Below are positions 1-64,000 of a stretch of DNA of 64,000 bases, piece by piece. Both the position numbers and the translations under genes were made by a program. How positions within the stretch are numbered: position 1 is the first letter of the stretch; each line of letters opens with the position of its first letter. The notes beneath the pieces were generated by a model. That model had not been told where the DNA came from and searched no databases. It was given only the letters and a program-made list of their open reading frames with translations. Source of the DNA: an uncultured archaeon (lineage in GTDB: Archaea; Asgardarchaeota; Lokiarchaeia; Sigyniarchaeales; SOKP01); assembly GCA_964583985.1 (NCBI GenBank), contig CAZOYD010000008.1:21894-85893 (forward strand), read 5' to 3'.

Positions 1-48
1 CGGCTTATTTAGCCATTAGAATTCTTAATTTGTTGAAAAAATAAAATC

Positions 49-762
49 GTGGTGAAATTCGTGAGTGAAGAACTGATTGAATTAGGCAAAAAAAACGCTG
101 CTGTTAAAGCAGTTAAGGAAAACGTCAAAAAAGGAATGATTTTGGGAATCGGAAGTGGCTCCACAGTTGTATATGCCGTTGAAGAAATAGCAAGAATGAA
201 TAAAATAGAGGATTTGAATTTGAAATGCATCCCAACTTCTTTTCAAGCACATCAATTAATTGTTGATAATGGTCTCACTCACTTATCTTTAGACCAATGC
301 CCTGAAATTGACTTGGATATTGATGGTGCTGATGAAATTGATAAACATCTAAATTTAATTAAAGGAGGGGGAGGATGTTTGGTTAGGGAGAAAATTGTTG
401 CTTCTTCTTCAAAAAAATTAGTAATTATCGCAGATTATCGCAAAAAGTCAGAAAAATTAGGAGAAAATTGGAAAAAGGGAGTACCGGTCGAAGTAATTCC
501 TTTTGGATATGCCCCAATTTTAAAAAAATTAGAAAAATTGGGAGGTACCCCTAAGTTAAGGATGGCTCAAGCAAAAGCAGGACCTTTAATTACCGATAAT
601 GGGAATTTTATCATAGATGTTGATTTTGGTATCATGGATTCTCCCTCCGATATTGATTTTAAGATTTCTCAAATTCCTGGGGTCGTGGACACTGGATTTT
701 TCATAGGAATGACCTCAAGAGCCTATATAGGACAAAAAGATGGAAAAGTTATCGTTTTATAA
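49..762 (+). CDS. rpiA: Ribose-5-phosphate isomerase A
   Basis: GIGSGST, DGADE and KGGGG motifs. Confidence 0.97.
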   Translation: MVKFVSEELIELGKKNAAVKAVKENVKKGMILGIGSGSTVVYAVEEIARMNKIEDLNLKCIPTSFQAHQLIVDNGLTHLSLDQCPEIDLDIDGADEIDKHLNLIKGGGGCLVREKIVASSSKKLVIIADYRKKSEKLGENWKKGVPVEVIPFGYAPILKKLEKLGGTPKLRMAQAKAGPLITDNGNFIIDVDFGIMDSPSDIDFKISQIPGVVDTGFFIGMTSRAYIGQKDGKVIVL

Positions 763-768
763 TTAAAA

Positions 769-1395
769 ATGATGAAAAAGATCGCTGTTGCTGTTCATGC
801 AAATCAGGAATTTGATCTTGAACCTCTTGAGGGATTAATAGGGCTTGATTACATCCATGTCGATGTTTCAGATGGTAAGTTCACGCCTGTAAGGAATCTT
901 GATTTGGACGTATTTCGAATTCTAAAAGAGAGATATGAGATTCCTATTATCGTTCACATGATGGTCGTGAATCCTGCAAATTATCTTGATGAGATTATCG
1001 AATATATTGATATCTTTACATTTCATTATGAAATAAAAGAAGATAAATTTAAACTCATTAACGAGATAAAGAATAAAAATAAATTAGTAGGAATTGCTAT
1101 CAATCCAGATACTAGTATTTCAAAAATTATTCCCTACCTGCATTTGACAGATTTAGTTTTGGTAATGTCGGTATATCCCGGGAAATCAGGACAGAAATTC
1201 ATTTCTAATTCGATCTATAAAGTAAATGAATTAGCACTTCAAAAAAAGAAATACAATTTTTTGATAGATATAGATGGGGGAATTAATACAGAGAACGCTA
1301 AGGGATTAAATGTTGACATTTTAAGTAGCACGAGTACCATATTGAATGCTAAAGATCCTAACTTAGTAATAAAATTGCTAAAACATTCAAATTAA
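769..1395 (+). CDS. rpe: Ribulose-phosphate 3-epimerase
   Basis: HVDVSDG, HMMV, MSVYPG.SGQKF and IDGG motifs; adjacent to rpiA. Confidence 0.9.
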
Positions 1396-1426
1396 ATTAA
1401 AAAAAAAAAGGGAAATAAATTTATTG

Positions 1427-4400
1427 TTATATATTTAATGATTTTCCACAGTTTGAACAAAACTTCTTCTGAGACGCTAAAGGATAACCACAATAGGGAC
1501 AGTATTCGAATTTAGATTTCTGTTCTTCCGATTGAGTGTTATGAGATGTCTCATCATAAGGAGAAGCATAAGTACCCCAAGGTTGAAGTTGAGATTTAGG
1601 TCTTCTTGATCTTCTGATAACTAGAAATAACAATAAGGCGACGCCAATCGCTACAATTATGCCTATAATTATTATCCACGTCCAATCTATAACGGATCCC
1701 GCTTCGATTGATAAAATCATGATAAAGTATTCTGAAGCGCCATCACTATCAAATACTGTAAGATATAAAATAGCTAGATATCCTTCATCAGTGGCAAAGT
1801 TGTAATTGGTTTCCGTTGAGATAGATTTCGTGCCCGTTATTGAGGAATATTGAACTTTAAAAGGAATAATAAATGAACCTATTTGAGAATCAGAAGTTGC
1901 TTGGTAGTTCAATTCAGAAACGGGGAATGTTTGAGGAAAAATAATTGAAATATATCCATCCTCCGTGGTAGATACGATGAAGAGGTTGACTGACACTCGC
2001 ATTTCAGCGCTATTACTATCTTCGTAAGGCACGCTATCTAAAACGCTCACGTTGAAATCGAATCGACTTCCTTGAGATGCGGTTACTACATAAGAATATT
2101 CTTCATCATGAGTATCTTCAAATAAAACGGGTTGAGAGTTATCAATACTAAACTTGGATTTTGTCTCATCAAATTCAGGAGGGTTATTGATAATAGAAGA
2201 AAGGATTCGTGGTGAATTTGGATTAAGATAATTGGAAACTGGATCGGAAGGGATAATGTATACAATAAAATCTCCAGATGGATCCCCAGAAACAGGTGTA
2301 TGAGTGGTATTATAGTACGGTGTGCTATAAATCATTGTAGAAGTATAATTTTGGGTTTGTTTTGTATTATAATAAGAGTATACATAGGTTGCCATGTAAG
2401 CAATGACATCATAATTGCTATTGTCTAATTGAGCACCAATTTTTAATGGCGAGGACCCCGATCTTTGTGCGTGACCACTCACGGTAAAGGAACTTATGAG
2501 AGGAATCGCTGACGAATTATAGTACAAAAGCTTTATAGATTTGTTATATGTCATGGCTTCGATGGTAATATTCACGTTGATTTCATAGGGTATATAAGAC
2601 GTGCTGGGTAAATCAAAGGTATCATTAAAGGCAATTCCATCGCTAACAGAAGTAGCCAATATTTCTTGATAATAACCAACATTCCGAATGGACACGTTTA
2701 AGTGTAAATTTAGATCATTAGAGGAAATTGGTACATTCTTCACCTTGTCTCGCACGGAAATCGTTAAATTAAGTCGGGAATTAGAAGTTCTTTCAGATTT
2801 TAATGCAAGGTTTATTGACACGTTATCTCTCAAGAAATAATCCATCAAGTTAGACAATAGACGCGAGTGATCGGGATTGGAATCAAAATCATCAGTTAAC
2901 CAATGTAGATCTCCAAATGCCACGAAGCGACCTTTTCCCAATGAACTACCATCAGAAACGCTTACGACATCCTTTCCATCAATGAAAGCTAAAGCTTCTG
3001 CAGGTGCTGTCGTTGAAAATGTGTTCCCGTACCCCCATTCAAAACTAGTGACTCCATTAAATATTTTATGAGGGATGATATCATCCACGGTAATTGGATC
3101 ATACGAGGCGCCCAAGCCAACCCATATCTCGTCGATAATCGTTTCCTCATTCACTGATATATCCACTCCTAATATTGAGAACAGGGCATTTATATTATCA
3201 ATACATAACTCATTGTGAAGAGTACCAAGAAATAAGATATTTCCCCCATTATCATAATAGTTTTTCAGATTTTCCATTTCCATGGAACTATAAGGCAAGA
3301 TAGGAGCTTGTAGCACTATTAAATCATATTGTGAAACTCGTTCTTCAGTAAGTATCGAATTATCCGCATTTATATCGTAATATGGGGTCCAATATTGTGC
3401 TCCATAATCAATTGAGATGTTTAAACTCGTGATTTCTTTCATTGCTTCATAAAAGTCCATCTGATAATAAGATAATGCAGGGAACCAATCATTTAAGCCG
3501 TGAAATGATTCCATCAAGATCTTATAATCGGGTAATCGCACATCAACCGTGATTTCGACGGAGTCAAAGAGAGTTAAACCATCAGTTATATTTAACTGGA
3601 ATGTTCTGATGCCAATGGAGGCGCTCTGTTCAATTGTAATGCCTAATGAAATGATCGTTTCACCAGCGCTCGAAAAATTAGCCTGCGATTTGTCAAGTGA
3701 TAAAATCAACCCATCAACTTCAGTCGGGATATTAATTTCAAGATCTTGACCTTTCCCAGAATAGAGTGTAATGTTGAAAACTTGAGAATCTCCCGGAAAA
3801 TTTAAAAGATCGTATGGTTTTATTGGCAATTCATCCGGAAAGAGATTAACCACATTATTCACATCTGAAAAAGTTTCATTGACATTGTGCAAGTATTCCA
3901 ATGACGCGGATACATTAATGATTCCCGCTCCATATTTTAAATAATCATGTTCTTCATTAGGAACTTTTCGTGCTCCTTCTAATAATGCGATTCGAGCGGT
4001 TTCGGGGCTTATAGAGGGATAAGCTTGTTTCAAGATCGCAATTGCCCCCGATACAATTGGGCATGCCATGCTCGTTCCACTCAAAGGAATGTAATCGGCA
4101 TCTCCAGCAAAATCAAAAAAATCACCAATGTATCGCATTTCTTTTGAAATTACAGAATTCGGTGCCTCTGTCGAAATTACATCGACTCCAGGAGCCACCA
4201 CATCGGGATATCCCAAGTAAGACATCGTAGGTCCCCAACTACTAAATGAAGCTAAGGTATCTGAAGAATCTGTGGCGCCTACGGAAATGATCTCAACTCC
4301 TGATGCAGGACTACCACCAGTGAAATATCCAGGACCATCATTACCTGCTGCCGCGACTAATATCACGCTATGATTTACTATACCAGACATTTCGAGCGTC

Positions 4401-5371
4401 ATGGGATCATTTGCGTCGGGAAGACCTCCACCAAAGCTCATGGAAATGATATCTGCTCCAGCTCCTCCATCTTCAGTAGAATTAACGCACCACTCAATTG
4501 CATTAATGATATCACCTTCTTCCAATCCCGAAAAATTTCCTGCACGAGCGTTAATTAATGAAACTCCGGGCGCTACTCCGTGATATTGCCCACCTGAAGT
4601 ATCTCCATCGCTTCCAATTAACCCTGCCACATGCGTTCCGTGACCATAATCATCTGTGGCATTTAAAGGACTTTCCCCGGAAACAAAATTTTTACTCATT
4701 ACGATATTAAGATCGGGATGGTCATAAATTCCCGTATCAATAACCGCCACTCGAACACCCGTTCCATTATATGCGAGACTTTCAGCTCCAATCGCAGGAA
4801 TCCACCAATTTGGATAACTGCTCTTACTTAACGAGCTTGTTTCAGGAAGATCCGAATTCATGTATGGATAATCATATAGTTGAGATTTGTAGATCTTCTT
4901 GATATCATCAATATTTGATAACATGGTTTCTTTCGCAGCGAGTTCCTCTAATGATATTGATAAATACGTTCCCGAAATGATGTCATAATTACCGAGAATT
5001 TCAAATTCTTCAAACACTGAATTAATAATGTCTAATCTATTATCTTTCTCCACATTCTCTTTGAAAAGCATGATAATTTTGACTTTCTGAGATTTGGAAT
5101 TCGAACCATTTGATAATAACTGGGTTAAATCCGTATCAAAAATTGAATTTTTAGCATTAATTTTCAAATCGGGATTCGAAGAATCTCTGGAAGAATATAT
5201 AGAAGCCAACAATGATTGTAATTCTGGATTGGTAATGATCTTTTCGTGATTGTTTTTATAAGTTGCATTACTACCTCCAGATGCCATGATTGGAATAAGA
5301 AGCATGCAAGCCATGATATAACATAGAATTAAACCTTCTTTTTTTATTCTAAAATTGTGCATGAGTATCAA
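1427..5371 (-). CDS. Membrane-anchored S8 subtilase with large extracellular region, C-terminal TM helix and double zinc ribbon
   Basis: Catalytic VIDTG, HGTHVAG, AAGN and GTSMACP motifs; signal peptide; TM segment WIIIIGIIVAIGVALLLFLVI; CPYC..CSNC tail. Confidence 0.92.
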   Translation of the reverse strand: MILMHNFRIKKEGLILCYIMACMLLIPIMASGGSNATYKNNHEKIITNPELQSLLASIYSSRDSSNPDLKINAKNSIFDTDLTQLLSNGSNSKSQKVKIIMLFKENVEKDNRLDIINSVFEEFEILGNYDIISGTYLSISLEELAAKETMLSNIDDIKKIYKSQLYDYPYMNSDLPETSSLSKSSYPNWWIPAIGAESLAYNGTGVRVAVIDTGIYDHPDLNIVMSKNFVSGESPLNATDDYGHGTHVAGLIGSDGDTSGGQYHGVAPGVSLINARAGNFSGLEEGDIINAIEWCVNSTEDGGAGADIISMSFGGGLPDANDPMTLEMSGIVNHSVILVAAAGNDGPGYFTGGSPASGVEIISVGATDSSDTLASFSSWGPTMSYLGYPDVVAPGVDVISTEAPNSVISKEMRYIGDFFDFAGDADYIPLSGTSMACPIVSGAIAILKQAYPSISPETARIALLEGARKVPNEEHDYLKYGAGIINVSASLEYLHNVNETFSDVNNVVNLFPDELPIKPYDLLNFPGDSQVFNITLYSGKGQDLEINIPTEVDGLILSLDKSQANFSSAGETIISLGITIEQSASIGIRTFQLNITDGLTLFDSVEITVDVRLPDYKILMESFHGLNDWFPALSYYQMDFYEAMKEITSLNISIDYGAQYWTPYYDINADNSILTEERVSQYDLIVLQAPILPYSSMEMENLKNYYDNGGNILFLGTLHNELCIDNINALFSILGVDISVNEETIIDEIWVGLGASYDPITVDDIIPHKIFNGVTSFEWGYGNTFSTTAPAEALAFIDGKDVVSVSDGSSLGKGRFVAFGDLHWLTDDFDSNPDHSRLLSNLMDYFLRDNVSINLALKSERTSNSRLNLTISVRDKVKNVPISSNDLNLHLNVSIRNVGYYQEILATSVSDGIAFNDTFDLPSTSYIPYEINVNITIEAMTYNKSIKLLYYNSSAIPLISSFTVSGHAQRSGSSPLKIGAQLDNSNYDVIAYMATYVYSYYNTKQTQNYTSTMIYSTPYYNTTHTPVSGDPSGDFIVYIIPSDPVSNYLNPNSPRILSSIINNPPEFDETKSKFSIDNSQPVLFEDTHDEEYSYVVTASQGSRFDFNVSVLDSVPYEDSNSAEMRVSVNLFIVSTTEDGYISIIFPQTFPVSELNYQATSDSQIGSFIIPFKVQYSSITGTKSISTETNYNFATDEGYLAILYLTVFDSDGASEYFIMILSIEAGSVIDWTWIIIIGIIVAIGVALLLFLVIRRSRRPKSQLQPWGTYASPYDETSHNTQSEEQKSKFEYCPYCGYPLASQKKFCSNCGKSLNI

Positions 5372-5477
5372 ATAACAACATAATTATTTATTTATTATTC
5401 TAATAATGGAAAAACCATAATTTTTTTTAAAAATTGTTTATTATATTTTAGTACTGTCAACATATCACTAAAAAAAT

Positions 5478-5580
5478 GGGCCTGTGGATTAGTCGCAGAT
5501 AATGAAAAAAAAATTCTCTTTTTTTCTGCATCGCTTCCTTGGCATGGAAGAGGCCGGGGGTTCAATTCCCCCCAGGTCCA
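5478..5580 (+). tRNA. tRNA-Ala(GGC) with ~29-nt D-arm intron (5502-5530)
   Basis: Acceptor GGGCCTG/CAGGTCC with G3:U70; anticodon arm CTTCC-TTGGCAT-GGAAG; T-arm GGGGG-TTCAATT-CCCCC; BHB helix CAGA/TCTG. Confidence 0.9.
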
Positions 5581-5802
5581 CTACTTTATATTTTATCGCT
5601 TCATGTTATTGAGTATAATCTAGAAGAGAATGAACTAATGTTTTCAATTACAAATCTCAATGAGATAGAAGGGATACTTATTTTATTAAAAAGATAAGTT
5701 AGGGAGAGTTAAGAAGGATAATTTATGAATTTTTTTTGTAAGTGATATAGATTTATATACGTTCTTGTCTAAGAATAAAATAAAAACAAAAAGGTATAAA
5801 AT

Positions 5803-6996
5803 GTGTCATTAAAAAATAATTATGACGTTGTAATATCAGGTGCAGGTCCATCTGGTTCACAATGTGCTGAAGTATTAGCAAGAGCGGGCTTTAGCGTAGC
5901 ACTTATAGAACGAGACAAGAATTGGCGAAAACCTTGTGGAGGGGTGGTCTCATCAAAAGTGATTGCTCTTTATCCTCAATTAAAGAAATTAAACATCCCT
6001 AAGATCAAGGGCTATGTTATATATTCTGCATCTGGTTCTGAACTTAAATTTACCAGAGATAATCCGGAAGATTCGACGGTAATGGACAGATTAGAGTTAG
6101 ATTCAATCATGAGAGACAGTGCAGTAGATGCAGGAGCGGATTTATATAATAAATACTTTTCCTATGACTTCCTATATCATGATTATAAAAAAGTTGGGAT
6201 TAAAACGAAATCTTCTGCAGGTATACAAGATTTTCGAGCAAAAATTATAGTCATTGCTGATGGAATGAGCTCTAAATTAGCTCCAAAATCGGGACTTCGG
6301 CCAAAATGGAGCATTGATGAGTTAGTAATCGCAAAATGTTCGATAATGGAGGGAAATCATAATCTTAATGAAAATCGAATCTACATTTACTTCAAGCCAT
6401 ATTCGGGATATGGCTGGATCTTTCCATTAGGGGGGAATAGATTTAATATTGGTGCTGGAGGTTTTGCTACCGAAATGGCAGAGTTGAATCTTAATCAAGT
6501 GTATAAAGAATTTATTCAGGATCCACATCTTAAATCCATACTTCCTGCTAACTCGTACCAAACGATTTGGACGGGAGCATACCCTGAACCAAAAATGGGA
6601 GTATTAGAAAAAAGTCTTTGTAGTGAAAATGTCATGTTAGTTGGTGATAATGCTGGGTTTGTAAATCCTATCAATGGTGAGGGGATCTTTGCTGGAGTAA
6701 TGTCAGGAAAAGCAGCAGCTGAAACTGCCGTTGTTTCACTTGAAGATGAATCTTCACTTGAAATTTCAATCAGAAAATACAAAAAACATCCTGAAATTAA
6801 ACAAATCACAAGAAGTTTCAAATTAAAAGGTTCATTGATCGGCACTTTTTTTGGAAATAAAGGGATGACTCTTAATAAAATGTTTAAATTAAGTGAAGAA
6901 GATGAAGAATTTAAGGGACAACTTATTAACTTATTTCTCGGTAAAGCTGGTAATCTCCCCTCAGCAGAGTTCTTAAAGGGACTATCAAACAAATAG
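5803..6996 (+). CDS. Geranylgeranyl reductase family FAD oxidoreductase
   Basis: GAGPSG, KPCGG, YGWIFP and GDNAG..NP.NGEGI motifs. Confidence 0.9.
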   Translation: MSLKNNYDVVISGAGPSGSQCAEVLARAGFSVALIERDKNWRKPCGGVVSSKVIALYPQLKKLNIPKIKGYVIYSASGSELKFTRDNPEDSTVMDRLELDSIMRDSAVDAGADLYNKYFSYDFLYHDYKKVGIKTKSSAGIQDFRAKIIVIADGMSSKLAPKSGLRPKWSIDELVIAKCSIMEGNHNLNENRIYIYFKPYSGYGWIFPLGGNRFNIGAGGFATEMAELNLNQVYKEFIQDPHLKSILPANSYQTIWTGAYPEPKMGVLEKSLCSENVMLVGDNAGFVNPINGEGIFAGVMSGKAAAETAVVSLEDESSLEISIRKYKKHPEIKQITRSFKLKGSLIGTFFGNKGMTLNKMFKLSEEDEEFKGQLINLFLGKAGNLPSAEFLKGLSNK

Positions 6997-7056
6997 TAAA
7001 TAGATTCTTTCCAAAAGTCTAAATTCTGAGCTATTAAAGGAAAAAAAATAATGAGA

Positions 7057-7229
7057 TGGAGGGGGAGGGATTCGAACCCTCGAAAGCCTCTACTACTGGA
7101 TTTCTTATTTTCTTTGCTAAGAAAATCTTAAGTCCAGCCCCTATGATCGGTCTTGACCCATTTTCAAGCGAATCCTAAGGCCTACGATACCTGGTATCTG
7201 AATAATTGACCAGACTCGGGTACCCCTCC
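7057..7229 (-). tRNA. tRNA-Leu(TAA) with two introns: 63 nt in the D-loop (7143-7205) and 25 nt at 37/38 (7102-7126)
   Basis: Acceptor GGAGGGG/CCCCTCC; CTGGA-CTTAAGA-TCCAG anticodon arm after splicing; long variable arm; both introns form BHB motifs; mature length 85 nt. Confidence 0.93.
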
Positions 7230-7370
7230 ACGTTAGGGGTGAAGATTTTTTTTATAAGAAATTAAAATTTTAATGAAATATAAAAGTTCTCCTCTGAATT
7301 ACCATTCATCCCTAATCCTCCTTCTAATCTTCTATTAATCAGTAATTTTTCATTCATTCTGATTTCTCAA

Positions 7371-7628
7371 ATCTCAAAACAAAAGTATAATAAACTTTGT
7401 AATGATTTAGAGAGTTTTATGAACCAATTAAGAATTTTTTCCTTAAATGAAATAGCAGCGAACTTTGCAGCAAAATTGCATTTAGAATTAAAAGCAGAAG
7501 GTCAGGAAATCGACGTTTTTGACTGATTAATAGAAGCAATTATCATTTCACACGAGTATAAAAAAATCATCACTGATAATAAGATCATTTTGAAAGAATC
7601 AAACAACTTGAAGATCATTCATTTTAAC
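7371..7628 (+). pseudogene. VapC/PIN toxin C-terminal remnant
   Basis: Translates as ..FSLNEIAANFAAKLHLELKAEGQEIDVFD*LIEAIIISH..IITDN then frameshift to DHFERI; in-frame TGA; no N-terminus. Confidence 0.7.
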
Positions 7629-7807
7629 TATTTAATACGGAAAGATCTTTTCGGTGAATCATTCTTTTCTCACTTTAAAGAGACTTAAATGAATTTCCAT
7701 TCCTTTTCAGGAGGGGGCACCACGGGAAGGGACTAGTAACTTAAACAAAAAACAAGGATCTAAAATACTTTAAAATAACCTATTTAGAGATTTAAGATTA
7801 AATTTAA

Positions 7808-7838
7808 ATACAATTGTATACAAATTTACATAGGTAAA
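7808..7838. promoter_or_regulatory. Putative TA autoregulatory operator
   Basis: Overlapping palindromes ATACAATTGTAT and TTGTATACAA, plus TTTAC-N4-GTAAA, between a TTTAAATA box and the antitoxin ATG. Confidence 0.55.
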
Positions 7839-7843
7839 CTAGC

Positions 7844-8128
7844 ATGTCAATTGTTAAAATATCAAATAAAAAGAGTTTAGAATCACTCCAAGCAAAATTA
7901 ACACTTAGATTAGGGCGAAAACCCACGCAACAAGAAACTCTTGATTATTGTCTTATTTTGGCGAATCAAAAATTCGAAGAGATCATTCAAATAGCAATGC
8001 ACCTTCCAATGTTAAATCCCAAGAGAGCTCAAAAAATTATCGAAGCCAGAAATGAGTTAAATGATATTCCATATGATACGGAAGTTCATTTTGATTCTGA
8101 AGATGATCAAGAGATATACAATTTGTGA
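7844..8128 (+). CDS. Putative antitoxin (VapB-like)
   Basis: 94 aa, basic N-terminus and acidic C-terminus, overlaps the downstream PIN gene. Confidence 0.7.
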   Translation: MSIVKISNKKSLESLQAKLTLRLGRKPTQQETLDYCLILANQKFEEIIQIAMHLPMLNPKRAQKIIEARNELNDIPYDTEVHFDSEDDQEIYNL

Positions 8129-8577
8129 GATGTTTTTATATGGGGGCATTTCTTGATACTGGTTTTTATTTAGGTCTTTGTCATCCTAAGGATAAACATG
8201 CGGAACAAAGTGAGAAAATTTTAGAAGAATTAGCCACAGGGAATTATGGTGTCCTCTATACCTCATACTTCATCATAAATGAAGTCACTACTTTAGCAGC
8301 AATTCGATCCAATAATAATAGTAAAGTATTTCACCATCTAGAAAAATTATTGTGGGGGGAAGAGAAGATTGCAAGCATTCTTCCCTTCGATTTGAATAAT
8401 GAACGTGAAACATGGGAATTATTCAAGAAAGTTAATACTATTGATTTAAAGGACAAGAGACCCATTAGTTTTACAGATATCAGTTCTATTATATTATGCG
8501 CTCACCATCAAATCGAGTACATTGTGAGCTTTGATAGGCATTTTGATGGATTTCTTCAGAGAATATCACAAATATAG
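8125..8577 (+). CDS. vapC: VapC/PIN-domain toxin (start probably at MGAFLDTG)
   Basis: FLDTG, E in INEV, SFTD and SFDRHF acidic PIN motifs. Confidence 0.9.
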   Translation: MRCFYMGAFLDTGFYLGLCHPKDKHAEQSEKILEELATGNYGVLYTSYFIINEVTTLAAIRSNNNSKVFHHLEKLLWGEEKIASILPFDLNNERETWELFKKVNTIDLKDKRPISFTDISSIILCAHHQIEYIVSFDRHFDGFLQRISQI

Positions 8578-8705
8578 TCGATGAATTCAACATATACCTT
8601 GAGAACAACAATTTTCCTCACGAATAGACAGGTTTCATCCCACATTTAGTGTGATCAGATCGGGGAGAAAGTTGCCTTTTCAACAGAAAATGTCTTCAAA
8701 ATTTC

Positions 8706-9272
8706 TTACTCGTTCTTGAGTTCATTTAAAAAGGGTTGAATTTTAAAGATGTGAAGATATATGCCATGCGAGAAGCCTAATATTATAAATATTAATCCAA
8801 TCTGCCAATAAAGCGTATTGAAAACAACTAATCCAATAATTGCATAAATTAATCCTAATAATGACGGGACCTCAGATCCAACAAGCATGACCATTAGCAA
8901 GATAAAAAACGCACGATGAGCATCATCTTTTTTCATCATTTTAGGAATGATATATTTATAGGTTATAATTGTGGAAAAAATGCCGATGCATATGAATATA
9001 TATAATGCAAAAAAAAGGTCATTTGGTAAGGTATTCGTTAAAATTCGATCCCAAGTAAAAATCCAGATGATTAGAACATACACTAACTGAGTATAATAGA
9101 CCGAATACAATAATAATTTTTCTGAAGAATTAAGGGTGCTTTTTCCGCGTTCTACGTGTTGAATTCCCATGCACGTTATTAATCGCATGTAAAATATAAA
9201 ATTTACTAATCGTAATCTCAGTATTTGATCATATGAATAGCTTTTTCTTTGACGATTCTCGGTCCACATCAA
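8706..9272 (-). CDS. Hypothetical 4-TM membrane protein (true start probably downstream)
   Basis: Four hydrophobic segments. Confidence 0.6.
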   Translation of the reverse strand: MMWTENRQRKSYSYDQILRLRLVNFIFYMRLITCMGIQHVERGKSTLNSSEKLLLYSVYYTQLVYVLIIWIFTWDRILTNTLPNDLFFALYIFICIGIFSTIITYKYIIPKMMKKDDAHRAFFILLMVMLVGSEVPSLLGLIYAIIGLVVFNTLYWQIGLIFIILGFSHGIYLHIFKIQPFLNELKNE

Positions 9273-9329
9273 TCAAATAAAATAAAAAAATAAAATAACT
9301 TTTAATAATCAATTAACCATTAAAATCAT

Positions 9330-9554
9330 ATGCAAGTTCCAGATCGGATTGTAATTGATACGAAAATATGTGCTGGAAAACCATGTATTCGCGGAACTCG
9401 ACTCACTGTCGATTTTATTTTAGAGTTGTTAGCCTTGGGATGGAGTTTCACCCAAATTCAAGACGAGTATGAAATAGAAAAGGATGATATATTAGCAGTC
9501 CTAAAATATGCTCATCAAATTATTAGTGAAGAAGACATATTCAAAATGTTCTAA
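9330..9554 (+). CDS. DUF433 family (antitoxin-like) protein
   Basis: GKPCIRGTRL..DI..VLKYA signature. Confidence 0.88.
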   Translation: MQVPDRIVIDTKICAGKPCIRGTRLTVDFILELLALGWSFTQIQDEYEIEKDDILAVLKYAHQIISEEDIFKMF

Positions 9555-9616
9555 TCATCTTAGGAATACCTTCATCGTCTATTTTACTCTGTTTTTTCGA
9601 AATAATCGGTTTCTGC

Positions 9617-10240
9617 TTATTCACGAATACTTGCATTCAACTCATGACCACAATAGGGGCAAAAAAGAGCTTTTCTGGTTATTTCGGAACTACAATTTTC
9701 ACATGTTATCTTGTATTCCATTAATGAGGGGATCGTCTCGGTGATGTTTTGAAACGAACTTTGTAATGCTTCCTCTACTAATTTTAACTGTACCTCTCTT
9801 TCCGAACGAGGATTGGATCTAATGTAAACGGAACTCAGTTCCACGAGATAATTTTCAATAAATTTCAGTTGATCCGTAAAATTCTTGTTGACTTTCAACT
9901 TTAATATGGCTTCTCCTGCTCCAGTTAAGAAATATACCTTGCGGAGGGGACCAATAGGAGTTTTGAACATGTTGGATTGCAAAAAGTGGTCTTTCTCTAA
10001 TTTAGTCAAAATCGGATAAATCGTCCCCGATTGAGCCACCCACGTTCCCGCAAAATGTGTATTAAGGCTCTGAATCAAATCGTAACCTGATAGCCCTCCA
10101 GAATTAAAAATAGTCTCGATTATTGTAAATTCCAGAGGAGTGAGCTTGGTCAACTTGATTCTTTTAAAATTTTCACGATCTACAGTATTTCTTAACTCTT
10201 GTAAATCTTCTTCCAAGTCAACAAACTTTCCAAGCCACAT
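9617..10240 (-). CDS. PadR-family regulator with C-terminal double zinc ribbon
   Basis: SGYDL, GTIYPILTKLE and RKVYFLT.AG motifs; CENC..CPYC. Confidence 0.9.
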   Translation of the reverse strand: MWLGKFVDLEEDLQELRNTVDRENFKRIKLTKLTPLEFTIIETIFNSGGLSGYDLIQSLNTHFAGTWVAQSGTIYPILTKLEKDHFLQSNMFKTPIGPLRKVYFLTGAGEAILKLKVNKNFTDQLKFIENYLVELSSVYIRSNPRSEREVQLKLVEEALQSSFQNITETIPSLMEYKITCENCSSEITRKALFCPYCGHELNASIRE

Positions 10241-10323
10241 TATTGAAAAAACCCCTAATTATTTCCATCGCGCTTTTTAACAATCTATTCATTCTTACAT
10301 GGTATTATTGGGAAAACTCAATT

Positions 10324-11220
10324 CTATAGTTGCCTTTTCATTTTTTCCATTTCTTTTTCTACTAGACGTTGCAAATGTGTTTTTTTAATTCCTTCTTTAA
10401 TTTTCGATTTCCTAGAAATAGTACGAACGATGATGTAGTGAATTAAAACTGCCCACCCCCAGATTGGAATCGTAAACGAGGCGAAATAAAAGAAAAAATA
10501 TAATTGAAATGGGATGCTAGCTAAAAACACCACTAAATGATAATAAAATTTTTGCTTGGCTATTGGATATACACCACGTGCATAAATAAGATAAGCGGTT
10601 CCATGTTCAGATAAAATTATTAACCAGATTAAGATAAACATCGGATAAAAGAATAAATCTATTCTTTGATATCTGAAAAAACTTATAAAATTCATAATTA
10701 TAATAATACTGATAAAAACACTAAAATGGATCTGAAGGGATAATCTAAAACGGACTTTCTTTAACGCAATTATTCTCAAGCTCTCTTCTGAAAATCCATT
10801 GAAGTTTTTTACTGAGATGTTCCCAATATCTTTCCCTCTTGATTCAGTTCCAGCACTGCGATATGAAATGTAATGGATTATTAAGATAATCCCCCAAATT
10901 GGAATTACAAATAAACCACAAAAACTCGATATTAATAATGGTAGACTCCCTAAAAGAGTAGCTAAATTGTAATATAGTCTCCTTTTCGCTCTTGGAAATA
11001 CATCGCGTGATTTCATGCGATATGCGGTAAAATGCTCACACAATGCAATGAACCATACCATGGACGAAATAACGAAGAGTGGATAAATAGGGGATCGTGT
11101 AAATGCAATAGCCATGGAAATCAAGACAAATATAATAAATATCAATAAATGAATCAAAAAAACTTTCTTTGAATGATCATTCCCAACTACATCAAGCGAA
11201 ACTTTCTGTTTTGAAAGCAT
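10324..11220 (-). CDS. Membrane protein with repeated 2TM-type domains
   Basis: Internal repeats (EHFTAY/EHGTAY, IPIWG); C-terminal half homologous to 13549..14067. Confidence 0.75.
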   Translation of the reverse strand: MLSKQKVSLDVVGNDHSKKVFLIHLLIFIIFVLISMAIAFTRSPIYPLFVISSMVWFIALCEHFTAYRMKSRDVFPRAKRRLYYNLATLLGSLPLLISSFCGLFVIPIWGIILIIHYISYRSAGTESRGKDIGNISVKNFNGFSEESLRIIALKKVRFRLSLQIHFSVFISIIIIMNFISFFRYQRIDLFFYPMFILIWLIILSEHGTAYLIYARGVYPIAKQKFYYHLVVFLASIPFQLYFFFYFASFTIPIWGWAVLIHYIIVRTISRKSKIKEGIKKTHLQRLVEKEMEKMKRQL

Positions 11221-11264
11221 TTTAAAAATCCTCCTTTATTTTTAACTTTTATCTAATTTGTAAA

Positions 11265-11297
11265 ATTGTTAAATCTATATGTTTATTGTTGCATCTA
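11265..11297. promoter_or_regulatory. Two copies of a putative PadR operator (ATTGTTnnATCTA)
   Basis: ATTGTTAAATCTA and ATTGTTGCATCTA 20 bp apart, next to a TATA box; similar pair at 14133-14164. Confidence 0.5.
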
Positions 11298-11377
11298 CCT
11301 ATATAAATTTATTGCCTTAAGAACCATATTTTTACTAATCAAATTCAATTTGAATCATAAATTAAAAAACTAATAAA

Positions 11378-12682
11378 ATGAAATTAACTGAAATTATTGG
11401 ATTAGAACAAAAACACGCAGATCTTCTTCAAAAAGCAGGAATTAGTGAAACGGAGGATCTATTACCTTTAACACATTACCAGATACAACAAATGGCAAGA
11501 AGTATCGGAGTATCGGTAAAAACTCTTGATACTTGGCAAGAACACGCAGACTTAATGCGAATAGATGGGATTACGCCTCAACTTGCGAATGCCATAAATC
11601 TTATTGGAATCGACTCCGTAAAAGAATTTGCTCAACGGAACACAAAAACTACGGTTGCCAAGCTAAAAGAGTTGAAATCAGAAAAGCCGAAAGTATTGAC
11701 TAAAGTTCCAACTGAAAAAGAAGTACAGAAGTGGAAGGATCAAGCCATTGTGCTCGAAGGAACTCAAGGTAAAAAGCCCAGCACGCCAAAAACACCGGCA
11801 AAAACTCCCGCGAAAACCCCAAGTGATTCATCAGAGTTACCTGTTCAACCAAAATTAATTGAGATTAAACCTTTTGAAAAGGATTATGGAGAATTTGGAC
11901 CAGAATATTGGAATAATAAGTGGGAAGAAGCTCCAATAATTTATACTGGTCGAGCATTGAGGGGAAAATTTTACGACAAGCAAATAGATGCTGACGTAAA
12001 GGTGTTTATAAAAAAAAATGATGCGATTCTTCATCACGTGATCTCTCAACTTAATCTCTATAAAGGCACGGCTAATGAAACAGCGTGGATGATACAAAGA
12101 TTCGTATGTGACTTCCTCAAGTACACTGATGATGATGTCACGGTTGATTGTCCCGAATACTGGATGTTTCCATTTGAAACCATTCAATCTGAGGTTGGAG
12201 ATTGTGAAGATGGTGCGATCCTCATCGCAAGTTTACTTGTTAACGCGGGTATTCCTGCTTGGCGGGTAAAAGTATGTGCTGCTCAAGTAATGGCAGATCC
12301 TATCGTTGCTCCTGCAGATGATGAAGGAGAATTAGGCGGGCACGCATATTGCATATACTTGGCAGACCGACCAGAGTCTGAACGAAAATTAGAGTGGGTA
12401 ATTCTCGATTGGTGCTATCTTCAGGATCCGGAAATTGCAGTTGAAGAAAAACCATTAGCACGAGATGGTGGTCAAGAAGGTGCATATAGGAACATTTGGT
12501 TTTCTTTCAATAATGAAAAATCGTGGGCGCAAACAGCCTTCGAAGTAACAAGTCCTAGAATAAGCAATCATCAAACATCAAAAATGGATGATGTTATAGG
12601 AGAATTATTAGAAGTTACTAGAATTTTAGCTGAAGAAGAAATTGATAAACTAATAGAAAGACTCAAGTTTACTGTTGAATAA
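11378..12682 (+). CDS. DUF4332 (HhH) plus transglutaminase-like cysteine protease fusion
   Basis: N-terminal ADLMRIDGI HhH pair; KTPA linker repeats; GDCED, GHAY and LDW triad. Confidence 0.8.
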   Translation: MKLTEIIGLEQKHADLLQKAGISETEDLLPLTHYQIQQMARSIGVSVKTLDTWQEHADLMRIDGITPQLANAINLIGIDSVKEFAQRNTKTTVAKLKELKSEKPKVLTKVPTEKEVQKWKDQAIVLEGTQGKKPSTPKTPAKTPAKTPSDSSELPVQPKLIEIKPFEKDYGEFGPEYWNNKWEEAPIIYTGRALRGKFYDKQIDADVKVFIKKNDAILHHVISQLNLYKGTANETAWMIQRFVCDFLKYTDDDVTVDCPEYWMFPFETIQSEVGDCEDGAILIASLLVNAGIPAWRVKVCAAQVMADPIVAPADDEGELGGHAYCIYLADRPESERKLEWVILDWCYLQDPEIAVEEKPLARDGGQEGAYRNIWFSFNNEKSWAQTAFEVTSPRISNHQTSKMDDVIGELLEVTRILAEEEIDKLIERLKFTVE

Positions 12683-12898
12683 TTATTTAATTTTCCATTA
12701 AGCTATTTTTTTATTTACTTACTCGTTTTAAAACTAAATTTATAGATTTTCTTATTTAATTAACTTATTTTATGATGCCTATGCCCTTCTCAAAAGTAAA
12801 GATTCTTAGACTGACAATTATTGCCAATATAGCCTAATTCGTTCTACTAACAAAGAAGAATAGATAAATTACTAAATAAAAAAAGAGGAAAAAAATTT

Positions 12899-13528
12899 CT
12901 ATTCACTTTTCTCATTAACTAATAAATTAGATCCGCAATGAGCACAAAAAGCGGCTTGGCGTTCAATTATCGAGGCACATTCAGGACAGACCGTCTTATA
13001 CTCGAGAGTAGGGGGGATGCTCTTGATGATATTTGCAAAACTTTCATTCAAGGTCTCGTGTATCGTTTTGACTATTTCTTCTCTGTTTTCTTTGGGATAA
13101 GACCTGATGTATACTGAAGATAATTCAATTAAGAAATTTTCCACAAACTTTAGTTGGTCTGCAAAGTTCTTATTTACCTTTAATTTCAATAATTGCTGGC
13201 CCGTCTCAGTTAACGAGTATACTTTTCTAATTGGACCTATCGGACTTTTAACCATTTTGGAATCTAAAAATCCGTGTCGTTGTAATTTCGATAGAATAGG
13301 ATATACTGTTCCTGATTTCGCCTCCCAAGTGCCGGCAAAATGTCTATTCAGGTTTTGGATTAGATCATATCCAGAAAGTGCTTGGCTATTGAAAATTGTC
13401 TGAATAATAGTGAATTCTAATGGTGTAAGCTTGGTTTTTTTCCCGAAATTCTTGAAGAATTCTTTCTCTATGTCAGATCTCAATTCATCAATCGAATCTT
13501 CGAGATCCAAAAACTTGTTTAACCACAT
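12899..13528 (-). CDS. PadR-family regulator with zinc ribbon (paralog of 9617..10240)
   Basis: SGYDL, GTVYPILSKL and RKVYSLT motifs; CPEC..CAHC. Confidence 0.9.
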   Translation of the reverse strand: MWLNKFLDLEDSIDELRSDIEKEFFKNFGKKTKLTPLEFTIIQTIFNSQALSGYDLIQNLNRHFAGTWEAKSGTVYPILSKLQRHGFLDSKMVKSPIGPIRKVYSLTETGQQLLKLKVNKNFADQLKFVENFLIELSSVYIRSYPKENREEIVKTIHETLNESFANIIKSIPPTLEYKTVCPECASIIERQAAFCAHCGSNLLVNEKSE

Positions 13529-13548
13529 CTGTTAATCACCCAAAAGAA

Positions 13549-14067
13549 TTATTCTTCATGCTCCATGCGTCTTTTCATTTTCAAGATTTCCTTTTCAACG
13601 GATTTTTCTCTTCTAGATTTCATCCCGCCTTGATCGTCCACGGAACCTCGATGAAATATGAGATAAGAGATGAAATGAATCGCGAGACCAGTACCCCAGA
13701 AAATCGTTGGAATTAAAAACCAAAGAAGGTTTGGATTGATCAAGTAATTTACGATTCCCATGAACAGAATGGAAAAGACGAATGCCACGAAATGAAAGAT
13801 TACCCCTCTCTTTGCCATCGGGTATACGCCTCTCGCATAAACTATATAAGCAGTTGCGTGTTCCGCTACACCAATCATCCATCCTAAAACAGGAAAAATG
13901 TACCACCAAATCATCGGAGTGAATAGAAGGTTAATTGTAAATAACAGAAGCGAGACAATTATAAAACATCCAATATGAATCTTGACGGACATTCGAAAAT
14001 TAACCTTTCTCATCGCGATGCGTTTAAGGCTTTCTTCTGAAAATCCATTATAACTCATTTTAATCAC
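13549..14067 (-). CDS. 2TM-domain membrane protein
   Basis: Two 2TM units (H..F..V..LL..IN..WW.FP..GW). Confidence 0.8.
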   Translation of the reverse strand: MIKMSYNGFSEESLKRIAMRKVNFRMSVKIHIGCFIIVSLLLFTINLLFTPMIWWYIFPVLGWMIGVAEHATAYIVYARGVYPMAKRGVIFHFVAFVFSILFMGIVNYLINPNLLWFLIPTIFWGTGLAIHFISYLIFHRGSVDDQGGMKSRREKSVEKEILKMKRRMEHEE

Positions 14068-14132
14068 TTTTTTTAAAACATTGAAATATTAGTTATTATG
14101 ATAATATTGTTTTTTTCATATTTAAAGGTATG

Positions 14133-14164
14133 TAGAATTAACAACATTATTTTGATCTAACAAT
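14133..14164. promoter_or_regulatory. Two copies of a putative PadR operator
   Basis: TAGAATTAACAAC and TTGATCTAACAAT, reverse-complement matches to 11265-11297. Confidence 0.45.
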
Positions 14165-14232
14165 TCAAACTTGAAGGTAACTATTAAAATCCACGCGAGA
14201 AGGATTTATATTCGTCGATATTTGAATATATT

Positions 14233-15168
14233 TTATAACAAAAGTATGATATAATTGCCCACTATTATTAATATCACGGCAAAAATAAACCGCTTACGAA
14301 ATTTCTCCTTTAATATCAGGATGGATAATATTTGTTGTATCATGGGAGTATTCGCTGTAAAGGTGGAAGTTAAAACTAAACCATTTATTTCTGCAGCTTT
14401 ATAAAAAAGGGTATCTGCTAATCCTAAAGAAAGAGATCCTGCTATTCCAATATAGATAAAATATTTTATAAACTTACGGTTCTTTTTAGAAAAACTGGCG
14501 AAGTAATCCTTCTGAAAAATACCAATCACAATAAAAAATATTGCGCCAAAAAAGACCCTGAAGAAATTTGTAACGAAAACGTCACTGGAAATAATTCTAG
14601 CTTGATTGAAAGCAACGATGGCAAGCCCCCAGAGAAATGCTGAACCGATAGCTAATAAAGCTCCTATAAATACTTGATCTGATGGTTTTTTTATCGTTTC
14701 TGGCTCGCTCTCATCCAATTTTTCTTTATCTTTCGTGCTCAAAATAAATGCACTCAATATAATTAAAGCGCCTCCGAATAATATCGAGATTTTTAATTCC
14801 TCACCGAATAAAATGAATGCAAAAGGGTAGACAAAGACTAAACTTAATTGAGTTAGCGGAAATGCTCGAGAAACATCAATTTTCTTTAGTGAAGTGAAAT
14901 AAAGCAAATCTCCTACTGTAACGGATATTCCGGAGATGAAACACGCGACTAAATAACTAATCAAATTTTCGGAACTCAATAAGGGAATGAATGCGAACGT
15001 GCTGAAGAAAATTGCCAGCAGAAAATTTGATAGGGATACACAGATTAACCTAAAAAGAAGACTCGGTTTGGACTCGACTTTTCCCAAGCTAAATTTATAC
15101 ACTAAAGATGCTATCCCCCATGTAAACAACGCATCGAGCGTTAAAATGTATCCAATTAATTCGGGCAT
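14233..15168 (-). CDS. EamA/DMT family transporter
   Basis: 10 TM helices in two repeats; ILFGEEL and ILKEKF motifs. Confidence 0.88.
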   Translation of the reverse strand: MPELIGYILTLDALFTWGIASLVYKFSLGKVESKPSLLFRLICVSLSNFLLAIFFSTFAFIPLLSSENLISYLVACFISGISVTVGDLLYFTSLKKIDVSRAFPLTQLSLVFVYPFAFILFGEELKISILFGGALIILSAFILSTKDKEKLDESEPETIKKPSDQVFIGALLAIGSAFLWGLAIVAFNQARIISSDVFVTNFFRVFFGAIFFIVIGIFQKDYFASFSKKNRKFIKYFIYIGIAGSLSLGLADTLFYKAAEINGLVLTSTFTANTPMIQQILSILILKEKFRKRFIFAVILIIVGNYIILLL

Positions 15169-15250
15169 AACATTAAATTATTAAATATCGTTTTAATACT
15201 ATTTTAAAAAATGCAAGTAAGCTTGGTTTGGGCGAATTTCCTTTTAGAAG

Positions 15251-16435
15251 TTAAATAAATGTATCTAATGTGTTTACGAAATTGGAAAACTTTTCATACA
15301 CTACGACGTCAACCACAGGAAGGTTTTCACATATCATTTGAGTTAATTCTTTCCTATTTATCCTATATTTATTAAAGGGCTTTTTACCTATTAATACGAG
15401 AAAAAGCACGGGTTTTTGAATTTTAGGAGGGTTTTTATTATTATCCAACTCTAAATCGAAAGCTTTTTTTAGCTTTTGAATGATAAAATCATGCATTTTT
15501 TCTTTATTTCTAAATTCGGTTTTGAAATAGACGTGTTCCCATCGATTTACTCTATTTGTTAACTGGATTTTTCTCACAGTTTTAGTATATACTTCGTTTT
15601 TAGATACTGTTACTAAAAAAATGCCTCTTTTGAATGAAAAATCAGAAGAACAGGTGGCTTCAGAGGATCCTGGATTAAAAATCCAGTCGTCTAAGATAAA
15701 TTGCAGGTGAAAATGGCCTAGAGCTAGGTAATTTACCTTGTCTTTTAATGTTTGGATAATTTGGTAATTTACTCCCGGTACACGTGGCATTTGACCTTCA
15801 ATCCCGAAGTGTTGAAGAAGGACATGAAAGCAATCATCGTCTTCAATGATTCCATCCTTCAATTTTGAAAGATATTCTACTGGATTTTGTCCCAAGTATC
15901 TTGTGCCATATATTATTACGTCCTTTATTCTAATCTTCCCCCCTTTTCGGGTTTTAAAATCGTATTCTTTAAACATTTCATTTGGTGGTAATTCTACATC
16001 TGCGTCCAATAGGATTATTAATCCTAGAATCGATAATACCTTCAACCATGACTGTCCTCGTTTTTCAAACCTTTGACCTCTTGAAAATTTTCGAATATCG
16101 TGATTTCCTTCAATTGCAATAATTTTAGTTTTATTTTCGGTTTCATAGTAAAACTCTTTCAATAGATTTACTACTCTTGTTAATTTTCCAGGTAGTATTT
16201 CTAAAGAGGTAAATACATCACCTCCTAATAAGATAAAATCTACTTGATGGAAGAGGGCAATTTTCAAGATTTCATCGAACGCGTTTATGAAGTCGTTCGC
16301 ACGATCTTCGTTTCTATATTGATGACTCCCCAAGTGAATATCGCTAGCATGTATGAACTTTGTTAACCCTAAAGTTGCTTTTTGACCTTTTATTAAATCA
16401 CTTGATTGAATAATGGTTCTATTAGTGCTTGTCAT
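15251..16435 (-). CDS. mre11: Mre11/SbcD-like metallophosphoesterase nuclease
   Basis: SDIHLG, GGDVF, GNHD, QHFG, LGHFH and NPGS motifs. Confidence 0.82.
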   Translation of the reverse strand: MTSTNRTIIQSSDLIKGQKATLGLTKFIHASDIHLGSHQYRNEDRANDFINAFDEILKIALFHQVDFILLGGDVFTSLEILPGKLTRVVNLLKEFYYETENKTKIIAIEGNHDIRKFSRGQRFEKRGQSWLKVLSILGLIILLDADVELPPNEMFKEYDFKTRKGGKIRIKDVIIYGTRYLGQNPVEYLSKLKDGIIEDDDCFHVLLQHFGIEGQMPRVPGVNYQIIQTLKDKVNYLALGHFHLQFILDDWIFNPGSSEATCSSDFSFKRGIFLVTVSKNEVYTKTVRKIQLTNRVNRWEHVYFKTEFRNKEKMHDFIIQKLKKAFDLELDNNKNPPKIQKPVLFLVLIGKKPFNKYRINRKELTQMICENLPVVDVVVYEKFSNFVNTLDTFI

Positions 16436-16543
16436 GAGAAGATACCAAAAGTTATCAATAGCAAAAGTAATGAATAATACGCGCTACTCACTTATAAACC
16501 AAAAAAGTCCCAAGAAATAGTGAAATGATGAAAAACAAATTAA

Positions 16544-17185
16544 TTAACTAGTATATTGATAATTTCTCAAATCCTTTCTGATAAAAACATAAAACGAAAG
16601 CATGAAAATCCAATAAGTAATCGCGATGACCATCATCCATTCAATTAAAGGTGCCCAAGTCAAAAGGAAGGTTATTTCTATGATAATAACGATTAGCGCA
16701 CTATACGAATGTAATTTTAAGAATTTTTTACTCTTTAACATCATGTAACCAAAAAGGCTCTTGTATATGCTCCCACATATCAAACAAGTCATCGCAACGA
16801 AGCCATGTATGAGTATCAGCACTTGGTTTGTTAATATTGAGGGAAAAAAACCTACCATGATGTAGAAGAAGCAAGATAAAATAGCAAATACAAAAGCAGT
16901 TCTATAAATTTCTTCGCTAACATTCTCACTTTTTAATAGAGGTATAAAATATAGATAAAACATTAGAGCCAATAACCCTGAAAGAATTAATCCCAAATTA
17001 AAAAATAATGCTCCAGGACCGGTTCCTAAAACGCTTACCATGTAATTCAAGTTATACCCTGGGGTCATTATGACAGCAATTATATCACCTAATAAGCCCA
17101 CAATCATTGAAATGATGCCCCAATATGGCCCTGGGACTACTTTGAATATTTTATATAAAACGTATCTTAATTCCCTAGACATCAA
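16544..17185 (-). CDS. DUF998-like membrane protein
   Basis: Y..SVLG..PGALFFNLGLI; 6 TM helices. Confidence 0.7.
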   Translation of the reverse strand: MMSRELRYVLYKIFKVVPGPYWGIISMIVGLLGDIIAVIMTPGYNLNYMVSVLGTGPGALFFNLGLILSGLLALMFYLYFIPLLKSENVSEEIYRTAFVFAILSCFFYIMVGFFPSILTNQVLILIHGFVAMTCLICGSIYKSLFGYMMLKSKKFLKLHSYSALIVIIIEITFLLTWAPLIEWMMVIAITYWIFMLSFYVFIRKDLRNYQYTS

Positions 17186-17206
17186 GTTTGAAAATTTAAT
17201 ACTGAA

Positions 17207-18397
17207 TTAATTTTTTTGGATTACAAGGTCTTGTAGTAATAGGAGTAACTCTTTCGAAAGTGGTTTATTGAATAAAAACATGTTTATTACTTCTTCTCTG
17301 TAGTTATCATTGCTTTTTGCTAGTTTAAACAATGCATTTAATTGCTTCCCCTCATTTTCAAAAAAGAATTCCACCATCGATAATTTCATTTTAAAATTTC
17401 TCATGATTTTTTTCACATTCGGATATTTTTTGTAAGATTTCAGACTTTCCTTGGACGTATTTTCATTCTCTAATGCGCTGATAGCACTATAAGCTGCAGC
17501 TTCTCCTGACACGATGCTTGGATGAATTCCCTCTCCACTAATGGGCGAGACGAACCCAGCAGCATCGCCAGTAATCATAATATTGTCACCATATAAAGAT
17601 CGATCGAGGACACCAACGCCAGGCATTGGATAAGACCCACTCCAATGCGTTTTATAACTTGGTCCAGAGAGAATTTTCTTAATGAATGGTTCCTTCATGA
17701 AGTCATAGTATACCTCGTTTAAATTGTAGTTTATATTGTCCTCGTTACACGTACCACACCCTATATTAAAGCAATTATCATTCAATGGAAAAATCCAGCC
17801 ATAACCCTTATATTTTTGGAAGAAAAGGGATATTTTAGAGGTGTCTAACGATAATTCACCTTCCATGATTGCACATTTCCCTTGATATAAATCGTTTATT
17901 TGCCATTTATTTCTCAGCCCTGATTTATTTGCCAATTTGGAACTCATCCCATCAGCCAAGATCAATAGTTTCCCCGAAAAATCAATTGAATTTGATTTTG
18001 ATTTAGCTTTTATGCCGACTTTTTTACCGTTCTTATGGATGAAATCGTAGGAAACATGCTCATCACATAATTCTGCCCCAGCATCAATGGCAACGTTCCT
18101 TATCACGTTATCAAATTCTAATCTATCCACATTAATAGAAGATTCCCTAACATCTTTCCAGGAATATTCCAAATTGTCATAGTCGCTTGAATACATTGAA
18201 ACCCCATTTATTTTGTGAAAATTAAGTTTTCGTAGTTGGGGGTAATACTTGAAAATGCGTGAGCTAACCCCACCTCCACATGGTTTTCTCCAATTCGTGT
18301 TTTTTTCAAGTAAAGCTACCTTGAATCCTGCGCGAGCTAAAATTTCTGCACTTTTACTTCCTGCTGGACCTGCGCCTGATATTACGACATCGTACAT
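17207..18397 (-). CDS. Geranylgeranyl reductase family protein
   Basis: GAGPAG, KPCGGG, YGWIFP and GDAAG..SP.SGEGI motifs. Confidence 0.9.
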   Translation of the reverse strand: MYDVVISGAGPAGSKSAEILARAGFKVALLEKNTNWRKPCGGGVSSRIFKYYPQLRKLNFHKINGVSMYSSDYDNLEYSWKDVRESSINVDRLEFDNVIRNVAIDAGAELCDEHVSYDFIHKNGKKVGIKAKSKSNSIDFSGKLLILADGMSSKLANKSGLRNKWQINDLYQGKCAIMEGELSLDTSKISLFFQKYKGYGWIFPLNDNCFNIGCGTCNEDNINYNLNEVYYDFMKEPFIKKILSGPSYKTHWSGSYPMPGVGVLDRSLYGDNIMITGDAAGFVSPISGEGIHPSIVSGEAAAYSAISALENENTSKESLKSYKKYPNVKKIMRNFKMKLSMVEFFFENEGKQLNALFKLAKSNDNYREEVINMFLFNKPLSKELLLLLQDLVIQKN

Positions 18398-18473
18398 TAT
18401 AAACGTTTTTAATAGTGATAATAATATTCTTCCTTAGAAATTATTTAATGCTTTAGATTCTTATTTTAAAACT

Positions 18474-19682
18474 ATGAATAACCATTATGAAAAAGATATC
18501 TACGATTTCATTATTGTAGGTGCTGGACCTGCTGGTTTATCTGCAGGCATTATCGCTGCTCGGAAAGGACATTCTGTTATTATATTAGAAAAAGGAAGTA
18601 CTGCTGGCCCTAAGCCTCGTGGAGAAGGGATGGGGTATTTTCCCGTGGTTGATGAAATTTTGGGAGATAAATTTCTACCATCTATAGGTATCAAGTCAAA
18701 TGGTGGACGTGTTTGGCATTCACCCAATGATGAGAATCTTTTAACCACGTTTAAAGAATATCCTCACTACTTCTTTGAATGGCGACAATTCATCGATAGG
18801 TTCGTTGAGGTTGCGAATCAAGAAGGAATTCAATTGATATTAGATTGTGAGGTTATCCAACCAATTGAAAAGGATGGAGTTTGTATTGGCGTGAAATGCA
18901 AAATCAATGGAAAACTCAATGAAATCCAAGGAAAGGTAGTATTGGATTGTAGTGGTTATGATGGCGTAATCGGCAAGCAATATGGAATCCCATATGAATT
19001 AATGCGATGTCCAATAGTCAAATGCCTAATTAGTCACGCAAATTATACTCTTGAAACTACTCCAGATTTAAATTTCTATTTCATCGGAAATGGAGATTTG
19101 GAGTACGCTCCCCAATTTCCCCCATCCGTTGCTTACTTTTTCCCCTTAGATGGCGATCGGGCAGAAGTGGGTCTCATGTTAAGGATGGCACAAGTCCCAA
19201 GCATGAAGACTGTTGAGATTCCTGATAATACTGAAATAATGCGGGTATGGGATGAGATAAAATTATCATATCCTGGATTTAAAAAATATTTTGAAGGTGC
19301 TAAAGTTGATTATGAAGAAGTTACGAGCTTACCTAACGCAATGATGGCTGAAAAATTTATCCCTCATCCCGGTGTTGTGATAATAGGCGATAGTGCCGGT
19401 TTTATCAATCCATTTGGGTCTTCTGGATTGTATTACTCGATGAAAATGGCAAAATTATGGGTTGAAATGCTTTCAGAAAAGTTTGACACTGCTGATTTAT
19501 GGAGCACTCACAATATTGATGACTATCAAACACGATTTGAAGGATCAGAGATATATCAAGAAGTAAAGGGCATGTATAATTTAATAAAAGCCTTTGAATA
19601 TAAGATTTTCAATAGATTACGGACTTCTGAAAAAATCAATGCAAAATGGGATTATATTGCTAATTTGCTGAAACAAGCTTAA
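18474..19682 (+). CDS. GGR/FixC-like FAD-dependent oxidoreductase (atypical)
   Basis: GAGPAG and GDSAG..NP motifs; KPRGEG replaces KPCGG. Confidence 0.8.
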   Translation: MNNHYEKDIYDFIIVGAGPAGLSAGIIAARKGHSVIILEKGSTAGPKPRGEGMGYFPVVDEILGDKFLPSIGIKSNGGRVWHSPNDENLLTTFKEYPHYFFEWRQFIDRFVEVANQEGIQLILDCEVIQPIEKDGVCIGVKCKINGKLNEIQGKVVLDCSGYDGVIGKQYGIPYELMRCPIVKCLISHANYTLETTPDLNFYFIGNGDLEYAPQFPPSVAYFFPLDGDRAEVGLMLRMAQVPSMKTVEIPDNTEIMRVWDEIKLSYPGFKKYFEGAKVDYEEVTSLPNAMMAEKFIPHPGVVIIGDSAGFINPFGSSGLYYSMKMAKLWVEMLSEKFDTADLWSTHNIDDYQTRFEGSEIYQEVKGMYNLIKAFEYKIFNRLRTSEKINAKWDYIANLLKQA

Positions 19683-19875
19683 TTCATATTCTAAGATTTG
19701 TAATTTGGCTTTAAAATCACCATGGAAGCGTAATCTGGAAAATGAAAACTCTATTTAGAAAGATATAGTTTTAAATTTTCATTGATGTGAGACCATAATA
19801 TTCCCTTTTCACGGTCATTAAATAAAAATTATAAAAATTAGATTAAAAAAAGAAAGAAAATAAATTTATAGGTAT

Positions 19876-20427
19876 TTATTTGATTTCTATTATCTTCTTC
19901 TCAGGTTTTGGCGGTGTAACTTTTGGAATTTTCACGGTTAGAATTCCTTTATCAAGATTGGCATCGATCTTATCTTTATCAATGTTCTCTGGCAAATTGA
20001 AGGCTCGGTAATAACTGGATGAATGGTACTCTCTTCGAACTAATTGTCCTTCTTTTTCTTCTTTCTTTTCTTCTTTATAGTCACCCTTAATCTCCATTAT
20101 GTCGTCATTTATCGTGAGTTCAATATTGTTCTTATCTAAACCGGGTAATTCAGCGCTAATTTCGAAATGATCTTCGAGATCTTTTATGTTTGCTAATGGA
20201 GTTCTAAAAATTGGTTCATTCTCTCTAATTATTAACCCTAATGGTCTATTACGCCTTCGGTTAAATGGCCAGGAGAAATCATCAAAAAAGTCATCAAACA
20301 TCCGATCCATTTCTTGAAACAATGAAAAGGGATTCTCGCGTCTTATAGATAATTCTCTCGATTTCTTATCTTCTTTCAATTCTTTAGCTGAACTCTCTTT
20401 TTTCTTAACGTCAATTTTTTCGGACAT
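19876..20427 (-). CDS. hsp20: Small heat-shock protein Hsp20
   Basis: ELPGLDK, RAFNLPENID and A.LDKGILTVKIPK motifs; C-terminal IEI. Confidence 0.95.
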   Translation of the reverse strand: MSEKIDVKKKESSAKELKEDKKSRELSIRRENPFSLFQEMDRMFDDFFDDFSWPFNRRRNRPLGLIIRENEPIFRTPLANIKDLEDHFEISAELPGLDKNNIELTINDDIMEIKGDYKEEKKEEKEGQLVRREYHSSSYYRAFNLPENIDKDKIDANLDKGILTVKIPKVTPPKPEKKIIEIK

Positions 20428-20470
20428 AAAATCTACCTCCTTTTTATGTATGTTTTTTGCAAATTAATCT

Positions 20471-20505
20471 TTGTCAATTAACTATTGACAATATATGTAT
20501 GTCAA
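20471..20505. promoter_or_regulatory. Inverted-repeat operator of hsp20
   Basis: TTGTCAAT-N5-ATTGACAA plus a third TGTCAA half-site, just downstream of the TTTATATA box (20512-20519, minus strand). Confidence 0.65.
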
Positions 20506-20702
20506 ATAAAATATATAAATATTTTGATCGCTTTTAAATAGGATCTGAGTTGAAATCCTAGGGTTTTAAAAAAAAACATAAAAAAGGAACCCAATCTGGT
20601 ATTTTATGTTGCTTAATAGAACGTTTATTAGCTTCAAATAACATGCTTTTAACCTAAAAATAGCGTATAAAAAAATCAAGTGATAATCTTTTAAAAGCCT
20701 AA

Positions 20703-21317
20703 CTACCAGATTGAAAAATCTTTTTCTTTTGAGAAATCCCTCTTTAAGGGTTTTCCCGTAATTAAGGTGAGGTATCTAATATATGCAGATTGTTCTGCGC
20801 CTGTTACGTATTGTAACGCGTCTTCTAAAGTCATTCCTTTAGCAAAAATCCCATGACCACGTACTACTACAAAAGGATAATTTTTTAATATTTTTGGTAC
20901 TTCAATTGAGGTATAATATGCTCCCGCGGGTATTTTTACATCAATAATCGGTATTTTTTTGTATAATGCAAAACCTTCGGCGTCAATACACGTTATTTCA
21001 TCTTCGATTAACGAAAGAGCTACACAATAAGGATTATGTGCATGAATTACTGCCATTGCATCTGTTTCTAAATAAATTGCTCGATGAACTCCAAGTTCAG
21101 TACTAGCAATAAGTGATCCAGAATCTTCTTCTTTTAAATCACAAATTACTAAATCCTCTGGCTCCAGATTACCAAGCATTGCTGCTCTTCTTTTTATAAT
21201 AATCTTACCACCTGACTTTATTGAAATATTACCAGAATGGCTAGTATTATATCCATGTCTAACTAAATGCTCTCCAATCTTCTTAAACATATTATAAATA
21301 GACTCGTCTATAATCAT
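20703..21317 (-). CDS. Class II aldolase; probable rhamnulose-1-phosphate aldolase
   Basis: SGNIS, STE..VH, IHAH and GHG metal ligands; last gene of the rhaA operon. Confidence 0.85.
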   Translation of the reverse strand: MIIDESIYNMFKKIGEHLVRHGYNTSHSGNISIKSGGKIIIKRRAAMLGNLEPEDLVICDLKEEDSGSLIASTELGVHRAIYLETDAMAVIHAHNPYCVALSLIEDEITCIDAEGFALYKKIPIIDVKIPAGAYYTSIEVPKILKNYPFVVVRGHGIFAKGMTLEDALQYVTGAEQSAYIRYLTLITGKPLKRDFSKEKDFSIW

Positions 21318-21335
21318 GAGTTTCTCATATATTTT

Positions 21336-23129
21336 CTATAATTTAAAGTCAATTTCAAGATTTTTAATTAATTCCTTTTTAGGAACTCCTTCCTTATCCC
21401 AACCTCGTACAAAATAATATTGCTCTAACATGGATTCTAATGGTATTATATGACCCTTTGAAGCCCCTTCTTTTAGGGGTTCATTAAGAAACCTTGAAGG
21501 TAATGTATCATCATTTTTTGTAAAACCTTCTCTAATGTTAAACAGTCTTTCTAAATTATATATACGTTCTCCTATTTGAGTTAACCTAATAACATCAAAC
21601 TCAATACCAGTAATAGCTTTTAAGAAACGTGCATAATAATCAAGCCCTAATGCCCAACCTGCGAATGTGCAAATAACCAAACTATCTTCAATTGCTTTCT
21701 GATTTTGTTTTAATACTAGCAAATCAGGTTTCCCTGCTGTTGTAAACCTATCAATTTTTTTTGGGGCGGCAAATATCTCTAAGGATGCCATATATCCAGT
21801 AAGATGACATCCACCTCTATTGGAAGTGGCATATCCTAACGCATGCCCGATAGCACCTCTTGGATCATATGCGGGGAGTTCCAATCCTTTAACTTGCATA
21901 GCTATCTCTTCATTTTTATATCTCTTTGCTAATAATCTGGATCCTTCCCCAATTTGAGCTCCAATACCTTCTTTCTTAGCAATTTTTTCGACAATATTTT
22001 TTAGCATAATTGTGTTACCAAATTTTAAAGAAAGATCGTTCAAGAACCCTTTTTCATTTAATTCCATTCCGCATGAGATACTACCACCGCAAGATATTGT
22101 ATCAATTCCAAATTTATTGCATAAATAATTTGCCTGAGTTATCGTAATTAGGTCATATATACCTAAATTTGGACCAAGCGCCCAGACAGATTCATATTCT
22201 GGTCCTTTTCCCTGCATATCACCTGCTTTAGTTAATCTTCCGCATCTTATAGGGCAAGCATAACATCCTTCTCTCTCTTGTGTCAATTTCTTATTTATCT
22301 CTTCTCCACTTACTAAGCTAGCTCTCTCATCAAAACCTTTTTGAAAATTATTAATAGGAAACATACCCAATATATTAATCACATTAACTAAAGCAGAAGT
22401 TCCAAATTTCGGAAGTGAAGATCGAGTTATAGGAACCACTTTAATCTTATCTTGAGCGACTTCTACATACTTTTTCAACAATTCTTGATTATCAATATCA
22501 AATTTAGCATCACCACCTTTTACCACGATAGCTTTAAGGTTTTTAGACCCCATTACTGCTCCAACGCCTCCTCTTCCAAATGCTCTAGTTGCATCATTTA
22601 TTATTGCTGCTATCTTAATTAAATTCTCACCTGCAGGGCCAATCATAAGGGAATTAATTTTATTACCTTCAATCTTTTTTAATTCTTCTAAAGTCTTCTC
22701 AGTGTCGTATCCCCATAATTTAGAACCATCCTTTAATTCTGGTCCTTTTCCACCTTCTATTAAAAGATATCCTGGCTCTTTCAATCCCCCCTGAATTAAA
22801 ATACCATCATACCCACATCTTTTCATTACAACGCCAAAGGATCCCCCTGAATTAGAAAAAAATATCCCATTGGTTAAGGGTGATTTTGTGACTAACGAAA
22901 AGCGTCCATTTGTCGGAATTATAGTTCCTCCAAACGGTCCCGTTGTAAATATCAATAAATTCTTTGGATCTAAGGGATCAATATTAGCTGGAATTCTTTC
23001 CGATAATAATTTAACGCCTATCCCCCTACCTCCAATAAAATTTTCTAATACCTCTTCCGATAATAAGATTTCACTAATTTTTTCTTGATCGAGGTTTATT
23101 TCAAGAATTTTGTTATTCAATCCTTTCAT
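21336..23129 (-). CDS. aor: Aldehyde:ferredoxin oxidoreductase (W/Mo-pterin)
   Basis: GRGGVGAVMGSKNLKA, CYACPIRC, PEYES and RGGCH motifs. Confidence 0.93.
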   Translation of the reverse strand: MKGLNNKILEINLDQEKISEILLSEEVLENFIGGRGIGVKLLSERIPANIDPLDPKNLLIFTTGPFGGTIIPTNGRFSLVTKSPLTNGIFFSNSGGSFGVVMKRCGYDGILIQGGLKEPGYLLIEGGKGPELKDGSKLWGYDTEKTLEELKKIEGNKINSLMIGPAGENLIKIAAIINDATRAFGRGGVGAVMGSKNLKAIVVKGGDAKFDIDNQELLKKYVEVAQDKIKVVPITRSSLPKFGTSALVNVINILGMFPINNFQKGFDERASLVSGEEINKKLTQEREGCYACPIRCGRLTKAGDMQGKGPEYESVWALGPNLGIYDLITITQANYLCNKFGIDTISCGGSISCGMELNEKGFLNDLSLKFGNTIMLKNIVEKIAKKEGIGAQIGEGSRLLAKRYKNEEIAMQVKGLELPAYDPRGAIGHALGYATSNRGGCHLTGYMASLEIFAAPKKIDRFTTAGKPDLLVLKQNQKAIEDSLVICTFAGWALGLDYYARFLKAITGIEFDVIRLTQIGERIYNLERLFNIREGFTKNDDTLPSRFLNEPLKEGASKGHIIPLESMLEQYYFVRGWDKEGVPKKELIKNLEIDFKL

Positions 23130-24409
23130 AAACTCGTCCTCTTCTTCAATACATCATTTTCATAATCCTCAACAATATGGAACCAATCTCTTCCAATGGG
23201 AACTTTATGAATATAACAATAATAATCCCAAACTGAACCAAATGGAAGCGTTTTTAACTCCTCTAGAAAAGCTAAACGTTGAAAATATTTGTTATTTTCC
23301 TCATAATTGAGTAAAAGTTCTCGAGGTTGTAGTAATGCATATAAAAAACTCTTTAATGTGGCTCTCGCTCCTATAACCCAAGCTGCTATCCGATTTATAG
23401 ACGCATCAAAAAAATCCAACCCTATAAATATTTTGTCAAATGATTTTATTCGGATAACTTCTTCTGCAATCTGGATTAAATCGTCATTTAAAACAACAAC
23501 ATGGTCACTATCCCAACGTAAACTTCTACTAATATGAAGTAAGATTCCTTTAACGAAAGGAACAATTGCTGAAATTTTATCAGCAATAGATTCAGTGGGA
23601 TGGTAATGCCCAGAATCGATAGTTAACATAAGGTTATTCTTCACAGCATAACTCAAATAAAATTCATGGCTTCCTACTACAAAAGCTTCACTTCCAATAC
23701 CAAAAAGTTTTCCTTCTAATGAATCTTGAATATAACGAGAATCTAATTCTTGCTCCAAAATACGATCCAAAGAATCTTTTAATAATTCTCTGTAACCTAT
23801 ACGGTCAACAGGAGTATCTTTTGAACCATCTGGTATCCAGATGTTATGGATTACTTTAATATTCAGTTGTTTCCCTATCTCTACACTGATTTCACGACAC
23901 CTCATTACATGGTCTATCCAAAAATTGCGGATTTCAGGATCTTTACTACTTAATGTGTATCCTGAATCTGCTTTAGGATGAGAAAATAGAGTAGAGTTGA
24001 AATCTAATCCCAATTTCTCAATTTTTGCCCAGTCTATCCATGTTTGGAAGTGATTTGCATTAATTTCATTACGATCTACGAATTTATTAGCAAAATTCCC
24101 ATAAATAGCATGTAGGTTAACTCTGTGATTTCCTGGTATAAGTGAAATTGCTTTTGAAAGGTCATTCTGAAGTTCCATAATAGTTCTTGCTTTTCCGGGA
24201 TAACTTCCAGTTGCTATTATACCTCCTCCTGTTAATTGAGAATTGGGATGCTCAAATCCTCCTACATCATCTCCTTGCCAACAATGAATTGAAAGTGGAA
24301 TATTCTCCATTTTTTCAATAACCAAGTCTGTATCAACTCCCAATTCAGCATATTTTACTTTAGCGATTTCATATGAATCTTCTGTTTGATTAGATTTCGT
24401 TATGATCAC
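23126..24409 (-). CDS. rhaA: L-rhamnose isomerase
   Basis: HCWQGDDV.GFE, NLHAIY, WIPDGSKD, KLFGIGSE, RWDSDHVV and LDFFDASINR motifs. Confidence 0.96.
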   Translation of the reverse strand: MIITKSNQTEDSYEIAKVKYAELGVDTDLVIEKMENIPLSIHCWQGDDVGGFEHPNSQLTGGGIIATGSYPGKARTIMELQNDLSKAISLIPGNHRVNLHAIYGNFANKFVDRNEINANHFQTWIDWAKIEKLGLDFNSTLFSHPKADSGYTLSSKDPEIRNFWIDHVMRCREISVEIGKQLNIKVIHNIWIPDGSKDTPVDRIGYRELLKDSLDRILEQELDSRYIQDSLEGKLFGIGSEAFVVGSHEFYLSYAVKNNLMLTIDSGHYHPTESIADKISAIVPFVKGILLHISRSLRWDSDHVVVLNDDLIQIAEEVIRIKSFDKIFIGLDFFDASINRIAAWVIGARATLKSFLYALLQPRELLLNYEENNKYFQRLAFLEELKTLPFGSVWDYYCYIHKVPIGRDWFHIVEDYENDVLKKRTSL

Positions 24410-24435
24410 ATATAGTTATAACTTTTTATAACAAA

Positions 24436-27144
24436 ATGTATTATACTATAAATATGATAAAAACACCTTTTAATTTAAAATGTGAGTATCTATCTAATCC
24501 AATTGGGATTGATACAAAATCACCCCGCTTTTCATGGTTGATAGATCATTCAGAAAGAAATCAAAATCAATCCGCCTATCAAATTCTTGTTGCTTCTAAT
24601 AAGAATATATTGAAATCTAACAGTGGAGATTTATGGGATAGTGGTAAAATCGACTCTGAAAATCATTTCAACATTAAATATAAAGGTAAATCCCTTGAAA
24701 GTGATAAAACTTATTACTGGAAAGTAAGATGGTGGGATAAGAATTCAATAGAAAACAAATATAGTGAAATTGCGTTTTTTGGAACCGCACTATTTGAAGA
24801 AAGCGAATGGACTGCAAATTGGATAAGTAGACCTGAATTTTTAGATAAAACATCTCTTAGAAAGCTTAGGTATAAGGGACCACAAGGTCCATTTGGAGCA
24901 ATTAAAGAGGTGCATGCGATTTATCTTAGAAAAGAGTTTCAGATATCTAAACCAATTAAATCTGCTAAATTGTACATATGTGGAATCGGATACTATGAAC
25001 TCCGAATTAATGGATATAAGATCGGTGATAGAATCCTAGAACCCGCCCAAACCGATTATCATAAACTTGCTTTATATTCTACGTATGATATTAAGGATGT
25101 TATAGAAGAAAATAATGCTATTGGCGTTATTCTAGGCAATGGAAGATGTGTTGATCACTTTAAGTATGATTATCCTAAACTAATTCTTCAAGTTCATATC
25201 CATTATCAAGATGGGTCTAATGAACAAATATCAACTGATGAAAGTTGGAAAGTCTCAACTGGTCCAATAAAAGAGAATGGTATTTATTATGGTGAAGTAT
25301 ATGATGCTCGAGAAGAAGAAATTGAATGGGACAAAGCCGAATTTGATAGTACTAACTGGATAAATGCTGCAGTTGTTTCTGGACATAATTTAGCTTCACA
25401 AATGATGGAACCAATTCGAATTACTAAGACATTAAAACCACAAAAAATAAATAGCCCTCAACCTGGAATGTATATCTTCGATTTTGCCCAGAATTTTACA
25501 GGAGTATGTAAATTGAAGGTTCAAGGACCAAGAGGTAAAAAAGTTCAATTAAGATTTTCTGAGCTTGTTTATAAAGATGGAACTCTAAATCGAGCAACAA
25601 CTGGAGAAGCAGTAGCTACAGACGTTTATATACTTAAAGGAGAAGGTGAAGAAGTTTATATCCCACATTTTACATATCATGGATTTCGATATGTAGAACT
25701 TACAGGATTCCCAGGTGTTCCAACTAAGGAAACTCTTACAGGTTTATTCTTTCATAGTAATGTTACAAGAGCAAGCGAATTTAATTGCTCAAATCAATTA
25801 ATAAACCAAATTCACACTAATATTATTTGGGGTCAATTGAGTAATTTGATGAGTATTCCGACAGACTGCCCCCAAAGAGCTGAAAGGCAAGGCTGGATGG
25901 GAGATGCCGCCCTTACAGTAGAAGAAGCTATTTTTAATTTTGATATGGCAAGATTTTGTACCAAATATTTGAGAGATATAAAATTGGCTCAGAAGGATGA
26001 TGGGAGTCTATCTGATGTTGTTCCTCCGTATTGGAAATTTTATCCCGCAGATCCTGCATGGGGTACCGCTTATATCACTTTTGCTTGGTATGTTTATTAT
26101 TATTATAATGACATTGAGATATTAAAGGAACATTACGATTCGATGAAAAAATACGTAGACTTCCTTGCATCTATTGCGGAGAATGACTTAATTTTAATAG
26201 GGAAGTATGGTGATTGGTGTCCTCCTTGTAATATTGTCTCTCGTAGAACTCCTATTGCGTTGACATCATCATGGTATTATTATCATGACACTCTCCTCTT
26301 ATCCAGAATAGCTAAGATTTTGAAAAAAGATGAAGATGTGAAATACTATGAAACCAAATTGAAGGTTATTAAAGACGCATTTAATAATAGATTTCTAAAA
26401 ATTGTTTATGACGTTCAAAAGTTAGCTCCAACTGATTTCTCAGTAAGTCAAACATCAAATACACTCCCACTCTATCTAAATATGGTTCCAGAAAAAAAGC
26501 GTAAACTTGTACTGGAAACACTCATTGAAAGTATTAAAAGAGAATTTGATTATCATTTCAATACGGGAATAGTAGGTACGCGCTATATATTTGATGTTTT
26601 AACCGATAATGGGTATCCAGATATAATATATAAGATGGTAAATCAAACTAGCTTTCCAGGATATGGTTATATGGTTAAAGAAGGAGCTACTACATTATGG
26701 GAAAGGTGGGAAAAATTAGAAGATGTTGGAATGAACTCTCATAACCACATTATGCTTGGATCAGTAGATCCTTGGTTCTTCAAATCGTTAGCCGGAATGA
26801 ATGCACTTGAGCCAAGTTGGAAATCAATAAGGATTAAACCGTTTATACCTGAAGATATGGACTATGTGAGCGCATCACTGAAAACAATAAGAGGGACTTT
26901 ACATGTATCATGGGAAAAATTGTCAGATATGTTTAAATTTGTATGCCATATTCCATTTGGATCTACTGCAGAATTATGGTTTCCAAAATATTCTAAAGGA
27001 AAAACATTAAAAGAGGGTCAAGTTGTCATTTGGGAGCAAGGGAAACAAATTAGTAATGATACTATTAAATTATTAGAAGAAATAGATGATTACCTTCTGT
27101 TTAAATTTGGTTCAGGGTATTATGAGTTTAAAATGGAGATGTGA
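24436..27144 (+). CDS. Alpha-L-rhamnosidase GH78 (likely start 24454)
   Basis: FTYHGFRY, PTDCPQR.ER.GW.GD, GATTLWERW and SHNH motifs. Confidence 0.95.
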   Translation: MYYTINMIKTPFNLKCEYLSNPIGIDTKSPRFSWLIDHSERNQNQSAYQILVASNKNILKSNSGDLWDSGKIDSENHFNIKYKGKSLESDKTYYWKVRWWDKNSIENKYSEIAFFGTALFEESEWTANWISRPEFLDKTSLRKLRYKGPQGPFGAIKEVHAIYLRKEFQISKPIKSAKLYICGIGYYELRINGYKIGDRILEPAQTDYHKLALYSTYDIKDVIEENNAIGVILGNGRCVDHFKYDYPKLILQVHIHYQDGSNEQISTDESWKVSTGPIKENGIYYGEVYDAREEEIEWDKAEFDSTNWINAAVVSGHNLASQMMEPIRITKTLKPQKINSPQPGMYIFDFAQNFTGVCKLKVQGPRGKKVQLRFSELVYKDGTLNRATTGEAVATDVYILKGEGEEVYIPHFTYHGFRYVELTGFPGVPTKETLTGLFFHSNVTRASEFNCSNQLINQIHTNIIWGQLSNLMSIPTDCPQRAERQGWMGDAALTVEEAIFNFDMARFCTKYLRDIKLAQKDDGSLSDVVPPYWKFYPADPAWGTAYITFAWYVYYYYNDIEILKEHYDSMKKYVDFLASIAENDLILIGKYGDWCPPCNIVSRRTPIALTSSWYYYHDTLLLSRIAKILKKDEDVKYYETKLKVIKDAFNNRFLKIVYDVQKLAPTDFSVSQTSNTLPLYLNMVPEKKRKLVLETLIESIKREFDYHFNTGIVGTRYIFDVLTDNGYPDIIYKMVNQTSFPGYGYMVKEGATTLWERWEKLEDVGMNSHNHIMLGSVDPWFFKSLAGMNALEPSWKSIRIKPFIPEDMDYVSASLKTIRGTLHVSWEKLSDMFKFVCHIPFGSTAELWFPKYSKGKTLKEGQVVIWEQGKQISNDTIKLLEEIDDYLLFKFGSGYYEFKMEM

Positions 27145-27213
27145 GAAACTAAAAAATAATTTATTCATTATGTTATCCGTTTATATAATATAAAAGATGT
27201 ATCATGTGGAAAA

Positions 27214-27984
27214 ATGATTGCTGAAAAAAGAAGAGCTAAAATAATAGAACTGGTTAATCAACAAGGCTCCGTTTCAATAGAGGAGTTACTTGAATTGTTT
27301 GATGTTTCTAGGATGACAATTTGGAGAGATTTGAAAGAACTTGAGATTAAAGGTCAATTAATTAGAGCTCATGGTGGAGCATTGAAAATTGATGAGCTTA
27401 GCGATAAAGAAGAAGAATTTGATAGACGAAGGAAAGAAAATCTAGCTGAAAAACGTTTGATCGCAAAGTTCGCAGCAAAAAACTATGTAAAGAACTCTGA
27501 TATAATTTTCTTGGATGGTGGTTCGACAGTATTAGAAATGATACCTCACCTAAAACAAGAAAATATAACTCTATTATCTAATGGCTTAAACACACTATTA
27601 CTAGCATCTAAGTTTCTACCTCATCTGAATGTTATCGGTTGTGGAGGTATTCTTCGAAAATCATCTTATACATTCGTGGGGCATGAAGCAGAGGAATTTT
27701 TTAATCGTTATAAAGTCGATACCGCCTTTATCAGTGGTACCGGTGTCACACTTGAGGATGGAATAATGGATCCACATCCTATGGAGATGGAAGTAAAAAA
27801 AATTATGTGTAAAAATGCAAAAACAGTTGTAGCTCTAATTGATTCGAGTAAATTTGAAAAGAGGTCACTTTCCACCTGCGTAAAGATTGAAGAAGTTGAT
27901 TTTCTTATTACAGATAAAAAGGTATCTAAAAAAAATATCGATGCTATTAAAGCGAAAAATGTAGATATTATAGTCTTAGATTAA
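27214..27984 (+). CDS. DeoR/GlpR family regulator
   Basis: VSRMTIWRDL HTH; HGGA, FLDGGST and DSSKF motifs. Confidence 0.95.
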   Translation: MIAEKRRAKIIELVNQQGSVSIEELLELFDVSRMTIWRDLKELEIKGQLIRAHGGALKIDELSDKEEEFDRRRKENLAEKRLIAKFAAKNYVKNSDIIFLDGGSTVLEMIPHLKQENITLLSNGLNTLLLASKFLPHLNVIGCGGILRKSSYTFVGHEAEEFFNRYKVDTAFISGTGVTLEDGIMDPHPMEMEVKKIMCKNAKTVVALIDSSKFEKRSLSTCVKIEEVDFLITDKKVSKKNIDAIKAKNVDIIVLD

Positions 27985-28014
27985 CTTTCTTCATTTTAAT
28001 TTTAAATTAATAGT

Positions 28015-29514
28015 TTAAACTATCCCTTCCCAGATTTTATAGAGTGGATCTCCAATAGTTTCAATAACTTCAGGATTTATACTTAATTTCATAATATACC
28101 GTTTTTGTAATTCGTATACAGGCCAAGAAGGGATTCCGTTATGATCTGGGTGTCCTGATCGAGCAAAATTTAGCCAGGTGTCCATCATAATCTTAGTTAA
28201 TTTATGGGATTCCTCATTTACTTCTGTAGCTCCTTCCGCGAGATCTTGTTTATCAACGGTATCAAAGATAAAGGGGATTTCAAAACTATGAAGTGCAAAA
28301 CCAAATTTGGGAGATTTATAAGAAAACATGTACAAATAAATATCCGACTGGTGATTGATCATTGCTTCAAGAACACGTAAAATAGGAATCTTGAATGTAG
28401 AATCAGACAAAATTCCATCCCAATACATAAAAGGATTATCAGGGTATAACCCCTCCAGTTCAGATTTATAAGTATTTATTAATTTATTTAGATCTTCATC
28501 ATTAATCCCCTTTTTCTTGAAATTGGATTTAACAAATGTCATTATCAACTTTTTTTTGGCTTTCCCCGCTTCCTTTAAGAAATTAGAAAGAAATCCTAAT
28601 TCATTTTCATTATATCCTATCATCAATGGGATTTTTTGATAATTTCCTTTATTTAAAATTTCGATTGGTTGTTCTGGAATGATATTTCCATCAAGGAATG
28701 GCCAAAAAGGACTTTTATCCAAATTTAGTAAATCACCTACCATTTTCTTCTGAGTATTAATAATTATTTCAAAATCTACTTCTCGTAGTTGATCAACTTC
28801 ATTAACATCAATCTTGAGTTTTTTTAGGAATTTCAATCCACCCTCCCGAGATTTCTTGGGAACAAAATTCTGAGGATTTGCAGTACCACTTTGAACAATT
28901 GCCCGATGAAATAGACCTCTTGCTAAGGGGATTGCAAGTAAGATCAAGACGGACTGCCCACCGGCAGATTCTCCGAAGATTGTGATATTATCCGGATCTC
29001 CACCGAACAATTCTATATTATTATTAACCCATTTTAAAGCTGCGATCTGGTCTTGTATACCTAAGTTAGGTGGAATTCCGGACAAATTGAGAAATCCTAA
29101 AGCTCCAAGGCGATAATTAAAGCTAACGACAACGACATTTCCATAAGATGCAAGTCTTGAACCATCACTACGTGGTCGGGATCCTGCTTCAATAAGAAAT
29201 CCTCCCCCGTGGATCCAAAACAAAACGGGCCTTTTTTTATTATCAGAACCAGGAGTCCATATATTTAAATACAAACAATCCTCATTTTCAGGTAAATCTA
29301 TTTTAGATTCATCTTGTTGATGTTGCGGAGCTATAGATCCGAATTTAATGCAATCTTTCACATCATCCCATGGTTTTTTCGGATGAGGTTCTCGAAACCT
29401 TAAATCTCCAACAGGAGCTTCAGTATAAGGAATTCCTTTATATATTTCTATTCCATCATCAATATATCCACGAATTTTTCCAAATTTAGTTTCAATGATT
29501 TCAGTTAATTTCAT
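28015..29514 (-). CDS. Type B carboxylesterase
   Basis: EDCLYLNIW, HGGGF and FGESAG motifs. Confidence 0.93.
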   Translation of the reverse strand: MKLTEIIETKFGKIRGYIDDGIEIYKGIPYTEAPVGDLRFREPHPKKPWDDVKDCIKFGSIAPQHQQDESKIDLPENEDCLYLNIWTPGSDNKKRPVLFWIHGGGFLIEAGSRPRSDGSRLASYGNVVVVSFNYRLGALGFLNLSGIPPNLGIQDQIAALKWVNNNIELFGGDPDNITIFGESAGGQSVLILLAIPLARGLFHRAIVQSGTANPQNFVPKKSREGGLKFLKKLKIDVNEVDQLREVDFEIIINTQKKMVGDLLNLDKSPFWPFLDGNIIPEQPIEILNKGNYQKIPLMIGYNENELGFLSNFLKEAGKAKKKLIMTFVKSNFKKKGINDEDLNKLINTYKSELEGLYPDNPFMYWDGILSDSTFKIPILRVLEAMINHQSDIYLYMFSYKSPKFGFALHSFEIPFIFDTVDKQDLAEGATEVNEESHKLTKIMMDTWLNFARSGHPDHNGIPSWPVYELQKRYIMKLSINPEVIETIGDPLYKIWEGIV

Positions 29515-29590
29515 TTTGTAAAACCTTTATATATTATCAGATTGTATAATGCATTATCAATATTTAACAGTAATTTAAAAATAAACAGAT

Positions 29591-30952
29591 TTGAGTTTAA
29601 TGGAAAATAAAAAACAACTCAGTTCTAGAAATTTGTTGGGCTATGCACTAGGCGCCATTCCTAATGGATTGTTAGTATTCATCTTTGGATTAAAATATAT
29701 TCAGCTCTTTTTTGATAAGTTACATCTAAATCCGACTCTTTTTATCATTGGTCAATCAATTTACTTGGTTGTAAATGCTCTAAACGATCCGCTTTTAGGA
29801 CAAATGTCTGACAGAACAAATTCAAAAAAGTGGGGAAGTAAACGGACTATTTATATTAAATATGGGGCGCCACTTTGGGGATTGACATTCATGCTCGTCT
29901 GGTTTCCTTGGAGTTTTGATAATCAAATAATAATATTCCTTCATTTTATTATAAGCGTTTGTTTATTTGATACCATGCTTACCTTGGTAGTTTTAGTATG
30001 GATGGCATTATTACCAGAAATGACGTCTGATTTAGATGAGAGGAATAAAGGCAATTTGTATGCCATGATCTTAGGGGCTATATTTGTTCTTCCAATGTTC
30101 ATAATTGTTGGCGCAATGGATCCAACTTCATCGGAATTTGTTGGTTTAATGTTTATTGTGGCGATTTTTTCTACAATCTTATTAATAATAACTTCGTTTC
30201 TATGTCAAGAAAAACCCGAATTTCAAAAAGATGAGGGTCTTCCTTTAACTAAAGCCGTAAAAGAGACTCTAAAACAAAAGCCATTTTTAATTTACATGGG
30301 GTATATCTTCTGTGATGCTTTTCTTGGGTCAATAGGATTGAGTTATTTATTCATATATCTATTAGTCTTGGGTGAAGGAGGTCTCTTATACTATTTTGTA
30401 ATCTTTTTTTTCATTGGATACGGTTCCAATATACTCTGCATGAAATTAAGGCCAAAATGGGGGATGAGAAAGATCATGTTAAGGTTTGGAGTGTTAAAAG
30501 TGATACTAACTTTTATATTTTTTATCTTCATAGTCTTTATTAATGATTCCATCTTAGTAGTAATTGCCTTAGCAGTATTGACGCTATTGGGAGGTTATAG
30601 CATATTTAATACTCCAATTTTATACCTTTCTATAGATCAGGATGAGTTGAAAAATGGATCAAGAAGGGAGGGAATGTTCTTAGGAATGGACGCGTTAATT
30701 CACAAACCATCTCAAAGCATTGGTCCGATAGTTGCGACAATTGTTCTTGGTATATTTGGATACCTACAAGATTCTCCCGTGCAACCAGATTCGGCAATAC
30801 TCGGTATTAAAATACTCATGTTTCTGGTTCCCGCAATAGTATCAGCCATTGGTTTAACCTTTATATACTTTTATCCATTACACGGGGAGAAATTAGACAA
30901 CATGAGAGCAGAACTCCATAATCTACATGCTAAAAAACGAGAAAATATCTAA
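29591..30952 (+). CDS. GPH/MFS_2 family sugar transporter
   Basis: NDPLLGQMSDR and RREGMF motifs; ~12 TM helices. Confidence 0.9.
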   Translation: MSLMENKKQLSSRNLLGYALGAIPNGLLVFIFGLKYIQLFFDKLHLNPTLFIIGQSIYLVVNALNDPLLGQMSDRTNSKKWGSKRTIYIKYGAPLWGLTFMLVWFPWSFDNQIIIFLHFIISVCLFDTMLTLVVLVWMALLPEMTSDLDERNKGNLYAMILGAIFVLPMFIIVGAMDPTSSEFVGLMFIVAIFSTILLIITSFLCQEKPEFQKDEGLPLTKAVKETLKQKPFLIYMGYIFCDAFLGSIGLSYLFIYLLVLGEGGLLYYFVIFFFIGYGSNILCMKLRPKWGMRKIMLRFGVLKVILTFIFFIFIVFINDSILVVIALAVLTLLGGYSIFNTPILYLSIDQDELKNGSRREGMFLGMDALIHKPSQSIGPIVATIVLGIFGYLQDSPVQPDSAILGIKILMFLVPAIVSAIGLTFIYFYPLHGEKLDNMRAELHNLHAKKRENI

Positions 30953-30977
30953 TAACTCTCTTTTTTTTTTATTCTTA

Positions 30978-32480
30978 TTATAATTGATAATCCGTACTCA
31001 TGAATTTTATAAATTTATGATATGCCTTTATCCACCTTGTGATATCTTCAGGATAAAAGTTTTTGATAGAAAAAGAGCGAATTACAATACGTCTTAAATC
31101 TTCAAGTCGGTTAATTAATCCTACTGCTTTTGCTTGAATTAATATATTACCAATAGCAGTAGCTTCGGTTGGTCCTGCTTTAATTGGAATATTCAGAGCA
31201 TTTGCTGTAAATTGATTTAATAATTGATTAGAAGATCCTCCTCCTATAATATGTAAGATCTTGACCTTTTTTTCAGTAATTTTTTCCAATTCGTCAATTA
31301 CTTGCTTGTATCTAAGTGCTAAACTTTCAAATATTACTCTGGCAATATCGCCTATCGATATTGGAGGGATCTGATCACTCATTTCGCAAAATTCTTGTAT
31401 CGCCTCGTTCATATTAGGAGGATTATGAAAGAGATGATGATCTGGGTTTATAAAGCATTGGAATGGTTGTGCTTCCGCTGCCTTCAATTCAATTTCCTCC
31501 CAAGTATGGCATAACCCTTGCTTTTCCCATTCCTTTTTACATTCTTGAATTATCCATAATCCAGTCACATTTTTTAAGAATCTTATTGTATTTTCAACAC
31601 CACCTTCGTTTGTAAAGTTAAACTCAAGTGATTTGGCGTTTATGATTGGTTTATTCAATTCAACACCTAAAAGACTCCACGTTCCGGAACTTAGATAGGA
31701 CCATTCTCCACTTTCGTACCTTTCCATTTCAACAGGAACTGCCGCTATTGCAGAAGCGGTATCATGGCAAGCAGGAGCGATTATATTAGTATCCTGATTT
31801 ATGCCAACTTCATGAATAATTTCTTTTCTTAGCACTCCTATCAGTGTTCCTGAAGGAACAATTTTTTGGAACAATCTTGATTTTAAACCCAACATTTTTA
31901 TCAATATTTGAGACCAATCACGCGTGTTTAGATTGATTAATTGAGAAGTAGTAGCAATTGAATATTCAGAGCATTTTTTTCCGCATAATAAATAATTTAA
32001 ATAATCAGGGATCATCAGAAGTGTTTCAGATCTCGCTAATTGTTTAGAATCGTGGTAAATGAGAGAAAATAACTGAGTAGAAGTATTTATTTCCATGAAT
32101 TGGATACCGGTAAGCTTGAATATCTCTTCTTTAGGCACCTTCTCAAACATGAAGTTAAGCATTCCTTTAGTTCTTGAATCTCTATAGTGATAAATAGGTT
32201 CAACAAGTTGATCATTTTTGTCTAATAAACCAAAATCCACACCCCAAGTATCAATTCCTATGCCAAAAACCGTCTTTCCATATTTAATTACATATCTTTT
32301 AAAGCCATTTAAGATTTCATTATAAATAGCTGCGATATCCCAAAGAAGGGAACCATCTTTTATAATTCCCCCATTAGGAAATCGATATATCTCATCTAAA
32401 GCAAGTTTGTTGTCATTTAGAGTACCTACAATGGCTCTTCCCGTGCTAGCTCCAATATCAAACGCTAAAAACCGTTTCAA
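30978..32480 (-). CDS. rhaB: Rhamnulokinase (FGGY)
   Basis: DIGASTGR, IDTWGVD, HDTASA, SSGTWSL and TNEGG motifs; AGGAGG ribosome-binding site. Confidence 0.93.
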   Translation of the reverse strand: MKRFLAFDIGASTGRAIVGTLNDNKLALDEIYRFPNGGIIKDGSLLWDIAAIYNEILNGFKRYVIKYGKTVFGIGIDTWGVDFGLLDKNDQLVEPIYHYRDSRTKGMLNFMFEKVPKEEIFKLTGIQFMEINTSTQLFSLIYHDSKQLARSETLLMIPDYLNYLLCGKKCSEYSIATTSQLINLNTRDWSQILIKMLGLKSRLFQKIVPSGTLIGVLRKEIIHEVGINQDTNIIAPACHDTASAIAAVPVEMERYESGEWSYLSSGTWSLLGVELNKPIINAKSLEFNFTNEGGVENTIRFLKNVTGLWIIQECKKEWEKQGLCHTWEEIELKAAEAQPFQCFINPDHHLFHNPPNMNEAIQEFCEMSDQIPPISIGDIARVIFESLALRYKQVIDELEKITEKKVKILHIIGGGSSNQLLNQFTANALNIPIKAGPTEATAIGNILIQAKAVGLINRLEDLRRIVIRSFSIKNFYPEDITRWIKAYHKFIKFMSTDYQL

Positions 32481-32534
32481 ATGTGCTCCTCCTTGAAATA
32501 TAAAAAAATAATTAAAGAAAAAAGTAACAATAGA

Positions 32535-33950
32535 TTAAAAAGTTGGTCTCTTATCTTGCCAAGGAGATATTTCCTCAAAAGCTTTAGATACTTGTAAGAC
32601 GGTTTTTTCATCAAATGGTTTTCCCACTATTTGCATGCCGATCGGTAATCCTTCTTTAGACCAACCACATGGAATTGTTGCTGCTGGTTGTCCTGTCATA
32701 TTGAATGGAAAGGTAAATGGTTGCCATGAGGTTGGAGATACATTTACATTATTAATTTTTGTGGGAAAGGGTATCCCTAATTCAAATGCGGTAATAGCTG
32801 TTGTAGGAGTAATCAAGATATCATAATCATCAAATATCGGCATGAAATTTTCATGAAACTTTCGGCGTTCTGCAATTGCTTTAGGTAAATCCAATGGGCC
32901 GTAGCTTAATCCTGCTTGAACTAGTTTTAATAAGGCAGGATCTAATTTATCACCCCATTTCTCAAGTTTAGGTTTTAAATCGTAAGCAAACAAGCTAGTC
33001 CACATTGTTAGAAAAGATCTCTCTGGTTTTTTAATTTTAAGCTTTACTTCCTCCACCTTCCAATCAAATTTTTCAAATTTCTGAGCAGAATCAATTACAG
33101 CTTTTTCCACTTCAGAATCAATCAATTTTGCGTATCCCAAATCGATTGAATATCCAATCTTTAACTTTTTAGGTTTCTCCCCCATGACTTCATAATAACT
33201 CGTACCATCCTTTGGTAGCATGTACATCTCTCTCACGGATGGTCCTTTCATCGCATCAAGCATTAAGGCAGCATCCTTAACATATCGAACTAATGGTCCC
33301 ACCACACCAAGATCATAAGCAGCAATAAATTCTCTGGGATACAAAGGAACTCTACCATAATTAGGTTTAAGACCATATATACCACATAATCCTGCAGGAT
33401 GTCGGATTGATCCGCCTCCATCTGAACCCTGTGCTAATGGACTCAATCCAGATGCTGTTGCTGCTGCGGCACCTCCTGAGGATCCCCCGGTCGTTCTTTC
33501 CAAATTCCAAGGATTTTTTGACGCTCCAAAGATAAGATTATCCGTCACACCTTTAAACCCAAATTCAGGAGTGTTGGTCTTGCCTAAAATAACGCATCCT
33601 TCTTTCCTTAATCGCGCAACGGCAATTGAGTCTTCTTTTGGAACGTTAAACTCATATATTTTCGATCCAAATGTAGTTCGAACTCCTTTCACTTGATTTA
33701 AATCTTTTATGGATGTAGGAATCCCATTCAATAGTCCAGACTTTTCTCCCTTTTTCACTCTATTATCTGCTTCTTTCGCCATTTCTCTTGCTAAGTCGAA
33801 TGTAGTAGTGCAATATGCATTAATGATCGGATTTATTTTTATTATGCGTTCTATTATGGCTTCGGTAATTTCAATTGAAGAAAGCTCTTGAGATGCTATC
33901 TTTTCTTTCATTTCAAATGCTGGTAAAAAACATATTTCTTCTTTATTCAT
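32535..33950 (-). CDS. Amidase signature family protein
   Basis: IKD, GGSSGG and GSDGGGSIR motifs. Confidence 0.93.
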   Translation of the reverse strand: MNKEEICFLPAFEMKEKIASQELSSIEITEAIIERIIKINPIINAYCTTTFDLAREMAKEADNRVKKGEKSGLLNGIPTSIKDLNQVKGVRTTFGSKIYEFNVPKEDSIAVARLRKEGCVILGKTNTPEFGFKGVTDNLIFGASKNPWNLERTTGGSSGGAAAATASGLSPLAQGSDGGGSIRHPAGLCGIYGLKPNYGRVPLYPREFIAAYDLGVVGPLVRYVKDAALMLDAMKGPSVREMYMLPKDGTSYYEVMGEKPKKLKIGYSIDLGYAKLIDSEVEKAVIDSAQKFEKFDWKVEEVKLKIKKPERSFLTMWTSLFAYDLKPKLEKWGDKLDPALLKLVQAGLSYGPLDLPKAIAERRKFHENFMPIFDDYDILITPTTAITAFELGIPFPTKINNVNVSPTSWQPFTFPFNMTGQPAATIPCGWSKEGLPIGMQIVGKPFDEKTVLQVSKAFEEISPWQDKRPTF

Positions 33951-34160
33951 TGTGAATTCTCTTTAAATTTTCTAATACTAAATTAGAAAGAGATAAGATA
34001 GAATATAAAATTTGATTTTTTGAGATAATCTACTAAATATTATTTCTCTGCCATATGCATTGCCAAAAGGCTTTTTCTAAATTAACAAATTTAACTAATT
34101 TTTAATTAAATAATACTTTTTGATAGAACATTATAAATACATAATTTAAGGATATTAAAA

Positions 34161-35477
34161 TTGGATAATAGAATTGTGTTAGTCGGTGCAGGAAGCACTT
34201 CCTTCGGACCTTCCATGTTTACAGATATATATAATAACAAGGAACTTGAGGGTTCAACAATTGTACTTTATGATATTGATATCGACAAGCTTAAGATGAT
34301 TCACGCTCTTTTAGAGGCTGAAAATGAATTAATTAACAACAAATTCAATTTAGAATATACTACAAATAGATCTCAAGCTTTTAAAGACGCAAATTTCATC
34401 ATAAGTTCAATAGAGATTGGAAATAGGATGAAATTGTGGAGAGAAGATTATGTCATACCACGAAAATATGGGTCTACTCAAATTTTAGGCGAGTGTGGAG
34501 GACCTGGGGGCACATTACACGCGTTCCGCATTGTCCCAGATGTAATCGATATTGTTAGAGATGCTGAAAAGATATGCCCCGAAGCATTTTTCATAAATTT
34601 TTCCAATCCAATGTCTCGAGTATGCCTAGCAATTAAACGAGCTACACAAAAATTAAAATTTGTCGGTTTATGCCATCAAATTGGAGCCATGTATTTATAT
34701 TTACCTGTCTTATTTGATAAAAAACTGCCCGAAATGAAAATAAAACCATATGGACTAAATCATTTTGGTTTTCTAATGGGACTGGAAGAAATCGAGACTG
34801 GAAATGATTTAATGCCCGAATTTAATGCAAAAGCACTTGATTATTTTAAAGAAAATGAAGATAGCTTTGTATTCTCTTCTTTAACTCTGGAAGTTTACAA
34901 GCGATTTGGATGGTTCCCGTATGTGGGAGATAATCATTTAGGAGAATATCTCCAATTTGGTGAAGAGTTTACTAAAACACAAGATATGATAGATTGGATT
35001 GATAGAACGGAGAAACACGGTCAAAGAATATATAAGCGCTTAATGAGATATTATAACCGGCTTAAAAATGATAAATATCCAAAAAAAGGGATGTTGAGAT
35101 ACTTATCTGGAGAAGGAGCGATTCCGATTGTCAAAGCGATATTAAAAGATGAAAATCGATATGAAGTCGCCGTGAACATTCCAAATGATAGGATAATAGA
35201 AAATCTCCCGCAAGATTTAGTGATAGAATGTCCCGGAATAGTGAACAAAGAAGGAGTTCATGGAGTGAAATGGGGGAATCTACCAAAAAATATTGCGGCG
35301 ATACTCAGAATCGAAGCATCCGTTCAAGATTTATGCGTTGATGCGATTCTCAATAAATCAAAAGAACAAGCTATTACCGCATTAGCTGTAGATCCTAATG
35401 TTGGAAGCTTCGAGATGGCTGACAAGATTTTTAATGAGATGAGAGAGAAATATTCTTATTATGATTATTTTAAATAA
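34161..35477 (+). CDS. GH4 glycoside hydrolase (alpha-galactosidase/glucosidase-like)
   Basis: GAGS, NFSNP, GLCH and GLNH motifs. Confidence 0.9.
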   Translation: MDNRIVLVGAGSTSFGPSMFTDIYNNKELEGSTIVLYDIDIDKLKMIHALLEAENELINNKFNLEYTTNRSQAFKDANFIISSIEIGNRMKLWREDYVIPRKYGSTQILGECGGPGGTLHAFRIVPDVIDIVRDAEKICPEAFFINFSNPMSRVCLAIKRATQKLKFVGLCHQIGAMYLYLPVLFDKKLPEMKIKPYGLNHFGFLMGLEEIETGNDLMPEFNAKALDYFKENEDSFVFSSLTLEVYKRFGWFPYVGDNHLGEYLQFGEEFTKTQDMIDWIDRTEKHGQRIYKRLMRYYNRLKNDKYPKKGMLRYLSGEGAIPIVKAILKDENRYEVAVNIPNDRIIENLPQDLVIECPGIVNKEGVHGVKWGNLPKNIAAILRIEASVQDLCVDAILNKSKEQAITALAVDPNVGSFEMADKIFNEMREKYSYYDYFK

Positions 35478-35600
35478 TAATCGAGAAGTAAAATATTTCT
35501 AATAATAATCAAATAAAGAATTGTTCTATAATTTGTTATAATAAACTTTTTAATTGTTTTTATCATCTTTTATTTAAAATTTTATAAAGGTGTATCTAAT

Positions 35601-36581
35601 ATGATTATAAAGGCTACAAATGAATATTTTACGATGTTAAATAAGGCTGTTGCTCGTGAAATTCAAGTTTCAACGCAATACATGCTGCAACATACAAAAA
35701 TGGAAAAATTAAAAAGAAGAGTGATCAAGGAAAACTATTTGCTTGAAAGTACAACATATGACGAGTTTGGGAAAATGTTGGAGGACTTAGCGAAGCAGGA
35801 AATGAAACATCTTGCCCAAATTATGGAAAGAATTTATTTATTGGGTGGAGAAGCAACGACCAAACCAGATAAAGTAACTATAGGGAACTCACTGAAGGAA
35901 TTCGCTGAATTAGATTTAAAAGCAGAAGAAGAAGCTTTAGAATTGTATCGTCAGATAATCGAAGCTGCTAAAGCTATTGGTGATCGAGAAACATGGATGT
36001 TATTTAGCAAGATATATGGTGATGAGGAAGCACATTTATTGAAATTTCAAAATTATGGTGAAATGGAAGATGAACCCGATTTGGGAGAAACTCCTGCTTC
36101 TGAATGGAGGTCAATTTTTGGTGATGAGTATGTCGCCTTACTCAATAAAGCTCTGGCAAGCGAAATATCCGCAGTTGTTCAATATACTACTCAACATGAG
36201 AAAGCTGAAGGATTAGAACGATTAAGGCGAAAGAAGAATGCTTTAGAGGTTGTTACGGGAAAAAATAAAGCTAGCGTGGTATCGGGAGTCCTTAAAGAAA
36301 CCTTCATGCAAGAAATGGACCATATGGAAAAAATTTCGGAACGCATCTATGAAATTGATCGAGAATCGAGAGCTACAGTTGATCCATTACCAGAGATTGG
36401 TGATTCAGTTGAAGAGTTCATAAACCTTGATAGAGAAGCCGAAAACTATGCCATAGTTTTATATCGAAAAGTCATCGCTGAAGCAACCCGGCTTGGAGAT
36501 ATAAAGACAAAAAAATTGTTTGAAGATATCATACAAGAAGAAGAAGCTCATTATTGGGCATTTGATGAATTTACGCCCTAG
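35601..36581 (+). CDS. Tandem two-domain bacterioferritin-like protein
   Basis: Two repeats, each with LNKA..E, QY, EM.H, E..A..LY and EEAH. Confidence 0.88.
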   Translation: MIIKATNEYFTMLNKAVAREIQVSTQYMLQHTKMEKLKRRVIKENYLLESTTYDEFGKMLEDLAKQEMKHLAQIMERIYLLGGEATTKPDKVTIGNSLKEFAELDLKAEEEALELYRQIIEAAKAIGDRETWMLFSKIYGDEEAHLLKFQNYGEMEDEPDLGETPASEWRSIFGDEYVALLNKALASEISAVVQYTTQHEKAEGLERLRRKKNALEVVTGKNKASVVSGVLKETFMQEMDHMEKISERIYEIDRESRATVDPLPEIGDSVEEFINLDREAENYAIVLYRKVIAEATRLGDIKTKKLFEDIIQEEEAHYWAFDEFTP

Positions 36582-36699
36582 TTTTATCTTTTTTTTTCGT
36601 TTTTTAATTATTCAATTTTATTTTTTTATTCTGATACAATTTATTACCGTTTGAAAATGTTATTACTTATCAAATTTATATAGGAAATTTAAAAGCCCG

Positions 36700-38118
36700 A
36701 TGATTAGGGATATTAAACTCGCGATGGAGAACGTGCAAAAAGGCATTAATAAAGCGAAAAATTGTCCATATCGGCCTAAATATCACTTTTTACCTCCCGC
36801 ATATTGGATGAATGATCCAAATGGTCCAGTTTTCTATGAGAATGAATACCACATATTTTATCAACACAATCCATATAAAGATAATTTCGCACAAAATGAG
36901 TGGTGGGACATATCTTGGGGTCATGCTAAAAGCAGTGATCTTGTCCATTGGGAACATCTACCAATCGCACTAATGCCTTCTCACGAAAAAGGTGAGGATG
37001 GATGTTGGTCGGGTGCGTGCGTAATTAATAATGGCATGCCAACTATCATTTATACAAGTGTGAGTAAAAAAAATTCTCCTCACGATTATGCAGAACTATG
37101 GATGGCACATAGTAAGGATAGGATGATAACCTGGGATAAATATGTGAATAACCCAATTTTAACTCCGGGACAGAATTCTTCATATAAAATCCATGATTGG
37201 AGAGATCCTCATGTCTGGAAAGAAGAAAACAAGTGGTACATGATAATGGGAGGGCATGAGCATAAATCTCCCACTCAGAGTCATGGGATTGTTTTGATCT
37301 ATGAATCTACAGATTTAATCAAATGGTATCTAAAAGGAAGTTTATGTAAAGGAACTCGTATTCAAGGAAGGGGTTGGGAATGTCCCAATCTTTTTTCATT
37401 AGGAGAAAACCATGTGTTAATAGTATCTCCCTTTAAAGAAGTGATTTATAGTGTTGGGACATATAAATCGAATAAGTTTTTACCAGGTCCTTGGAGAATT
37501 TTTGATCACGGTAAATGCTTCTATGCTACGAATACGATGTTAGATGATAAAAAGAGAAGACTTGTATGGGGTTGGATTAAAGGAGGAGGTACAGGTGGCT
37601 GGAATGGTTGCCTTAGCTTGCCCCGAATCTTAAACTTGGAGAAAAAAAATAATTTAAGCATTAAACCGGCTATTGAACTTCAAGAGCTGAGAAAATCACA
37701 CCTAGAATTTGAAAACCTTCAATTACTTGAAGATTCACCTCTTTTTCTTGGAAAATTTCCAGAATTGACTTTAGAGATTATTGCTGAATTTGAATTCTCT
37801 GGAAATGAAATATTTGGATTTAATATCTTTCTCGACGAACAAAATAATGGAGAAAAAATCGAATTTGACTCCATAAGATCTAAAATTACCGTCGGTAATG
37901 AAAAAGGGACCCTCAACATTCAAGAATCGAACAAGAGCATTGCTTTTCACATTTTTATCGATAGATCGGTTATCGAGATATTCATTAACTATCATGAGTG
38001 CATTTCAAGTAGAATATTTCCCAAAAATGATGCATCAAATGGTTTTAGTCTTTTTTCAAAGCAAGGTTCATTAACTCTCAAGAAAATGAATATTTGGACT
38101 ATTGAAACGATTTGGTAA
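36700..38118 (+). CDS. GH32 beta-fructofuranosidase
   Basis: WMNDPNG, WSG, RDP and WECP motifs. Confidence 0.95.
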
Positions 38119-39914
38119 ATTTTTTTTTACCTTTTCCATTTACACTTAATATGAAAAATGAAGAAATATGGAAGCCTATTAAAGATCAATTATTAACTCG
38201 ATGGGCAAAAGATATTGATCCAAATCAACCACTTCCAGAATATCCGCGTCCTCAATTGGAGCGTGATGAATGGCTTAATTTAAATGGACTTTGGGATTAT
38301 AAAATTTCTTCGAAAGATGCAACTGATGTTACTAATTATGATGGTAAGATTCTCGTTCCTTATCCTATTGAGTCCGCATTATCCGGTGTTGGAACAAAAT
38401 TGAAACCTACTCAAAAATTGTGGTATCATCGAATTTTTTACCTTGCTGAAAATTGGAAAGAAAAAGAGATATTACTGCACTTTGGAGCTGTCGATTGGGT
38501 AACCAATGTCTGGATAAATGGAAAAAAAATAGGAGATCATAAAGGAGGATATACCCCCTTTGAATTTGAAATTACCACTAGCTTGCGTAAGGGAGAAAAT
38601 GAGATAACCATTAGTGTTTGGGACCCTACTGATAAGGGCAAGCAAGAACATGGAAAACAATCTTTAAAACCTAAAAGTATCTTTTATACCGCCATATCTG
38701 GGATTTGGCAAACAATATGGCTCGAACCCGTACCAAAAACATATATAAAAGATTATTTCCTCACACCTGATATTGATGATGAATCAATTACTATTGAAAC
38801 AAAGGTTGCTAAACCAGAACATGATGATATACTAGAAATAATAATTTATGATGAAAATTATCAACAATTAACATCCCACATGAGCAAGATCAATGAAAAA
38901 TTTAGAATAAGCATTGAATCACCGCGATTGTGGACTCTCGATGATCCCTATCTTTATAAAATTCTTCTCAGAATTAAAAGAGGTCATAATATAATTGATG
39001 AAATTGATGGTTATTTTGGAATGAGAAAGATATCCCTCTCTAAAGGAAAAGATGGAATCTTTCGAATTGAATTAAATAATACATTTTTATTTCAATATGG
39101 AACATTAGATCAAGGATATTGGCCTGATGGGCTTTACACCGCCCCAACTGATGACGCACTTAAATACGACATTCAAATTACAAAACAACTTGGGTTCAAC
39201 ATGATTCGAAAGCACGTAAAAGTAGAACCCGCACGATGGTATTATTATTGTGATATAATCGGGATATTGGTATGGCAAGACATGCCAAATGGAGGAGTAA
39301 CCGATATTAGCAATCAACCCGTTAATATTAATAAATACCAGACAAAACGCGAGGAGTCTGATAAATTAAACTACTATAAAGAACTTGAAACAATGATTTG
39401 TAAATTGTATAATTTTCCTTCGATAATTGTTTGGGTTCCATTTAACGAAGGATGGGGTCAATTTGATACTGAATTAGTAACCGAAAGGATAAAACAGTTA
39501 GATCCTCATCGTCTTATCGATTCAGCAAGTGGATGGTACGACCATGGAATAGGCGATATCTATGATATACATCGATACCCTAATCCCCTCTTTCCTGATA
39601 TCAATAAAGCTAAATCTCGAGCTCTTGTAGTGGGAGAATTCGGAGGTCTTGGCTTAGAAGTCGAAAATCACATGTGGACTACTTCTGAAAAGTTTGTCTA
39701 CAGAAGTTTTTCTGATTCTGCTAAATTAACTAAAAGATATAAGAGATTGATCGAAAAAATCAAAACATTAATAGAAAATGGGTTAAGTGCAGCTATTTAT
39801 ACTCAAATTACCGATGTTGAGGGAGAAGTCAACGGTTTGCTATCTTATGATCGTGAGATTATTAAAATAGATCGAAATCGCTTACGTGAATTAAATTTGA
39901 GTTTATATAAGTAA
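38112..39914 (+). CDS. GH2 glycoside hydrolase (likely start 38151)
   Basis: [26 protein letters not shown] and GEFGG motifs. Confidence 0.93.
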
Positions 39915-39924
39915 TGCTATTTAG

Positions 39925-41271
39925 TTATTTGAAGTTTGGGAGATATTTCTTTTGAACTTCACACATTTCCTCATATATCGCATCTGCCATTTTAAAACTC
40001 CCACAATTTACATCAATAGCTAAACAAGCAATAGCAAGATCTTTTGATTCGGTTAGTATAGCTTCTACGCAAAGATCTTGAATGGATGCTTCAATTCTCA
40101 GTATTGCAGCAATATTTTTAGGTATTTTTCCTAATTTCACTCCGTGAAGCCCCTCTCTATTTACTGTAGCTGAACACTCAATGATTAAATCTTGAGGTAG
40201 GTTCTCAATGATTCCATCATTCGGGATGTTAACTGCCATCTCGTATGAATTGGAATCTTCTAATATTGCTTCAATTATAGGTATTGCTCTCTCTCCTGAT
40301 GGATCTCTTGTAAACATTCCCTTTTTAGGATATTTTCCTTTTTCTATCCTTTTTAAATATCTCTTTATTCGCGCATTTACTCCCATGTTACCTTGATGCA
40401 TTCTCGTGATCCAGTCAGTGAGGTCCTGGGCTGTGGTATATTGGGATCCTATTTGGAGATATTCACAGATATGATTATCACCCACGTAAGGAAACCATCC
40501 AAACCGCTTGTACACCTCGAATGTAAGATCAGCATAGTGGAATCGGTGCCATTTATCTTTGAAATACTCCATGCACTTTTGGTTGAATTCAGGTAACAAA
40601 TCTGTTCCAGTCGCTATTTCTTTTAATCCAAGTAGAAACGCGAAATGATTTAGTCCTCCAGTGATTAACTGCATATCTTCAAGCCTTAGATTCATCATTT
40701 TAGACAAGTGTTCTCGCGTGAGTAATTCAATTTGATGACATAATCCGAACATTTTCAACTCAGGTAATTCTCTCTTAAGTGCTAAACATATTCTCGACAT
40801 TGGATTGGAATAATTAATGAAAAAGGCATCGGGACAAATATCCATGACATCTCTTGCGATTCTTAATATTTCGGGAATCTGTCGTGCACTATGGAAAAAG
40901 CCTCCAGGGCCACCATTTTCGGCCATTCTTTCGGTTGATCCATGTTTTCTAGGGATTGTATTATCTTCCCATCGATGCTCAAACCTATCTCCATGCTCAA
41001 TTGAGTTGATTACGAAATCAGCATCTTTTAAAGCTTCCTTGCGATCCATGGTCTTGAGTATATTAAACTTGTTACCAAGAGATTTATTATCAAAGGATAC
41101 AACTTCATAAACCCTATCTAACTTTTCTTTATCTGTATCAAGTAAAACGATGGTAGAACCTTCTAAAACGGAGGAAAGATTAAGATCAACCATTGTTGAT
41201 GGTGTAAAAGCTGCACTACCAGCCCCAATTAGAACTAATTTTTTATCCATACTTTTAAAAATATTTAACAA
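39925..41271 (-). CDS. GH4 glycoside hydrolase (paralog of 34161..35477)
   Basis: GAGS, NYSNP, GLCH and GLNH motifs; shares EVYKRFGWFPYVGDNH with the paralog. Confidence 0.9.
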   Translation of the reverse strand: MLNIFKSMDKKLVLIGAGSAAFTPSTMVDLNLSSVLEGSTIVLLDTDKEKLDRVYEVVSFDNKSLGNKFNILKTMDRKEALKDADFVINSIEHGDRFEHRWEDNTIPRKHGSTERMAENGGPGGFFHSARQIPEILRIARDVMDICPDAFFINYSNPMSRICLALKRELPELKMFGLCHQIELLTREHLSKMMNLRLEDMQLITGGLNHFAFLLGLKEIATGTDLLPEFNQKCMEYFKDKWHRFHYADLTFEVYKRFGWFPYVGDNHICEYLQIGSQYTTAQDLTDWITRMHQGNMGVNARIKRYLKRIEKGKYPKKGMFTRDPSGERAIPIIEAILEDSNSYEMAVNIPNDGIIENLPQDLIIECSATVNREGLHGVKLGKIPKNIAAILRIEASIQDLCVEAILTESKDLAIACLAIDVNCGSFKMADAIYEEMCEVQKKYLPNFK

Positions 41272-41336
41272 TAATTATATTTTGCTTGCTTTTGATATCC
41301 CATAACTATTAATAATTTCAATCCTTAAAATAAAAT

Positions 41337-42467
41337 ATGGGAAAGGCATTACAGTATGGATTAGTTGGCTATGGTCTTAATGGCGTGGAGCATGTTACTG
41401 AATTAGAGTCTTCTAAACTTCTAGGGCGTGCTAAATTAATTGCTGCCTATGATCCAAACCCTCAAGCACGTGAATATATTCAAAAATTAGATCAAGTAAA
41501 AGCTACAGAATCTTTTGAGGATCTCTTGGACATTCCCGAGCTTGAAGCCGTGATTATTTCCAGCCCACCCCAATTCCATGCTGATCAAACTGTTGCAGCT
41601 CTTGAATCGGGATTACACGTGTATTCCGAAGTCCCAATGGCTTTAAATAAAAATGATGTTATCAGAATTATTGAAGCTGAAAAGCATTCAAACAATAAGT
41701 ATCAATTAGGAGAGAATTATTGCTTTATTCCTGAAGTATTATATGCGGGGCATCTTTCTGCATCGGGTAAAATTGGGTCCGCTGTTTATTCAGAATCCGA
41801 ATATCTTCATGATGTCACTTATCGATGGAGGGAAGGGGGTTTTGGGGATGAAAGTAAACCTAAAATTGATTCATGGTATCAATTATTTGATCCATTAATG
41901 TATGCCCATTCTATAGGACCCGCTCAAGTTGCTTTAGCTGGAATTGAAAACCCTTCGCCATTTATTGAGGTCACCAGTTTTGCTAATGATATTGGAGGTT
42001 ATAAAGGAAGTCCAATCAGTTCTCCTGCAAAAGCTTTTCAAGTTGGATTATTCAGAACAGAGACTGGGGCAATAGCTAAGTGTGCGAATGCTTATATCTT
42101 TGCAAGAGAACCCACTCGCCTCATCATTCAAGTAATTGGAAGAACTGGAACATATGAATGCTACACACTGGGAAAGCCCGGACGATTATTTTTAGCAAAA
42201 GGACACGCAATAACCAAAACGCGTCACAGAAAAGGTAAAGCTCAAATTATTGACGGTTCAAAATTAGCAGAAATTATTCCATTTATTGCAGGACCATATT
42301 TTGGTGCTTCGATTAGAATAATGGATGATTGGCTATCAGCAATTGAATCCAATAGAACCCCTTTAATCCATTCTAAAATCGCGGGAAACTTTTGTCTATC
42401 AGGTATAGCCGCTTCTGATTCCGCTCGTTCTGGTGGAAAATTAATTAAGATTAAAACTTTTGATTAA
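41337..42467 (+). CDS. Gfo/Idh/MocA oxidoreductase
   Basis: GYG..G, SPPQFH, HVYSEVP and EYLH motifs. Confidence 0.9.
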   Translation: MGKALQYGLVGYGLNGVEHVTELESSKLLGRAKLIAAYDPNPQAREYIQKLDQVKATESFEDLLDIPELEAVIISSPPQFHADQTVAALESGLHVYSEVPMALNKNDVIRIIEAEKHSNNKYQLGENYCFIPEVLYAGHLSASGKIGSAVYSESEYLHDVTYRWREGGFGDESKPKIDSWYQLFDPLMYAHSIGPAQVALAGIENPSPFIEVTSFANDIGGYKGSPISSPAKAFQVGLFRTETGAIAKCANAYIFAREPTRLIIQVIGRTGTYECYTLGKPGRLFLAKGHAITKTRHRKGKAQIIDGSKLAEIIPFIAGPYFGASIRIMDDWLSAIESNRTPLIHSKIAGNFCLSGIAASDSARSGGKLIKIKTFD

Positions 42468-42469
42468 TC

Positions 42470-43678
42470 ATGAATCCTTTTTCACTTCTAATCAAACCCG
42501 CTGGAGCCGATTGTAATCTAAGATGTCAGTATTGCTTTTATATAGATCACTTGGATGAGGAAAAACCAAAACCTAGAATGTCTGTTCAAGTTTTAGAAAG
42601 GATAATTTCAAGTTACATGCAAACCAATCAAAATCTTAACTATGCTTTTGGGTTCCAAGGAGGAGAACCCACACTCATGGGTTTAGATTTTTTCAAAAAG
42701 GTTATTGAACTTCAGAAGAAACATGCTCCTCCTGGAGCTACTGTTAGCAATGGTCTTCAGACTAACGCAACACTAATTACTGAAGAAATAGCGAAATTTT
42801 TAGGGGAATATAAGTTTTTGGTTGGAGTAAGTTTAGATGGTCCAGAGTATCTTCACGATACCTATCGAAAAACTGTAGGAAAGACTCCCACTCACCACCT
42901 AGTTTTGCGAGGAATAGAAAATCTAAAAAAATTCCACGTTGAATTTAATATCTTAACCCTAATAAATAATGAGTCTGTAAAAAAAGCTGGAGAAATTTAT
43001 AACTATTTTAAAGAAAAGGGGTTTAATTTCCACCAATATATCCCTTGTGTTGAATTCGGAGAAAATAACAAGCTCCTACCTTATTCGATATCGGGGAGAG
43101 AATGGGGGGATTTTTTATGCGAACTTTTTGATGCTTGGGTAAAGGAGGATACGCGAAAAATTTCCATAAGGTTGTTTGACTCCATCATTGAATATATGGT
43201 GTATGGACGTTATAATGTTTGCCAAATGGGTCATAATTGTTGTCAATACTTTGTTGTAGAGTATGATGGGAATGTTTATCCTTGTGATTTTTTTGTAAGA
43301 GAAAATCTCTTATTAGGTAACATAACGACGGGTGATTGGGATGATTTTTTAACTTCACCTAAATATTTAGAATTTGGAAAACAGAAAGCTATTTGGAATA
43401 AAAAGTGTGAATCGTGTCTTTTTGTACAATTATGTAACGGGGATTGCCCTAAATTTCGACTTGAAAGCCCATCAACTCCTAGATCGCTCAGTACATTATG
43501 TCAAGGATGGAAAAAATTTTATGCTCATTCTTTTCCAATCTTTAAATCAATCGCTGAAGAATTGAGGAAGGAATTTAATGTAAAAAATCCGGTTCCTATT
43601 CAGAATCTTAAATTTGGGCGGAATGAACCTTGTCCATGTGGAAGTGGAAAGAAATATAAGTATTGTTGCATGATGTAA
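42470..43678 (+). CDS. Anaerobic sulfatase-maturating radical SAM/SPASM enzyme with SEC-C motif
   Basis: KP...CNLRCQYC, QGGEP, YPCD, SPASM cysteines and GRNEPCPCGSGKKYKYCC. Confidence 0.92.
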   Translation: MNPFSLLIKPAGADCNLRCQYCFYIDHLDEEKPKPRMSVQVLERIISSYMQTNQNLNYAFGFQGGEPTLMGLDFFKKVIELQKKHAPPGATVSNGLQTNATLITEEIAKFLGEYKFLVGVSLDGPEYLHDTYRKTVGKTPTHHLVLRGIENLKKFHVEFNILTLINNESVKKAGEIYNYFKEKGFNFHQYIPCVEFGENNKLLPYSISGREWGDFLCELFDAWVKEDTRKISIRLFDSIIEYMVYGRYNVCQMGHNCCQYFVVEYDGNVYPCDFFVRENLLLGNITTGDWDDFLTSPKYLEFGKQKAIWNKKCESCLFVQLCNGDCPKFRLESPSTPRSLSTLCQGWKKFYAHSFPIFKSIAEELRKEFNVKNPVPIQNLKFGRNEPCPCGSGKKYKYCCMM

Positions 43679-43693
43679 TCCAACTCAGTAATC

Positions 43694-44011
43694 GTGAATG
43701 ATATGCCTAGCGAATTTACTCAGGAAGTGGTTAAAATAATTCAAAGCATTCCAAAAGGGAAGGTTCTAACGTATGGAAAGATTGCTAAGATGGCCGGGAA
43801 TCCACGTGCTGCTAGACAGGTATCTTGGATATTGCATTCTTCCACAAAAAAATACGATTTACCATGGCATCGTGTTATTAATTCTAAAGGTTTGATCGCG
43901 CTAAATTCTGATGATGATCGTTATTATCAAAAAAATTTATTAATAGAAGAAGGAATAGAATTTAAGAGCGATTTTGGGATAGATTTAAAAAAATTTTTAT
44001 GGATAGGTTAA
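43694..44011 (+). CDS. Alkyltransferase-like protein (ATL, MGMT family)
   Basis: IPKGKVLTYG; PWHRV (Trp in place of the catalytic Cys). Confidence 0.92.
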   Translation: MNDMPSEFTQEVVKIIQSIPKGKVLTYGKIAKMAGNPRAARQVSWILHSSTKKYDLPWHRVINSKGLIALNSDDDRYYQKNLLIEEGIEFKSDFGIDLKKFLWIG

Positions 44012-44881
44012 ATCACGAATCTCTTTATAACCGATTACATGCAAATCATTTTCTTGAGCACATTCTTTTAAACGAGGATTTGTGAAAGCTTCATAATCCT
44101 TGTTTCGCCAAGATGCTGAATCAGGAGTGATAGCTTGTAATTCTGGGCTCATTTTTGCGGGATGAAATAGAAAATGAGTCAAACCAGGTTTTATTTGAGA
44201 AAATCTTTTACAATAATATTTAACCTTATTAGATTGAGGCCCCAAAGTATCAACAACAAGATGATCTAAAATTGGTACTCCACTATTCTCTAAATTAGTA
44301 AATAATTTCATGTAAAGGTCAACCTTATCACCAAGCCCCATGGTATGAAGTTCTACTTCGGATACTCGCGGTAAAAACGGTGCAACTTTAAATTCACGAG
44401 CTAATTTTAGATAAATCATGACGAACTTCGGGTCCATAACAGCTCCCATGTGCGAATCAATATGAGTAATTGGTATTCCCACATCAAGAGCTCTTTGAAT
44501 TTGCATACGCATTTCATTTTCTGCTGCTTGTGGAGAAATATTTGCAACTGCTTCTTCACTTGTACGCCATAAGGCTTTTTCAGAATCAATCAATCCTGTA
44601 GCAGAATCTACGCTAGATAATGCCCGCCAACGATAAAGATCATACTCACATGTAAGTGTTAAATGAACTCCAAGATCGTACTTTGGATTTTTTTTATAAA
44701 ATGCTGCTGCTTCTAAAAACCAAGGAGCAACTGTAATAATCGATCCACAGCTAGCAAGACCATAATCTAGACATTCAAATGCACCAACATTCGAAGAATG
44801 TGAAAATCCCATATCATCAATATGAAAAATTACAACTTTATCTTTTTTCGCATCGAAACCGAGTTTTTCAATAAGAGACAT
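43997..44881 (-). CDS. YdjC/ChbG-family carbohydrate deacetylase
   Basis: HIDDMG, GVHLTL, THIDSHMG and FHP motifs. Confidence 0.9.
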   Translation of the reverse strand: MSLIEKLGFDAKKDKVVIFHIDDMGFSHSSNVGAFECLDYGLASCGSIITVAPWFLEAAAFYKKNPKYDLGVHLTLTCEYDLYRWRALSSVDSATGLIDSEKALWRTSEEAVANISPQAAENEMRMQIQRALDVGIPITHIDSHMGAVMDPKFVMIYLKLAREFKVAPFLPRVSEVELHTMGLGDKVDLYMKLFTNLENSGVPILDHLVVDTLGPQSNKVKYYCKRFSQIKPGLTHFLFHPAKMSPELQAITPDSASWRNKDYEAFTNPRLKECAQENDLHVIGYKEIRDLTYP

Positions 44882-44971
44882 ATTTGAATGGAATTCTCTA
44901 CAATATTAATATTTGTGCAATCCGAATAATGGATGATGAAATGTGAAATTACGAGATAAAATACTCTTTTT

Positions 44972-45250
44972 TTAAAATTCTATCATTTCATAGAGGTTAA
45001 TATTACCCTTAGTCTCTTTTTGGATTAGCTTTCTTATTTTATTATTGACTATGAATTGCATGCCATTCTCTTGACCATCGATTATAGCAGATAATAATTC
45101 ACCTGTTGTGGGAATGCTAATCGAATCAAAAAAATTTTCTCTTAAGAAAGTTCTAATTTCTGGTGCACTATGGAGAATATTCAATTCCAAAGAATTAAAA
45201 ATATTCGTTGCTCGAACTATCCAATTTTTCTTTGTTAACTCAACTGTCAT
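44972..45250 (-). CDS. Hypothetical protein
   Basis: 92-aa ORF filling the intergenic gap. Confidence 0.55.
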   Translation of the reverse strand: MTVELTKKNWIVRATNIFNSLELNILHSAPEIRTFLRENFFDSISIPTTGELLSAIIDGQENGMQFIVNNKIRKLIQKETKGNINLYEMIEF

Positions 45251-45395
45251 GTATATTATTTATTTTTTCTACTTAAAAAATTTAAGTGCAAATATCAATT
45301 CAAATTTTGTAATCATAAAATATAACGATAATTTTAAATAGATAATTTACTGTTACAAAAATTGAAGAGAAGAAATAACTAAAAATATATTCTTA

Positions 45396-46514
45396 ATGGA
45401 GAAAAAGATGACTTTTGAAGATAATACACCTAAAATTTTAAAGGATGCTCTTGGATCATATAGGTTTAAAATAAAACGCTTTTTTCCTGAAAAAATTTTC
45501 TACATGATTTCAGATCAAAAGCAGAAGATTAATCGTAAACTCTTAAATCAAGAATATGAAAATCGAGTTAGAAGAACTCAGCCTTGGAACGAAAATTTAG
45601 TGATAATTGCTGCTGATCATCCTGCAAGACGAGTAACGAAAGTCGGATCTGATGATCTGGCAATGGGGAATAGACAACAATATTTGGGTCGTATTCTTCG
45701 AGTTTTAATCCTTGATGAAGTGGATGGATTAATGACAACTCCTGATATCATGGATGATTTGTTCATATTAAATTATTTATTCAAGCAGAAGGAAGGTATT
45801 AGTTTTTTGGATAATAAGATTTTAATTGGGTGTACAAATAGGGGAGGATTGTCTGGCTCGATGTATGAAATGGATGATCGTGTAACTGCTTATAACATCG
45901 AGGATATTAGACGTTTGGGACTTGATGGAGCAAAAATGATGTTTAGACTCGATTTAAACTCTAAAATGGCCAAATACAGTCAAAGAACCATTGAAATGTG
46001 TTCTAAAATGATAAGAGAATGTAATAAATACGATATCCCAGTGTTTCTTGAACCCTTACCTGTAAGAAGGGATAATGATGATTGTTATCATGTAATATTA
46101 GATTCAAGAGAAATAATAAAAACGATCGGTATTGCAACTGCTTTAGGTGGTGGTTCGTTAAACATATGGCTAAAAATTCCATATGTAGAGAATTATGAAC
46201 ATGTAGTGAGATCTACAACTAACCCTATTTTGATCCTCGGTGGAGCAAGTACAGGCAACCCGATTGATATTTTAGAAAATTTTGAAAAGGGATTGGGAGC
46301 AGGTAAAAATGTTAAAGGGTGCTTAGTTGGTCGAAATATACTTTATCCTGGATTTGACGATCCTAGAGCAGTTGCTTTAGCGGTGTCGAAAATTTTTCAT
46401 GAACATGAAAGTACTGAAAATGCAATAAAATTCTTAGTTGAAAATCGAGGAAAAAAAATGGATTACTTAAGCTCAAAGATAATGAGATTTTCTCTAACAA
46501 GAGAAGATATATGA
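45396..46514 (+). CDS. Class I aldolase-fold protein (Cgl0159-like)
   Basis: AADHPAR, NRGGL.G..EMDD, FLEP, WLKIP, LGG and VGR motifs. Confidence 0.8.
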   Translation: MEKKMTFEDNTPKILKDALGSYRFKIKRFFPEKIFYMISDQKQKINRKLLNQEYENRVRRTQPWNENLVIIAADHPARRVTKVGSDDLAMGNRQQYLGRILRVLILDEVDGLMTTPDIMDDLFILNYLFKQKEGISFLDNKILIGCTNRGGLSGSMYEMDDRVTAYNIEDIRRLGLDGAKMMFRLDLNSKMAKYSQRTIEMCSKMIRECNKYDIPVFLEPLPVRRDNDDCYHVILDSREIIKTIGIATALGGGSLNIWLKIPYVENYEHVVRSTTNPILILGGASTGNPIDILENFEKGLGAGKNVKGCLVGRNILYPGFDDPRAVALAVSKIFHEHESTENAIKFLVENRGKKMDYLSSKIMRFSLTREDI

Positions 46515-46563
46515 TGTATCTAATAACCAAATTTATATTATCCTCTTTCTTTCTTTTATCATA

Positions 46564-46986
46564 ATGCGTTTTTTATCTTTTCATTGTGATTATTTCAGAT
46601 ATTCAACAACCAAGAGGAGTCGCTCGAGAGTTTTTGAAGAACTTACTGAAAAAAATAAGGAAGGATCACTCGAAAACCTTATTGTATTCTTTATTAGTAT
46701 AGAAAAACAAGACGAGACCGATGATCAAATTTTTCAAAAATGCATTATTGAAATAGAAAAAATCACCACCCAACTAAAAGTTAAAAATATTGTCCTTTTA
46801 TCGTTTGCTCACTTGTTTGGAGAGCTAAGTTCTCCTGAATTTGGCTTATCAGCTCTTAAAGAGATTGAAAACTTGCTTAATAAAAAAAAGTATGAGATTT
46901 TAAGGCCTCCTTTTGGGTGGTTTAATGAACTTGAGCTGAAAGCTAAAGGTCATCCTCTCTCAAGAATTTCGAGGAAAATTAATTAG
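46564..46986 (+). CDS. Stand-alone archaeal ThrRS editing domain
   Basis: HCDYF, FAHL, PFGW and KGHPLS motifs. Confidence 0.88.
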   Translation: MRFLSFHCDYFRYSTTKRSRSRVFEELTEKNKEGSLENLIVFFISIEKQDETDDQIFQKCIIEIEKITTQLKVKNIVLLSFAHLFGELSSPEFGLSALKEIENLLNKKKYEILRPPFGWFNELELKAKGHPLSRISRKIN

Positions 46987-47101
46987 TAGTTGTTTTTAAA
47001 ATTTCTCTGAGTCCAGCTATTTATTTTTTAAAATTTTTTATTTATATTAGTTCAATTCAACATAAATCCATGAAATCAAAAAATAATGTTGGAGGTAAAA
47101 T

Positions 47102-47590
47102 ATGGTAGAAACCCATGATTATTCATTTTTCGGTAAATCAACAGGATTAATACTAAGAAGTCGGAGCTTGAATGAACCTTTTATATTTTTAACGTGCGTG
47201 AGAAAAAAACGCGATGGTATGTGGGAAAAGACTTCTCAAGGTGAAGGTAAGACAATGCGCTTATCATTGGAAGAAATGATATCCATCAAGGAAGTATTTA
47301 AGAAATGTCCTTCTTCATGGAACACGATCCATAAATATAAGGAAGACATGACCAGCATTGAATTTGTGTCAAGGGAGGATCAATCCTTGCCCTATCTCTT
47401 GAAGATCGGAACATATCCCAAACCACTCACGTTTGCTCAAGGAGAGATCTTTCGAATGTTATTAGATCATCTCATTACGGAAAAAATTGAGAACTTAAAC
47501 ACTTTCCTCAAGAAATCTACTAACTCCGAAGAATTAAAATCGACAGCACAAAATTACTTGTACATTAAGGAAGAAACGACGAATACTTAA
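47102..47590 (+). CDS. Hypothetical protein, possible PC4/Whirly-like ssDNA-binding fold
   Basis: GGAGGT ribosome-binding site; two beta-rich/helix units ending in RLSLEE and PLTFAQ. Confidence 0.55.
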   Translation: MVETHDYSFFGKSTGLILRSRSLNEPFIFLTCVRKKRDGMWEKTSQGEGKTMRLSLEEMISIKEVFKKCPSSWNTIHKYKEDMTSIEFVSREDQSLPYLLKIGTYPKPLTFAQGEIFRMLLDHLITEKIENLNTFLKKSTNSEELKSTAQNYLYIKEETTNT

Positions 47591-47630
47591 AATTTCATTT
47601 TTCTTCTTTCTTTTTTATACCCTAATCATT

Positions 47631-48830
47631 TCACTTATTTCGTTCTAACTCATCTAATTGGGCTAAAATCCATATTTTGAATTGATTAAAATTCTTGATT
47701 GAGGGAACGGGAGGAATTATTGCAGGAGAAGAGTTTTTTATTGGTTTTTCGTCATTGTTTTCAGTAGAAGGAACAATTTTAGCGTGGTATTCATTAAAGT
47801 CTTGTTTGATTTCATTTGATTTTAACCATGTTGTAGGAATGTTAAGTTTTAAGAAAAGATCATGTAACAATTCAATTTCTTCATTATCCAAGACTAGCTT
47901 AAAGTTTAACCATTGCTTGATGAAATCTTCTGAAATTCCCTCTTTCCAGTGATGATTTCGTAGGTAATTGTAAAGTTCCTTTGGATCATAAAGTTGAACC
48001 AGTTCCAAATTCGCTGGATTAACGTGTTCGCTCCTATAATCGTGAAGTGACGTGACAAAAGCTTGAGCAATGCTTCGCTTTGTTGATAATATAGTTTCAT
48101 ATTCGCCCGAAAAGTCAGAATCATTAACTCGAGAAGAATTATTTGAGTTTTTTACTCTTGGTCTTATAACTGAGGTAAGTAACGACTTGGTTATCTCTTC
48201 AGGAATAACAATTTTAAAAAAGTTTTGGGTAAATTGAAGGATACGAGACCAAAATTTTTGGGGAAAAATTGATTGATGTTCTTCCAAGATGGCTCGAACA
48301 CGCTCTTTACTAGTTGATTCAATCAACTCCTTGTATATACGGGTTGCAATGCCCTTGATCCGCATGAGTAAATCTTGTAAAACGTTTTGATCCCCTTGTG
48401 ATTGCCGAAAAAGTTCCATCTCAAATTCCAACTCGCTATTATTTTTTAGGGAAGGATTTATAAACTTCTTACTTTTCTTGTTATAAAAAAGGATTTGGTT
48501 ACTGTTCGCAAGAGATTCGACATTTTCGTTAGTGTTAATGATATATCTTACATTTTTTATTGCGATTATGGACCGAATGATGATTTTACTCGCATTATAT
48601 ACGAAAAAAAGAGAAGGACTTTGGGAATAGGTGCTAGATTGATGTTCGAGGATGCTTCCAATATCGTTTAATGTCGTACAGTCTAATTCAATGGAAGAAT
48701 GCCCCGTGGCGAAAAGTTCCAATGCCTTTAAATGCTTGATATCTAAATATGGATATATAACCACGTTCTTTTGTTGGAAAAAGATAACTTGCATTAGTTC
48801 CGGTGTCAGGAAATCAGATCCCACATCCAT
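47631..48830 (-). CDS. Hypothetical protein
   Basis: 399-aa ORF with no recognised motif. Confidence 0.7.
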   Translation of the reverse strand: MDVGSDFLTPELMQVIFFQQKNVVIYPYLDIKHLKALELFATGHSSIELDCTTLNDIGSILEHQSSTYSQSPSLFFVYNASKIIIRSIIAIKNVRYIINTNENVESLANSNQILFYNKKSKKFINPSLKNNSELEFEMELFRQSQGDQNVLQDLLMRIKGIATRIYKELIESTSKERVRAILEEHQSIFPQKFWSRILQFTQNFFKIVIPEEITKSLLTSVIRPRVKNSNNSSRVNDSDFSGEYETILSTKRSIAQAFVTSLHDYRSEHVNPANLELVQLYDPKELYNYLRNHHWKEGISEDFIKQWLNFKLVLDNEEIELLHDLFLKLNIPTTWLKSNEIKQDFNEYHAKIVPSTENNDEKPIKNSSPAIIPPVPSIKNFNQFKIWILAQLDELERNK

Positions 48831-48925
48831 TAGACTTTATCATCTCTCTTAATTATCAATCTTAAACACTATCATTTATTCACAAAATCGGTTATTCCTG
48901 TTTTATATGTTAATAATCTATACGG

Positions 48926-49585
48926 TTAGAGTTCTACAACTGCCGTGAAATAGCGAAAAATGACTTGATACATCAAGTCTTGAAAACATTCACGCACGTT
49001 ATCTCCATTTACTGCCACACATGGATATATTACTTGCGTCTCATCGTCGAACCGGTCGAAGCCAGGAAGCCCTAATTGCTTCTTAAATTCTTCGATTGGA
49101 ATAGCATTGGGGAGATCCCGCTTGTTTAACTGAACCAAGAATGGTATCTTTCTTGGACCCGCAAATGCTACTAACTCTCGAAAGCTTCGCTTGTTTTCTT
49201 CCATAATAGCGGGATTTGAATCTGCAACAAAGATGATTCCATCAGCTCCGTCCAATACATACTCTCTTGTAGAAAGAAATCGTTCCTGACCCGTGCACGT
49301 CAAAATTTGGGTTATAATATTATACTTGGCAGGTCCAATATCCACGTAAAAGGATAATCGAATTGAATCTTGCCATAAAGTTCTTCCATCAGTGGTTTCG
49401 ATTGACAGCCCACCATTTAGTTTCACTCCATCATATTTTTCCCTCAACCTGAAGTAGTTAGTTGTTTTTCCTGACTCTCCTGGCCCCCAATACACGATCT
49501 TGAACTGTAAGATATCTGCTAACTTGTTGATCCCTGAGTTTGCAGACAATTCAATATCCTTTTCTTTATTGGTATTAATGCTCAT
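48926..49585 (-). CDS. MglA-like small GTPase
   Basis: KIVYWGPGESGKTTN, RTL, TCTGQ, GADGIIFVADS and NKRDL motifs. Confidence 0.9.
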   Translation of the reverse strand: MSINTNKEKDIELSANSGINKLADILQFKIVYWGPGESGKTTNYFRLREKYDGVKLNGGLSIETTDGRTLWQDSIRLSFYVDIGPAKYNIITQILTCTGQERFLSTREYVLDGADGIIFVADSNPAIMEENKRSFRELVAFAGPRKIPFLVQLNKRDLPNAIPIEEFKKQLGLPGFDRFDDETQVIYPCVAVNGDNVRECFQDLMYQVIFRYFTAVVEL

Positions 49586-49608
49586 TTTATATTTTACCTC
49601 CGAGAAAA

Positions 49609-50142
49609 TTAAGATGATTGGAACACTTTCTTTTTAAGATCGATAAGATGTTTCTTGAGTTCAACTTCGGTCATTTCTAAGCGTGAAACTGTTTTAGCAC
49701 TTTGTTCTATAGTTTTTCGTAAAAGTTCCGCGTATTTATTCATCTGAAGTATTATAACTCCAATATTTACTTCATTGTCTACCAATAAAATGATAAGAAT
49801 TTCGCGTTTACCTTTCCTTGGTAGTACAACATTTCCTACTGACCTGACGTAGAGTTGTAAATCCTTGAAAATTATCGAACCTCTTACTAAATCGGCAGTT
49901 TCAAAAAAATCTTGTGCTTGACGGGCAACACCATACATCGCAGCACCGACCGAACTTAAATCCCAATAATTAAGTTTCCGATCAAATCGGGAATCTATGG
50001 CTATAATTTTTGCATCTTGGTCAATAGCTATCATGCCATAAATGAATCCCTTTCTGGTAAGCATTCCGTAATCTTGTCGCATCTTATCCAATACTTTTGT
50101 AATTTCATTTTCATAGAGATCTTTCGGTATATAATTTGTCAT
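49609..50142 (-). CDS. Roadblock/MglB-like protein with C-terminal helix
   Basis: Roadblock pattern ending ILLVDNEVNIGVI; directly upstream of the MglA-like gene. Confidence 0.72.
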   Translation of the reverse strand: MTNYIPKDLYENEITKVLDKMRQDYGMLTRKGFIYGMIAIDQDAKIIAIDSRFDRKLNYWDLSSVGAAMYGVARQAQDFFETADLVRGSIIFKDLQLYVRSVGNVVLPRKGKREILIILLVDNEVNIGVIILQMNKYAELLRKTIEQSAKTVSRLEMTEVELKKHLIDLKKKVFQSS

Positions 50143-50253
50143 GTGTTTTACTTTCCTTGTAATTACAATTTTAAGATAAATACTATGTGAAGATATTTAA
50201 AAAAAAAGAAAATCAGATTTTTTGATATTTTTAGCCATCAAAATGCAATCCCT

Positions 50254-51195
50254 TTAAGATGATCGCAATGAAGATTTTTTAGTGAAAATAAGCTCTTTTT
50301 CTCCCGTATATGAGTTTTCTTTAACCAATAGATTATGAAATGAGTAGACTTTACCATCTTCTATCATTTTCAAGTATTTAATAGCAGCATCGCTCCATAG
50401 TATGATCCTAGCAGAAAATCCTTCCTCATCCGTTATATTGAGTTTTAAGAGAAAAGTTAGTTGTCCCGATTTTAAAGAGATTTCTTTGAATTCTTCCACG
50501 TTCACAATACCTCTTACGACGCGAATGAATTTTTGATTTTGCATTGAGATTTGTAAGGGTATTGAATTTTTTAACTCACTTTTTTTGGTTATTTTTTCTA
50601 ATGGTTCCAATTTTTCAAGCCGTTTCCTTTCTGTGGGATTAAGGTCTTCGGGAGCAATCATTATTTTTCCCTTCCTTCCAAGATGGATTTCAAGTTCTTC
50701 ATTTCTCCCCATTTTGGAATATCCTTGGAGGATTCTCACTAAAATCCCTTCATAGAAGTATTCAGATTGAAGAATTTTTACCAGCTCATCCCATATCACC
50801 ACCTTAATTGCATCGCTTTCGTCTTGTAGGAGGAAAGATCCAACCATTCCTATCGAACCATCATTTCGCGTGAACTCGTTGATTTTAAATACTTGAATTA
50901 CTTTTCCCAATATTACAATATTAGTCATTCCCTCACTTACTTCAGAAATAAGGATCCTAAATTCGTCATAATCGATTTCTTCTTCAACTATGTGATATAC
51001 TTCGGGATCCAGATCAGGATTGCGGATGTTAATGCCATGTTCCTTCGCGATGAGAAATAACATTCCTTCTGGACTCATAAATCCTCCGAACTCTTGGCTT
51101 TTTTTTCGCATGGCCGTTTTGATCTCTTCATCCTCGAGACCCTCCTTTAATAGGATCTGATATAACTCATCATTAAAAGAACTCACTTTAATCAC
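50254..51195 (-). CDS. rpa: RPA/SSB with N-terminal helical domain and two OB folds
   Basis: F.R.DGS.G.VGSFLLQDES..IKVVIWD; second OB fold ITDEEG...IILW. Confidence 0.85.
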   Translation of the reverse strand: MIKVSSFNDELYQILLKEGLEDEEIKTAMRKKSQEFGGFMSPEGMLFLIAKEHGINIRNPDLDPEVYHIVEEEIDYDEFRILISEVSEGMTNIVILGKVIQVFKINEFTRNDGSIGMVGSFLLQDESDAIKVVIWDELVKILQSEYFYEGILVRILQGYSKMGRNEELEIHLGRKGKIMIAPEDLNPTERKRLEKLEPLEKITKKSELKNSIPLQISMQNQKFIRVVRGIVNVEEFKEISLKSGQLTFLLKLNITDEEGFSARIILWSDAAIKYLKMIEDGKVYSFHNLLVKENSYTGEKELIFTKKSSLRSS

Positions 51196-51251
51196 AATAA
51201 TTTTGACTTTTTTGGATGAAACTGATATCTTTATTTTTAAAGAAAAAAAAA

Positions 51252-52340
51252 TTAATATTCTAATAATTTTTTCTGTATCTTACGGGGTTCATTCAAGTGA
51301 GAGCACGAGTACTTGATTGTTTTATTAAAGTTCGTGATCACTTTTTCAAGATTATTTCTAACCCTTTCTTCGTCTAATCGATGATCCCTACACAACAATG
51401 CGATAATATTTTCTTCATGGGGCATATTCCAGTGAAGATTAGGATATTTATTTAATACATCTGGAAAGAGAAATATTTGCCGCACTTGTTTAATGATTGA
51501 AGCGTTCAATTTGGAAAAATCGTATTTATCTTTCTCACTGTTTATAACTCTTTCAATTGTCTTGTAAAGTTTTATCAATCTTAGTGCATTTTTTGGACCT
51601 ATTTCTTTGATACCCAGGAAATAATCTGTACCAATGAGCAGTCCCATATCTACTAATTGGAATTGAGAAATGTTTAAACTTTTTAAAAAAACCTTTAATT
51701 CAATGAGTTGGGGCTGTATTTTTGTATAGGTCCACTTACCACGCTCCTTTCTGCGCAATGATTTGGAAAGGTCGCGTACGATACGAGGACATCCAAAAAG
51801 AAGAGAATCATAATCTTGGGAGTTGGAATAACGAGCGATACCATCCTTTACCAATTGAGCGCATTGTGATTCTGCAGAAGCAGGGGATTCGATATAGGGG
51901 ATTCCTAATCCACCGAGTAGGGCTTTTGATTCCTTGATAATATTGGGCCATAAATATTCTGAACTCAATGCTATGGATCGAGCTTGGTTTTTATCTCCAT
52001 CATTCAATGCCTGTTTGAACCATCGTTCGGTAAACAAGAAATCCTTGAGCCGATCTTTTGTGCGAATTTTTTTAAGTTCTGAATCAATTCCATCGAAACA
52101 AAAAATAGGAAGGATTCGTTTGGAATAATAAAAATTCACTCGATATAATAATCCATAAAGGTGAGATATTGGTCGTTGAGTACCGTCAAGAAAATACTTG
52201 AAATCCATGGAAGAATTTTTATGGGAAAAAGAGAATAGGCTCGAAATAATATTAGGAGCATCAATTGCAATGACATTTCCTGCTAAATCCGATGCCTCGA
52301 TTGGAATCGGAATCAATATCTCTCGTAATTTAATTCCCAT
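51252..52340 (-). CDS. fen: Flap endonuclease FEN1-family paralog
   Basis: MG start; IDA, SHL.GL, FDG, SQDYDSLLFG, GTDY and IGPK motifs; PIP-like QKKLLEY. Confidence 0.88.
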   Translation of the reverse strand: MGIKLREILIPIPIEASDLAGNVIAIDAPNIISSLFSFSHKNSSMDFKYFLDGTQRPISHLYGLLYRVNFYYSKRILPIFCFDGIDSELKKIRTKDRLKDFLFTERWFKQALNDGDKNQARSIALSSEYLWPNIIKESKALLGGLGIPYIESPASAESQCAQLVKDGIARYSNSQDYDSLLFGCPRIVRDLSKSLRRKERGKWTYTKIQPQLIELKVFLKSLNISQFQLVDMGLLIGTDYFLGIKEIGPKNALRLIKLYKTIERVINSEKDKYDFSKLNASIIKQVRQIFLFPDVLNKYPNLHWNMPHEENIIALLCRDHRLDEERVRNNLEKVITNFNKTIKYSCSHLNEPRKIQKKLLEY

Positions 52341-52432
52341 GATATCAATGATGGCTATTCATTTATAAAAAAAAAATGACAAGTTCAATTTTTTCTTTAA
52401 AATAAAACAGTGCAAATGGAAGACAAACTAAG

Positions 52433-52843
52433 GTGAACTACTTCATGGGTCGTAAAGATTATTATTCACATAATGATTATTCATATTACGGTAATGATGA
52501 TGAAAGTCATCGTGGAAGAAGAACTAGCAGGATCACGCTATTCGTGATTGGGATGGTGTTATTTGTCCTGGTTTTCATGCCATTTTATGGAATTACCTTG
52601 AGATACTATATAGGAACGTCGTTTCGACTAGTTTTTGATTATTTAGGAAAGGTTTTCCAAACCGTTGGTGGATTCACTCTTCTAATCGTGGGAGCAAAAT
52701 TACTCATTGGTCATAAAATTTGGTATGGCGGAATGATACTTGGACTCATACTTCTATACATGGGTGCTTTTCTGACTGGAGGTACGGTGGTAATTTTTGG
52801 AATGACTCTCTACCAACCAGGAACTCTACCTGGATTCCATTGA
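52433..52843 (+). CDS. Small 3-TM Gly-rich membrane protein
   Basis: Three hydrophobic segments after a charged N-terminus. Confidence 0.65.
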   Translation: MNYFMGRKDYYSHNDYSYYGNDDESHRGRRTSRITLFVIGMVLFVLVFMPFYGITLRYYIGTSFRLVFDYLGKVFQTVGGFTLLIVGAKLLIGHKIWYGGMILGLILLYMGAFLTGGTVVIFGMTLYQPGTLPGFH

Positions 52844-52946
52844 CTTATTTTTTTTTATCCTAAAAAAGTGATCCAATAAGAATGGTTGTGTTAGTTCACG
52901 TGAGTTCGATTAACCTCAAGATTTTCTTCTCATTGCGGAGAAAAAA

Positions 52947-53180
52947 TTAGCGAAAGATATGGAAGTATTTCACGCCAGTTTCTAATCCACAGATTGCCAA
53001 TAAAGCGATCGAGAAAACAATCACGCTTAACATGTGCTTTCGCAAGCGACCTCCACCCCAAATAAAGACAATGAACCCAACCACCAATCCAATAAATCCC
53101 AAGATGGATCCTAAGGCAATGAGAAATTCCATTCCTGTTCCAAGATCATCAAAATAATCAAAAATTGCAAGAATTACCAT
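52947..53180 (-). CDS. Small 2-TM protein, VirB2/TrbC/CedA1 pilin-like architecture
   Basis: 77 aa; two hydrophobic helices joined by GGGRLRK. Confidence 0.55.
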   Translation of the reverse strand: MVILAIFDYFDDLGTGMEFLIALGSILGFIGLVVGFIVFIWGGGRLRKHMLSVIVFSIALLAICGLETGVKYFHIFR

Positions 53181-53333
53181 TATGAATTCAATTTCATGTA
53201 TTTCTTTTTAAAAAAAAAATAAAGTTGAGGTCTTCCGATTTAGTAATTTTTCTTTTTTCCTTTAAATAAAAATGTGAGGAAAGACTCCTAACTATCTCTC
53301 TATCTTTTAATTACAAGATAAGGATATGATTAC

Positions 53334-53648
53334 ATGAGACAATTAGATGAAATCGGAACATGTTCTTGTGGATGTTCCTTAATGATTTATATGACGAAAA
53401 ATTACAAGCGATTTGTTAAGTGCGATAATTGTGGAGTGTCCTATGCCTTACCAAAGCGAGGAAAAATCAGCAATTCTGCCTTAACATGTCCACGCTCCAA
53501 TTTTCCTGTACTTATAGTGGATCGACCCAACCAGAAGGCCTATTTTTGGGCAGATCAACCTTGTTTTTCCTGCATTCATTATGATAAGTGTCCCATTACT
53601 GCTGAACTCATCGTAGAATTTAAAGAATTAGAGGTGCATGGCTATTAA
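53334..53648 (+). CDS. Stand-alone zinc-ribbon protein resembling the Topo IA C-terminal zinc ribbons
   Basis: CSCG..KRFVKCDNC..YALP..G..CP..P pattern. Confidence 0.65.
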   Translation: MRQLDEIGTCSCGCSLMIYMTKNYKRFVKCDNCGVSYALPKRGKISNSALTCPRSNFPVLIVDRPNQKAYFWADQPCFSCIHYDKCPITAELIVEFKELEVHGY

Positions 53649-54684
53649 GTCAAAACCTATTGCATTCTTCATTTTAATCTTCTCATTGTGTTTTATACTA
53701 ATTACGGCATCATTTGACCTCAATCCTCAAGAATTTAACGGGATAAATGTTCCTAACAGGGAGTGTTACTCTTCAATTCATCTGAGCGCTGAAGAGGACA
53801 TCCTCGTGGACAAAGTATTTACTTTCGAGATTGGGGGACCGCAATTAAATTTTACAGATATCCCACTTCTCGGGGAATTTACATATTTCACGTGGATTCG
53901 CTTGGTCACTCCACATTCATGCAACATTACGGTTCGGATTAATGATCCAGATGGAAAGCTTTTTACCGTATATGATGGTGCCCTTCAGCAAGTACCGTAT
54001 GATTTAAGCTATCAAGAAATACCTTTTGGAACAGCCATGGAAGGAAATCACACCTTTTCTTTCGAAGTGGAGAGCATTTTTAATGTGAATATTCATATCA
54101 AGATTGAAAAAGAACATGAGTGCTTGAGAGATAAAATTTCTGAATGGGATCCGATGAATTTTGTATTGTATGAAGTTACGCGATTTAATACAGATCAACC
54201 CTATATAATCCACCAATTTGCTTTACAATCCGATTATTCATATAAATTATATATCGGACGTGTATCAGCAGAAGGGAACTTAAGCACGGTTGACTATGTT
54301 GATTTGAAGATCTTCGATCCCAATGGCCTACCCTTTGCTGTCTTCTTGAATAGCACTTTAGCAGGAGTGTCAGAAGTTAATTCTTTTTTATTTGGCACGT
54401 CTCACGCAGGAACTTATTCAATACGCATTGAAATTCACGTTGATGAAGGACATGAAAACATAAATGTTGCTTATGCTATGGTAAATAAAGGGATTATTGC
54501 ATCAGGTGAAGATCCTACTGATGTAAATGGAACTATCCCTTCCGATACCTCGAGAATTTTCCTACCTCCAGAAACATTGATGGTGGCAGGATTGGGTGTG
54601 GGGGGAATAATGGTGGTAATCGGAGTAATGATGGTATTTCGAAAGCGCAAGGACGCAATAAATTATAACTCCAAAATGGATTAA
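53638..54684 (+). CDS. Secreted membrane-anchored protein with two beta-sandwich repeats
   Basis: Signal peptide; repeats INDPDG..F..PFGT..G and IFDPNG..F..LFGT..G; C-terminal TM helix and RKRK. Confidence 0.75.
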   Translation: MAIKSKPIAFFILIFSLCFILITASFDLNPQEFNGINVPNRECYSSIHLSAEEDILVDKVFTFEIGGPQLNFTDIPLLGEFTYFTWIRLVTPHSCNITVRINDPDGKLFTVYDGALQQVPYDLSYQEIPFGTAMEGNHTFSFEVESIFNVNIHIKIEKEHECLRDKISEWDPMNFVLYEVTRFNTDQPYIIHQFALQSDYSYKLYIGRVSAEGNLSTVDYVDLKIFDPNGLPFAVFLNSTLAGVSEVNSFLFGTSHAGTYSIRIEIHVDEGHENINVAYAMVNKGIIASGEDPTDVNGTIPSDTSRIFLPPETLMVAGLGVGGIMVVIGVMMVFRKRKDAINYNSKMD

Positions 54685-54977
54685 TTTTTTTCTTTATTCT
54701 CATTTAGAAAACTAATTTCTTTTTCAGTTTAATCTCTAATTATTTGGCTAATTCTAATATCGTAACTCGAAAATTTATTTTGTTACTCTTGCTCGAGTTG
54801 GAGGAAGAGAAGGATAAAGTAGAAGTAGAGTAAATAGAATTTACTAATCTTGAGTATTTTTCTTTACCTTAATAGATGAAAAAACATTAAATCAATGTAA
54901 GAATTAAATTATATAAATGTCTGTCTTGTATGGTTGTCTATTTAAACACAAAAATCTTTACGTAAACATGATTTAAA

Positions 54978-55484
54978 GTGATTAATTTGGTTAAGAAAGA
55001 GATGGTAGGAGTGTATCCTATCAGGTACAAAGAGAATAAGTTAGAGTTTCTCATGATAAAAAGAGCTACTTTGAGTTATAATTGGCAATGCGTAACTGGT
55101 TCAGTAGGAGATTCAATGGGGGCATTTGATCACCCGAAAGGAGAAAGTCCTCTTGAGTGTGCAAAAAGAGAACTTTTTGAAGAAACAGGTTACATTCCTA
55201 CTCTTATTCTCCCGATAAATATACCTCAAGAATTATATGCGGAAAATGAAGAAGATGAAGGTCATAAATCTCCTCCTCATCTTCAAGAGCTTGTAAAAGA
55301 AATTACATTTTATAACTTCATAGCACGCATAGATCAACCTCAGGATCCAATTTTGAATCCTGCTGAACATACGGATTGGAAATGGTGCAGCTTTGAAACA
55401 GCTTATAAGATAATAAAGTGGGCTATTGAAAAAAAATTGTTAAGGTATGTCAGTAATTACCTTATTAAAAATCCTTTAGAATAA
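54978..55484 (+). CDS. NUDIX hydrolase
   Basis: GESPLECAKRELFEETG and EHTDWKW motifs. Confidence 0.9.
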   Translation: MINLVKKEMVGVYPIRYKENKLEFLMIKRATLSYNWQCVTGSVGDSMGAFDHPKGESPLECAKRELFEETGYIPTLILPINIPQELYAENEEDEGHKSPPHLQELVKEITFYNFIARIDQPQDPILNPAEHTDWKWCSFETAYKIIKWAIEKKLLRYVSNYLIKNPLE

Positions 55485-55492
55485 TAATTCAC

Positions 55493-56293
55493 TCATAAAT
55501 AGTATTTACTCTCTTTCTTCGCTAATTTTTCTGGGGTATTTTCAGCATTAACAATAACGGAATATGCTGGTTTCATATCGTTAATCTCAAGAACATTATC
55601 TGGGCAAATAAATACACACCTCAAACATCTAATGCATTTCTCTCTATTAGAAATTCCCGCATTAGCATCCATTGCATTATTTGGACATTCTATTTCGCAT
55701 TTTAAACACATGCAACAATCCTTTCCCTTACGTGAAGGCGGTGTCATACCTCCCTTTGGTACTTTATCTAATCGGTTGAGTTGTTTTTCAGTAATTTTGG
55801 GTTCTTCGAATTCGATCATTTGAGTATTGTGTGAAATAATTTTTTCAAGGGTTTTAATAGTATATAGCCTTGCAACTGAGAAATCTTCATCATTTGGGTG
55901 ATCAGACATTAAATTCCAACCACCAAGGTTAAATGTATGTTTTCCTAAGAATTCTGCAGTTGAAATAATATGAAAATTTTGACTTTCTAATTTTCTTTTT
56001 GTATCATAATGAGCAATTCCAGTAGTTACCCCTCCATACGTAAAAAATATTGAACAAAACTTTCCCCCTCCATTCAAGGTAAGAATCCAATCCTGAATAT
56101 TAGATGGCACTCTTTGAACATGAATTGGAAATCCAAAAAAAATAGCATCATATTCTTGAAATTGAAATTTTTTCTGTCTTTCTGTATGTGTCGTTATATC
56201 ATACAAATCTACGTCTACATTCCTCTCAACTAACGCTTCTTTGACAACCTCTGCAATTCGAGCAGTATTATTAGTTGGAGAGAAAAAAATCAT
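55493..56293 (-). CDS. Flavodoxin-ferredoxin fusion (EFR1-like)
   Basis: FSPTNNT flavodoxin loop; two CxxCxxCxxxCP motifs. Confidence 0.88.
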   Translation of the reverse strand: MIFFSPTNNTARIAEVVKEALVERNVDVDLYDITTHTERQKKFQFQEYDAIFFGFPIHVQRVPSNIQDWILTLNGGGKFCSIFFTYGGVTTGIAHYDTKRKLESQNFHIISTAEFLGKHTFNLGGWNLMSDHPNDEDFSVARLYTIKTLEKIISHNTQMIEFEEPKITEKQLNRLDKVPKGGMTPPSRKGKDCCMCLKCEIECPNNAMDANAGISNREKCIRCLRCVFICPDNVLEINDMKPAYSVIVNAENTPEKLAKKESKYYL

Positions 56294-56383
56294 ATTTAAT
56301 TTCTATTTTTTTTTACAAATTAGTAAAATTATAAATAACTGATTATAACCTTATAAATTGTATCGAGATCTTGATTTTTAAGG

Positions 56384-57718
56384 TTACATCCGCCTCTTAT
56401 TAATTATATAGAAGATAAAAGCACCAATAATCGTAAACACGACGGAAAGTTGAAGTAAAACATCCCAATATATTTCAACACAATTTGGTGGATTATTTTT
56501 TGGATTTTTAAAAAGCACTAATTCTTGACTTGGATTAGGACCGCCTTCTAGTCGCAGAATTCCTGAAATGTAAACGTTTCCGTAAGAATCTAAAGCAATA
56601 CTTGTAGATCTAACATCAAAACATCCAGTGCATGTAATGCTTGAATTTAATATACCATCTTTTGTGTATCTTTCTAAACCTATGGAATAACAACCACAAG
56701 GGTCATCGAAACCACCACAACCAGGCAGATAAACACGAAGTAATTCATATCTATAACAACGTGATATGTGAGAGGCAGTTAGGAGAATTGAATTATCTTT
56801 ATTAACAGCAATATCGGATTTTGTCCAGAGAAAAAAGGAACTCTTTACACTCCATGATGTTAACAGGGAGGAATTTATTTTAAATAAACTATGTAAATAA
56901 AATAATATGATATCATCGTTTTTATCTAGTTCAATTGAAATAGAATCTTCAAGTGGATTTACAATTTCAGATACGCTAATATTCATTATAGGAACTCCTG
57001 AAGAATCACACTTAAATAATATAACTTCATCTTTGTAATGCCCTCCAACATATATCTCATTTTCTTGATTTATTACTAGCGAATTGCAATTGCTAACATA
57101 TGGATAGTAGATATCTTTGTTATTTTCCCAAATTGTTTTGTTCCAAATCAGTATTCCCATCTCATCGACTTTAAGGATGAAATTATTAGTACTATTTTCA
57201 CAGCTCTTTATTGCTAGTAAATAGAGATTATTACTTGAATCGATCTTCATATCTGATAAAATATCCCCTTTATACATTTTACTCCACAGTTTTTGCCCAG
57301 AATTATTATATTTCATGAGAACTAAACTAGTATCAGATAAATTATGGACCCTTCCTCCTAAATAAATATCCCCACGTGAATCTAATGAAATACAATAAAT
57401 TTGAACAGTATTGGTTTCATTTATCTCTGCTGTCCACAATAATTTTCCTTTATCATTATATTTATTTAAGTAATTGTATAAATGGGATGATCCAAATCCC
57501 ATGAGATATATGTTATCCTCGCCGTCAATTGCTATTTCTGCTCCGACTGTGTATTTAGATCCCTCTTGTATCCAATAGTTGGGGGAATCACCGTAATTTT
57601 CTGCTTTCCAGTTTTTCCACCTATTTTGAGGTGAAAACAATAATGATATGGAATAAAAAGCTATTATCTCCATCGTTATAATAATGATTGTTGATATCAA
57701 TATGTATCTTGGTCTCAT
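56384..57718 (-). CDS. Membrane-anchored beta-propeller (SBBP-like repeats)
   Basis: Repeated I.LDS.GN.Y..G and KY...G..LW units; N- and C-terminal TM helices. Confidence 0.78.
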   Translation of the reverse strand: MRPRYILISTIIIITMEIIAFYSISLLFSPQNRWKNWKAENYGDSPNYWIQEGSKYTVGAEIAIDGEDNIYLMGFGSSHLYNYLNKYNDKGKLLWTAEINETNTVQIYCISLDSRGDIYLGGRVHNLSDTSLVLMKYNNSGQKLWSKMYKGDILSDMKIDSSNNLYLLAIKSCENSTNNFILKVDEMGILIWNKTIWENNKDIYYPYVSNCNSLVINQENEIYVGGHYKDEVILFKCDSSGVPIMNISVSEIVNPLEDSISIELDKNDDIILFYLHSLFKINSSLLTSWSVKSSFFLWTKSDIAVNKDNSILLTASHISRCYRYELLRVYLPGCGGFDDPCGCYSIGLERYTKDGILNSSITCTGCFDVRSTSIALDSYGNVYISGILRLEGGPNPSQELVLFKNPKNNPPNCVEIYWDVLLQLSVVFTIIGAFIFYIINKRRM

Positions 57719-57938
57719 AAAATACCATTTTTAATTGAAAAAATTTTAAATTATAGTGCAAGCTCGATTTAGGATCTACAAGTATTAATTGGATCAAGAT
57801 AACTTTTTAATTCTTTGTTTTCATGATAATAATACCAACTTTTTTCCCAAAAATAGCATAAACCGAAGTAATTCTACCTAAAATATTGATTTAAAAAAAA
57901 ATTGGATGATTATATTTAATAGATATGAATAATATCTT

Positions 57939-58259
57939 TTGAGTGAGAAAATCATGAAATCTTTAAATAAAGAAGAGATATTCAAGCTTCTGAACCGACA
58001 TAGAGAAGAATTAAAGAGTCATAATGTAATAAAGATTGGATTATTTGGCTCCATGTTGAGAGGAGATAATACTAAGGAGAGTGATATTGATTTTATTGTC
58101 GAGTTTGAGGAAGGAAAAAAAAATTATGATAATTTTATTGAAGTAGCATTTCTATTAGAAAGTCTATTGCAGAAAAAAGTAGATTTACTGACAATGGAAG
58201 CAATCAGTCCTTATATGAAGCCTAAAATTCTGAAGGAGGCTTATTTTGAGTTAATCTGA
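57939..58259 (+). CDS. mntA: MNT nucleotidyltransferase antitoxin
   Basis: LFGS-x10-DID motif and VDL. Confidence 0.9.
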   Translation: MSEKIMKSLNKEEIFKLLNRHREELKSHNVIKIGLFGSMLRGDNTKESDIDFIVEFEEGKKNYDNFIEVAFLLESLLQKKVDLLTMEAISPYMKPKILKEAYFELI

Positions 58260-58590
58260 TGATTATATAGACAAAATCAACCATATTTATATTGAGTTAG
58301 ATTATTTATCAATCAAATCAAAAGGGTTAACATATGAGCAGTTCATTTCAGATGAAACTCTAAAACGAGCATTTGTTAGAAGTTTAGAGATTATTGGAGA
58401 AGCCGTAAAAACTATTCCTAAACAAATATCTGACCAATATAGACAGATCGAATGGAATAAAATCGCAGGGATGAGAGATAAATTAATCCATCACTATTTT
58501 GGTGTTGATTATGATTTAGTATGGGACGTGATTAAAAACCATATTCCTAAATTAAAAGAAATAATTAAGTTAATTCTCAATAAAGAATAA
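58246..58590 (+). pseudogene. hepT: HEPN (DUF86/HepT) toxin, absent from the ORF track; stop at codon 3
   Basis: TTG AGT TAA, then an open frame ..RSLEIIGEA..W..IAGMRDKLIHHYFGVD..VW.. to TAA at 58590; Rx4HxY intact. Confidence 0.8.
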
Positions 58591-58698
58591 TTGAAATTTA
58601 ACACAAAAGAGATTAATACTAAATACAAAAAGAAAATCATCTTTCCATAAAACTTTTAATTTCATTCTTATATACTAATTTGTTAAATAATTAATTGG

Positions 58699-59520
58699 GT
58701 GTTTAAAATACCGATCTTCAAACACGATGATATCGAAATCAATTACATAATGAAAGGAAAGGGGGAGCCTCTAGTTCTTGTACATGGATTTGGGACAAAA
58801 TATCAAGCTTGGAATTTTCAAATCCCCTATTTCGAAAAAAGAATGAAAGTTATCGCATTAGATAATCGTGGAGTAGGAAAAAGCTCACGACCAAATTATC
58901 ATTATACAATAGATATGTTCGTAGAAGATATTAAAGCTCTTTTAGATCATCTAAATATTCAAGATAAAGTTCATTTATGTGGTATTAGTCTAGGAGGAAT
59001 GATCGTTCAAAATTTTGCGGTGAAATATCCTGAGAAATTGAAGACTTTAATTCTTTGTGCCACATCTGCTTTTTATGATCCAGGACCTTTATTTCAGAGT
59101 TTTGAATTAATTAAATATTTGAATTTAGAAGAACAAGTTGAAGCTTTATTACCTTTTACGCACTCTAGAACTTTTCTTAGAAAATTAAAAAACGATCAAC
59201 AGTTATTTGATTCTCTTAAAGAAGATGTGCTTTTTATTACTCCGATGAAGGATCCTACTCACTTTCAAGATTACATGAATCAAGGTAATGCCATGAATAC
59301 CCATGATACACGTGAATTTTTAAATAAAATTAGAATTCCCACTTTAATACTTGGGGCAAATAAAGATAGATTAATCCCTTATCCCCATCAAGAATTCTTG
59401 CATGAAAAAATTCTTAACTCAAAATTAGAAATTTTCAAGGGTTGTGGTCATGCTTTTACTATAGAAATGCCTGAAAAAGTAAATGAGCTGATGTGGAATT
59501 TTATAAAAGAGAATTCTTAG
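58699..59520 (+). CDS. Alpha/beta hydrolase
   Basis: HGF, DNRGVG, GISLGG and D..GH motifs. Confidence 0.92.
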   Translation: MFKIPIFKHDDIEINYIMKGKGEPLVLVHGFGTKYQAWNFQIPYFEKRMKVIALDNRGVGKSSRPNYHYTIDMFVEDIKALLDHLNIQDKVHLCGISLGGMIVQNFAVKYPEKLKTLILCATSAFYDPGPLFQSFELIKYLNLEEQVEALLPFTHSRTFLRKLKNDQQLFDSLKEDVLFITPMKDPTHFQDYMNQGNAMNTHDTREFLNKIRIPTLILGANKDRLIPYPHQEFLHEKILNSKLEIFKGCGHAFTIEMPEKVNELMWNFIKENS

Positions 59521-59705
59521 AAAAGAATAAAGATGTTAAAAAAAATTTATGATTTGAATTATGTTTGGATCATACTCTTTGCATTAACTTGCCATTCTTG
59601 AACCTTTTTCATTGATGCACCACTCACTTTTGAAGCAATCTCATCTGCTGGGGCACATATTAACTCGCTTAACGAATTAATTCCAGCTTTCTTGAGTTGA
59701 AGAGC
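59521..59705 (-). repeat. Diverged duplicate of the radA 3' end and terminator (other copy 60991..61174)
   Basis: 32/48 identical aa by manual count; downstream AGATGT.AAAAAAA..TATGATTTGA also shared. Confidence 0.9.
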
Positions 59706-59733
59706 ATACTTGCTCCGATATAGGGGATTTAAA

Positions 59734-60915
59734 TCATAAACGACATATATTCCCATCTTTTATGATGTAATGCCCTACCAGCATATCTGGATTCTTGCTA
59801 ATTGCTTTAATAATATGCTTTTGAAGACTTTTTGCGTTTTCAACGATTTTAAGAGAGGGGTTTTCCCCTGTTGCTATTTGGGCTAATTCTGTAATATAAT
59901 AAGATTTAATGTTCTTTTGAGTAGCGTGGCTAGATAAACTAGCAAGACAACCCGTGCATATGTGAGCTATTATGTCCGCATTTGCACTTTCGGCTTCATT
60001 TATTCTTTCCTTTGCAATTTTGGTGGCGAGAGGTCTATTTGATACGGTTAAAGGAGCACCGCAACACATGGAAGTTTCCTTATTGTGTTTCATTTCTACT
60101 ACTTCAGCACCAAGAATTTCAAGGAATTCTCTCGGACTATTATATATTTTCTTGTCTAACTTTCTCCACGGACAGGGATCTTGAAAAGTTATTCTTTGGT
60201 TGATCTTATTTTTTACGTTTAATGTACCTTCATGATACTTTTCAATCAAATATTCAATTACATTTTGACCTTCTATATTAAATCCATCGACAGTTGATGG
60301 ATAGAAACCTTTAATCATAAAATCACATTCAGGACAGAAGGTTATAAGCTTCTCTACACTAAGGTGTTTGAATTTTTCATATAGTTCCAAACCTTTTATC
60401 CTTGCTTCATTTTCACCGAACCTGGAATACACATATCCCCCACAACAATACTTCATTCCTCCCACGATAGGTAATTCCTCGAAAAGCTTGGTTTTAGCAA
60501 GATCTGGAAAACAATAAGGAATTCCACACCCCATATAGAACATTTTATCACCTTTTTGAGGATTTTCATATTGAGTTAAATCTCGCTTTTTTTCCTCAGT
60601 GTCAATTTCTAACCCGATAGACATCAAATTATGAGGTACTTCTTCAGTTATAAGTGCTAAACTTCTCACACCTTTCTCACGATACATTTTTAATCGTATT
60701 TCTCTTATTAAATCATATGGATTTGACCCCGTTGGGCATATTATATTGCAATAAGAACAGCTGGCACAATTTTTGATTATTTTTTGTGAGGTTCTCTTCT
60801 CAATCATTTTAGAAATCTCTTGTTTCGAACTTTCTAAAGATAATCGCAGAAATGGACATTGTTCAAGACATGTACCACACCGCTGGCATGTTTCTTCATT
60901 AAAAATTTTTAGCAA
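59734..60915 (-). CDS. Fe-S oxidoreductase (ferredoxin plus CCG domains, HdrD/GlcF-like)
   Basis: Two CxxCxxCxxxCP motifs; CCGG, CPEC, DPC, CCG and CTGC. Confidence 0.88.
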   Translation of the reverse strand: MLKIFNEETCQRCGTCLEQCPFLRLSLESSKQEISKMIEKRTSQKIIKNCASCSYCNIICPTGSNPYDLIREIRLKMYREKGVRSLALITEEVPHNLMSIGLEIDTEEKKRDLTQYENPQKGDKMFYMGCGIPYCFPDLAKTKLFEELPIVGGMKYCCGGYVYSRFGENEARIKGLELYEKFKHLSVEKLITFCPECDFMIKGFYPSTVDGFNIEGQNVIEYLIEKYHEGTLNVKNKINQRITFQDPCPWRKLDKKIYNSPREFLEILGAEVVEMKHNKETSMCCGAPLTVSNRPLATKIAKERINEAESANADIIAHICTGCLASLSSHATQKNIKSYYITELAQIATGENPSLKIVENAKSLQKHIIKAISKNPDMLVGHYIIKDGNICRL

Positions 60916-61027
60916 CTCTTTTGTTAAATCTGATTTTGTTGATAATAATTAGTCTTTATTTTATTTATAATAACTTCATCAAGATTAATGAATAGAAAAA
61001 AGATGTGAAAAAAAAGTATGATTTGAT

Positions 61028-62281
61028 TTATGTTTGGCTCATGCCCTTTGCGTTACCCTGCCATTCTTGAATCTTTTTTACTGATGCGCCATTAACTTTT
61101 GAAGCAAGATCTTCAGGTTGAGCAGATATTAATTCATGAACTGAATTAATTCCAGCTCTTTTAAGTTGTACAGCCATACCTACTCCTATTCCTTTTACAT
61201 TAGTAAGATTGTTTCCATCGTCATCACTTTCAAGTGTTGTTTCAGGTTCGATCAGAGTTTCTTGTTCATCTTCATCAAGATCTTCGTATAATGAAGGAAC
61301 TTCAAATCCGCTCGTATCTCCTTTGGGCATTTCAGCGTTTTCTGTATCTGCAATACCCACACTTGTAATGTAAAATTCTGCTTCTTCGGGCGGCAGATCC
61401 GGGGCATCCACGATGACAGCTCTTCGTTTTAAGGAATTATTGGATGAAAATCCCTTGGTCTTGAACATTACCCTGAAATGGCAACCATGTGCGATGATGT
61501 TTCCACCGATTGCATCATCGCTCGAGAACATGCCCATCATTTTGGTGGCAACTTGGTTTGTGAGCAAGATAGCACAATTGTAGGTTTCTGCGATTCTAGA
61601 AAGTGCATGGATCATGTTGTTCAGCACGCTTTGCCTTCTGGCGAGCATTCCGATACCCACGTATTCAGCACGCATGAGCGCCATCAGGGAGTCTACAATG
61701 ATGAGCCGCACGCCATTATTCTTGCACAGCGTTTCAGCTTTAGATATCATTTGAGATTGATGATCAGAGCTAAAAATTCGAGCATGAAAGATGCCGGAAA
61801 GCACTTTTTTGGGGTCCAATCCAAATCTCTTGGCAATCCGCTTAACTTTTTCCTTAGAAAATGTATTTTCCGTATCTATATATGCTACTTTTGCACCTAA
61901 ACCACCTTTACTTTTCGGTAATTGAATTGAAACGGAAATCGTGTGAGCTAAATTGGTTTTTCCTGACTTGAAAGGTCCGTAAACTTCAGTGAGCTTTCCA
62001 GTTTGAAAGCCCCCGCCAAGTATTCTATTCAATTCAGCTGAACCAGTCGTGATGTATTCGGTATTCTCATCGATTTCTTCAGCAGCGACAAAATCACTCA
62101 TTCCTAAAGCATTCCTAGCATTCCAAATGAGTTTTTTTGCCGTTTTATCACCAAGACCATCAATTTCACTTATGATAACGTGTGGTGACATTGCCAATGC
62201 TTCTGCAGAGCTGATGCCATTCTCTTGCAAGAGCTTGATTTGCCTGGCATTTATATTTTTGACTAAATCTAATTCTGCCAT
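61028..62281 (-). CDS. radA: RadA/Rad51-family recombinase paralog with acidic linker and extra C-terminal HhH domain
   Basis: N-terminal HhH, FVAA, GPFKSGKT, YIDTENTF, IVDS, RAEY, TNQV and GGNIIAH motifs. Confidence 0.93.
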   Translation of the reverse strand: MAELDLVKNINARQIKLLQENGISSAEALAMSPHVIISEIDGLGDKTAKKLIWNARNALGMSDFVAAEEIDENTEYITTGSAELNRILGGGFQTGKLTEVYGPFKSGKTNLAHTISVSIQLPKSKGGLGAKVAYIDTENTFSKEKVKRIAKRFGLDPKKVLSGIFHARIFSSDHQSQMISKAETLCKNNGVRLIIVDSLMALMRAEYVGIGMLARRQSVLNNMIHALSRIAETYNCAILLTNQVATKMMGMFSSDDAIGGNIIAHGCHFRVMFKTKGFSSNNSLKRRAVIVDAPDLPPEEAEFYITSVGIADTENAEMPKGDTSGFEVPSLYEDLDEDEQETLIEPETTLESDDDGNNLTNVKGIGVGMAVQLKRAGINSVHELISAQPEDLASKVNGASVKKIQEWQGNAKGMSQT

Positions 62282-62355
62282 TATGTTTCATTATATTTTT
62301 TAATTAAATTTAGGAGAAAGTAACTCACGTGCTTTTAAAGAACAAAAAAAATTGT

Positions 62356-62739
62356 TTAGAATAGTTCCTCATTTTCTTCAGAATATAGTTGAAGTTTTTG
62401 ATTAAATTGAAAGGGCTCAAGACCATGAATTAACGCGTCATGCATCAGCCGTTGATTCATCTCTTCTACGTCCTCCTTGTTTAATGGCATTTCCATATTA
62501 GATAGAGCTTCATCTAACGAGAACTTCTTATCTTTTAATTTCCCAAAATATCCTCCATATAAAAAAAAAAGGCCAATCATCATCTCAATATCGTTCTGTG
62601 TAAATCGAGACAGACATTGTCGACACACCACTGCGAAATTTATTTTTGATTGATAGACGCCGACTAAATCAGTAATGTCGGAATGACACACAGAACAAAT
62701 CACTATCGAATTGGTATCAGAATCATGAAGGTGATACAT
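62356..62739 (-). CDS. Zinc-finger hypothetical protein
   Basis: CSVC..CRQC. Confidence 0.65.
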   Translation of the reverse strand: MYHLHDSDTNSIVICSVCHSDITDLVGVYQSKINFAVVCRQCLSRFTQNDIEMMIGLFFLYGGYFGKLKDKKFSLDEALSNMEMPLNKEDVEEMNQRLMHDALIHGLEPFQFNQKLQLYSEENEELF

Positions 62740-62740
62740 G

Positions 62741-62766
62741 CAACATATTTATAATCAACATATTTA
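62741..62766. repeat. 11-bp direct repeat CAACATATTTA (period 15) in a promoter
   Basis: Copies at 62741-62751 and 62756-62766, directly upstream of the 62739 start. Confidence 0.6.
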
Positions 62767-62866
62767 AAGAAAAAGAGAAATACTTCAAAAAAAAAAATGC
62801 TTTAAGTGCAATTAAACTCAACTGGAAATATATTTGTCAGAGGATTCAAATATTCGAAAAGAAGAT

Positions 62867-63580
62867 TTAATTTGTTAGGACTAATCCCACATCATTCATT
62901 ACATAAGATTTGGTAAGATTTTCCTTACCAAATATAACTTGTATTTGAGAAACTTTCCCAAAAATGGATCGAGTTAAATTAATTGATATACCCTGAATTC
63001 TGCTAAATAATTTATGATAAAATGATCTCGTTATTCCCGTATGAGGATCTTGCGATACTTCATGTATCAAGATAAGATGGATATTATTTCTCTTGCAGAA
63101 CATAATGAGAGGAAATAAGATCTCATCAAAAAATTGGTTCACAATTTTAGAACGACTTGAAAAATCTTTTAGTTCAGCCAAACGATATCGCAAATGATGG
63201 GAGATATTATCAATTACGATGAATTTGACATCAGGAGGTAATTCTTTAAGGTATAAATCTCGCAAAATTTTGTTTTGTTCGTCAAACGTGTGAAAAATGT
63301 TTCTTGAGGGAATGATAAAAATGTTTTTTAACAAGTAATCAAGTAATTCAGGTTTTAATTTTAACATTGAGTTGACTCGCTTTTTTGGAAAACTTTCGCT
63401 TGCTTGGATCCACAGTGCAGAGGAGTTTTCCTCAAATGGTATTTTAGCGGTCAATGATCCCGCAACTATTTGGAGAGCTAGAGTAGTTTTCCCCGTTCCT
63501 GAAGACCCAGAAAGAGAGATAATTTGACCACTCTTTATCATGTAATCCTCGAATAAAGTCATAATATTCATGATTTGCAC
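62867..63580 (-). CDS. RadB/Rad51-paralog-like RecA-fold ATPase
   Basis: GSSGTGKTT Walker A and FIVIDNIS Walker B; no N-terminal HhH. Confidence 0.82.
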   Translation of the reverse strand: MQIMNIMTLFEDYMIKSGQIISLSGSSGTGKTTLALQIVAGSLTAKIPFEENSSALWIQASESFPKKRVNSMLKLKPELLDYLLKNIFIIPSRNIFHTFDEQNKILRDLYLKELPPDVKFIVIDNISHHLRYRLAELKDFSSRSKIVNQFFDEILFPLIMFCKRNNIHLILIHEVSQDPHTGITRSFYHKLFSRIQGISINLTRSIFGKVSQIQVIFGKENLTKSYVMNDVGLVLTN

Positions 63581-63581
63581 A

Positions 63582-63944
63582 TCACTCCAATAAAGATAGG
63601 ATTTCTTGCTTCTTTTCCTCTAATTTCAATATTTCTTGATCCTGTTCTCGAGGTTGTGGTTGTATTAGTTTATCATGATTCTTATCCAAGAGTTGTTGGA
63701 CTAAAAACATCGTCATGATTTCATTTACTTGAGAACTTTCTTGCATCGATCTTACGCCTTTGCCAAAAAATACTCCGTTTCTCCTTGAACCGCCTTTTTT
63801 TCTTGATTTAATATAACCATAGCCAGCAAGTATCGCTCCGGCAATAATGAGCGTACCCACTGGATTCGTCTGATATACCATGAAAAATGCCAATCCGACG
63901 ACTATTAAACACATCCCTTTCATCTTACCAACTCCCCTCCTCAT
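63582..63944 (-). CDS. Small 2-TM protein with basic loop and coiled-coil tail
   Basis: Two N-terminal hydrophobic helices; stop codon 1 bp from the RadB-like start. Confidence 0.65.
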   Translation of the reverse strand: MRRGVGKMKGMCLIVVGLAFFMVYQTNPVGTLIIAGAILAGYGYIKSRKKGGSRRNGVFFGKGVRSMQESSQVNEIMTMFLVQQLLDKNHDKLIQPQPREQDQEILKLEEKKQEILSLLE

Positions 63945-64000
63945 ATTTTGGTGGTTTTTTAGGTTTATGCCTCTTTCGCAGTACTTGCTGTGAAGAATAA

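Follow-up and report, generated by a model that had tools for sequence, protein, structure and literature searches.

A proposed ferredoxin-linked lactaldehyde oxidation step in the L-rhamnose gene cluster of an Asgard archaeon

We describe a bacterial-style rhamnose gene cluster from an uncultured Asgard (Loki-type) archaeon. It probably specifies a phosphorylative route for L-rhamnose in which an aldehyde:ferredoxin oxidoreductase (AOR) oxidizes L-lactaldehyde and thereby reduces ferredoxin. The cluster lies in a window of 64,000 nucleotides, the whole stretch of DNA analyzed here. This reading rests wholly on comparative genomics, and no gene of the cluster has biochemical or expression data behind it. 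If it is true, strict anaerobes can oxidize the C3 aldehyde half of a deoxy-sugar to lactate or pyruvate plus H2 without excreting 1,2-propanediol. Such a route would give the textbook pathways for rhamnose and fucose a ferredoxin-linked final step and would shift the predicted fermentation products to lactate, acetate, and H2 rather than 1,2-propanediol. Redox balance and ATP yield would change wherever deoxy-sugars are degraded in this way in anoxic sediments, and perhaps also in gut-type Bacteroidales. In Asgard archaea, the route would represent an accessory, patchy sugar pathway yielding low-potential electrons, which fits an H2-releasing syntrophic lifestyle. Moreover, one well-delimited AOR clade would gain a specific, testable job. 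To our knowledge, most AOR paralogues have no known physiological substrate, and we know of no enzyme to which L-lactaldehyde:ferredoxin oxidoreductase activity has been assigned.

The rhaA-aor-aldolase unit

Three genes identified from open reading frames and profiles are arranged in tandem on the minus strand. The first gene of the operon, rhaA (positions 23,126 to 24,409), encodes an E. coli-type L-rhamnose isomerase of 427 amino acids. It is followed by aor (21,336 to 23,129), which encodes a 597-residue oxidoreductase of the tungsten-type AOR family, and by a gene for a short, FucA-like class II (Zn) aldolase of 204 residues (20,703 to 21,317). The stop codon of rhaA and the start codon of aor share a 4-bp ATGA overlap with the purine-rich sequence GAAGAGGA immediately 5' of it, and 18 bp separate aor from the aldolase gene. 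These reading frames are exactly as the original prediction described them, and its placement of an AOR inside a rhamnose operon is borne out by the gene order and the overlap. Gene content, order, and coupling are thus directly visible in the DNA, and co-transcription is inferred. T-rich tracts (T7 and T5; minus strand, 20,656 to 20,676) lie 27-47 nt past the aldolase stop codon and, within the unit, occur after the aldolase only. They may mark the end of an archaeal transcript, an inference from reading the sequence.

RhaA matches PF06134 over its full length (1.8e-183) and exceeds the cut-offs of both equivalog models, scoring 643 against 572 for NF002203 and 588.9 against 584.95 for TIGR01748. 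At the sequence level, the claim that an archaeon carries a phosphorylating RhaA/RhaB route holds, the kinase being rhamnulokinase-like. The best 120 homologues of RhaA are 63-81% identical to it and all the named ones among them are from Asgard archaea, leaving a bacterial donor unresolved. No FucI, RhaM mutarotase, or Ldh_1_N domain was found in the genome.

The AOR spans both family domains, AFOR_N (PF02730, 239.8 bits, profile positions 1-198 of 199) and AFOR_C (PF01314, 446.7 bits, 3-385 of 385). Its closest solved structure is the P. furiosus AOR, 1aor (E = 2e-164, 551 bits). Matches to other branches are weaker (FOR, 333 bits; WOR5, 229; BamB, 155), and the GAPOR model yields 54 bits, far under its cut-off of 1300. 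Judged by these scores, the protein is an AOR sensu stricto and lies outside the FOR, GAPOR, WOR5, and BamB branches. It shares its domains with the P. furiosus enzyme, and C289, C292, C296, and C487 align to the [4Fe-4S] cysteines of that enzyme and E313 and H442 to its Glu313 and His448. These six residues are invariant in 12 clade members. The catalytic residues are thus observed to be intact; activity, the use of tungsten, and ferredoxin as the acceptor are inferred. Five residues (F184, F242, L318, K457, and R501) are diagnostic of the aldolase-linked AOR clade relative to its nearest sampled neighbors. The P. furiosus AOR is assigned to aldehydes of amino-acid fermentation and, unlike the window AOR, is not tied to an aldolase.

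The aldolase consists of a single Aldolase_II domain (PF00596, 2.8e-31), and its closest PDB entry is the T. thermophilus FucA, 2fk5. Among NCBIfam models it matches PRK08660 best, reaching 184.8 bits where the cut-off is 203; partners in the bacterial modules score 217-240. We rejected an identity as RhaD, an equivalog of about 274 residues, because PRK03634/NF002963 gives only 22.1 bits against a cut-off of 170. The prediction of a short FucA-like enzyme rather than RhaD holds at the sequence level, with the PRK08660 score falling slightly short of its cut-off, and these profiles revealed no RhaD-type aldolase in the cluster. A fusion of the RhaEW type was also ruled out, since there is no second domain and no short-chain dehydrogenase (SDR) in the cluster. 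We looked for the Zn ligands (HxH plus H), catalytic Glu, and phosphate-binding S-G-N motif of FucA-like aldolases; the invariant residues are S26/G29/N30, E74, H92, H94, H155, and the C-terminal W204. We propose that the enzyme is an L-rhamnulose-1-phosphate aldolase giving DHAP and L-lactaldehyde, a substrate that is inferred and a reaction whose stereospecificity is unknown. Orthologues of 60% identity are located in fucose loci, which suggests that the enzyme is promiscuous or that its specificity has shifted. A complex prediction for the AOR and the aldolase, made with substrate channeling in mind, returned a score of 0.01 against a mark of 0.32, which speaks neither for nor against binding.

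AOR-aldolase pairs in other genomes

How widespread is this arrangement? A search for rhaA-aor adjacency in other genomes had been suggested. In the window's genus, rhaA and this aor occur in the same 8 of 26 genomes and are adjacent in every one. In the window's family, 12 genomes have both genes, none has rhaA alone, one has aor alone, and 54 have neither, with the caveat that closely related genomes do not count as independent samples. RhaA is also encoded directly upstream of the AOR-aldolase pair in many Asgard loci. The rhaA-aor-aldolase arrangement is far from chance and recurs in all rhaA-bearing genomes of the genus and on many other Asgard contigs.

The pairing of AOR and aldolase follows phylogeny. 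All 46 aldolase-adjacent AORs among the 89 that we sampled fall in one clade (SH-aLRT 98) of 54 sequences, which includes the window AOR with its cognate aldolase downstream. Five of the remaining eight members are at contig ends, and three are from Thermoplasmata and have no aldolase. None of the 89 has an aldolase neighbor outside this clade, and only three state changes are needed to explain adjacency on the tree. Among AORs at least 52% identical to the window AOR and with at least 1.5 kb of downstream DNA, an aldolase is present in 36 of 36 loci, compared with 10 of 37 at 45-52% identity. Similarly, among the AORs of the 300 Asgard species genomes sampled, the aldolase accompanies every one with at least 54% identity and none with 49-52%. 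The aldolase tree recovers groups matching those of the AOR tree, indicating that the pair is inherited as a unit.

The pair is found in Asgard archaea, Bacteroidales, Bacillota, Chloroflexota, and Atribacterota, beside RhaA, RhaI, or FucI with fucosidases. In a Dehalococcoidia locus, it is flanked by a RhaI-type isomerase, which is not homologous to RhaA, and by a rhamnulokinase-like kinase. In Moorellaceae, its neighbors are FucI, an ABC transporter, and a kinase; in Bacteroidales, they are FucI, a FucP-like MFS transporter, GH29, and GH95. The rhamnose and fucose contexts converge on one product, L-lactaldehyde. Because this pair recurs in rhamnose and fucose operons of bacteria and of further archaea, ferredoxin-linked oxidation of lactaldehyde is the most likely role of the AOR. 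Conserved synteny of the two clades strongly backs this part of the original prediction, as does the perfect co-occurrence of aor with rhaA within the genus, and its enzymatic core stays an inference in the absence of an enzyme assay or transcript data. We consider it somewhat more likely than not that the pair is a portable cassette for ketose-1-phosphate cleavage and ferredoxin-linked aldehyde oxidation, exchanged between Asgard archaea and Bacteroidales and deployed in rhamnose, fucose, and DHAP-shunt operons, with the window AOR dedicated to L-lactaldehyde.

Gene trees had been suggested as a means to detect horizontal transfer. The findings point to exchange of the module between domains, with Bacteroidales; the direction of transfer and the donor of rhaA are unresolved. 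An AU test of the two Asgard subclades as one clade without Bacteroidales gave p = 0.043 for a group picked after the tree had been seen, which is too weak to fix the direction.

Fate of L-lactaldehyde and relation to known pathways

In the proposed route, rhamnosides would be imported through the GPH symporter and cleaved by the GH78 enzyme, after which RhaA would isomerize L-rhamnose and RhaB phosphorylate L-rhamnulose. The short FucA-like aldolase would then split L-rhamnulose-1-phosphate into DHAP and L-lactaldehyde. The AOR, whose gene is translationally coupled to rhaA, would oxidize L-lactaldehyde to L-lactate and pass two electrons to ferredoxin, replacing an NAD-linked AldA or FucO. 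Reduced ferredoxin might find its outlet in H2 or a syntrophic partner, and genes for two [NiFe]-hydrogenase large subunits are present in the genome. The fate of lactate is likewise inferred, possibly involving LarA and a GlcD-type D-lactate dehydrogenase. In one Asgard locus (L037), the pair is followed by genes for LarA and for an oxidase resembling GlcD, and a LarA of 63% identity is encoded elsewhere in the window's own genome. However, with the genome's own LarA, LUD, and GlcD as queries, this was the only one of about 85 loci with LarA and GlcD within 10 kb of the pair, so a link to lactate oxidation is not general in our sample.

Could the AOR instead be a broad aldehyde scavenger, with the bulk of the lactaldehyde reduced to 1,2-propanediol by an Fe-ADH or oxidized by an NAD-dependent dehydrogenase encoded elsewhere? 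Outside the cluster, the genome carries five Fe-ADH (PF00465) and two aldehyde dehydrogenase (PF00171) genes, and other fates of lactaldehyde are therefore not excluded. The genome also has 14 AOR paralogues, and the window AOR resembles the broad-range P. furiosus enzyme most closely. We nevertheless consider this explanation unlikely, because only this AOR clade is aldolase-linked, without exception in the close loci, because gains and losses of the AOR track those of rhaA across the genus, and because the rhamnose and fucose loci that we inspected showed no Fe-ADH or Aldedh gene.

The pair might also serve another ketose-1-phosphate, making the rhaA neighborhood secondary. Candidates are glycolaldehyde-yielding pentuloses and the DHAP-shunt intermediates 5-deoxyribulose-1-phosphate and methylthioribulose-1-phosphate, whose cleavage yields acetaldehyde and (methylthio)acetaldehyde, respectively. 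The DHAP shunt, which salvages 5'-deoxyadenosine and methylthioadenosine, uses a kinase, an MtnA-type isomerase, and a class II aldolase of the same subfamily as the one described here that likewise releases DHAP and a small aldehyde. In Halanaerobiales, one locus (L088) has the pair after MtnA and MtnK, each scoring over its NCBIfam cut-off, which shows that the AOR clade is not restricted to lactaldehyde and suggests a general logic in which an aldolase releases an aldehyde and the AOR oxidizes it. The Thermoplasmata members, moreover, have no sugar genes nearby. Yet the shunt differs from the proposed rhamnose pathway in its substrate and aldehyde, and the cluster in the window, where aor and rhaA overlap, is free of mtn genes, mtnA and mtnK included. 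Of the three class II aldolases encoded in the genome, only this one has a rhamnose context, the other two having no such link, and the profiles showed no RhaD-type enzyme in the cluster. For the window, such a role seems quite improbable. Still harder to credit is a reductive AOR that makes lactaldehyde from lactate to feed the synthesis of 6-deoxy-ketose phosphates or lactate-derived cofactor parts. AORs are reversible in acetogens, and archaeal FucA-like aldolases have been connected with the lactaldehyde/lactate supply for methanogen F420. Against this, the context is wholly catabolic (glycosidase, symporter, isomerase, and kinase), acid reduction requires electrons of very low potential, and the distribution of the module follows fucosidase and rhamnosidase loci.

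The oxidative route that we propose resembles the phosphorylative pathways of E. coli, in which AldA or FucO acts after RhaA-RhaB-RhaD and FucI-FucK-FucA (PMC3870299). The isomerase is the orthologous RhaA, an FGGY kinase and a class II Zn aldolase have corresponding roles, and DHAP and L-lactaldehyde are the expected products. It differs in its Asgard host, in having a short FucA-like aldolase rather than RhaD, and in assigning the lactaldehyde step to a pterin/[4Fe-4S] enzyme of the AOR family, for which ferredoxin rather than NAD(H) is expected. In Bacillus subtilis and Chloroflexus aurantiacus, the last two steps are taken over by a non-orthologous protein, RhaEW (YuxG) (PMC3870299). There, as in the window, the aldolase and lactaldehyde oxidation are genetically tied, by a fusion rather than a fixed gene pair; however, RhaW is an NAD-dependent short-chain dehydrogenase, a domain missing from the window cluster. 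That paper mentions neither ferredoxin nor archaea. The premise that characterized archaeal rhamnose routes are non-phosphorylative agrees with PMC10838023, where Reinhardt 2019 is cited for the diketo-hydrolase route of Haloferax volcanii. The Haloferax route has wholly different enzymes and intermediates, with no such isomerase, kinase, or aldolase and no lactaldehyde/AOR step.

The AOR-family tungstoenzyme WOR1 of E. limosum has lactaldehyde among its best in vitro substrates (PMC11725836). It is bifurcating (NAD and ferredoxin) and is linked to growth on lactate and to aldehyde detoxification (PMC11725836); unlike the window AOR, it lies outside any deoxy-sugar operon and has no reported aldolase partner. 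Our literature search found no paper on a rhamnose pathway variant with an AOR lactaldehyde step. The published precedents are the in vitro activity of WOR1 and one metagenomic speculation.

Neighboring genes and a candidate operator

The GH78, DeoR, GPH transporter, and rhaB genes that the original prediction listed as neighbors are all adjacent, together with an esterase gene. The GH78 alpha-L-rhamnosidase (24,436 to 27,144, plus strand; 902 residues) has all five rhamnosidase Pfam domains. Next come a DeoR-family regulator with HTH_DeoR and DeoRC domains (27,214 to 27,984, plus) and a type-B carboxylesterase (COesterase; 28,015 to 29,514, minus; PF00135, 8.9e-123). These are followed by a GPH/MFS_2 glycoside:cation symporter (29,591 to 30,952, plus; PF13347, 4.8e-50; TIGR00792) and a rhaB-like FGGY kinase, a putative rhamnulokinase (30,978 to 32,480, minus). 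The kinase scores 489.9 bits with TIGR02627 against a cut-off of 527.95; the next best model, fuculokinase, reaches 155.5, about one third as much. Homologues of the esterase with 53-71% identity lie beside the cluster in related Asgard rhamnose loci (L015-L017, L032, L116, L117, and L122), and a DeoR homologue adjoins the AOR-aldolase pair in two further loci (L011 and L035).

The 26-bp divergent spacer between rhaA and the GH78 gene contains a palindrome, GTTATAA-N4-TTATAAC (24,415 to 24,432), that may be the operator of the DeoR protein, a candidate assignment from sequence alone. Pattern matching located a second copy 5' of deoR (27,172 to 27,189) and a third in the divergent spacer between the esterase and transporter genes (29,533 to 29,550). 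The pattern RTTAT-N8-ATAAY has seven matches in the window against 1.46 expected, a number reached in none of 100 shuffles, and three of the seven fall in intergenic regions of the cluster.

A rhamnose gene cluster containing an AOR

Three minus-strand genes form a tight row: rhaA (L-rhamnose isomerase; 23126-24409), which is full length and exceeds both of its NCBIfam equivalog thresholds; aor (aldehyde:ferredoxin oxidoreductase, AOR; 21336-23129), with complete AFOR_N and AFOR_C domains; and a class II aldolase gene (20703-21317) with an Aldolase_II domain. These ORFs match exactly the location given in the original prediction, which also described a 4-bp overlap of aor with rhaA and 18 bp between aor and the aldolase gene. 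The overlap is the tetranucleotide ATGA, common to the rhaA stop codon and the aor start codon, and the spacing measured 18 bp. As read from the sequence, a purine-rich GAAGAGGA precedes this ATGA, and the row's only T7/T5 tracts follow the aldolase stop codon. The neighbours predicted for the row, GH78, DeoR, a GPH transporter and rhaB, all adjoin, and a type-B carboxylesterase is also present. The transporter is a GPH/MFS_2 symporter, and rhaB is by profile a rhamnulokinase-like FGGY kinase (489.9 bits, slightly below the NCBIfam cut-off of 527.95).

The palindrome RTTAT-N8-ATAAY matches the window seven times, where 1.46 matches are expected. Three intergenic copies, in the rhaA/GH78 spacer (24415-24432), the spacer before deoR (27172-27189) and the esterase/transporter spacer (29533-29550), fit a putative DeoR operator common to the cluster, which remains a candidate without binding data. 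rhaA, which starts with GTG, and the GH78 gene diverge from start codons only 26 bp apart (24409-24436). Either the promoters overlap neighbouring coding regions and the transcripts are leaderless, or a start codon is mis-assigned.

The AOR is nearest to P. furiosus AOR (1aor, E 2e-164), with far lower scores for FOR, WOR5 and BamB. Its [4Fe-4S] cysteines (C289, C292, C296 and C487) and the E313/H442 pair are conserved. F184, F242, L318, K457 and R501 set the aldolase-linked AOR clade apart from its nearest sampled neighbours; these five positions are leads to specificity and not evidence of it. The aldolase had been described as a short FucA-like enzyme rather than RhaD, and this description holds: it has 204 residues and scores 22 against the RhaD cut-off of 170. 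Its best NCBIfam model is PRK08660 (184.8 bits, cut-off 203) and its closest solved structure is T. thermophilus FucA. No variation is seen in the phosphate motif S26-G29-N30, at the catalytic E74 or at the Zn ligands H92/H94/H155. Its stereospecificity, for rhamnulose-1-P or fuculose-1-P, is undetermined because orthologues 60% identical to it occur in fucose loci. All 15 aligned AOR-linked aldolases also share an invariant C-terminal tryptophan, within a conserved basic/aromatic tail (KEKxFSxW).

Linkage of the AOR and aldolase genes across genomes

How general is the pairing of aor with the aldolase gene? An AOR-clade alignment served to collect 80 loci from species-representative genomes, in which tblastn then placed homologues of the proteins encoded in the window. 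The aldolase gene lay downstream in all 36 loci with an AOR at least 52% identical to the window's and at least 1.5 kb of downstream DNA, immediately next in 34 and after one intervening gene in 2. Where the AOR was 45-52% identical, an aldolase gene was present in only 10 of 37 loci. A maximum-likelihood tree of 89 AORs placed all 46 aldolase-adjacent AORs in one 54-row clade (SH-aLRT 98), and none of the AORs outside that clade had an aldolase neighbour. The clade's other eight rows comprise five at contig ends and three Thermoplasmata without the aldolase. Among 300 Asgard species genomes sampled independently, AORs at least 54% identical were always followed by the aldolase gene, bar one locus (L113) whose contig ends just past aor; those 49-52% identical were never followed by it in the same genomes. 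The groups of the AOR tree reappear in the aldolase tree, where a long branch separates them from the genome's other class II aldolases; the pair has therefore been passed on together.

Gene trees had been proposed as a check for horizontal transfer. In both trees, the pairs from Bacteroidales fucose loci (L012, L023, L026 and L050) have Asgard pairs as their closest relatives, and the Bacteroidales clade groups with two Asgard subclades (97 in both trees); Helarchaeota form the next branch in the AOR tree. This grouping in both trees therefore requires inter-domain transfer. The AU test gave p = 0.043 for a group picked post hoc and does not settle the direction of transfer.

The surroundings of the pair involve both rhamnose and fucose genes. 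When rhaA-aor adjacency was sought in other genomes, as the original prediction proposed, RhaA was found directly upstream of the pair in Asgard loci, with GH78, GPH, RhaB and often a GH29 homologue nearby. The genes flanking the pair in one Dehalococcoidia locus encode a rhamnulokinase-like kinase and a rhamnose isomerase of RhaI type (619 bits, cut-off 531), not homologous to RhaA. The gene order in Moorellaceae strain AZ2 is FucI, ABC transporter, AOR, aldolase and FGGY kinase, and in Atribacterota a FucI-like gene adjoins the pair on the opposite strand. In Bacteroidales, fucosidases of families GH29 and GH95 surround the pair, or else it belongs to an operon-like series that runs NrtR/AraR regulator, AOR, aldolase, MFS and FucI. 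Besides DHAP, the single downstream intermediate common to rhamnose and fucose catabolism is L-lactaldehyde (PMC3870299), on which these contexts would converge.

A Halanaerobiales MAG has MtnA, a solute-binding protein, MtnK, AOR and class II aldolase in one row (L088:6471-12380), with MtnA and MtnK both above their cut-offs. The arrangement is that of a DHAP-shunt-like salvage operon, where the aldolase would release acetaldehyde or (methylthio)acetaldehyde and AOR would oxidise the released aldehyde. As a general rule, we infer from gene context that AOR takes whichever aldehyde the partner aldolase releases, putatively lactaldehyde in the window; the activity itself is inferred.

Of 26 genomes sampled in the window's genus, eight carry rhaA and the same eight carry this aor (78-83% identity); in every one of them the two genes are no more than a few bases apart. 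At family level, 12 genomes have both genes, none has rhaA alone, one has aor alone and 54 have neither. Although the relatives are not independent samples, this pattern shows that the cluster is accessory and is gained or lost as a whole.

A proposed ferredoxin-linked route for L-lactaldehyde

In the proposed pathway, rhamnosides would be imported and hydrolysed by GH78, L-rhamnose would be isomerised by RhaA and the product phosphorylated by RhaB, and aldolase cleavage would yield DHAP and L-lactaldehyde. AOR would then catalyse L-lactaldehyde + H2O + 2 oxidised ferredoxin -> L-lactate + 2 reduced ferredoxin. Acid/aldehyde couples lie near -0.58 V, and the AOR step would therefore be strongly exergonic with ferredoxin. 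The electrons could exit as H2; the genome encodes two [NiFe]-hydrogenase large subunits. Lactate may, by inference, proceed to pyruvate. Unlinked to the rhamnose cluster, the genome encodes two LarA homologues, GlcD-like oxidases and a single LUD-domain protein. In Promethearchaeota AMARA_1S, the genes immediately after aor-aldolase encode a lactate racemase of LarA type and a GlcD-like FAD oxidase (L037:12482-15468), an order that suggests a putative extension from L-lactate through D-lactate to pyruvate.

The predicted oxidation of lactaldehyde by AOR with ferredoxin is supported by the conservation of the pair, its rhamnose and fucose contexts and its co-occurrence with rhaA. Lactaldehyde could also be processed by enzymes encoded elsewhere in the genome, which has five Fe-ADH and two aldehyde dehydrogenase genes. 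With oxidation by AOR, the cluster would represent a new form of phosphorylative deoxy-hexose pathway, an interpretation that is supported without an assay or transcript for any cluster gene. One AOR clade thereby gains a probable physiological substrate.

We found no paper that assigns the lactaldehyde step of rhamnose or fucose degradation to an AOR. A comparative-genomics study that reconstructed bacterial rhamnose pathways in six phyla makes no mention of ferredoxin or of archaea (PMC3870299). Lactaldehyde is among the substrates that E. limosum WOR1 oxidises in vitro (PMC11725836), and Desulfofundulus converts 1,2-propanediol to lactaldehyde and lactate, with alcohol oxidation attributed to an Adh1-AOR pair (PMC13541210). 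One MAG paper speculated that AORs detoxify rhamnose-derived lactaldehyde (PMC9324843). Characterised archaeal rhamnose routes had been called non-phosphorylative, in line with a source in which the characterised route is the diketo-hydrolase one (PMC10838023).

The host genome and its other AORs

The window has 33% GC and a 103-nt tRNA gene (5478-5580) that presumably carries an intron, consistent with an archaeal host. The closest homologues of AOR and RhaA are annotated as Lokiarchaeota/Promethearchaeota, with Thor-, Hod- and Hermodarchaeota also present, and the host is accordingly an Asgard archaeon. Elsewhere in the genome, a 575-aa protein of unknown substrate (G000:C1:64353-66080; L139:12354-14081) fuses a D-2-hydroxyacid dehydrogenase (2-Hacid_dh) to a class II aldolase domain, the same aldolase-dehydrogenase fusion logic as in RhaEW; its gene adjoins those of an FGGY kinase and an SCP2 protein. 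The MAG (3.8 Mb, 138 contigs) encodes 14 AOR paralogues. Three paralogues other than the cluster's, on contigs C33, C37 and C77, lie 1.5-11 kb from Fe-ADH genes and may form AOR/ADH pairs for alcohol-acid interconversion.

Follow-up and report, generated by a model that had tools for sequence, protein, structure and literature searches.

The question raised by this locus is what a Loki-type Asgard archaeal genome does with a spare, separately controlled set of recombination genes placed together with a small-GTPase switch and membrane proteins. An earlier note had proposed that these genes form a candidate DNA-acquisition and recombination system, and nearly all of the components it listed were found at the positions it gave in the window, the whole 64,000-nucleotide stretch of DNA that was analyzed. 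We give a probability of roughly 55% to a different answer, namely that the window contains most of a second toolkit for homologous recombination, accessory and regulated jointly, of Loki-type (Promethearchaeia) Asgard archaea. A dedicated module is supported in that the genes are syntenic, are present or absent together, have a rare promoter in common, and recur as an association in other Asgard families.

The cassette comprises RadA*, a surface protein, a zinc-ribbon protein, two small membrane proteins, a Fen1-2-type endonuclease (FEN*), RPA*, a roadblock-like protein, an MglA-like GTPase, and a 399-aa protein (table 1), arranged as several transcription units on both strands. It occupies a fixed chromosomal site next to resident partners, of which a putative RadB-like mediator and small Zn and TM proteins are in the window and further ones on the next contig. 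The earlier note did not mention that the window terminates at a contig end, the neighborhood going on in contig C9 with Hel308-like and Hef-like helicases and a TFB-like protein.

Table 1. Features of the cassette and its surroundings, by position in the window.
Feature	Position	Strand	Basis or detail
g01, Whirly/PC4-like fold protein, candidate ssDNA binder, 162 aa	47102..47590	+	AF2 and Foldseek
g02, DENN-like protein, 399 aa, third gene of roadblock-GTPase operon	47631..48830	-	AF2 fold
g03, MglA-like small GTPase, 219 aa	48926..49585	-	Pfam Arf, Ras, Roc hits
g04, roadblock-like GTPase partner, 177 aa	49609..50142	-	Ortholog's weak hits and operon position
Roadblock-GTPase-DENN unit promoter, TTCTTTTTTTTTAAA	50143..50253	-	Kept in 5/10 orthologs
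g05, RPA*, second RPA-type ssDNA-binding protein, two OB folds	50254..51195	-	OB-fold Pfam hits
RPA* promoter, TTTTTTTTTCTTTAAA	51196..51251	-	Kept in 7/11 orthologs
g06, FEN* (Fen1-2 type), divergent flap endonuclease	51252..52340	-	TIGR03674, 279 bits
FEN*/g07 divergent promoter region	52341..52432	both	T-tract and TATA motif
g07, membrane protein, 136 aa, 3-4 hydrophobic segments	52433..52843	+	Hydropathy
g08, two-TM hairpin protein, 77 aa	52947..53180	-	Hydropathy and alignment
g08 / g09-g10 divergent promoter region	53181..53333		T-tract/TATA motifs
g09, double zinc-ribbon protein, 104 aa	53334..53648	+	Invariant cysteines
g10, 348 aa, N- and C-terminal hydrophobic anchors	53638..54684	+	Hydropathy
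Insertion, outside module: NUDIX, flavodoxin/Fe-S, propeller, nucleotidyltransferase, hydrolase, CCG Fe-S genes	54685..61027		Pfam
200-nt copy of RadA* 3' end, in insertion	59520-59719		82% identical over 198 nt
g17, RadA*, third RadA paralog	61028..62281	-	Family hits; extra acidic linker and C-terminal HhH domain
RadA* promoter, TTTTTTTTGTTCTTTAAA	62282..62355	-	
g18, zinc ribbon and helical domain, 127 aa, resident gene	62356..62739	-	CxxC...CxxC alignment
g19, RadB-like RecA-fold P-loop protein, 237 aa, resident partner	62867..63580	-	Weak RadB and RadA hits
g20, small membrane protein, 120 aa, first gene before contig end	63582..63944	-	Alignment and hydropathy

Canonical RadA (two copies), FEN1, and RPA are present elsewhere in the genome; RadA*, FEN*, and RPA* are therefore extra paralogs and not the sole housekeeping copies, a check that the earlier note had called for. 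RadA* matches the NF003301 RadA model with 320 bits over aa 3-312, and its additional HhH domain lies at aa 359-407. Compared within the genome, the other two RadA copies (contigs C79 and C4) score 324 and 304 bits versus 240 bits for RadA*, which a phylogenetic tree places outside the canonical Asgard RadA clade. The TIGR03674 score of FEN* is under the cut-off of 352 bits, as against 419 bits for the canonical FEN1 on contig C1, and a branch with SH-aLRT 95 parts the linked FENs of the window and other clusters from every canonical FEN1 copy sampled. Its alignment shows that the FEN* clade has Ser at one of the two Glu positions of the acidic motif, SE(G/A)E in canonical proteins, and a degenerate PIP-like motif at the C terminus; with one catalytic Glu lost, FEN* may be a poor nuclease. 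Judged by their long separate branches, RadA* and FEN* are old paralogs. RPA* matches replication factor A models far under their cut-offs, and is 43% identical over aa 11-189 to another RPA on contig C19.

The two blocks of the window are contiguous in relatives, and the 6.3 kb between them (54.7-61.0 kb), which the earlier note passed over, consists of unrelated inserted genes that relatives lack at the corresponding position. RadA* and g10 are about 0.1 kb apart in the most compact clusters and separated by variable inserts of 0.7-3.2 kb in others. Rather than being dispersed, the order RadA*-g10-g09-g08-g07-FEN*-(F8)-RPA*-(F18)-roadblock-GTPase-g02 recurs despite such inserts at 14 loci in 12 genomes of the genus, and a compact 9.4-kb version of the cassette is found in metagenomic data, although synteny within one genus partly reflects descent. 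Both RadA* and FEN* occur in 12 of 23 congeners and neither in 8; of the three discordant loci, two are cut off by the end of a contig and the other belongs to a genome with a completeness of just 81%. One cassette-less genome, G017 (98% complete), equals G018 minus exactly the RadA*-to-g02 segment. It retains the RadB-like, g18, and g20 genes and the helicases, again a point absent from the earlier note, and because these genes persist in a genome lacking the cassette, their membership is uncertain. Paralogs of g18 bracket the cassette in relatives, the second copy following g02 in several.

Presence or absence of the whole unit through a clean indel between paralogous g18 genes would also suit a mobile-element or virus remnant or cargo, in which recombinase, SSB, and FEN-type exonuclease would make up a recombination-dependent replication module comparable to UvsX/gp32/RNase H of phage T4. 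The variable inserts among cassette genes, several cassette copies in the G008 bin, and the duplicated RadA* 3' end flanking foreign genes in the window all fit such an origin. However, contamination of G008 is 9%, so that a mixture of strains may explain its extra copies, and the chromosomal site is the same in all congeners examined. The cassette showed no gene for an integrase, polymerase, primase, or capsid, IMG/VR contained relatives of neither g02 nor RadA*, PHROGs hits were only generic RecA-fold, and the paralogs are old. We consider a mobile origin quite improbable.

The association of the enzymes extends beyond the genus. Cultured Promethearchaeum syntrophicum MK-D1, of another family, has a variant cassette of about 18 kb encoding Hel308-like, RadB-like, RadA*, g01, FEN*, Zn-ribbon (a g09 ortholog), GTPase, roadblock, and g02-like proteins, along with a 109-aa protein similar to g20. 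A core of Fen1-2, RadA*, RadB-like, and Hel308-like genes is clustered in two other Asgard families, in one of them with roadblock and GTPase genes. In the latter (G077) the operon reads Hel308-like / Zn / RadB-like / .. / FEN* / roadblock / GTPase, and RadA* is transcribed divergently at a distance of 9 kb, and in the other (G076) FEN*, RadB-like, Hel308-like, XPD-like helicase, and RadA* genes lie within 14 kb, the GTPase pair not being detectable in this cluster. In three further Asgard genomes, a second FEN and a divergent RadA either show no linkage or lie 41 kb from each other.

Upstream of 7 of the 14 cluster genes is a T/C-tract plus TTTAAA/TATAAA motif, a pattern derived from the cluster's own sites and found before 64 of 3318 genes (1.9%) genome-wide; the other genes of the genome that bear it are functionally mixed. 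In orthologous loci it precedes RPA (7/11), roadblock (5/10), g18 (7/14), and g09 (4/10) genes, against a background of 10 in 261 other ORFs, and in the complete MK-D1 genome the 18-mer TTTTTTGCTTTTATAAAC has exactly two occurrences, both within the cluster. The cassette genes are probably regulated together. One could instead see two or three unrelated neighboring units, the trio of roadblock, GTPase, and g02 and the membrane-protein genes having no relation to the DNA enzymes, given that the trio is a widespread stand-alone Asgard operon, that no GTPase pair is detectable with the DNA enzymes of G076, and that there are several transcription units on both strands. This we find unlikely, as the FEN*-roadblock-GTPase adjacency recurs in one operon of the distant family represented by G077 and also in MK-D1 despite rearrangement, and the units have a rare promoter in common and are lost jointly. 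The evidence supports window enzymes that are dedicated extra paralogs, co-inherited and joined to a small-GTPase switch.

The switch had been described in the earlier note as an mglB-mglA pair. Its MglA-type GTPase stands on Pfam hits and motifs (GPGESGKT, NKRD, and a G3 motif TxTGQ instead of DxxGQ in the g03 alignment), while g04 itself had no Pfam or PDB match in sequence searches and is termed roadblock-like from the weak, sub-threshold Robl_LC7 and MAPKK1_Int hits of its G077 ortholog (family HMM score 97 bits) and from the operon position known from the literature. The AF2 model of g02 (pLDDT 77) has as its top VIA-align match the folliculin DENN domain (3v42_B; Z 10.2, 162 aligned residues, rmsd 3.4), with SMCR8 and DENND1A also among the best matches; RFC-type AAA+ domains match residues 1-120 only (Z about 8-9), and we regard the predicted DENN likeness as moderate. 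There are 312 homologs of g02, most carrying no source name and all source-named ones being hypothetical proteins of Promethearchaeota-type MAGs; some are fused to an NYN RNase domain. The role of g02 as third member of the GTPase operon had not been noted before. With its DENN-like predicted fold it would round out the published Asgard Roadblock–GTPase–DENN operon, which describes the trio better than the MglB-MglA polarity framing.

The possible PC4/Whirly-like protein of the earlier note is g01, whose AF2 model (pLDDT 86, pTM 0.76) resembles, at the level of fold only, the plant Whirly proteins PBF-2 and WHY1-3 in Foldseek (E 2e-5, TM about 0.6). Its family has 72 Promethearchaeota loci, 17 with a cluster-family gene within 10 kb (about 12 being g02, GTPase, or FEN genes), and is loosely tied to the cassette. 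The membrane protein g07 is syntenic among relatives at about 30% identity. The three small TM proteins, previously called pilin-like, do have hydrophobic segments but no sequence likeness to CedA1/VirB2-type pilins, and a PDB profile search with g08 gave no pilin-like match. Similarly, g09, previously likened to Topo-IA zinc ribbons, has a clear cysteine pattern and only a weak hint of that kinship (Topo3-beta zinc ribbon, E 0.2). Its gene and the start of g10 share 11 nt. The latter, a putative surface-anchored beta-sandwich protein in the earlier note, has hydrophobic segments at both termini, presumably faces outward, evolves fast (about 33% identity among orthologs), and has no match in PDB or Pfam.

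These proteins bear on the proposal of the earlier note that the locus serves to take up DNA or to exchange it between cells, with membrane and surface proteins importing DNA, RPA*, RadA*, the Whirly-like protein, and Fen1-2 processing and integrating it, and the GTPase positioning the apparatus. Four membrane or surface proteins in or beside the cassette, one of them fast-evolving, would fit, as would an accessory system that is patchy in the genus and, in the manner of competence regulons, has an SSB paralog of its own and a special promoter common to its genes. However, ComEC and DprA families were absent from the genome in family searches, its three HerA/DUF87-type ATPases are all on other contigs, leaving no HerA/VirB4-type ATPase near the cassette, the g08 profile lacks a CedA1/VirB2-like match, and the conserved cores of G077 and G076 have no recognizable membrane-protein orthologs. 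Without ComEC or DprA, a nearby HerA, or pilin likeness, uptake or exchange is one possible use of the cassette and not the indicated one, and we hold it to be doubtful as an explanation. An anti-virus defense island could likewise account for the patchy distribution and for a SIR2-TPR protein among variable inserts near the MK-D1 cluster, but PADLOC returned only two weak generic P-loop hits and the core proteins are repair-type enzymes; we think this reading highly improbable.

In the accessory recombination toolkit that we favor, a distinct promoter class would turn the whole set on together upon an inducing signal. By analogy with folliculin/Rag-Ragulator and MglA/MglB, the GTPase switch would govern the place or the time at which the recombination proteins assemble, probably tethered at the co-encoded membrane proteins. 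RadA* would perform strand exchange, RPA* would coat ssDNA, and the Fen1-2-type nuclease would act in 5' flap or 5'-3' processing, with the RadB-like protein as mediator beside the cassette and zinc-ribbon g09 translationally coupled to the membrane-anchored surface protein g10. The enzymes would serve a pathway of recombination or repair that runs in parallel with the housekeeping one, on damaged, replicating, or incoming DNA. What persists of the dedicated recombination module with GTPase-controlled localisation proposed earlier is the module joined to a GTPase switch, the control itself being something we infer.

Bacterial competence regulons comprise SsbB, DprA, RecA, and ComEC, and the Ups/Ced UV response of Sulfolobales involves TFB3. 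Like both, the cassette is an accessory set under common regulation that includes an SSB paralog of its own along with helicases and envelope proteins, and a TFB-like gene lies close by. It differs in that searches found neither ComEC, DprA, nor a CedB-type ATPase, and in that none of its proteins was demonstrated to be a pilin. The predicted fold of g01 matches the plant Whirly/PC4-like family with no detectable sequence similarity to plant Whirly, and g01 belongs to an archaeal family with many paralogs mostly outside the cassette. Folliculin-FNIP/Rag-Ragulator and MglA-MglB are switches of lysosomal signaling or cell polarity; the trio resembles them in combining a small GTPase, here with the MglA-type TxxGQ motif, a roadblock-type partner, and a putative DENN-fold regulator. 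To our knowledge, no such switch is wired to recombination enzymes.

Parts of the cassette have been published separately, and we did not find the assembled cassette described in the literature. Asgard Fen1-2 has been reported as a replisome paralog, in a main text that does not give gene context (Nat Ecol Evol 2025, PMC12680538). FEN*, placed by our own tree, is likewise a divergent, long-branched second FEN1 beside a canonical Fen1-1, and differs from that account in being linked to a GTPase switch and to RadA*, RPA*, RadB-like, and Hel308-like genes; its family has a substitution at one catalytic Glu. A second RadA clade occurs in some Asgard archaea, in a study without gene-neighborhood analysis (Genome Biol Evol 2025, PMC12722695), and RadA*, likened to it by paralogy and not by clade placement, is also an extra copy distinct from the main one, here with an added C-terminal HhH domain. 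Finally, Liu et al. (bioRxiv 10.1101/2020.10.19.343400) describe an Asgard operon of a LAMTOR1-like Roadblock protein, a small GTPase that is Rab-like, and a protein with a DENN domain. The window has the same gene order, its third protein with a predicted DENN-like fold, and, unlike the operon as described in the available part of that account, its trio lies inside a cassette of recombination paralogs with which it has a promoter type in common.

The cluster at the right end of the window (G000:C8:21894-85893 in the source genome, G000), where the window edge coincides with the contig end, is best read as a second, accessory toolkit for recombination, made up of RadA*, RPA* and a Fen1-2 type nuclease (FEN*) and linked to a Roadblock-GTPase-DENN switch as well as to small envelope proteins; an asterisk marks a divergent extra paralog. 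Next to the toolkit lie RadB-like and helicase genes that are resident at the site, and a promoter class of its own probably switches it on. We infer enzymatic roles, GTPase control and a membrane link for the cassette, by which we mean RadA* through g02. ORF listing and family scans of the window bore out the component inventory of the earlier note (see table). Sequence-profile searches of PDB with g18, g02, g01, g04, g09, g10 and g08 gave no usable match; the best for g09, which has two conserved Cys clusters and no Pfam match, was a weak one to the C-terminus of Topo3-beta (E 0.2).

Coordinates of cluster genes (window positions) and of the RadA* interruption in congeners (locus positions)
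Feature	Position	Strand	Description
g01	47102-47590	+	162 aa, no family match
g02	47631-48830	-	399 aa, no family match
g03	48926-49585	-	small GTPase
g04	49609-50142	-	177 aa, no family match
g05 (RPA*)	50254-51195	-	RPA-like, two OB folds
g06 (FEN*)	51252-52340	-	FEN1-like
g07	52433-52843	+	small membrane protein
g08	52947-53180	-	small membrane protein
g09	53334-53648	+	double zinc-ribbon protein; overlaps g10 start
g10	53638-54684	+	hydrophobic anchor at each end
Six unrelated genes	54978-60915		NUDIX, flavodoxin/Fe-S, propeller, nucleotidyltransferase, alpha/beta hydrolase, CCG Fe-S protein
g17 (RadA*)	61028-62281	-	RadA family
g18	62356-62739	-	Zn ribbon + helical domain
g19	62867-63580	-	RadB-like
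g20	63582-63944	-	small membrane protein
RadA* interruption	L042:6334-6366 (G008:C12)		sequence read
RadA* interruption	L047 ~12553-12585 (G020:C45)	-	sequence read
RadA* interruption	L050 ~8084-8116 (G015:C255)		sequence read
RadA* interruption	also G016:C32 and G008:C49

FEN* orthologs with 55-82% identity were found in 14 of 23 congeners. The order g20-g19-g18-RadA*-g10-g09-g08-g07-FEN*-RPA*-g04-g03-g02 recurs in 14 loci of 12 congener genomes and is complete wherever the contig is long enough. None of the window's 54.7-61.0 kb genes stands between RadA* and g10 in those relatives, where the gap is 0.1-3.2 kb, so this stretch is a local insertion in the window and the two blocks of the earlier note are one cluster. 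The 3' end of RadA* is duplicated (59520-59719 vs 60990-61189; 200 nt, 82% identical over 198 nt, with a 65-aa open fragment), and the copies bracket the CCG Fe-S gene. A compact 9.4-kb cassette lacking inserts occurs on a metagenomic contig. ORF clustering of the fetched loci identified two genes of relatives that are missing in the source genome, F8 between FEN* and RPA* and F18 after RPA*; neither qualifies as a PCNA-like clamp, F18 being a DUF998 membrane protein and F8 having no match. Upstream of g20, relatives carry F15, a weakly TFIIB-like gene, a 980-aa protein, an SF2 helicase (Hef-type helical bundle), a zinc-ribbon protein and a Hel308-like helicase, and the same genes open contig C9 of the source genome.

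Of the 23 congeners, 12 have RadA* as well as FEN*, eight have neither and three are discordant; two of these three have loci ending at a contig edge, and the third is an 81% complete genome. The 98% complete genome G017 lacks both genes and keeps the series from the Hel308-like gene (fragmented) to TFB-like-F15-g20-RadB-like-g18, after which comes directly the downstream flank of its relative G018; the missing part is exactly RadA* to g02. Since RadB-like, g18 and g20 are kept in this cassette-less genome, they are resident genes, and the accessory unit is RadA* to g02. A second g18 paralog lies downstream of g02 in several relatives, so that g18 copies bracket the cassette. Of the Hel308-like gene, G017 (G017:C17, L172/L173) retains two short fragments, and it has neither the Hef-like helicase gene nor the zinc-ribbon gene next to it; this one genome hints at co-loss of the Hel308-like and Hef-like genes with the cassette. 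Three to five cassette copies of two subtypes were seen in the G008 bin (C12, C20, C52, C23 and C49; 100% complete, 9% contamination), reflecting either true multiplicity or mixed strains.

The recombination enzymes of the cassette are additional copies in a genome that is 100% complete in 138 contigs: the source genome encodes higher-scoring Rad51-family proteins on C79 and C4 (324 and 304 bits vs 240 bits for RadA*), canonical FEN1 on C1 (419 bits against TIGR03674 vs 279 for FEN*, under the cut-off of 352) and another RPA on C19. RadB-type genes are also present on C56 and C32. RadA* combines a RecA-fold ATPase core (Walker A, GPFKSGKT) with an N-terminal HhH domain, as in RadA/Rad51, and matches Pfam Rad51 with 238 bits and NF003301 over residues 3-312 with 320 bits (cut-off 259). 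It scores 282 bits against TIGR02236, under the cut-off of 361, and does not rank as an ortholog of canonical archaeal RadA. C-terminal to the full RadA match, an acidic linker leads to a second HhH domain. RadA* and other divergent RadAs branch outside the canonical Asgard RadA clade in a tree that does not separate their mutual relations. RPA* has two OB regions of the RPA type and matches RFA models (E 5e-26) far under their equivalog cut-offs.

FEN* has a clear XPG_I domain and an XPG_N match just below cut-off (20 vs 22 bits). A branch with SH-aLRT support of 95 sets seven linked FENs (from Loki-type genomes, MK-D1, G077 and G076) apart from every canonical FEN1 sampled; like Asgard Fen1-2, FEN* thus falls, among the FENs sampled, in a clade apart from the universal Fen1-1. 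The active site reads SPASAESQCA in all FEN* orthologs of this family and SE(G/A)E in canonical FEN1 and the paralog of Promethearchaeum syntrophicum MK-D1, a member of another family; the first Glu is replaced by Ser in the former, and both Glu are kept in MK-D1. The other acidic motifs (AIDA, FDG, QDYD and GTDY), which we take to be metal ligands, are visibly conserved in the alignment. With one metal-binding Glu changed to Ser, the nuclease activity of FEN* may be altered. At its C-terminus FEN* has a degenerate PIP-like motif (QxTLDQ[LY]). Apart from the cluster, HerA/DUF87-type ATPase genes were observed ~3 kb from canonical FEN1 (G000:C1:76636-77259) and ~8 kb from the other RPA gene (G000:C19:39966-40595).

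Four congeners, at five loci in total, have a RadA* gene broken at one and the same codon, which lies between ...AIGGN and I(V)AHGCHF. The three loci read (L042, L047 and L050) have a ~31-nt insert; it causes a +1 frameshift and folds as a hairpin, the arms of which vary between genomes by compensatory changes. Both halves of the gene are open and conserved despite the insert, which could be an mRNA mini-intron, a signal for recoding or a disabling insertion that these loci share. Of the bulge-helix-bulge registers tried by hand on the L050 fold, the simplest would take out 29 nt and not 31.

The gene g02 has 312 homologs, most of them unnamed; all those with a source name are hypothetical proteins of Promethearchaeota-type MAGs, and a few homologs are fused to an NYN RNase domain. 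Foldseek searches with the AF2 model of g02 (pLDDT 77) placed clamp-loader (RFC) subunits first (E 3e-4, TM 0.2). VIA-align returned the folliculin DENN domain as best match (Z 10.2, 162 residues, rmsd 3.4, model residues 1-207), followed by SMCR8 (Z 8.8) and DENND1A (Z 8.3). A clamp loader was rejected as the main reading of g02 because AAA+ domains align with residues 1-120 only (Z ~8-9), Walker A is missing and DENN covers residues 1-207 with a higher Z. The model thus points to a DENN-like fold for g02, by a moderate margin over AAA+. Alignment shows that g03 has the P-loop, TxTGQ (TxxGQ for DxxGQ) and NKxD of an MglA-type GTPase. The gene g04 has no match of its own in Pfam or PDB and is putatively roadblock-like, judging from sub-threshold Robl_LC7 (E 3.7e-4) and MAPKK1_Int matches of its G077 ortholog and from the literature. 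Liu et al. (10.1101/2020.10.19.343400) predicted an operon in which a Roadblock protein resembling LAMTOR1 is encoded with a Rab-like GTPase and a DENN protein; the DENN-like fold of g02 and its place after a roadblock-like gene and a GTPase suggest that g04-g03-g02 is this operon. Complex prediction for the GTPase and the DENN-like half of g02 scored 0.00 and gave no verdict, speaking neither for nor against binding.

The earlier note had guessed a PC4/Whirly-like protein in g01, which proved right at the fold level: the model (pLDDT 86) has two beta-beta-beta-beta-alpha repeats, as in Whirly proteins, and matches plant PBF-2 and WHY1-3 (E 2e-5 to 1e-4, TM 0.59-0.62) as well as MRP1/2 and PUR-alpha. 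By this predicted fold g01 is a candidate ssDNA-binding protein. It is unsuitable as a cassette marker, with only 17 of 72 g01 loci having any cluster-family gene within 10 kb (g02, GTPase or FEN genes in ~12 of those 17). A homolog sharing 49% identity with g01 of the window lies on contig L131 (DATKTW010000105.1), which is labelled Candidatus Nanopelagicaceae bacterium and is probably of Asgard origin and mis-binned.

RadA*, g18, g09, g08, g07, FEN*, RPA* and g04 are each preceded by a pyrimidine tract and, after it, TTTAAA or TATAAA. The pattern, written from the cluster's own sites, matches 64 of 3318 predicted genes of the source genome (1.9%) and precedes seven of the 14 cluster genes, F17 and F24 on C9, and a g18 paralog on C34. 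Because of this derivation, relatives are the fairer test; there it precedes orthologs of RPA* (7/11), g04 (5/10), g18 (7/14), g09 (4/10) and g08 (4/10), and 10 of 261 other ORFs in the same loci. A variant motif precedes several cluster units in MK-D1, where the 18-mer TTTTTTGCTTTTATAAAC occurs in exactly two copies in the 4.3-Mb genome, both inside the cluster: one precedes the roadblock operon, the other the F15-containing unit. A genome-wide regulon was rejected, the 20 extra annotated genes being a functional mix that indicates no trigger. That a dedicated TFB serves this promoter class is conjecture. The "TFB-like" neighbor on C9 falls below Pfam TFIIB and was discarded as a clear TFB, eight of which are encoded elsewhere in the source genome (C19, C51, C45, C1, C6, C48, C22 and C27). 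The TFB gene on C6 (63289-64230) has the T-tract/TATA pattern itself.

DNA uptake, the function put forward in the earlier note, found no backing: ComEC (PF03772) and DprA (PF02481) were not found in the complete source genome, no CedB-type (HerA/VirB4) ATPase lies near the cluster, the only DUF87 matches being on C1, C13 and C19, and a g08 profile searched against PDB for a CedA1/VirB2-like pilin gave chance TM matches only. DNA exchange is one possible use of the cassette that no specific component indicates. A virus origin was rejected, as IMG/VR holds no g02 relatives and only a 26%-identical match to RadA*, and PHROGs gave generic RecA-fold matches only. A defense system was likewise dismissed, PADLOC being essentially empty save for weak generic P-loop matches of RadA* and the RadB-like protein.

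A search for related loci led to MK-D1 (G037), which has a separate canonical RadA and a rearranged but contiguous cluster, at ~1.726-1.756 Mb of NZ_CP042905.2, of Hel308-like, RadB-like, RadA*, g20-like membrane protein, g01, secreted protein and FEN* genes, together with genes for a zinc-ribbon protein, GTPase, roadblock, a g02-like 499-aa protein and a TFB-like protein. An 804-aa SIR2-TPR protein is inserted between its zinc-ribbon unit and GTPase gene (L055:16726-19140). RadA* and a second FEN are both missing from the complete genome G031, which belongs to the family of MK-D1. Five genomes of other families with two FEN genes were examined (G077, G076, G104, G060 and G068). The complete genome G077 has an operon of Hel308-like, double zinc ribbon, RadB-like, 446-aa, TPR, FEN*, roadblock, GTPase and two more genes, with a divergently transcribed divergent RadA 9 kb away. 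G076 carries FEN*, two RadB/KaiC-like genes, Hel308-like and XPD-like helicases and a divergent RadA within 14 kb, and no GTPase pair was detectable in this cluster. The genes are far apart or on separate contigs in G104, G060 and G068; the G104 FEN/RadA pair (41 kb apart) resembles a FEN duplication particular to that lineage and was left out of the count.

A broader and tentative reading, to which we give roughly one chance in four, is an ancient Asgard-wide GTPase-gated machine. Fen1-2, a separate RadA lineage, RadB-like mediators and a Hel308-like helicase would form a second pathway, recruited to a membrane platform by a folliculin-like Roadblock/GTPase/DENN switch, possibly for DNA from other cells. 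If so, it would be a prokaryotic forerunner of the regulated, compartment-linked recombination of eukaryotes. On the main reading, of a co-inherited and probably co-regulated cassette with a core that recurs in other Asgard families, Asgard archaea would have an optional second recombination pathway, eukaryote-like Fen1-2 would probably act in recombination and not at the replication fork, and the "eukaryotic signature" GTPase switch would gain a concrete candidate client in archaea. As cultured MK-D1 carries a version, the trigger is testable, candidates being DNA damage, starvation and cell contact.

The linked FENs of the window type fit the published second FEN clade, Asgard Fen1-2 (PMC12680538), and RadA* and the other divergent RadAs fit the extra Asgard RadA clades (PMC12722695); the accessible text of these two papers does not describe the gene context of the cassette. 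Among archaeal proteins, Fen1-2 has been reported to be the closest to the FEN1-family nucleases of eukaryotes. Published work covers the parts one at a time: Fen1-2 as a paralog in the replisome, additional RadA clades and, as a signature of the trafficking type, the Roadblock-GTPase-DENN operon. In Loki-type archaea, as the window and its relatives show, they make up a single cassette that is inherited together and probably regulated together, and the DNA-enzyme core of which recurs in other Asgard families.
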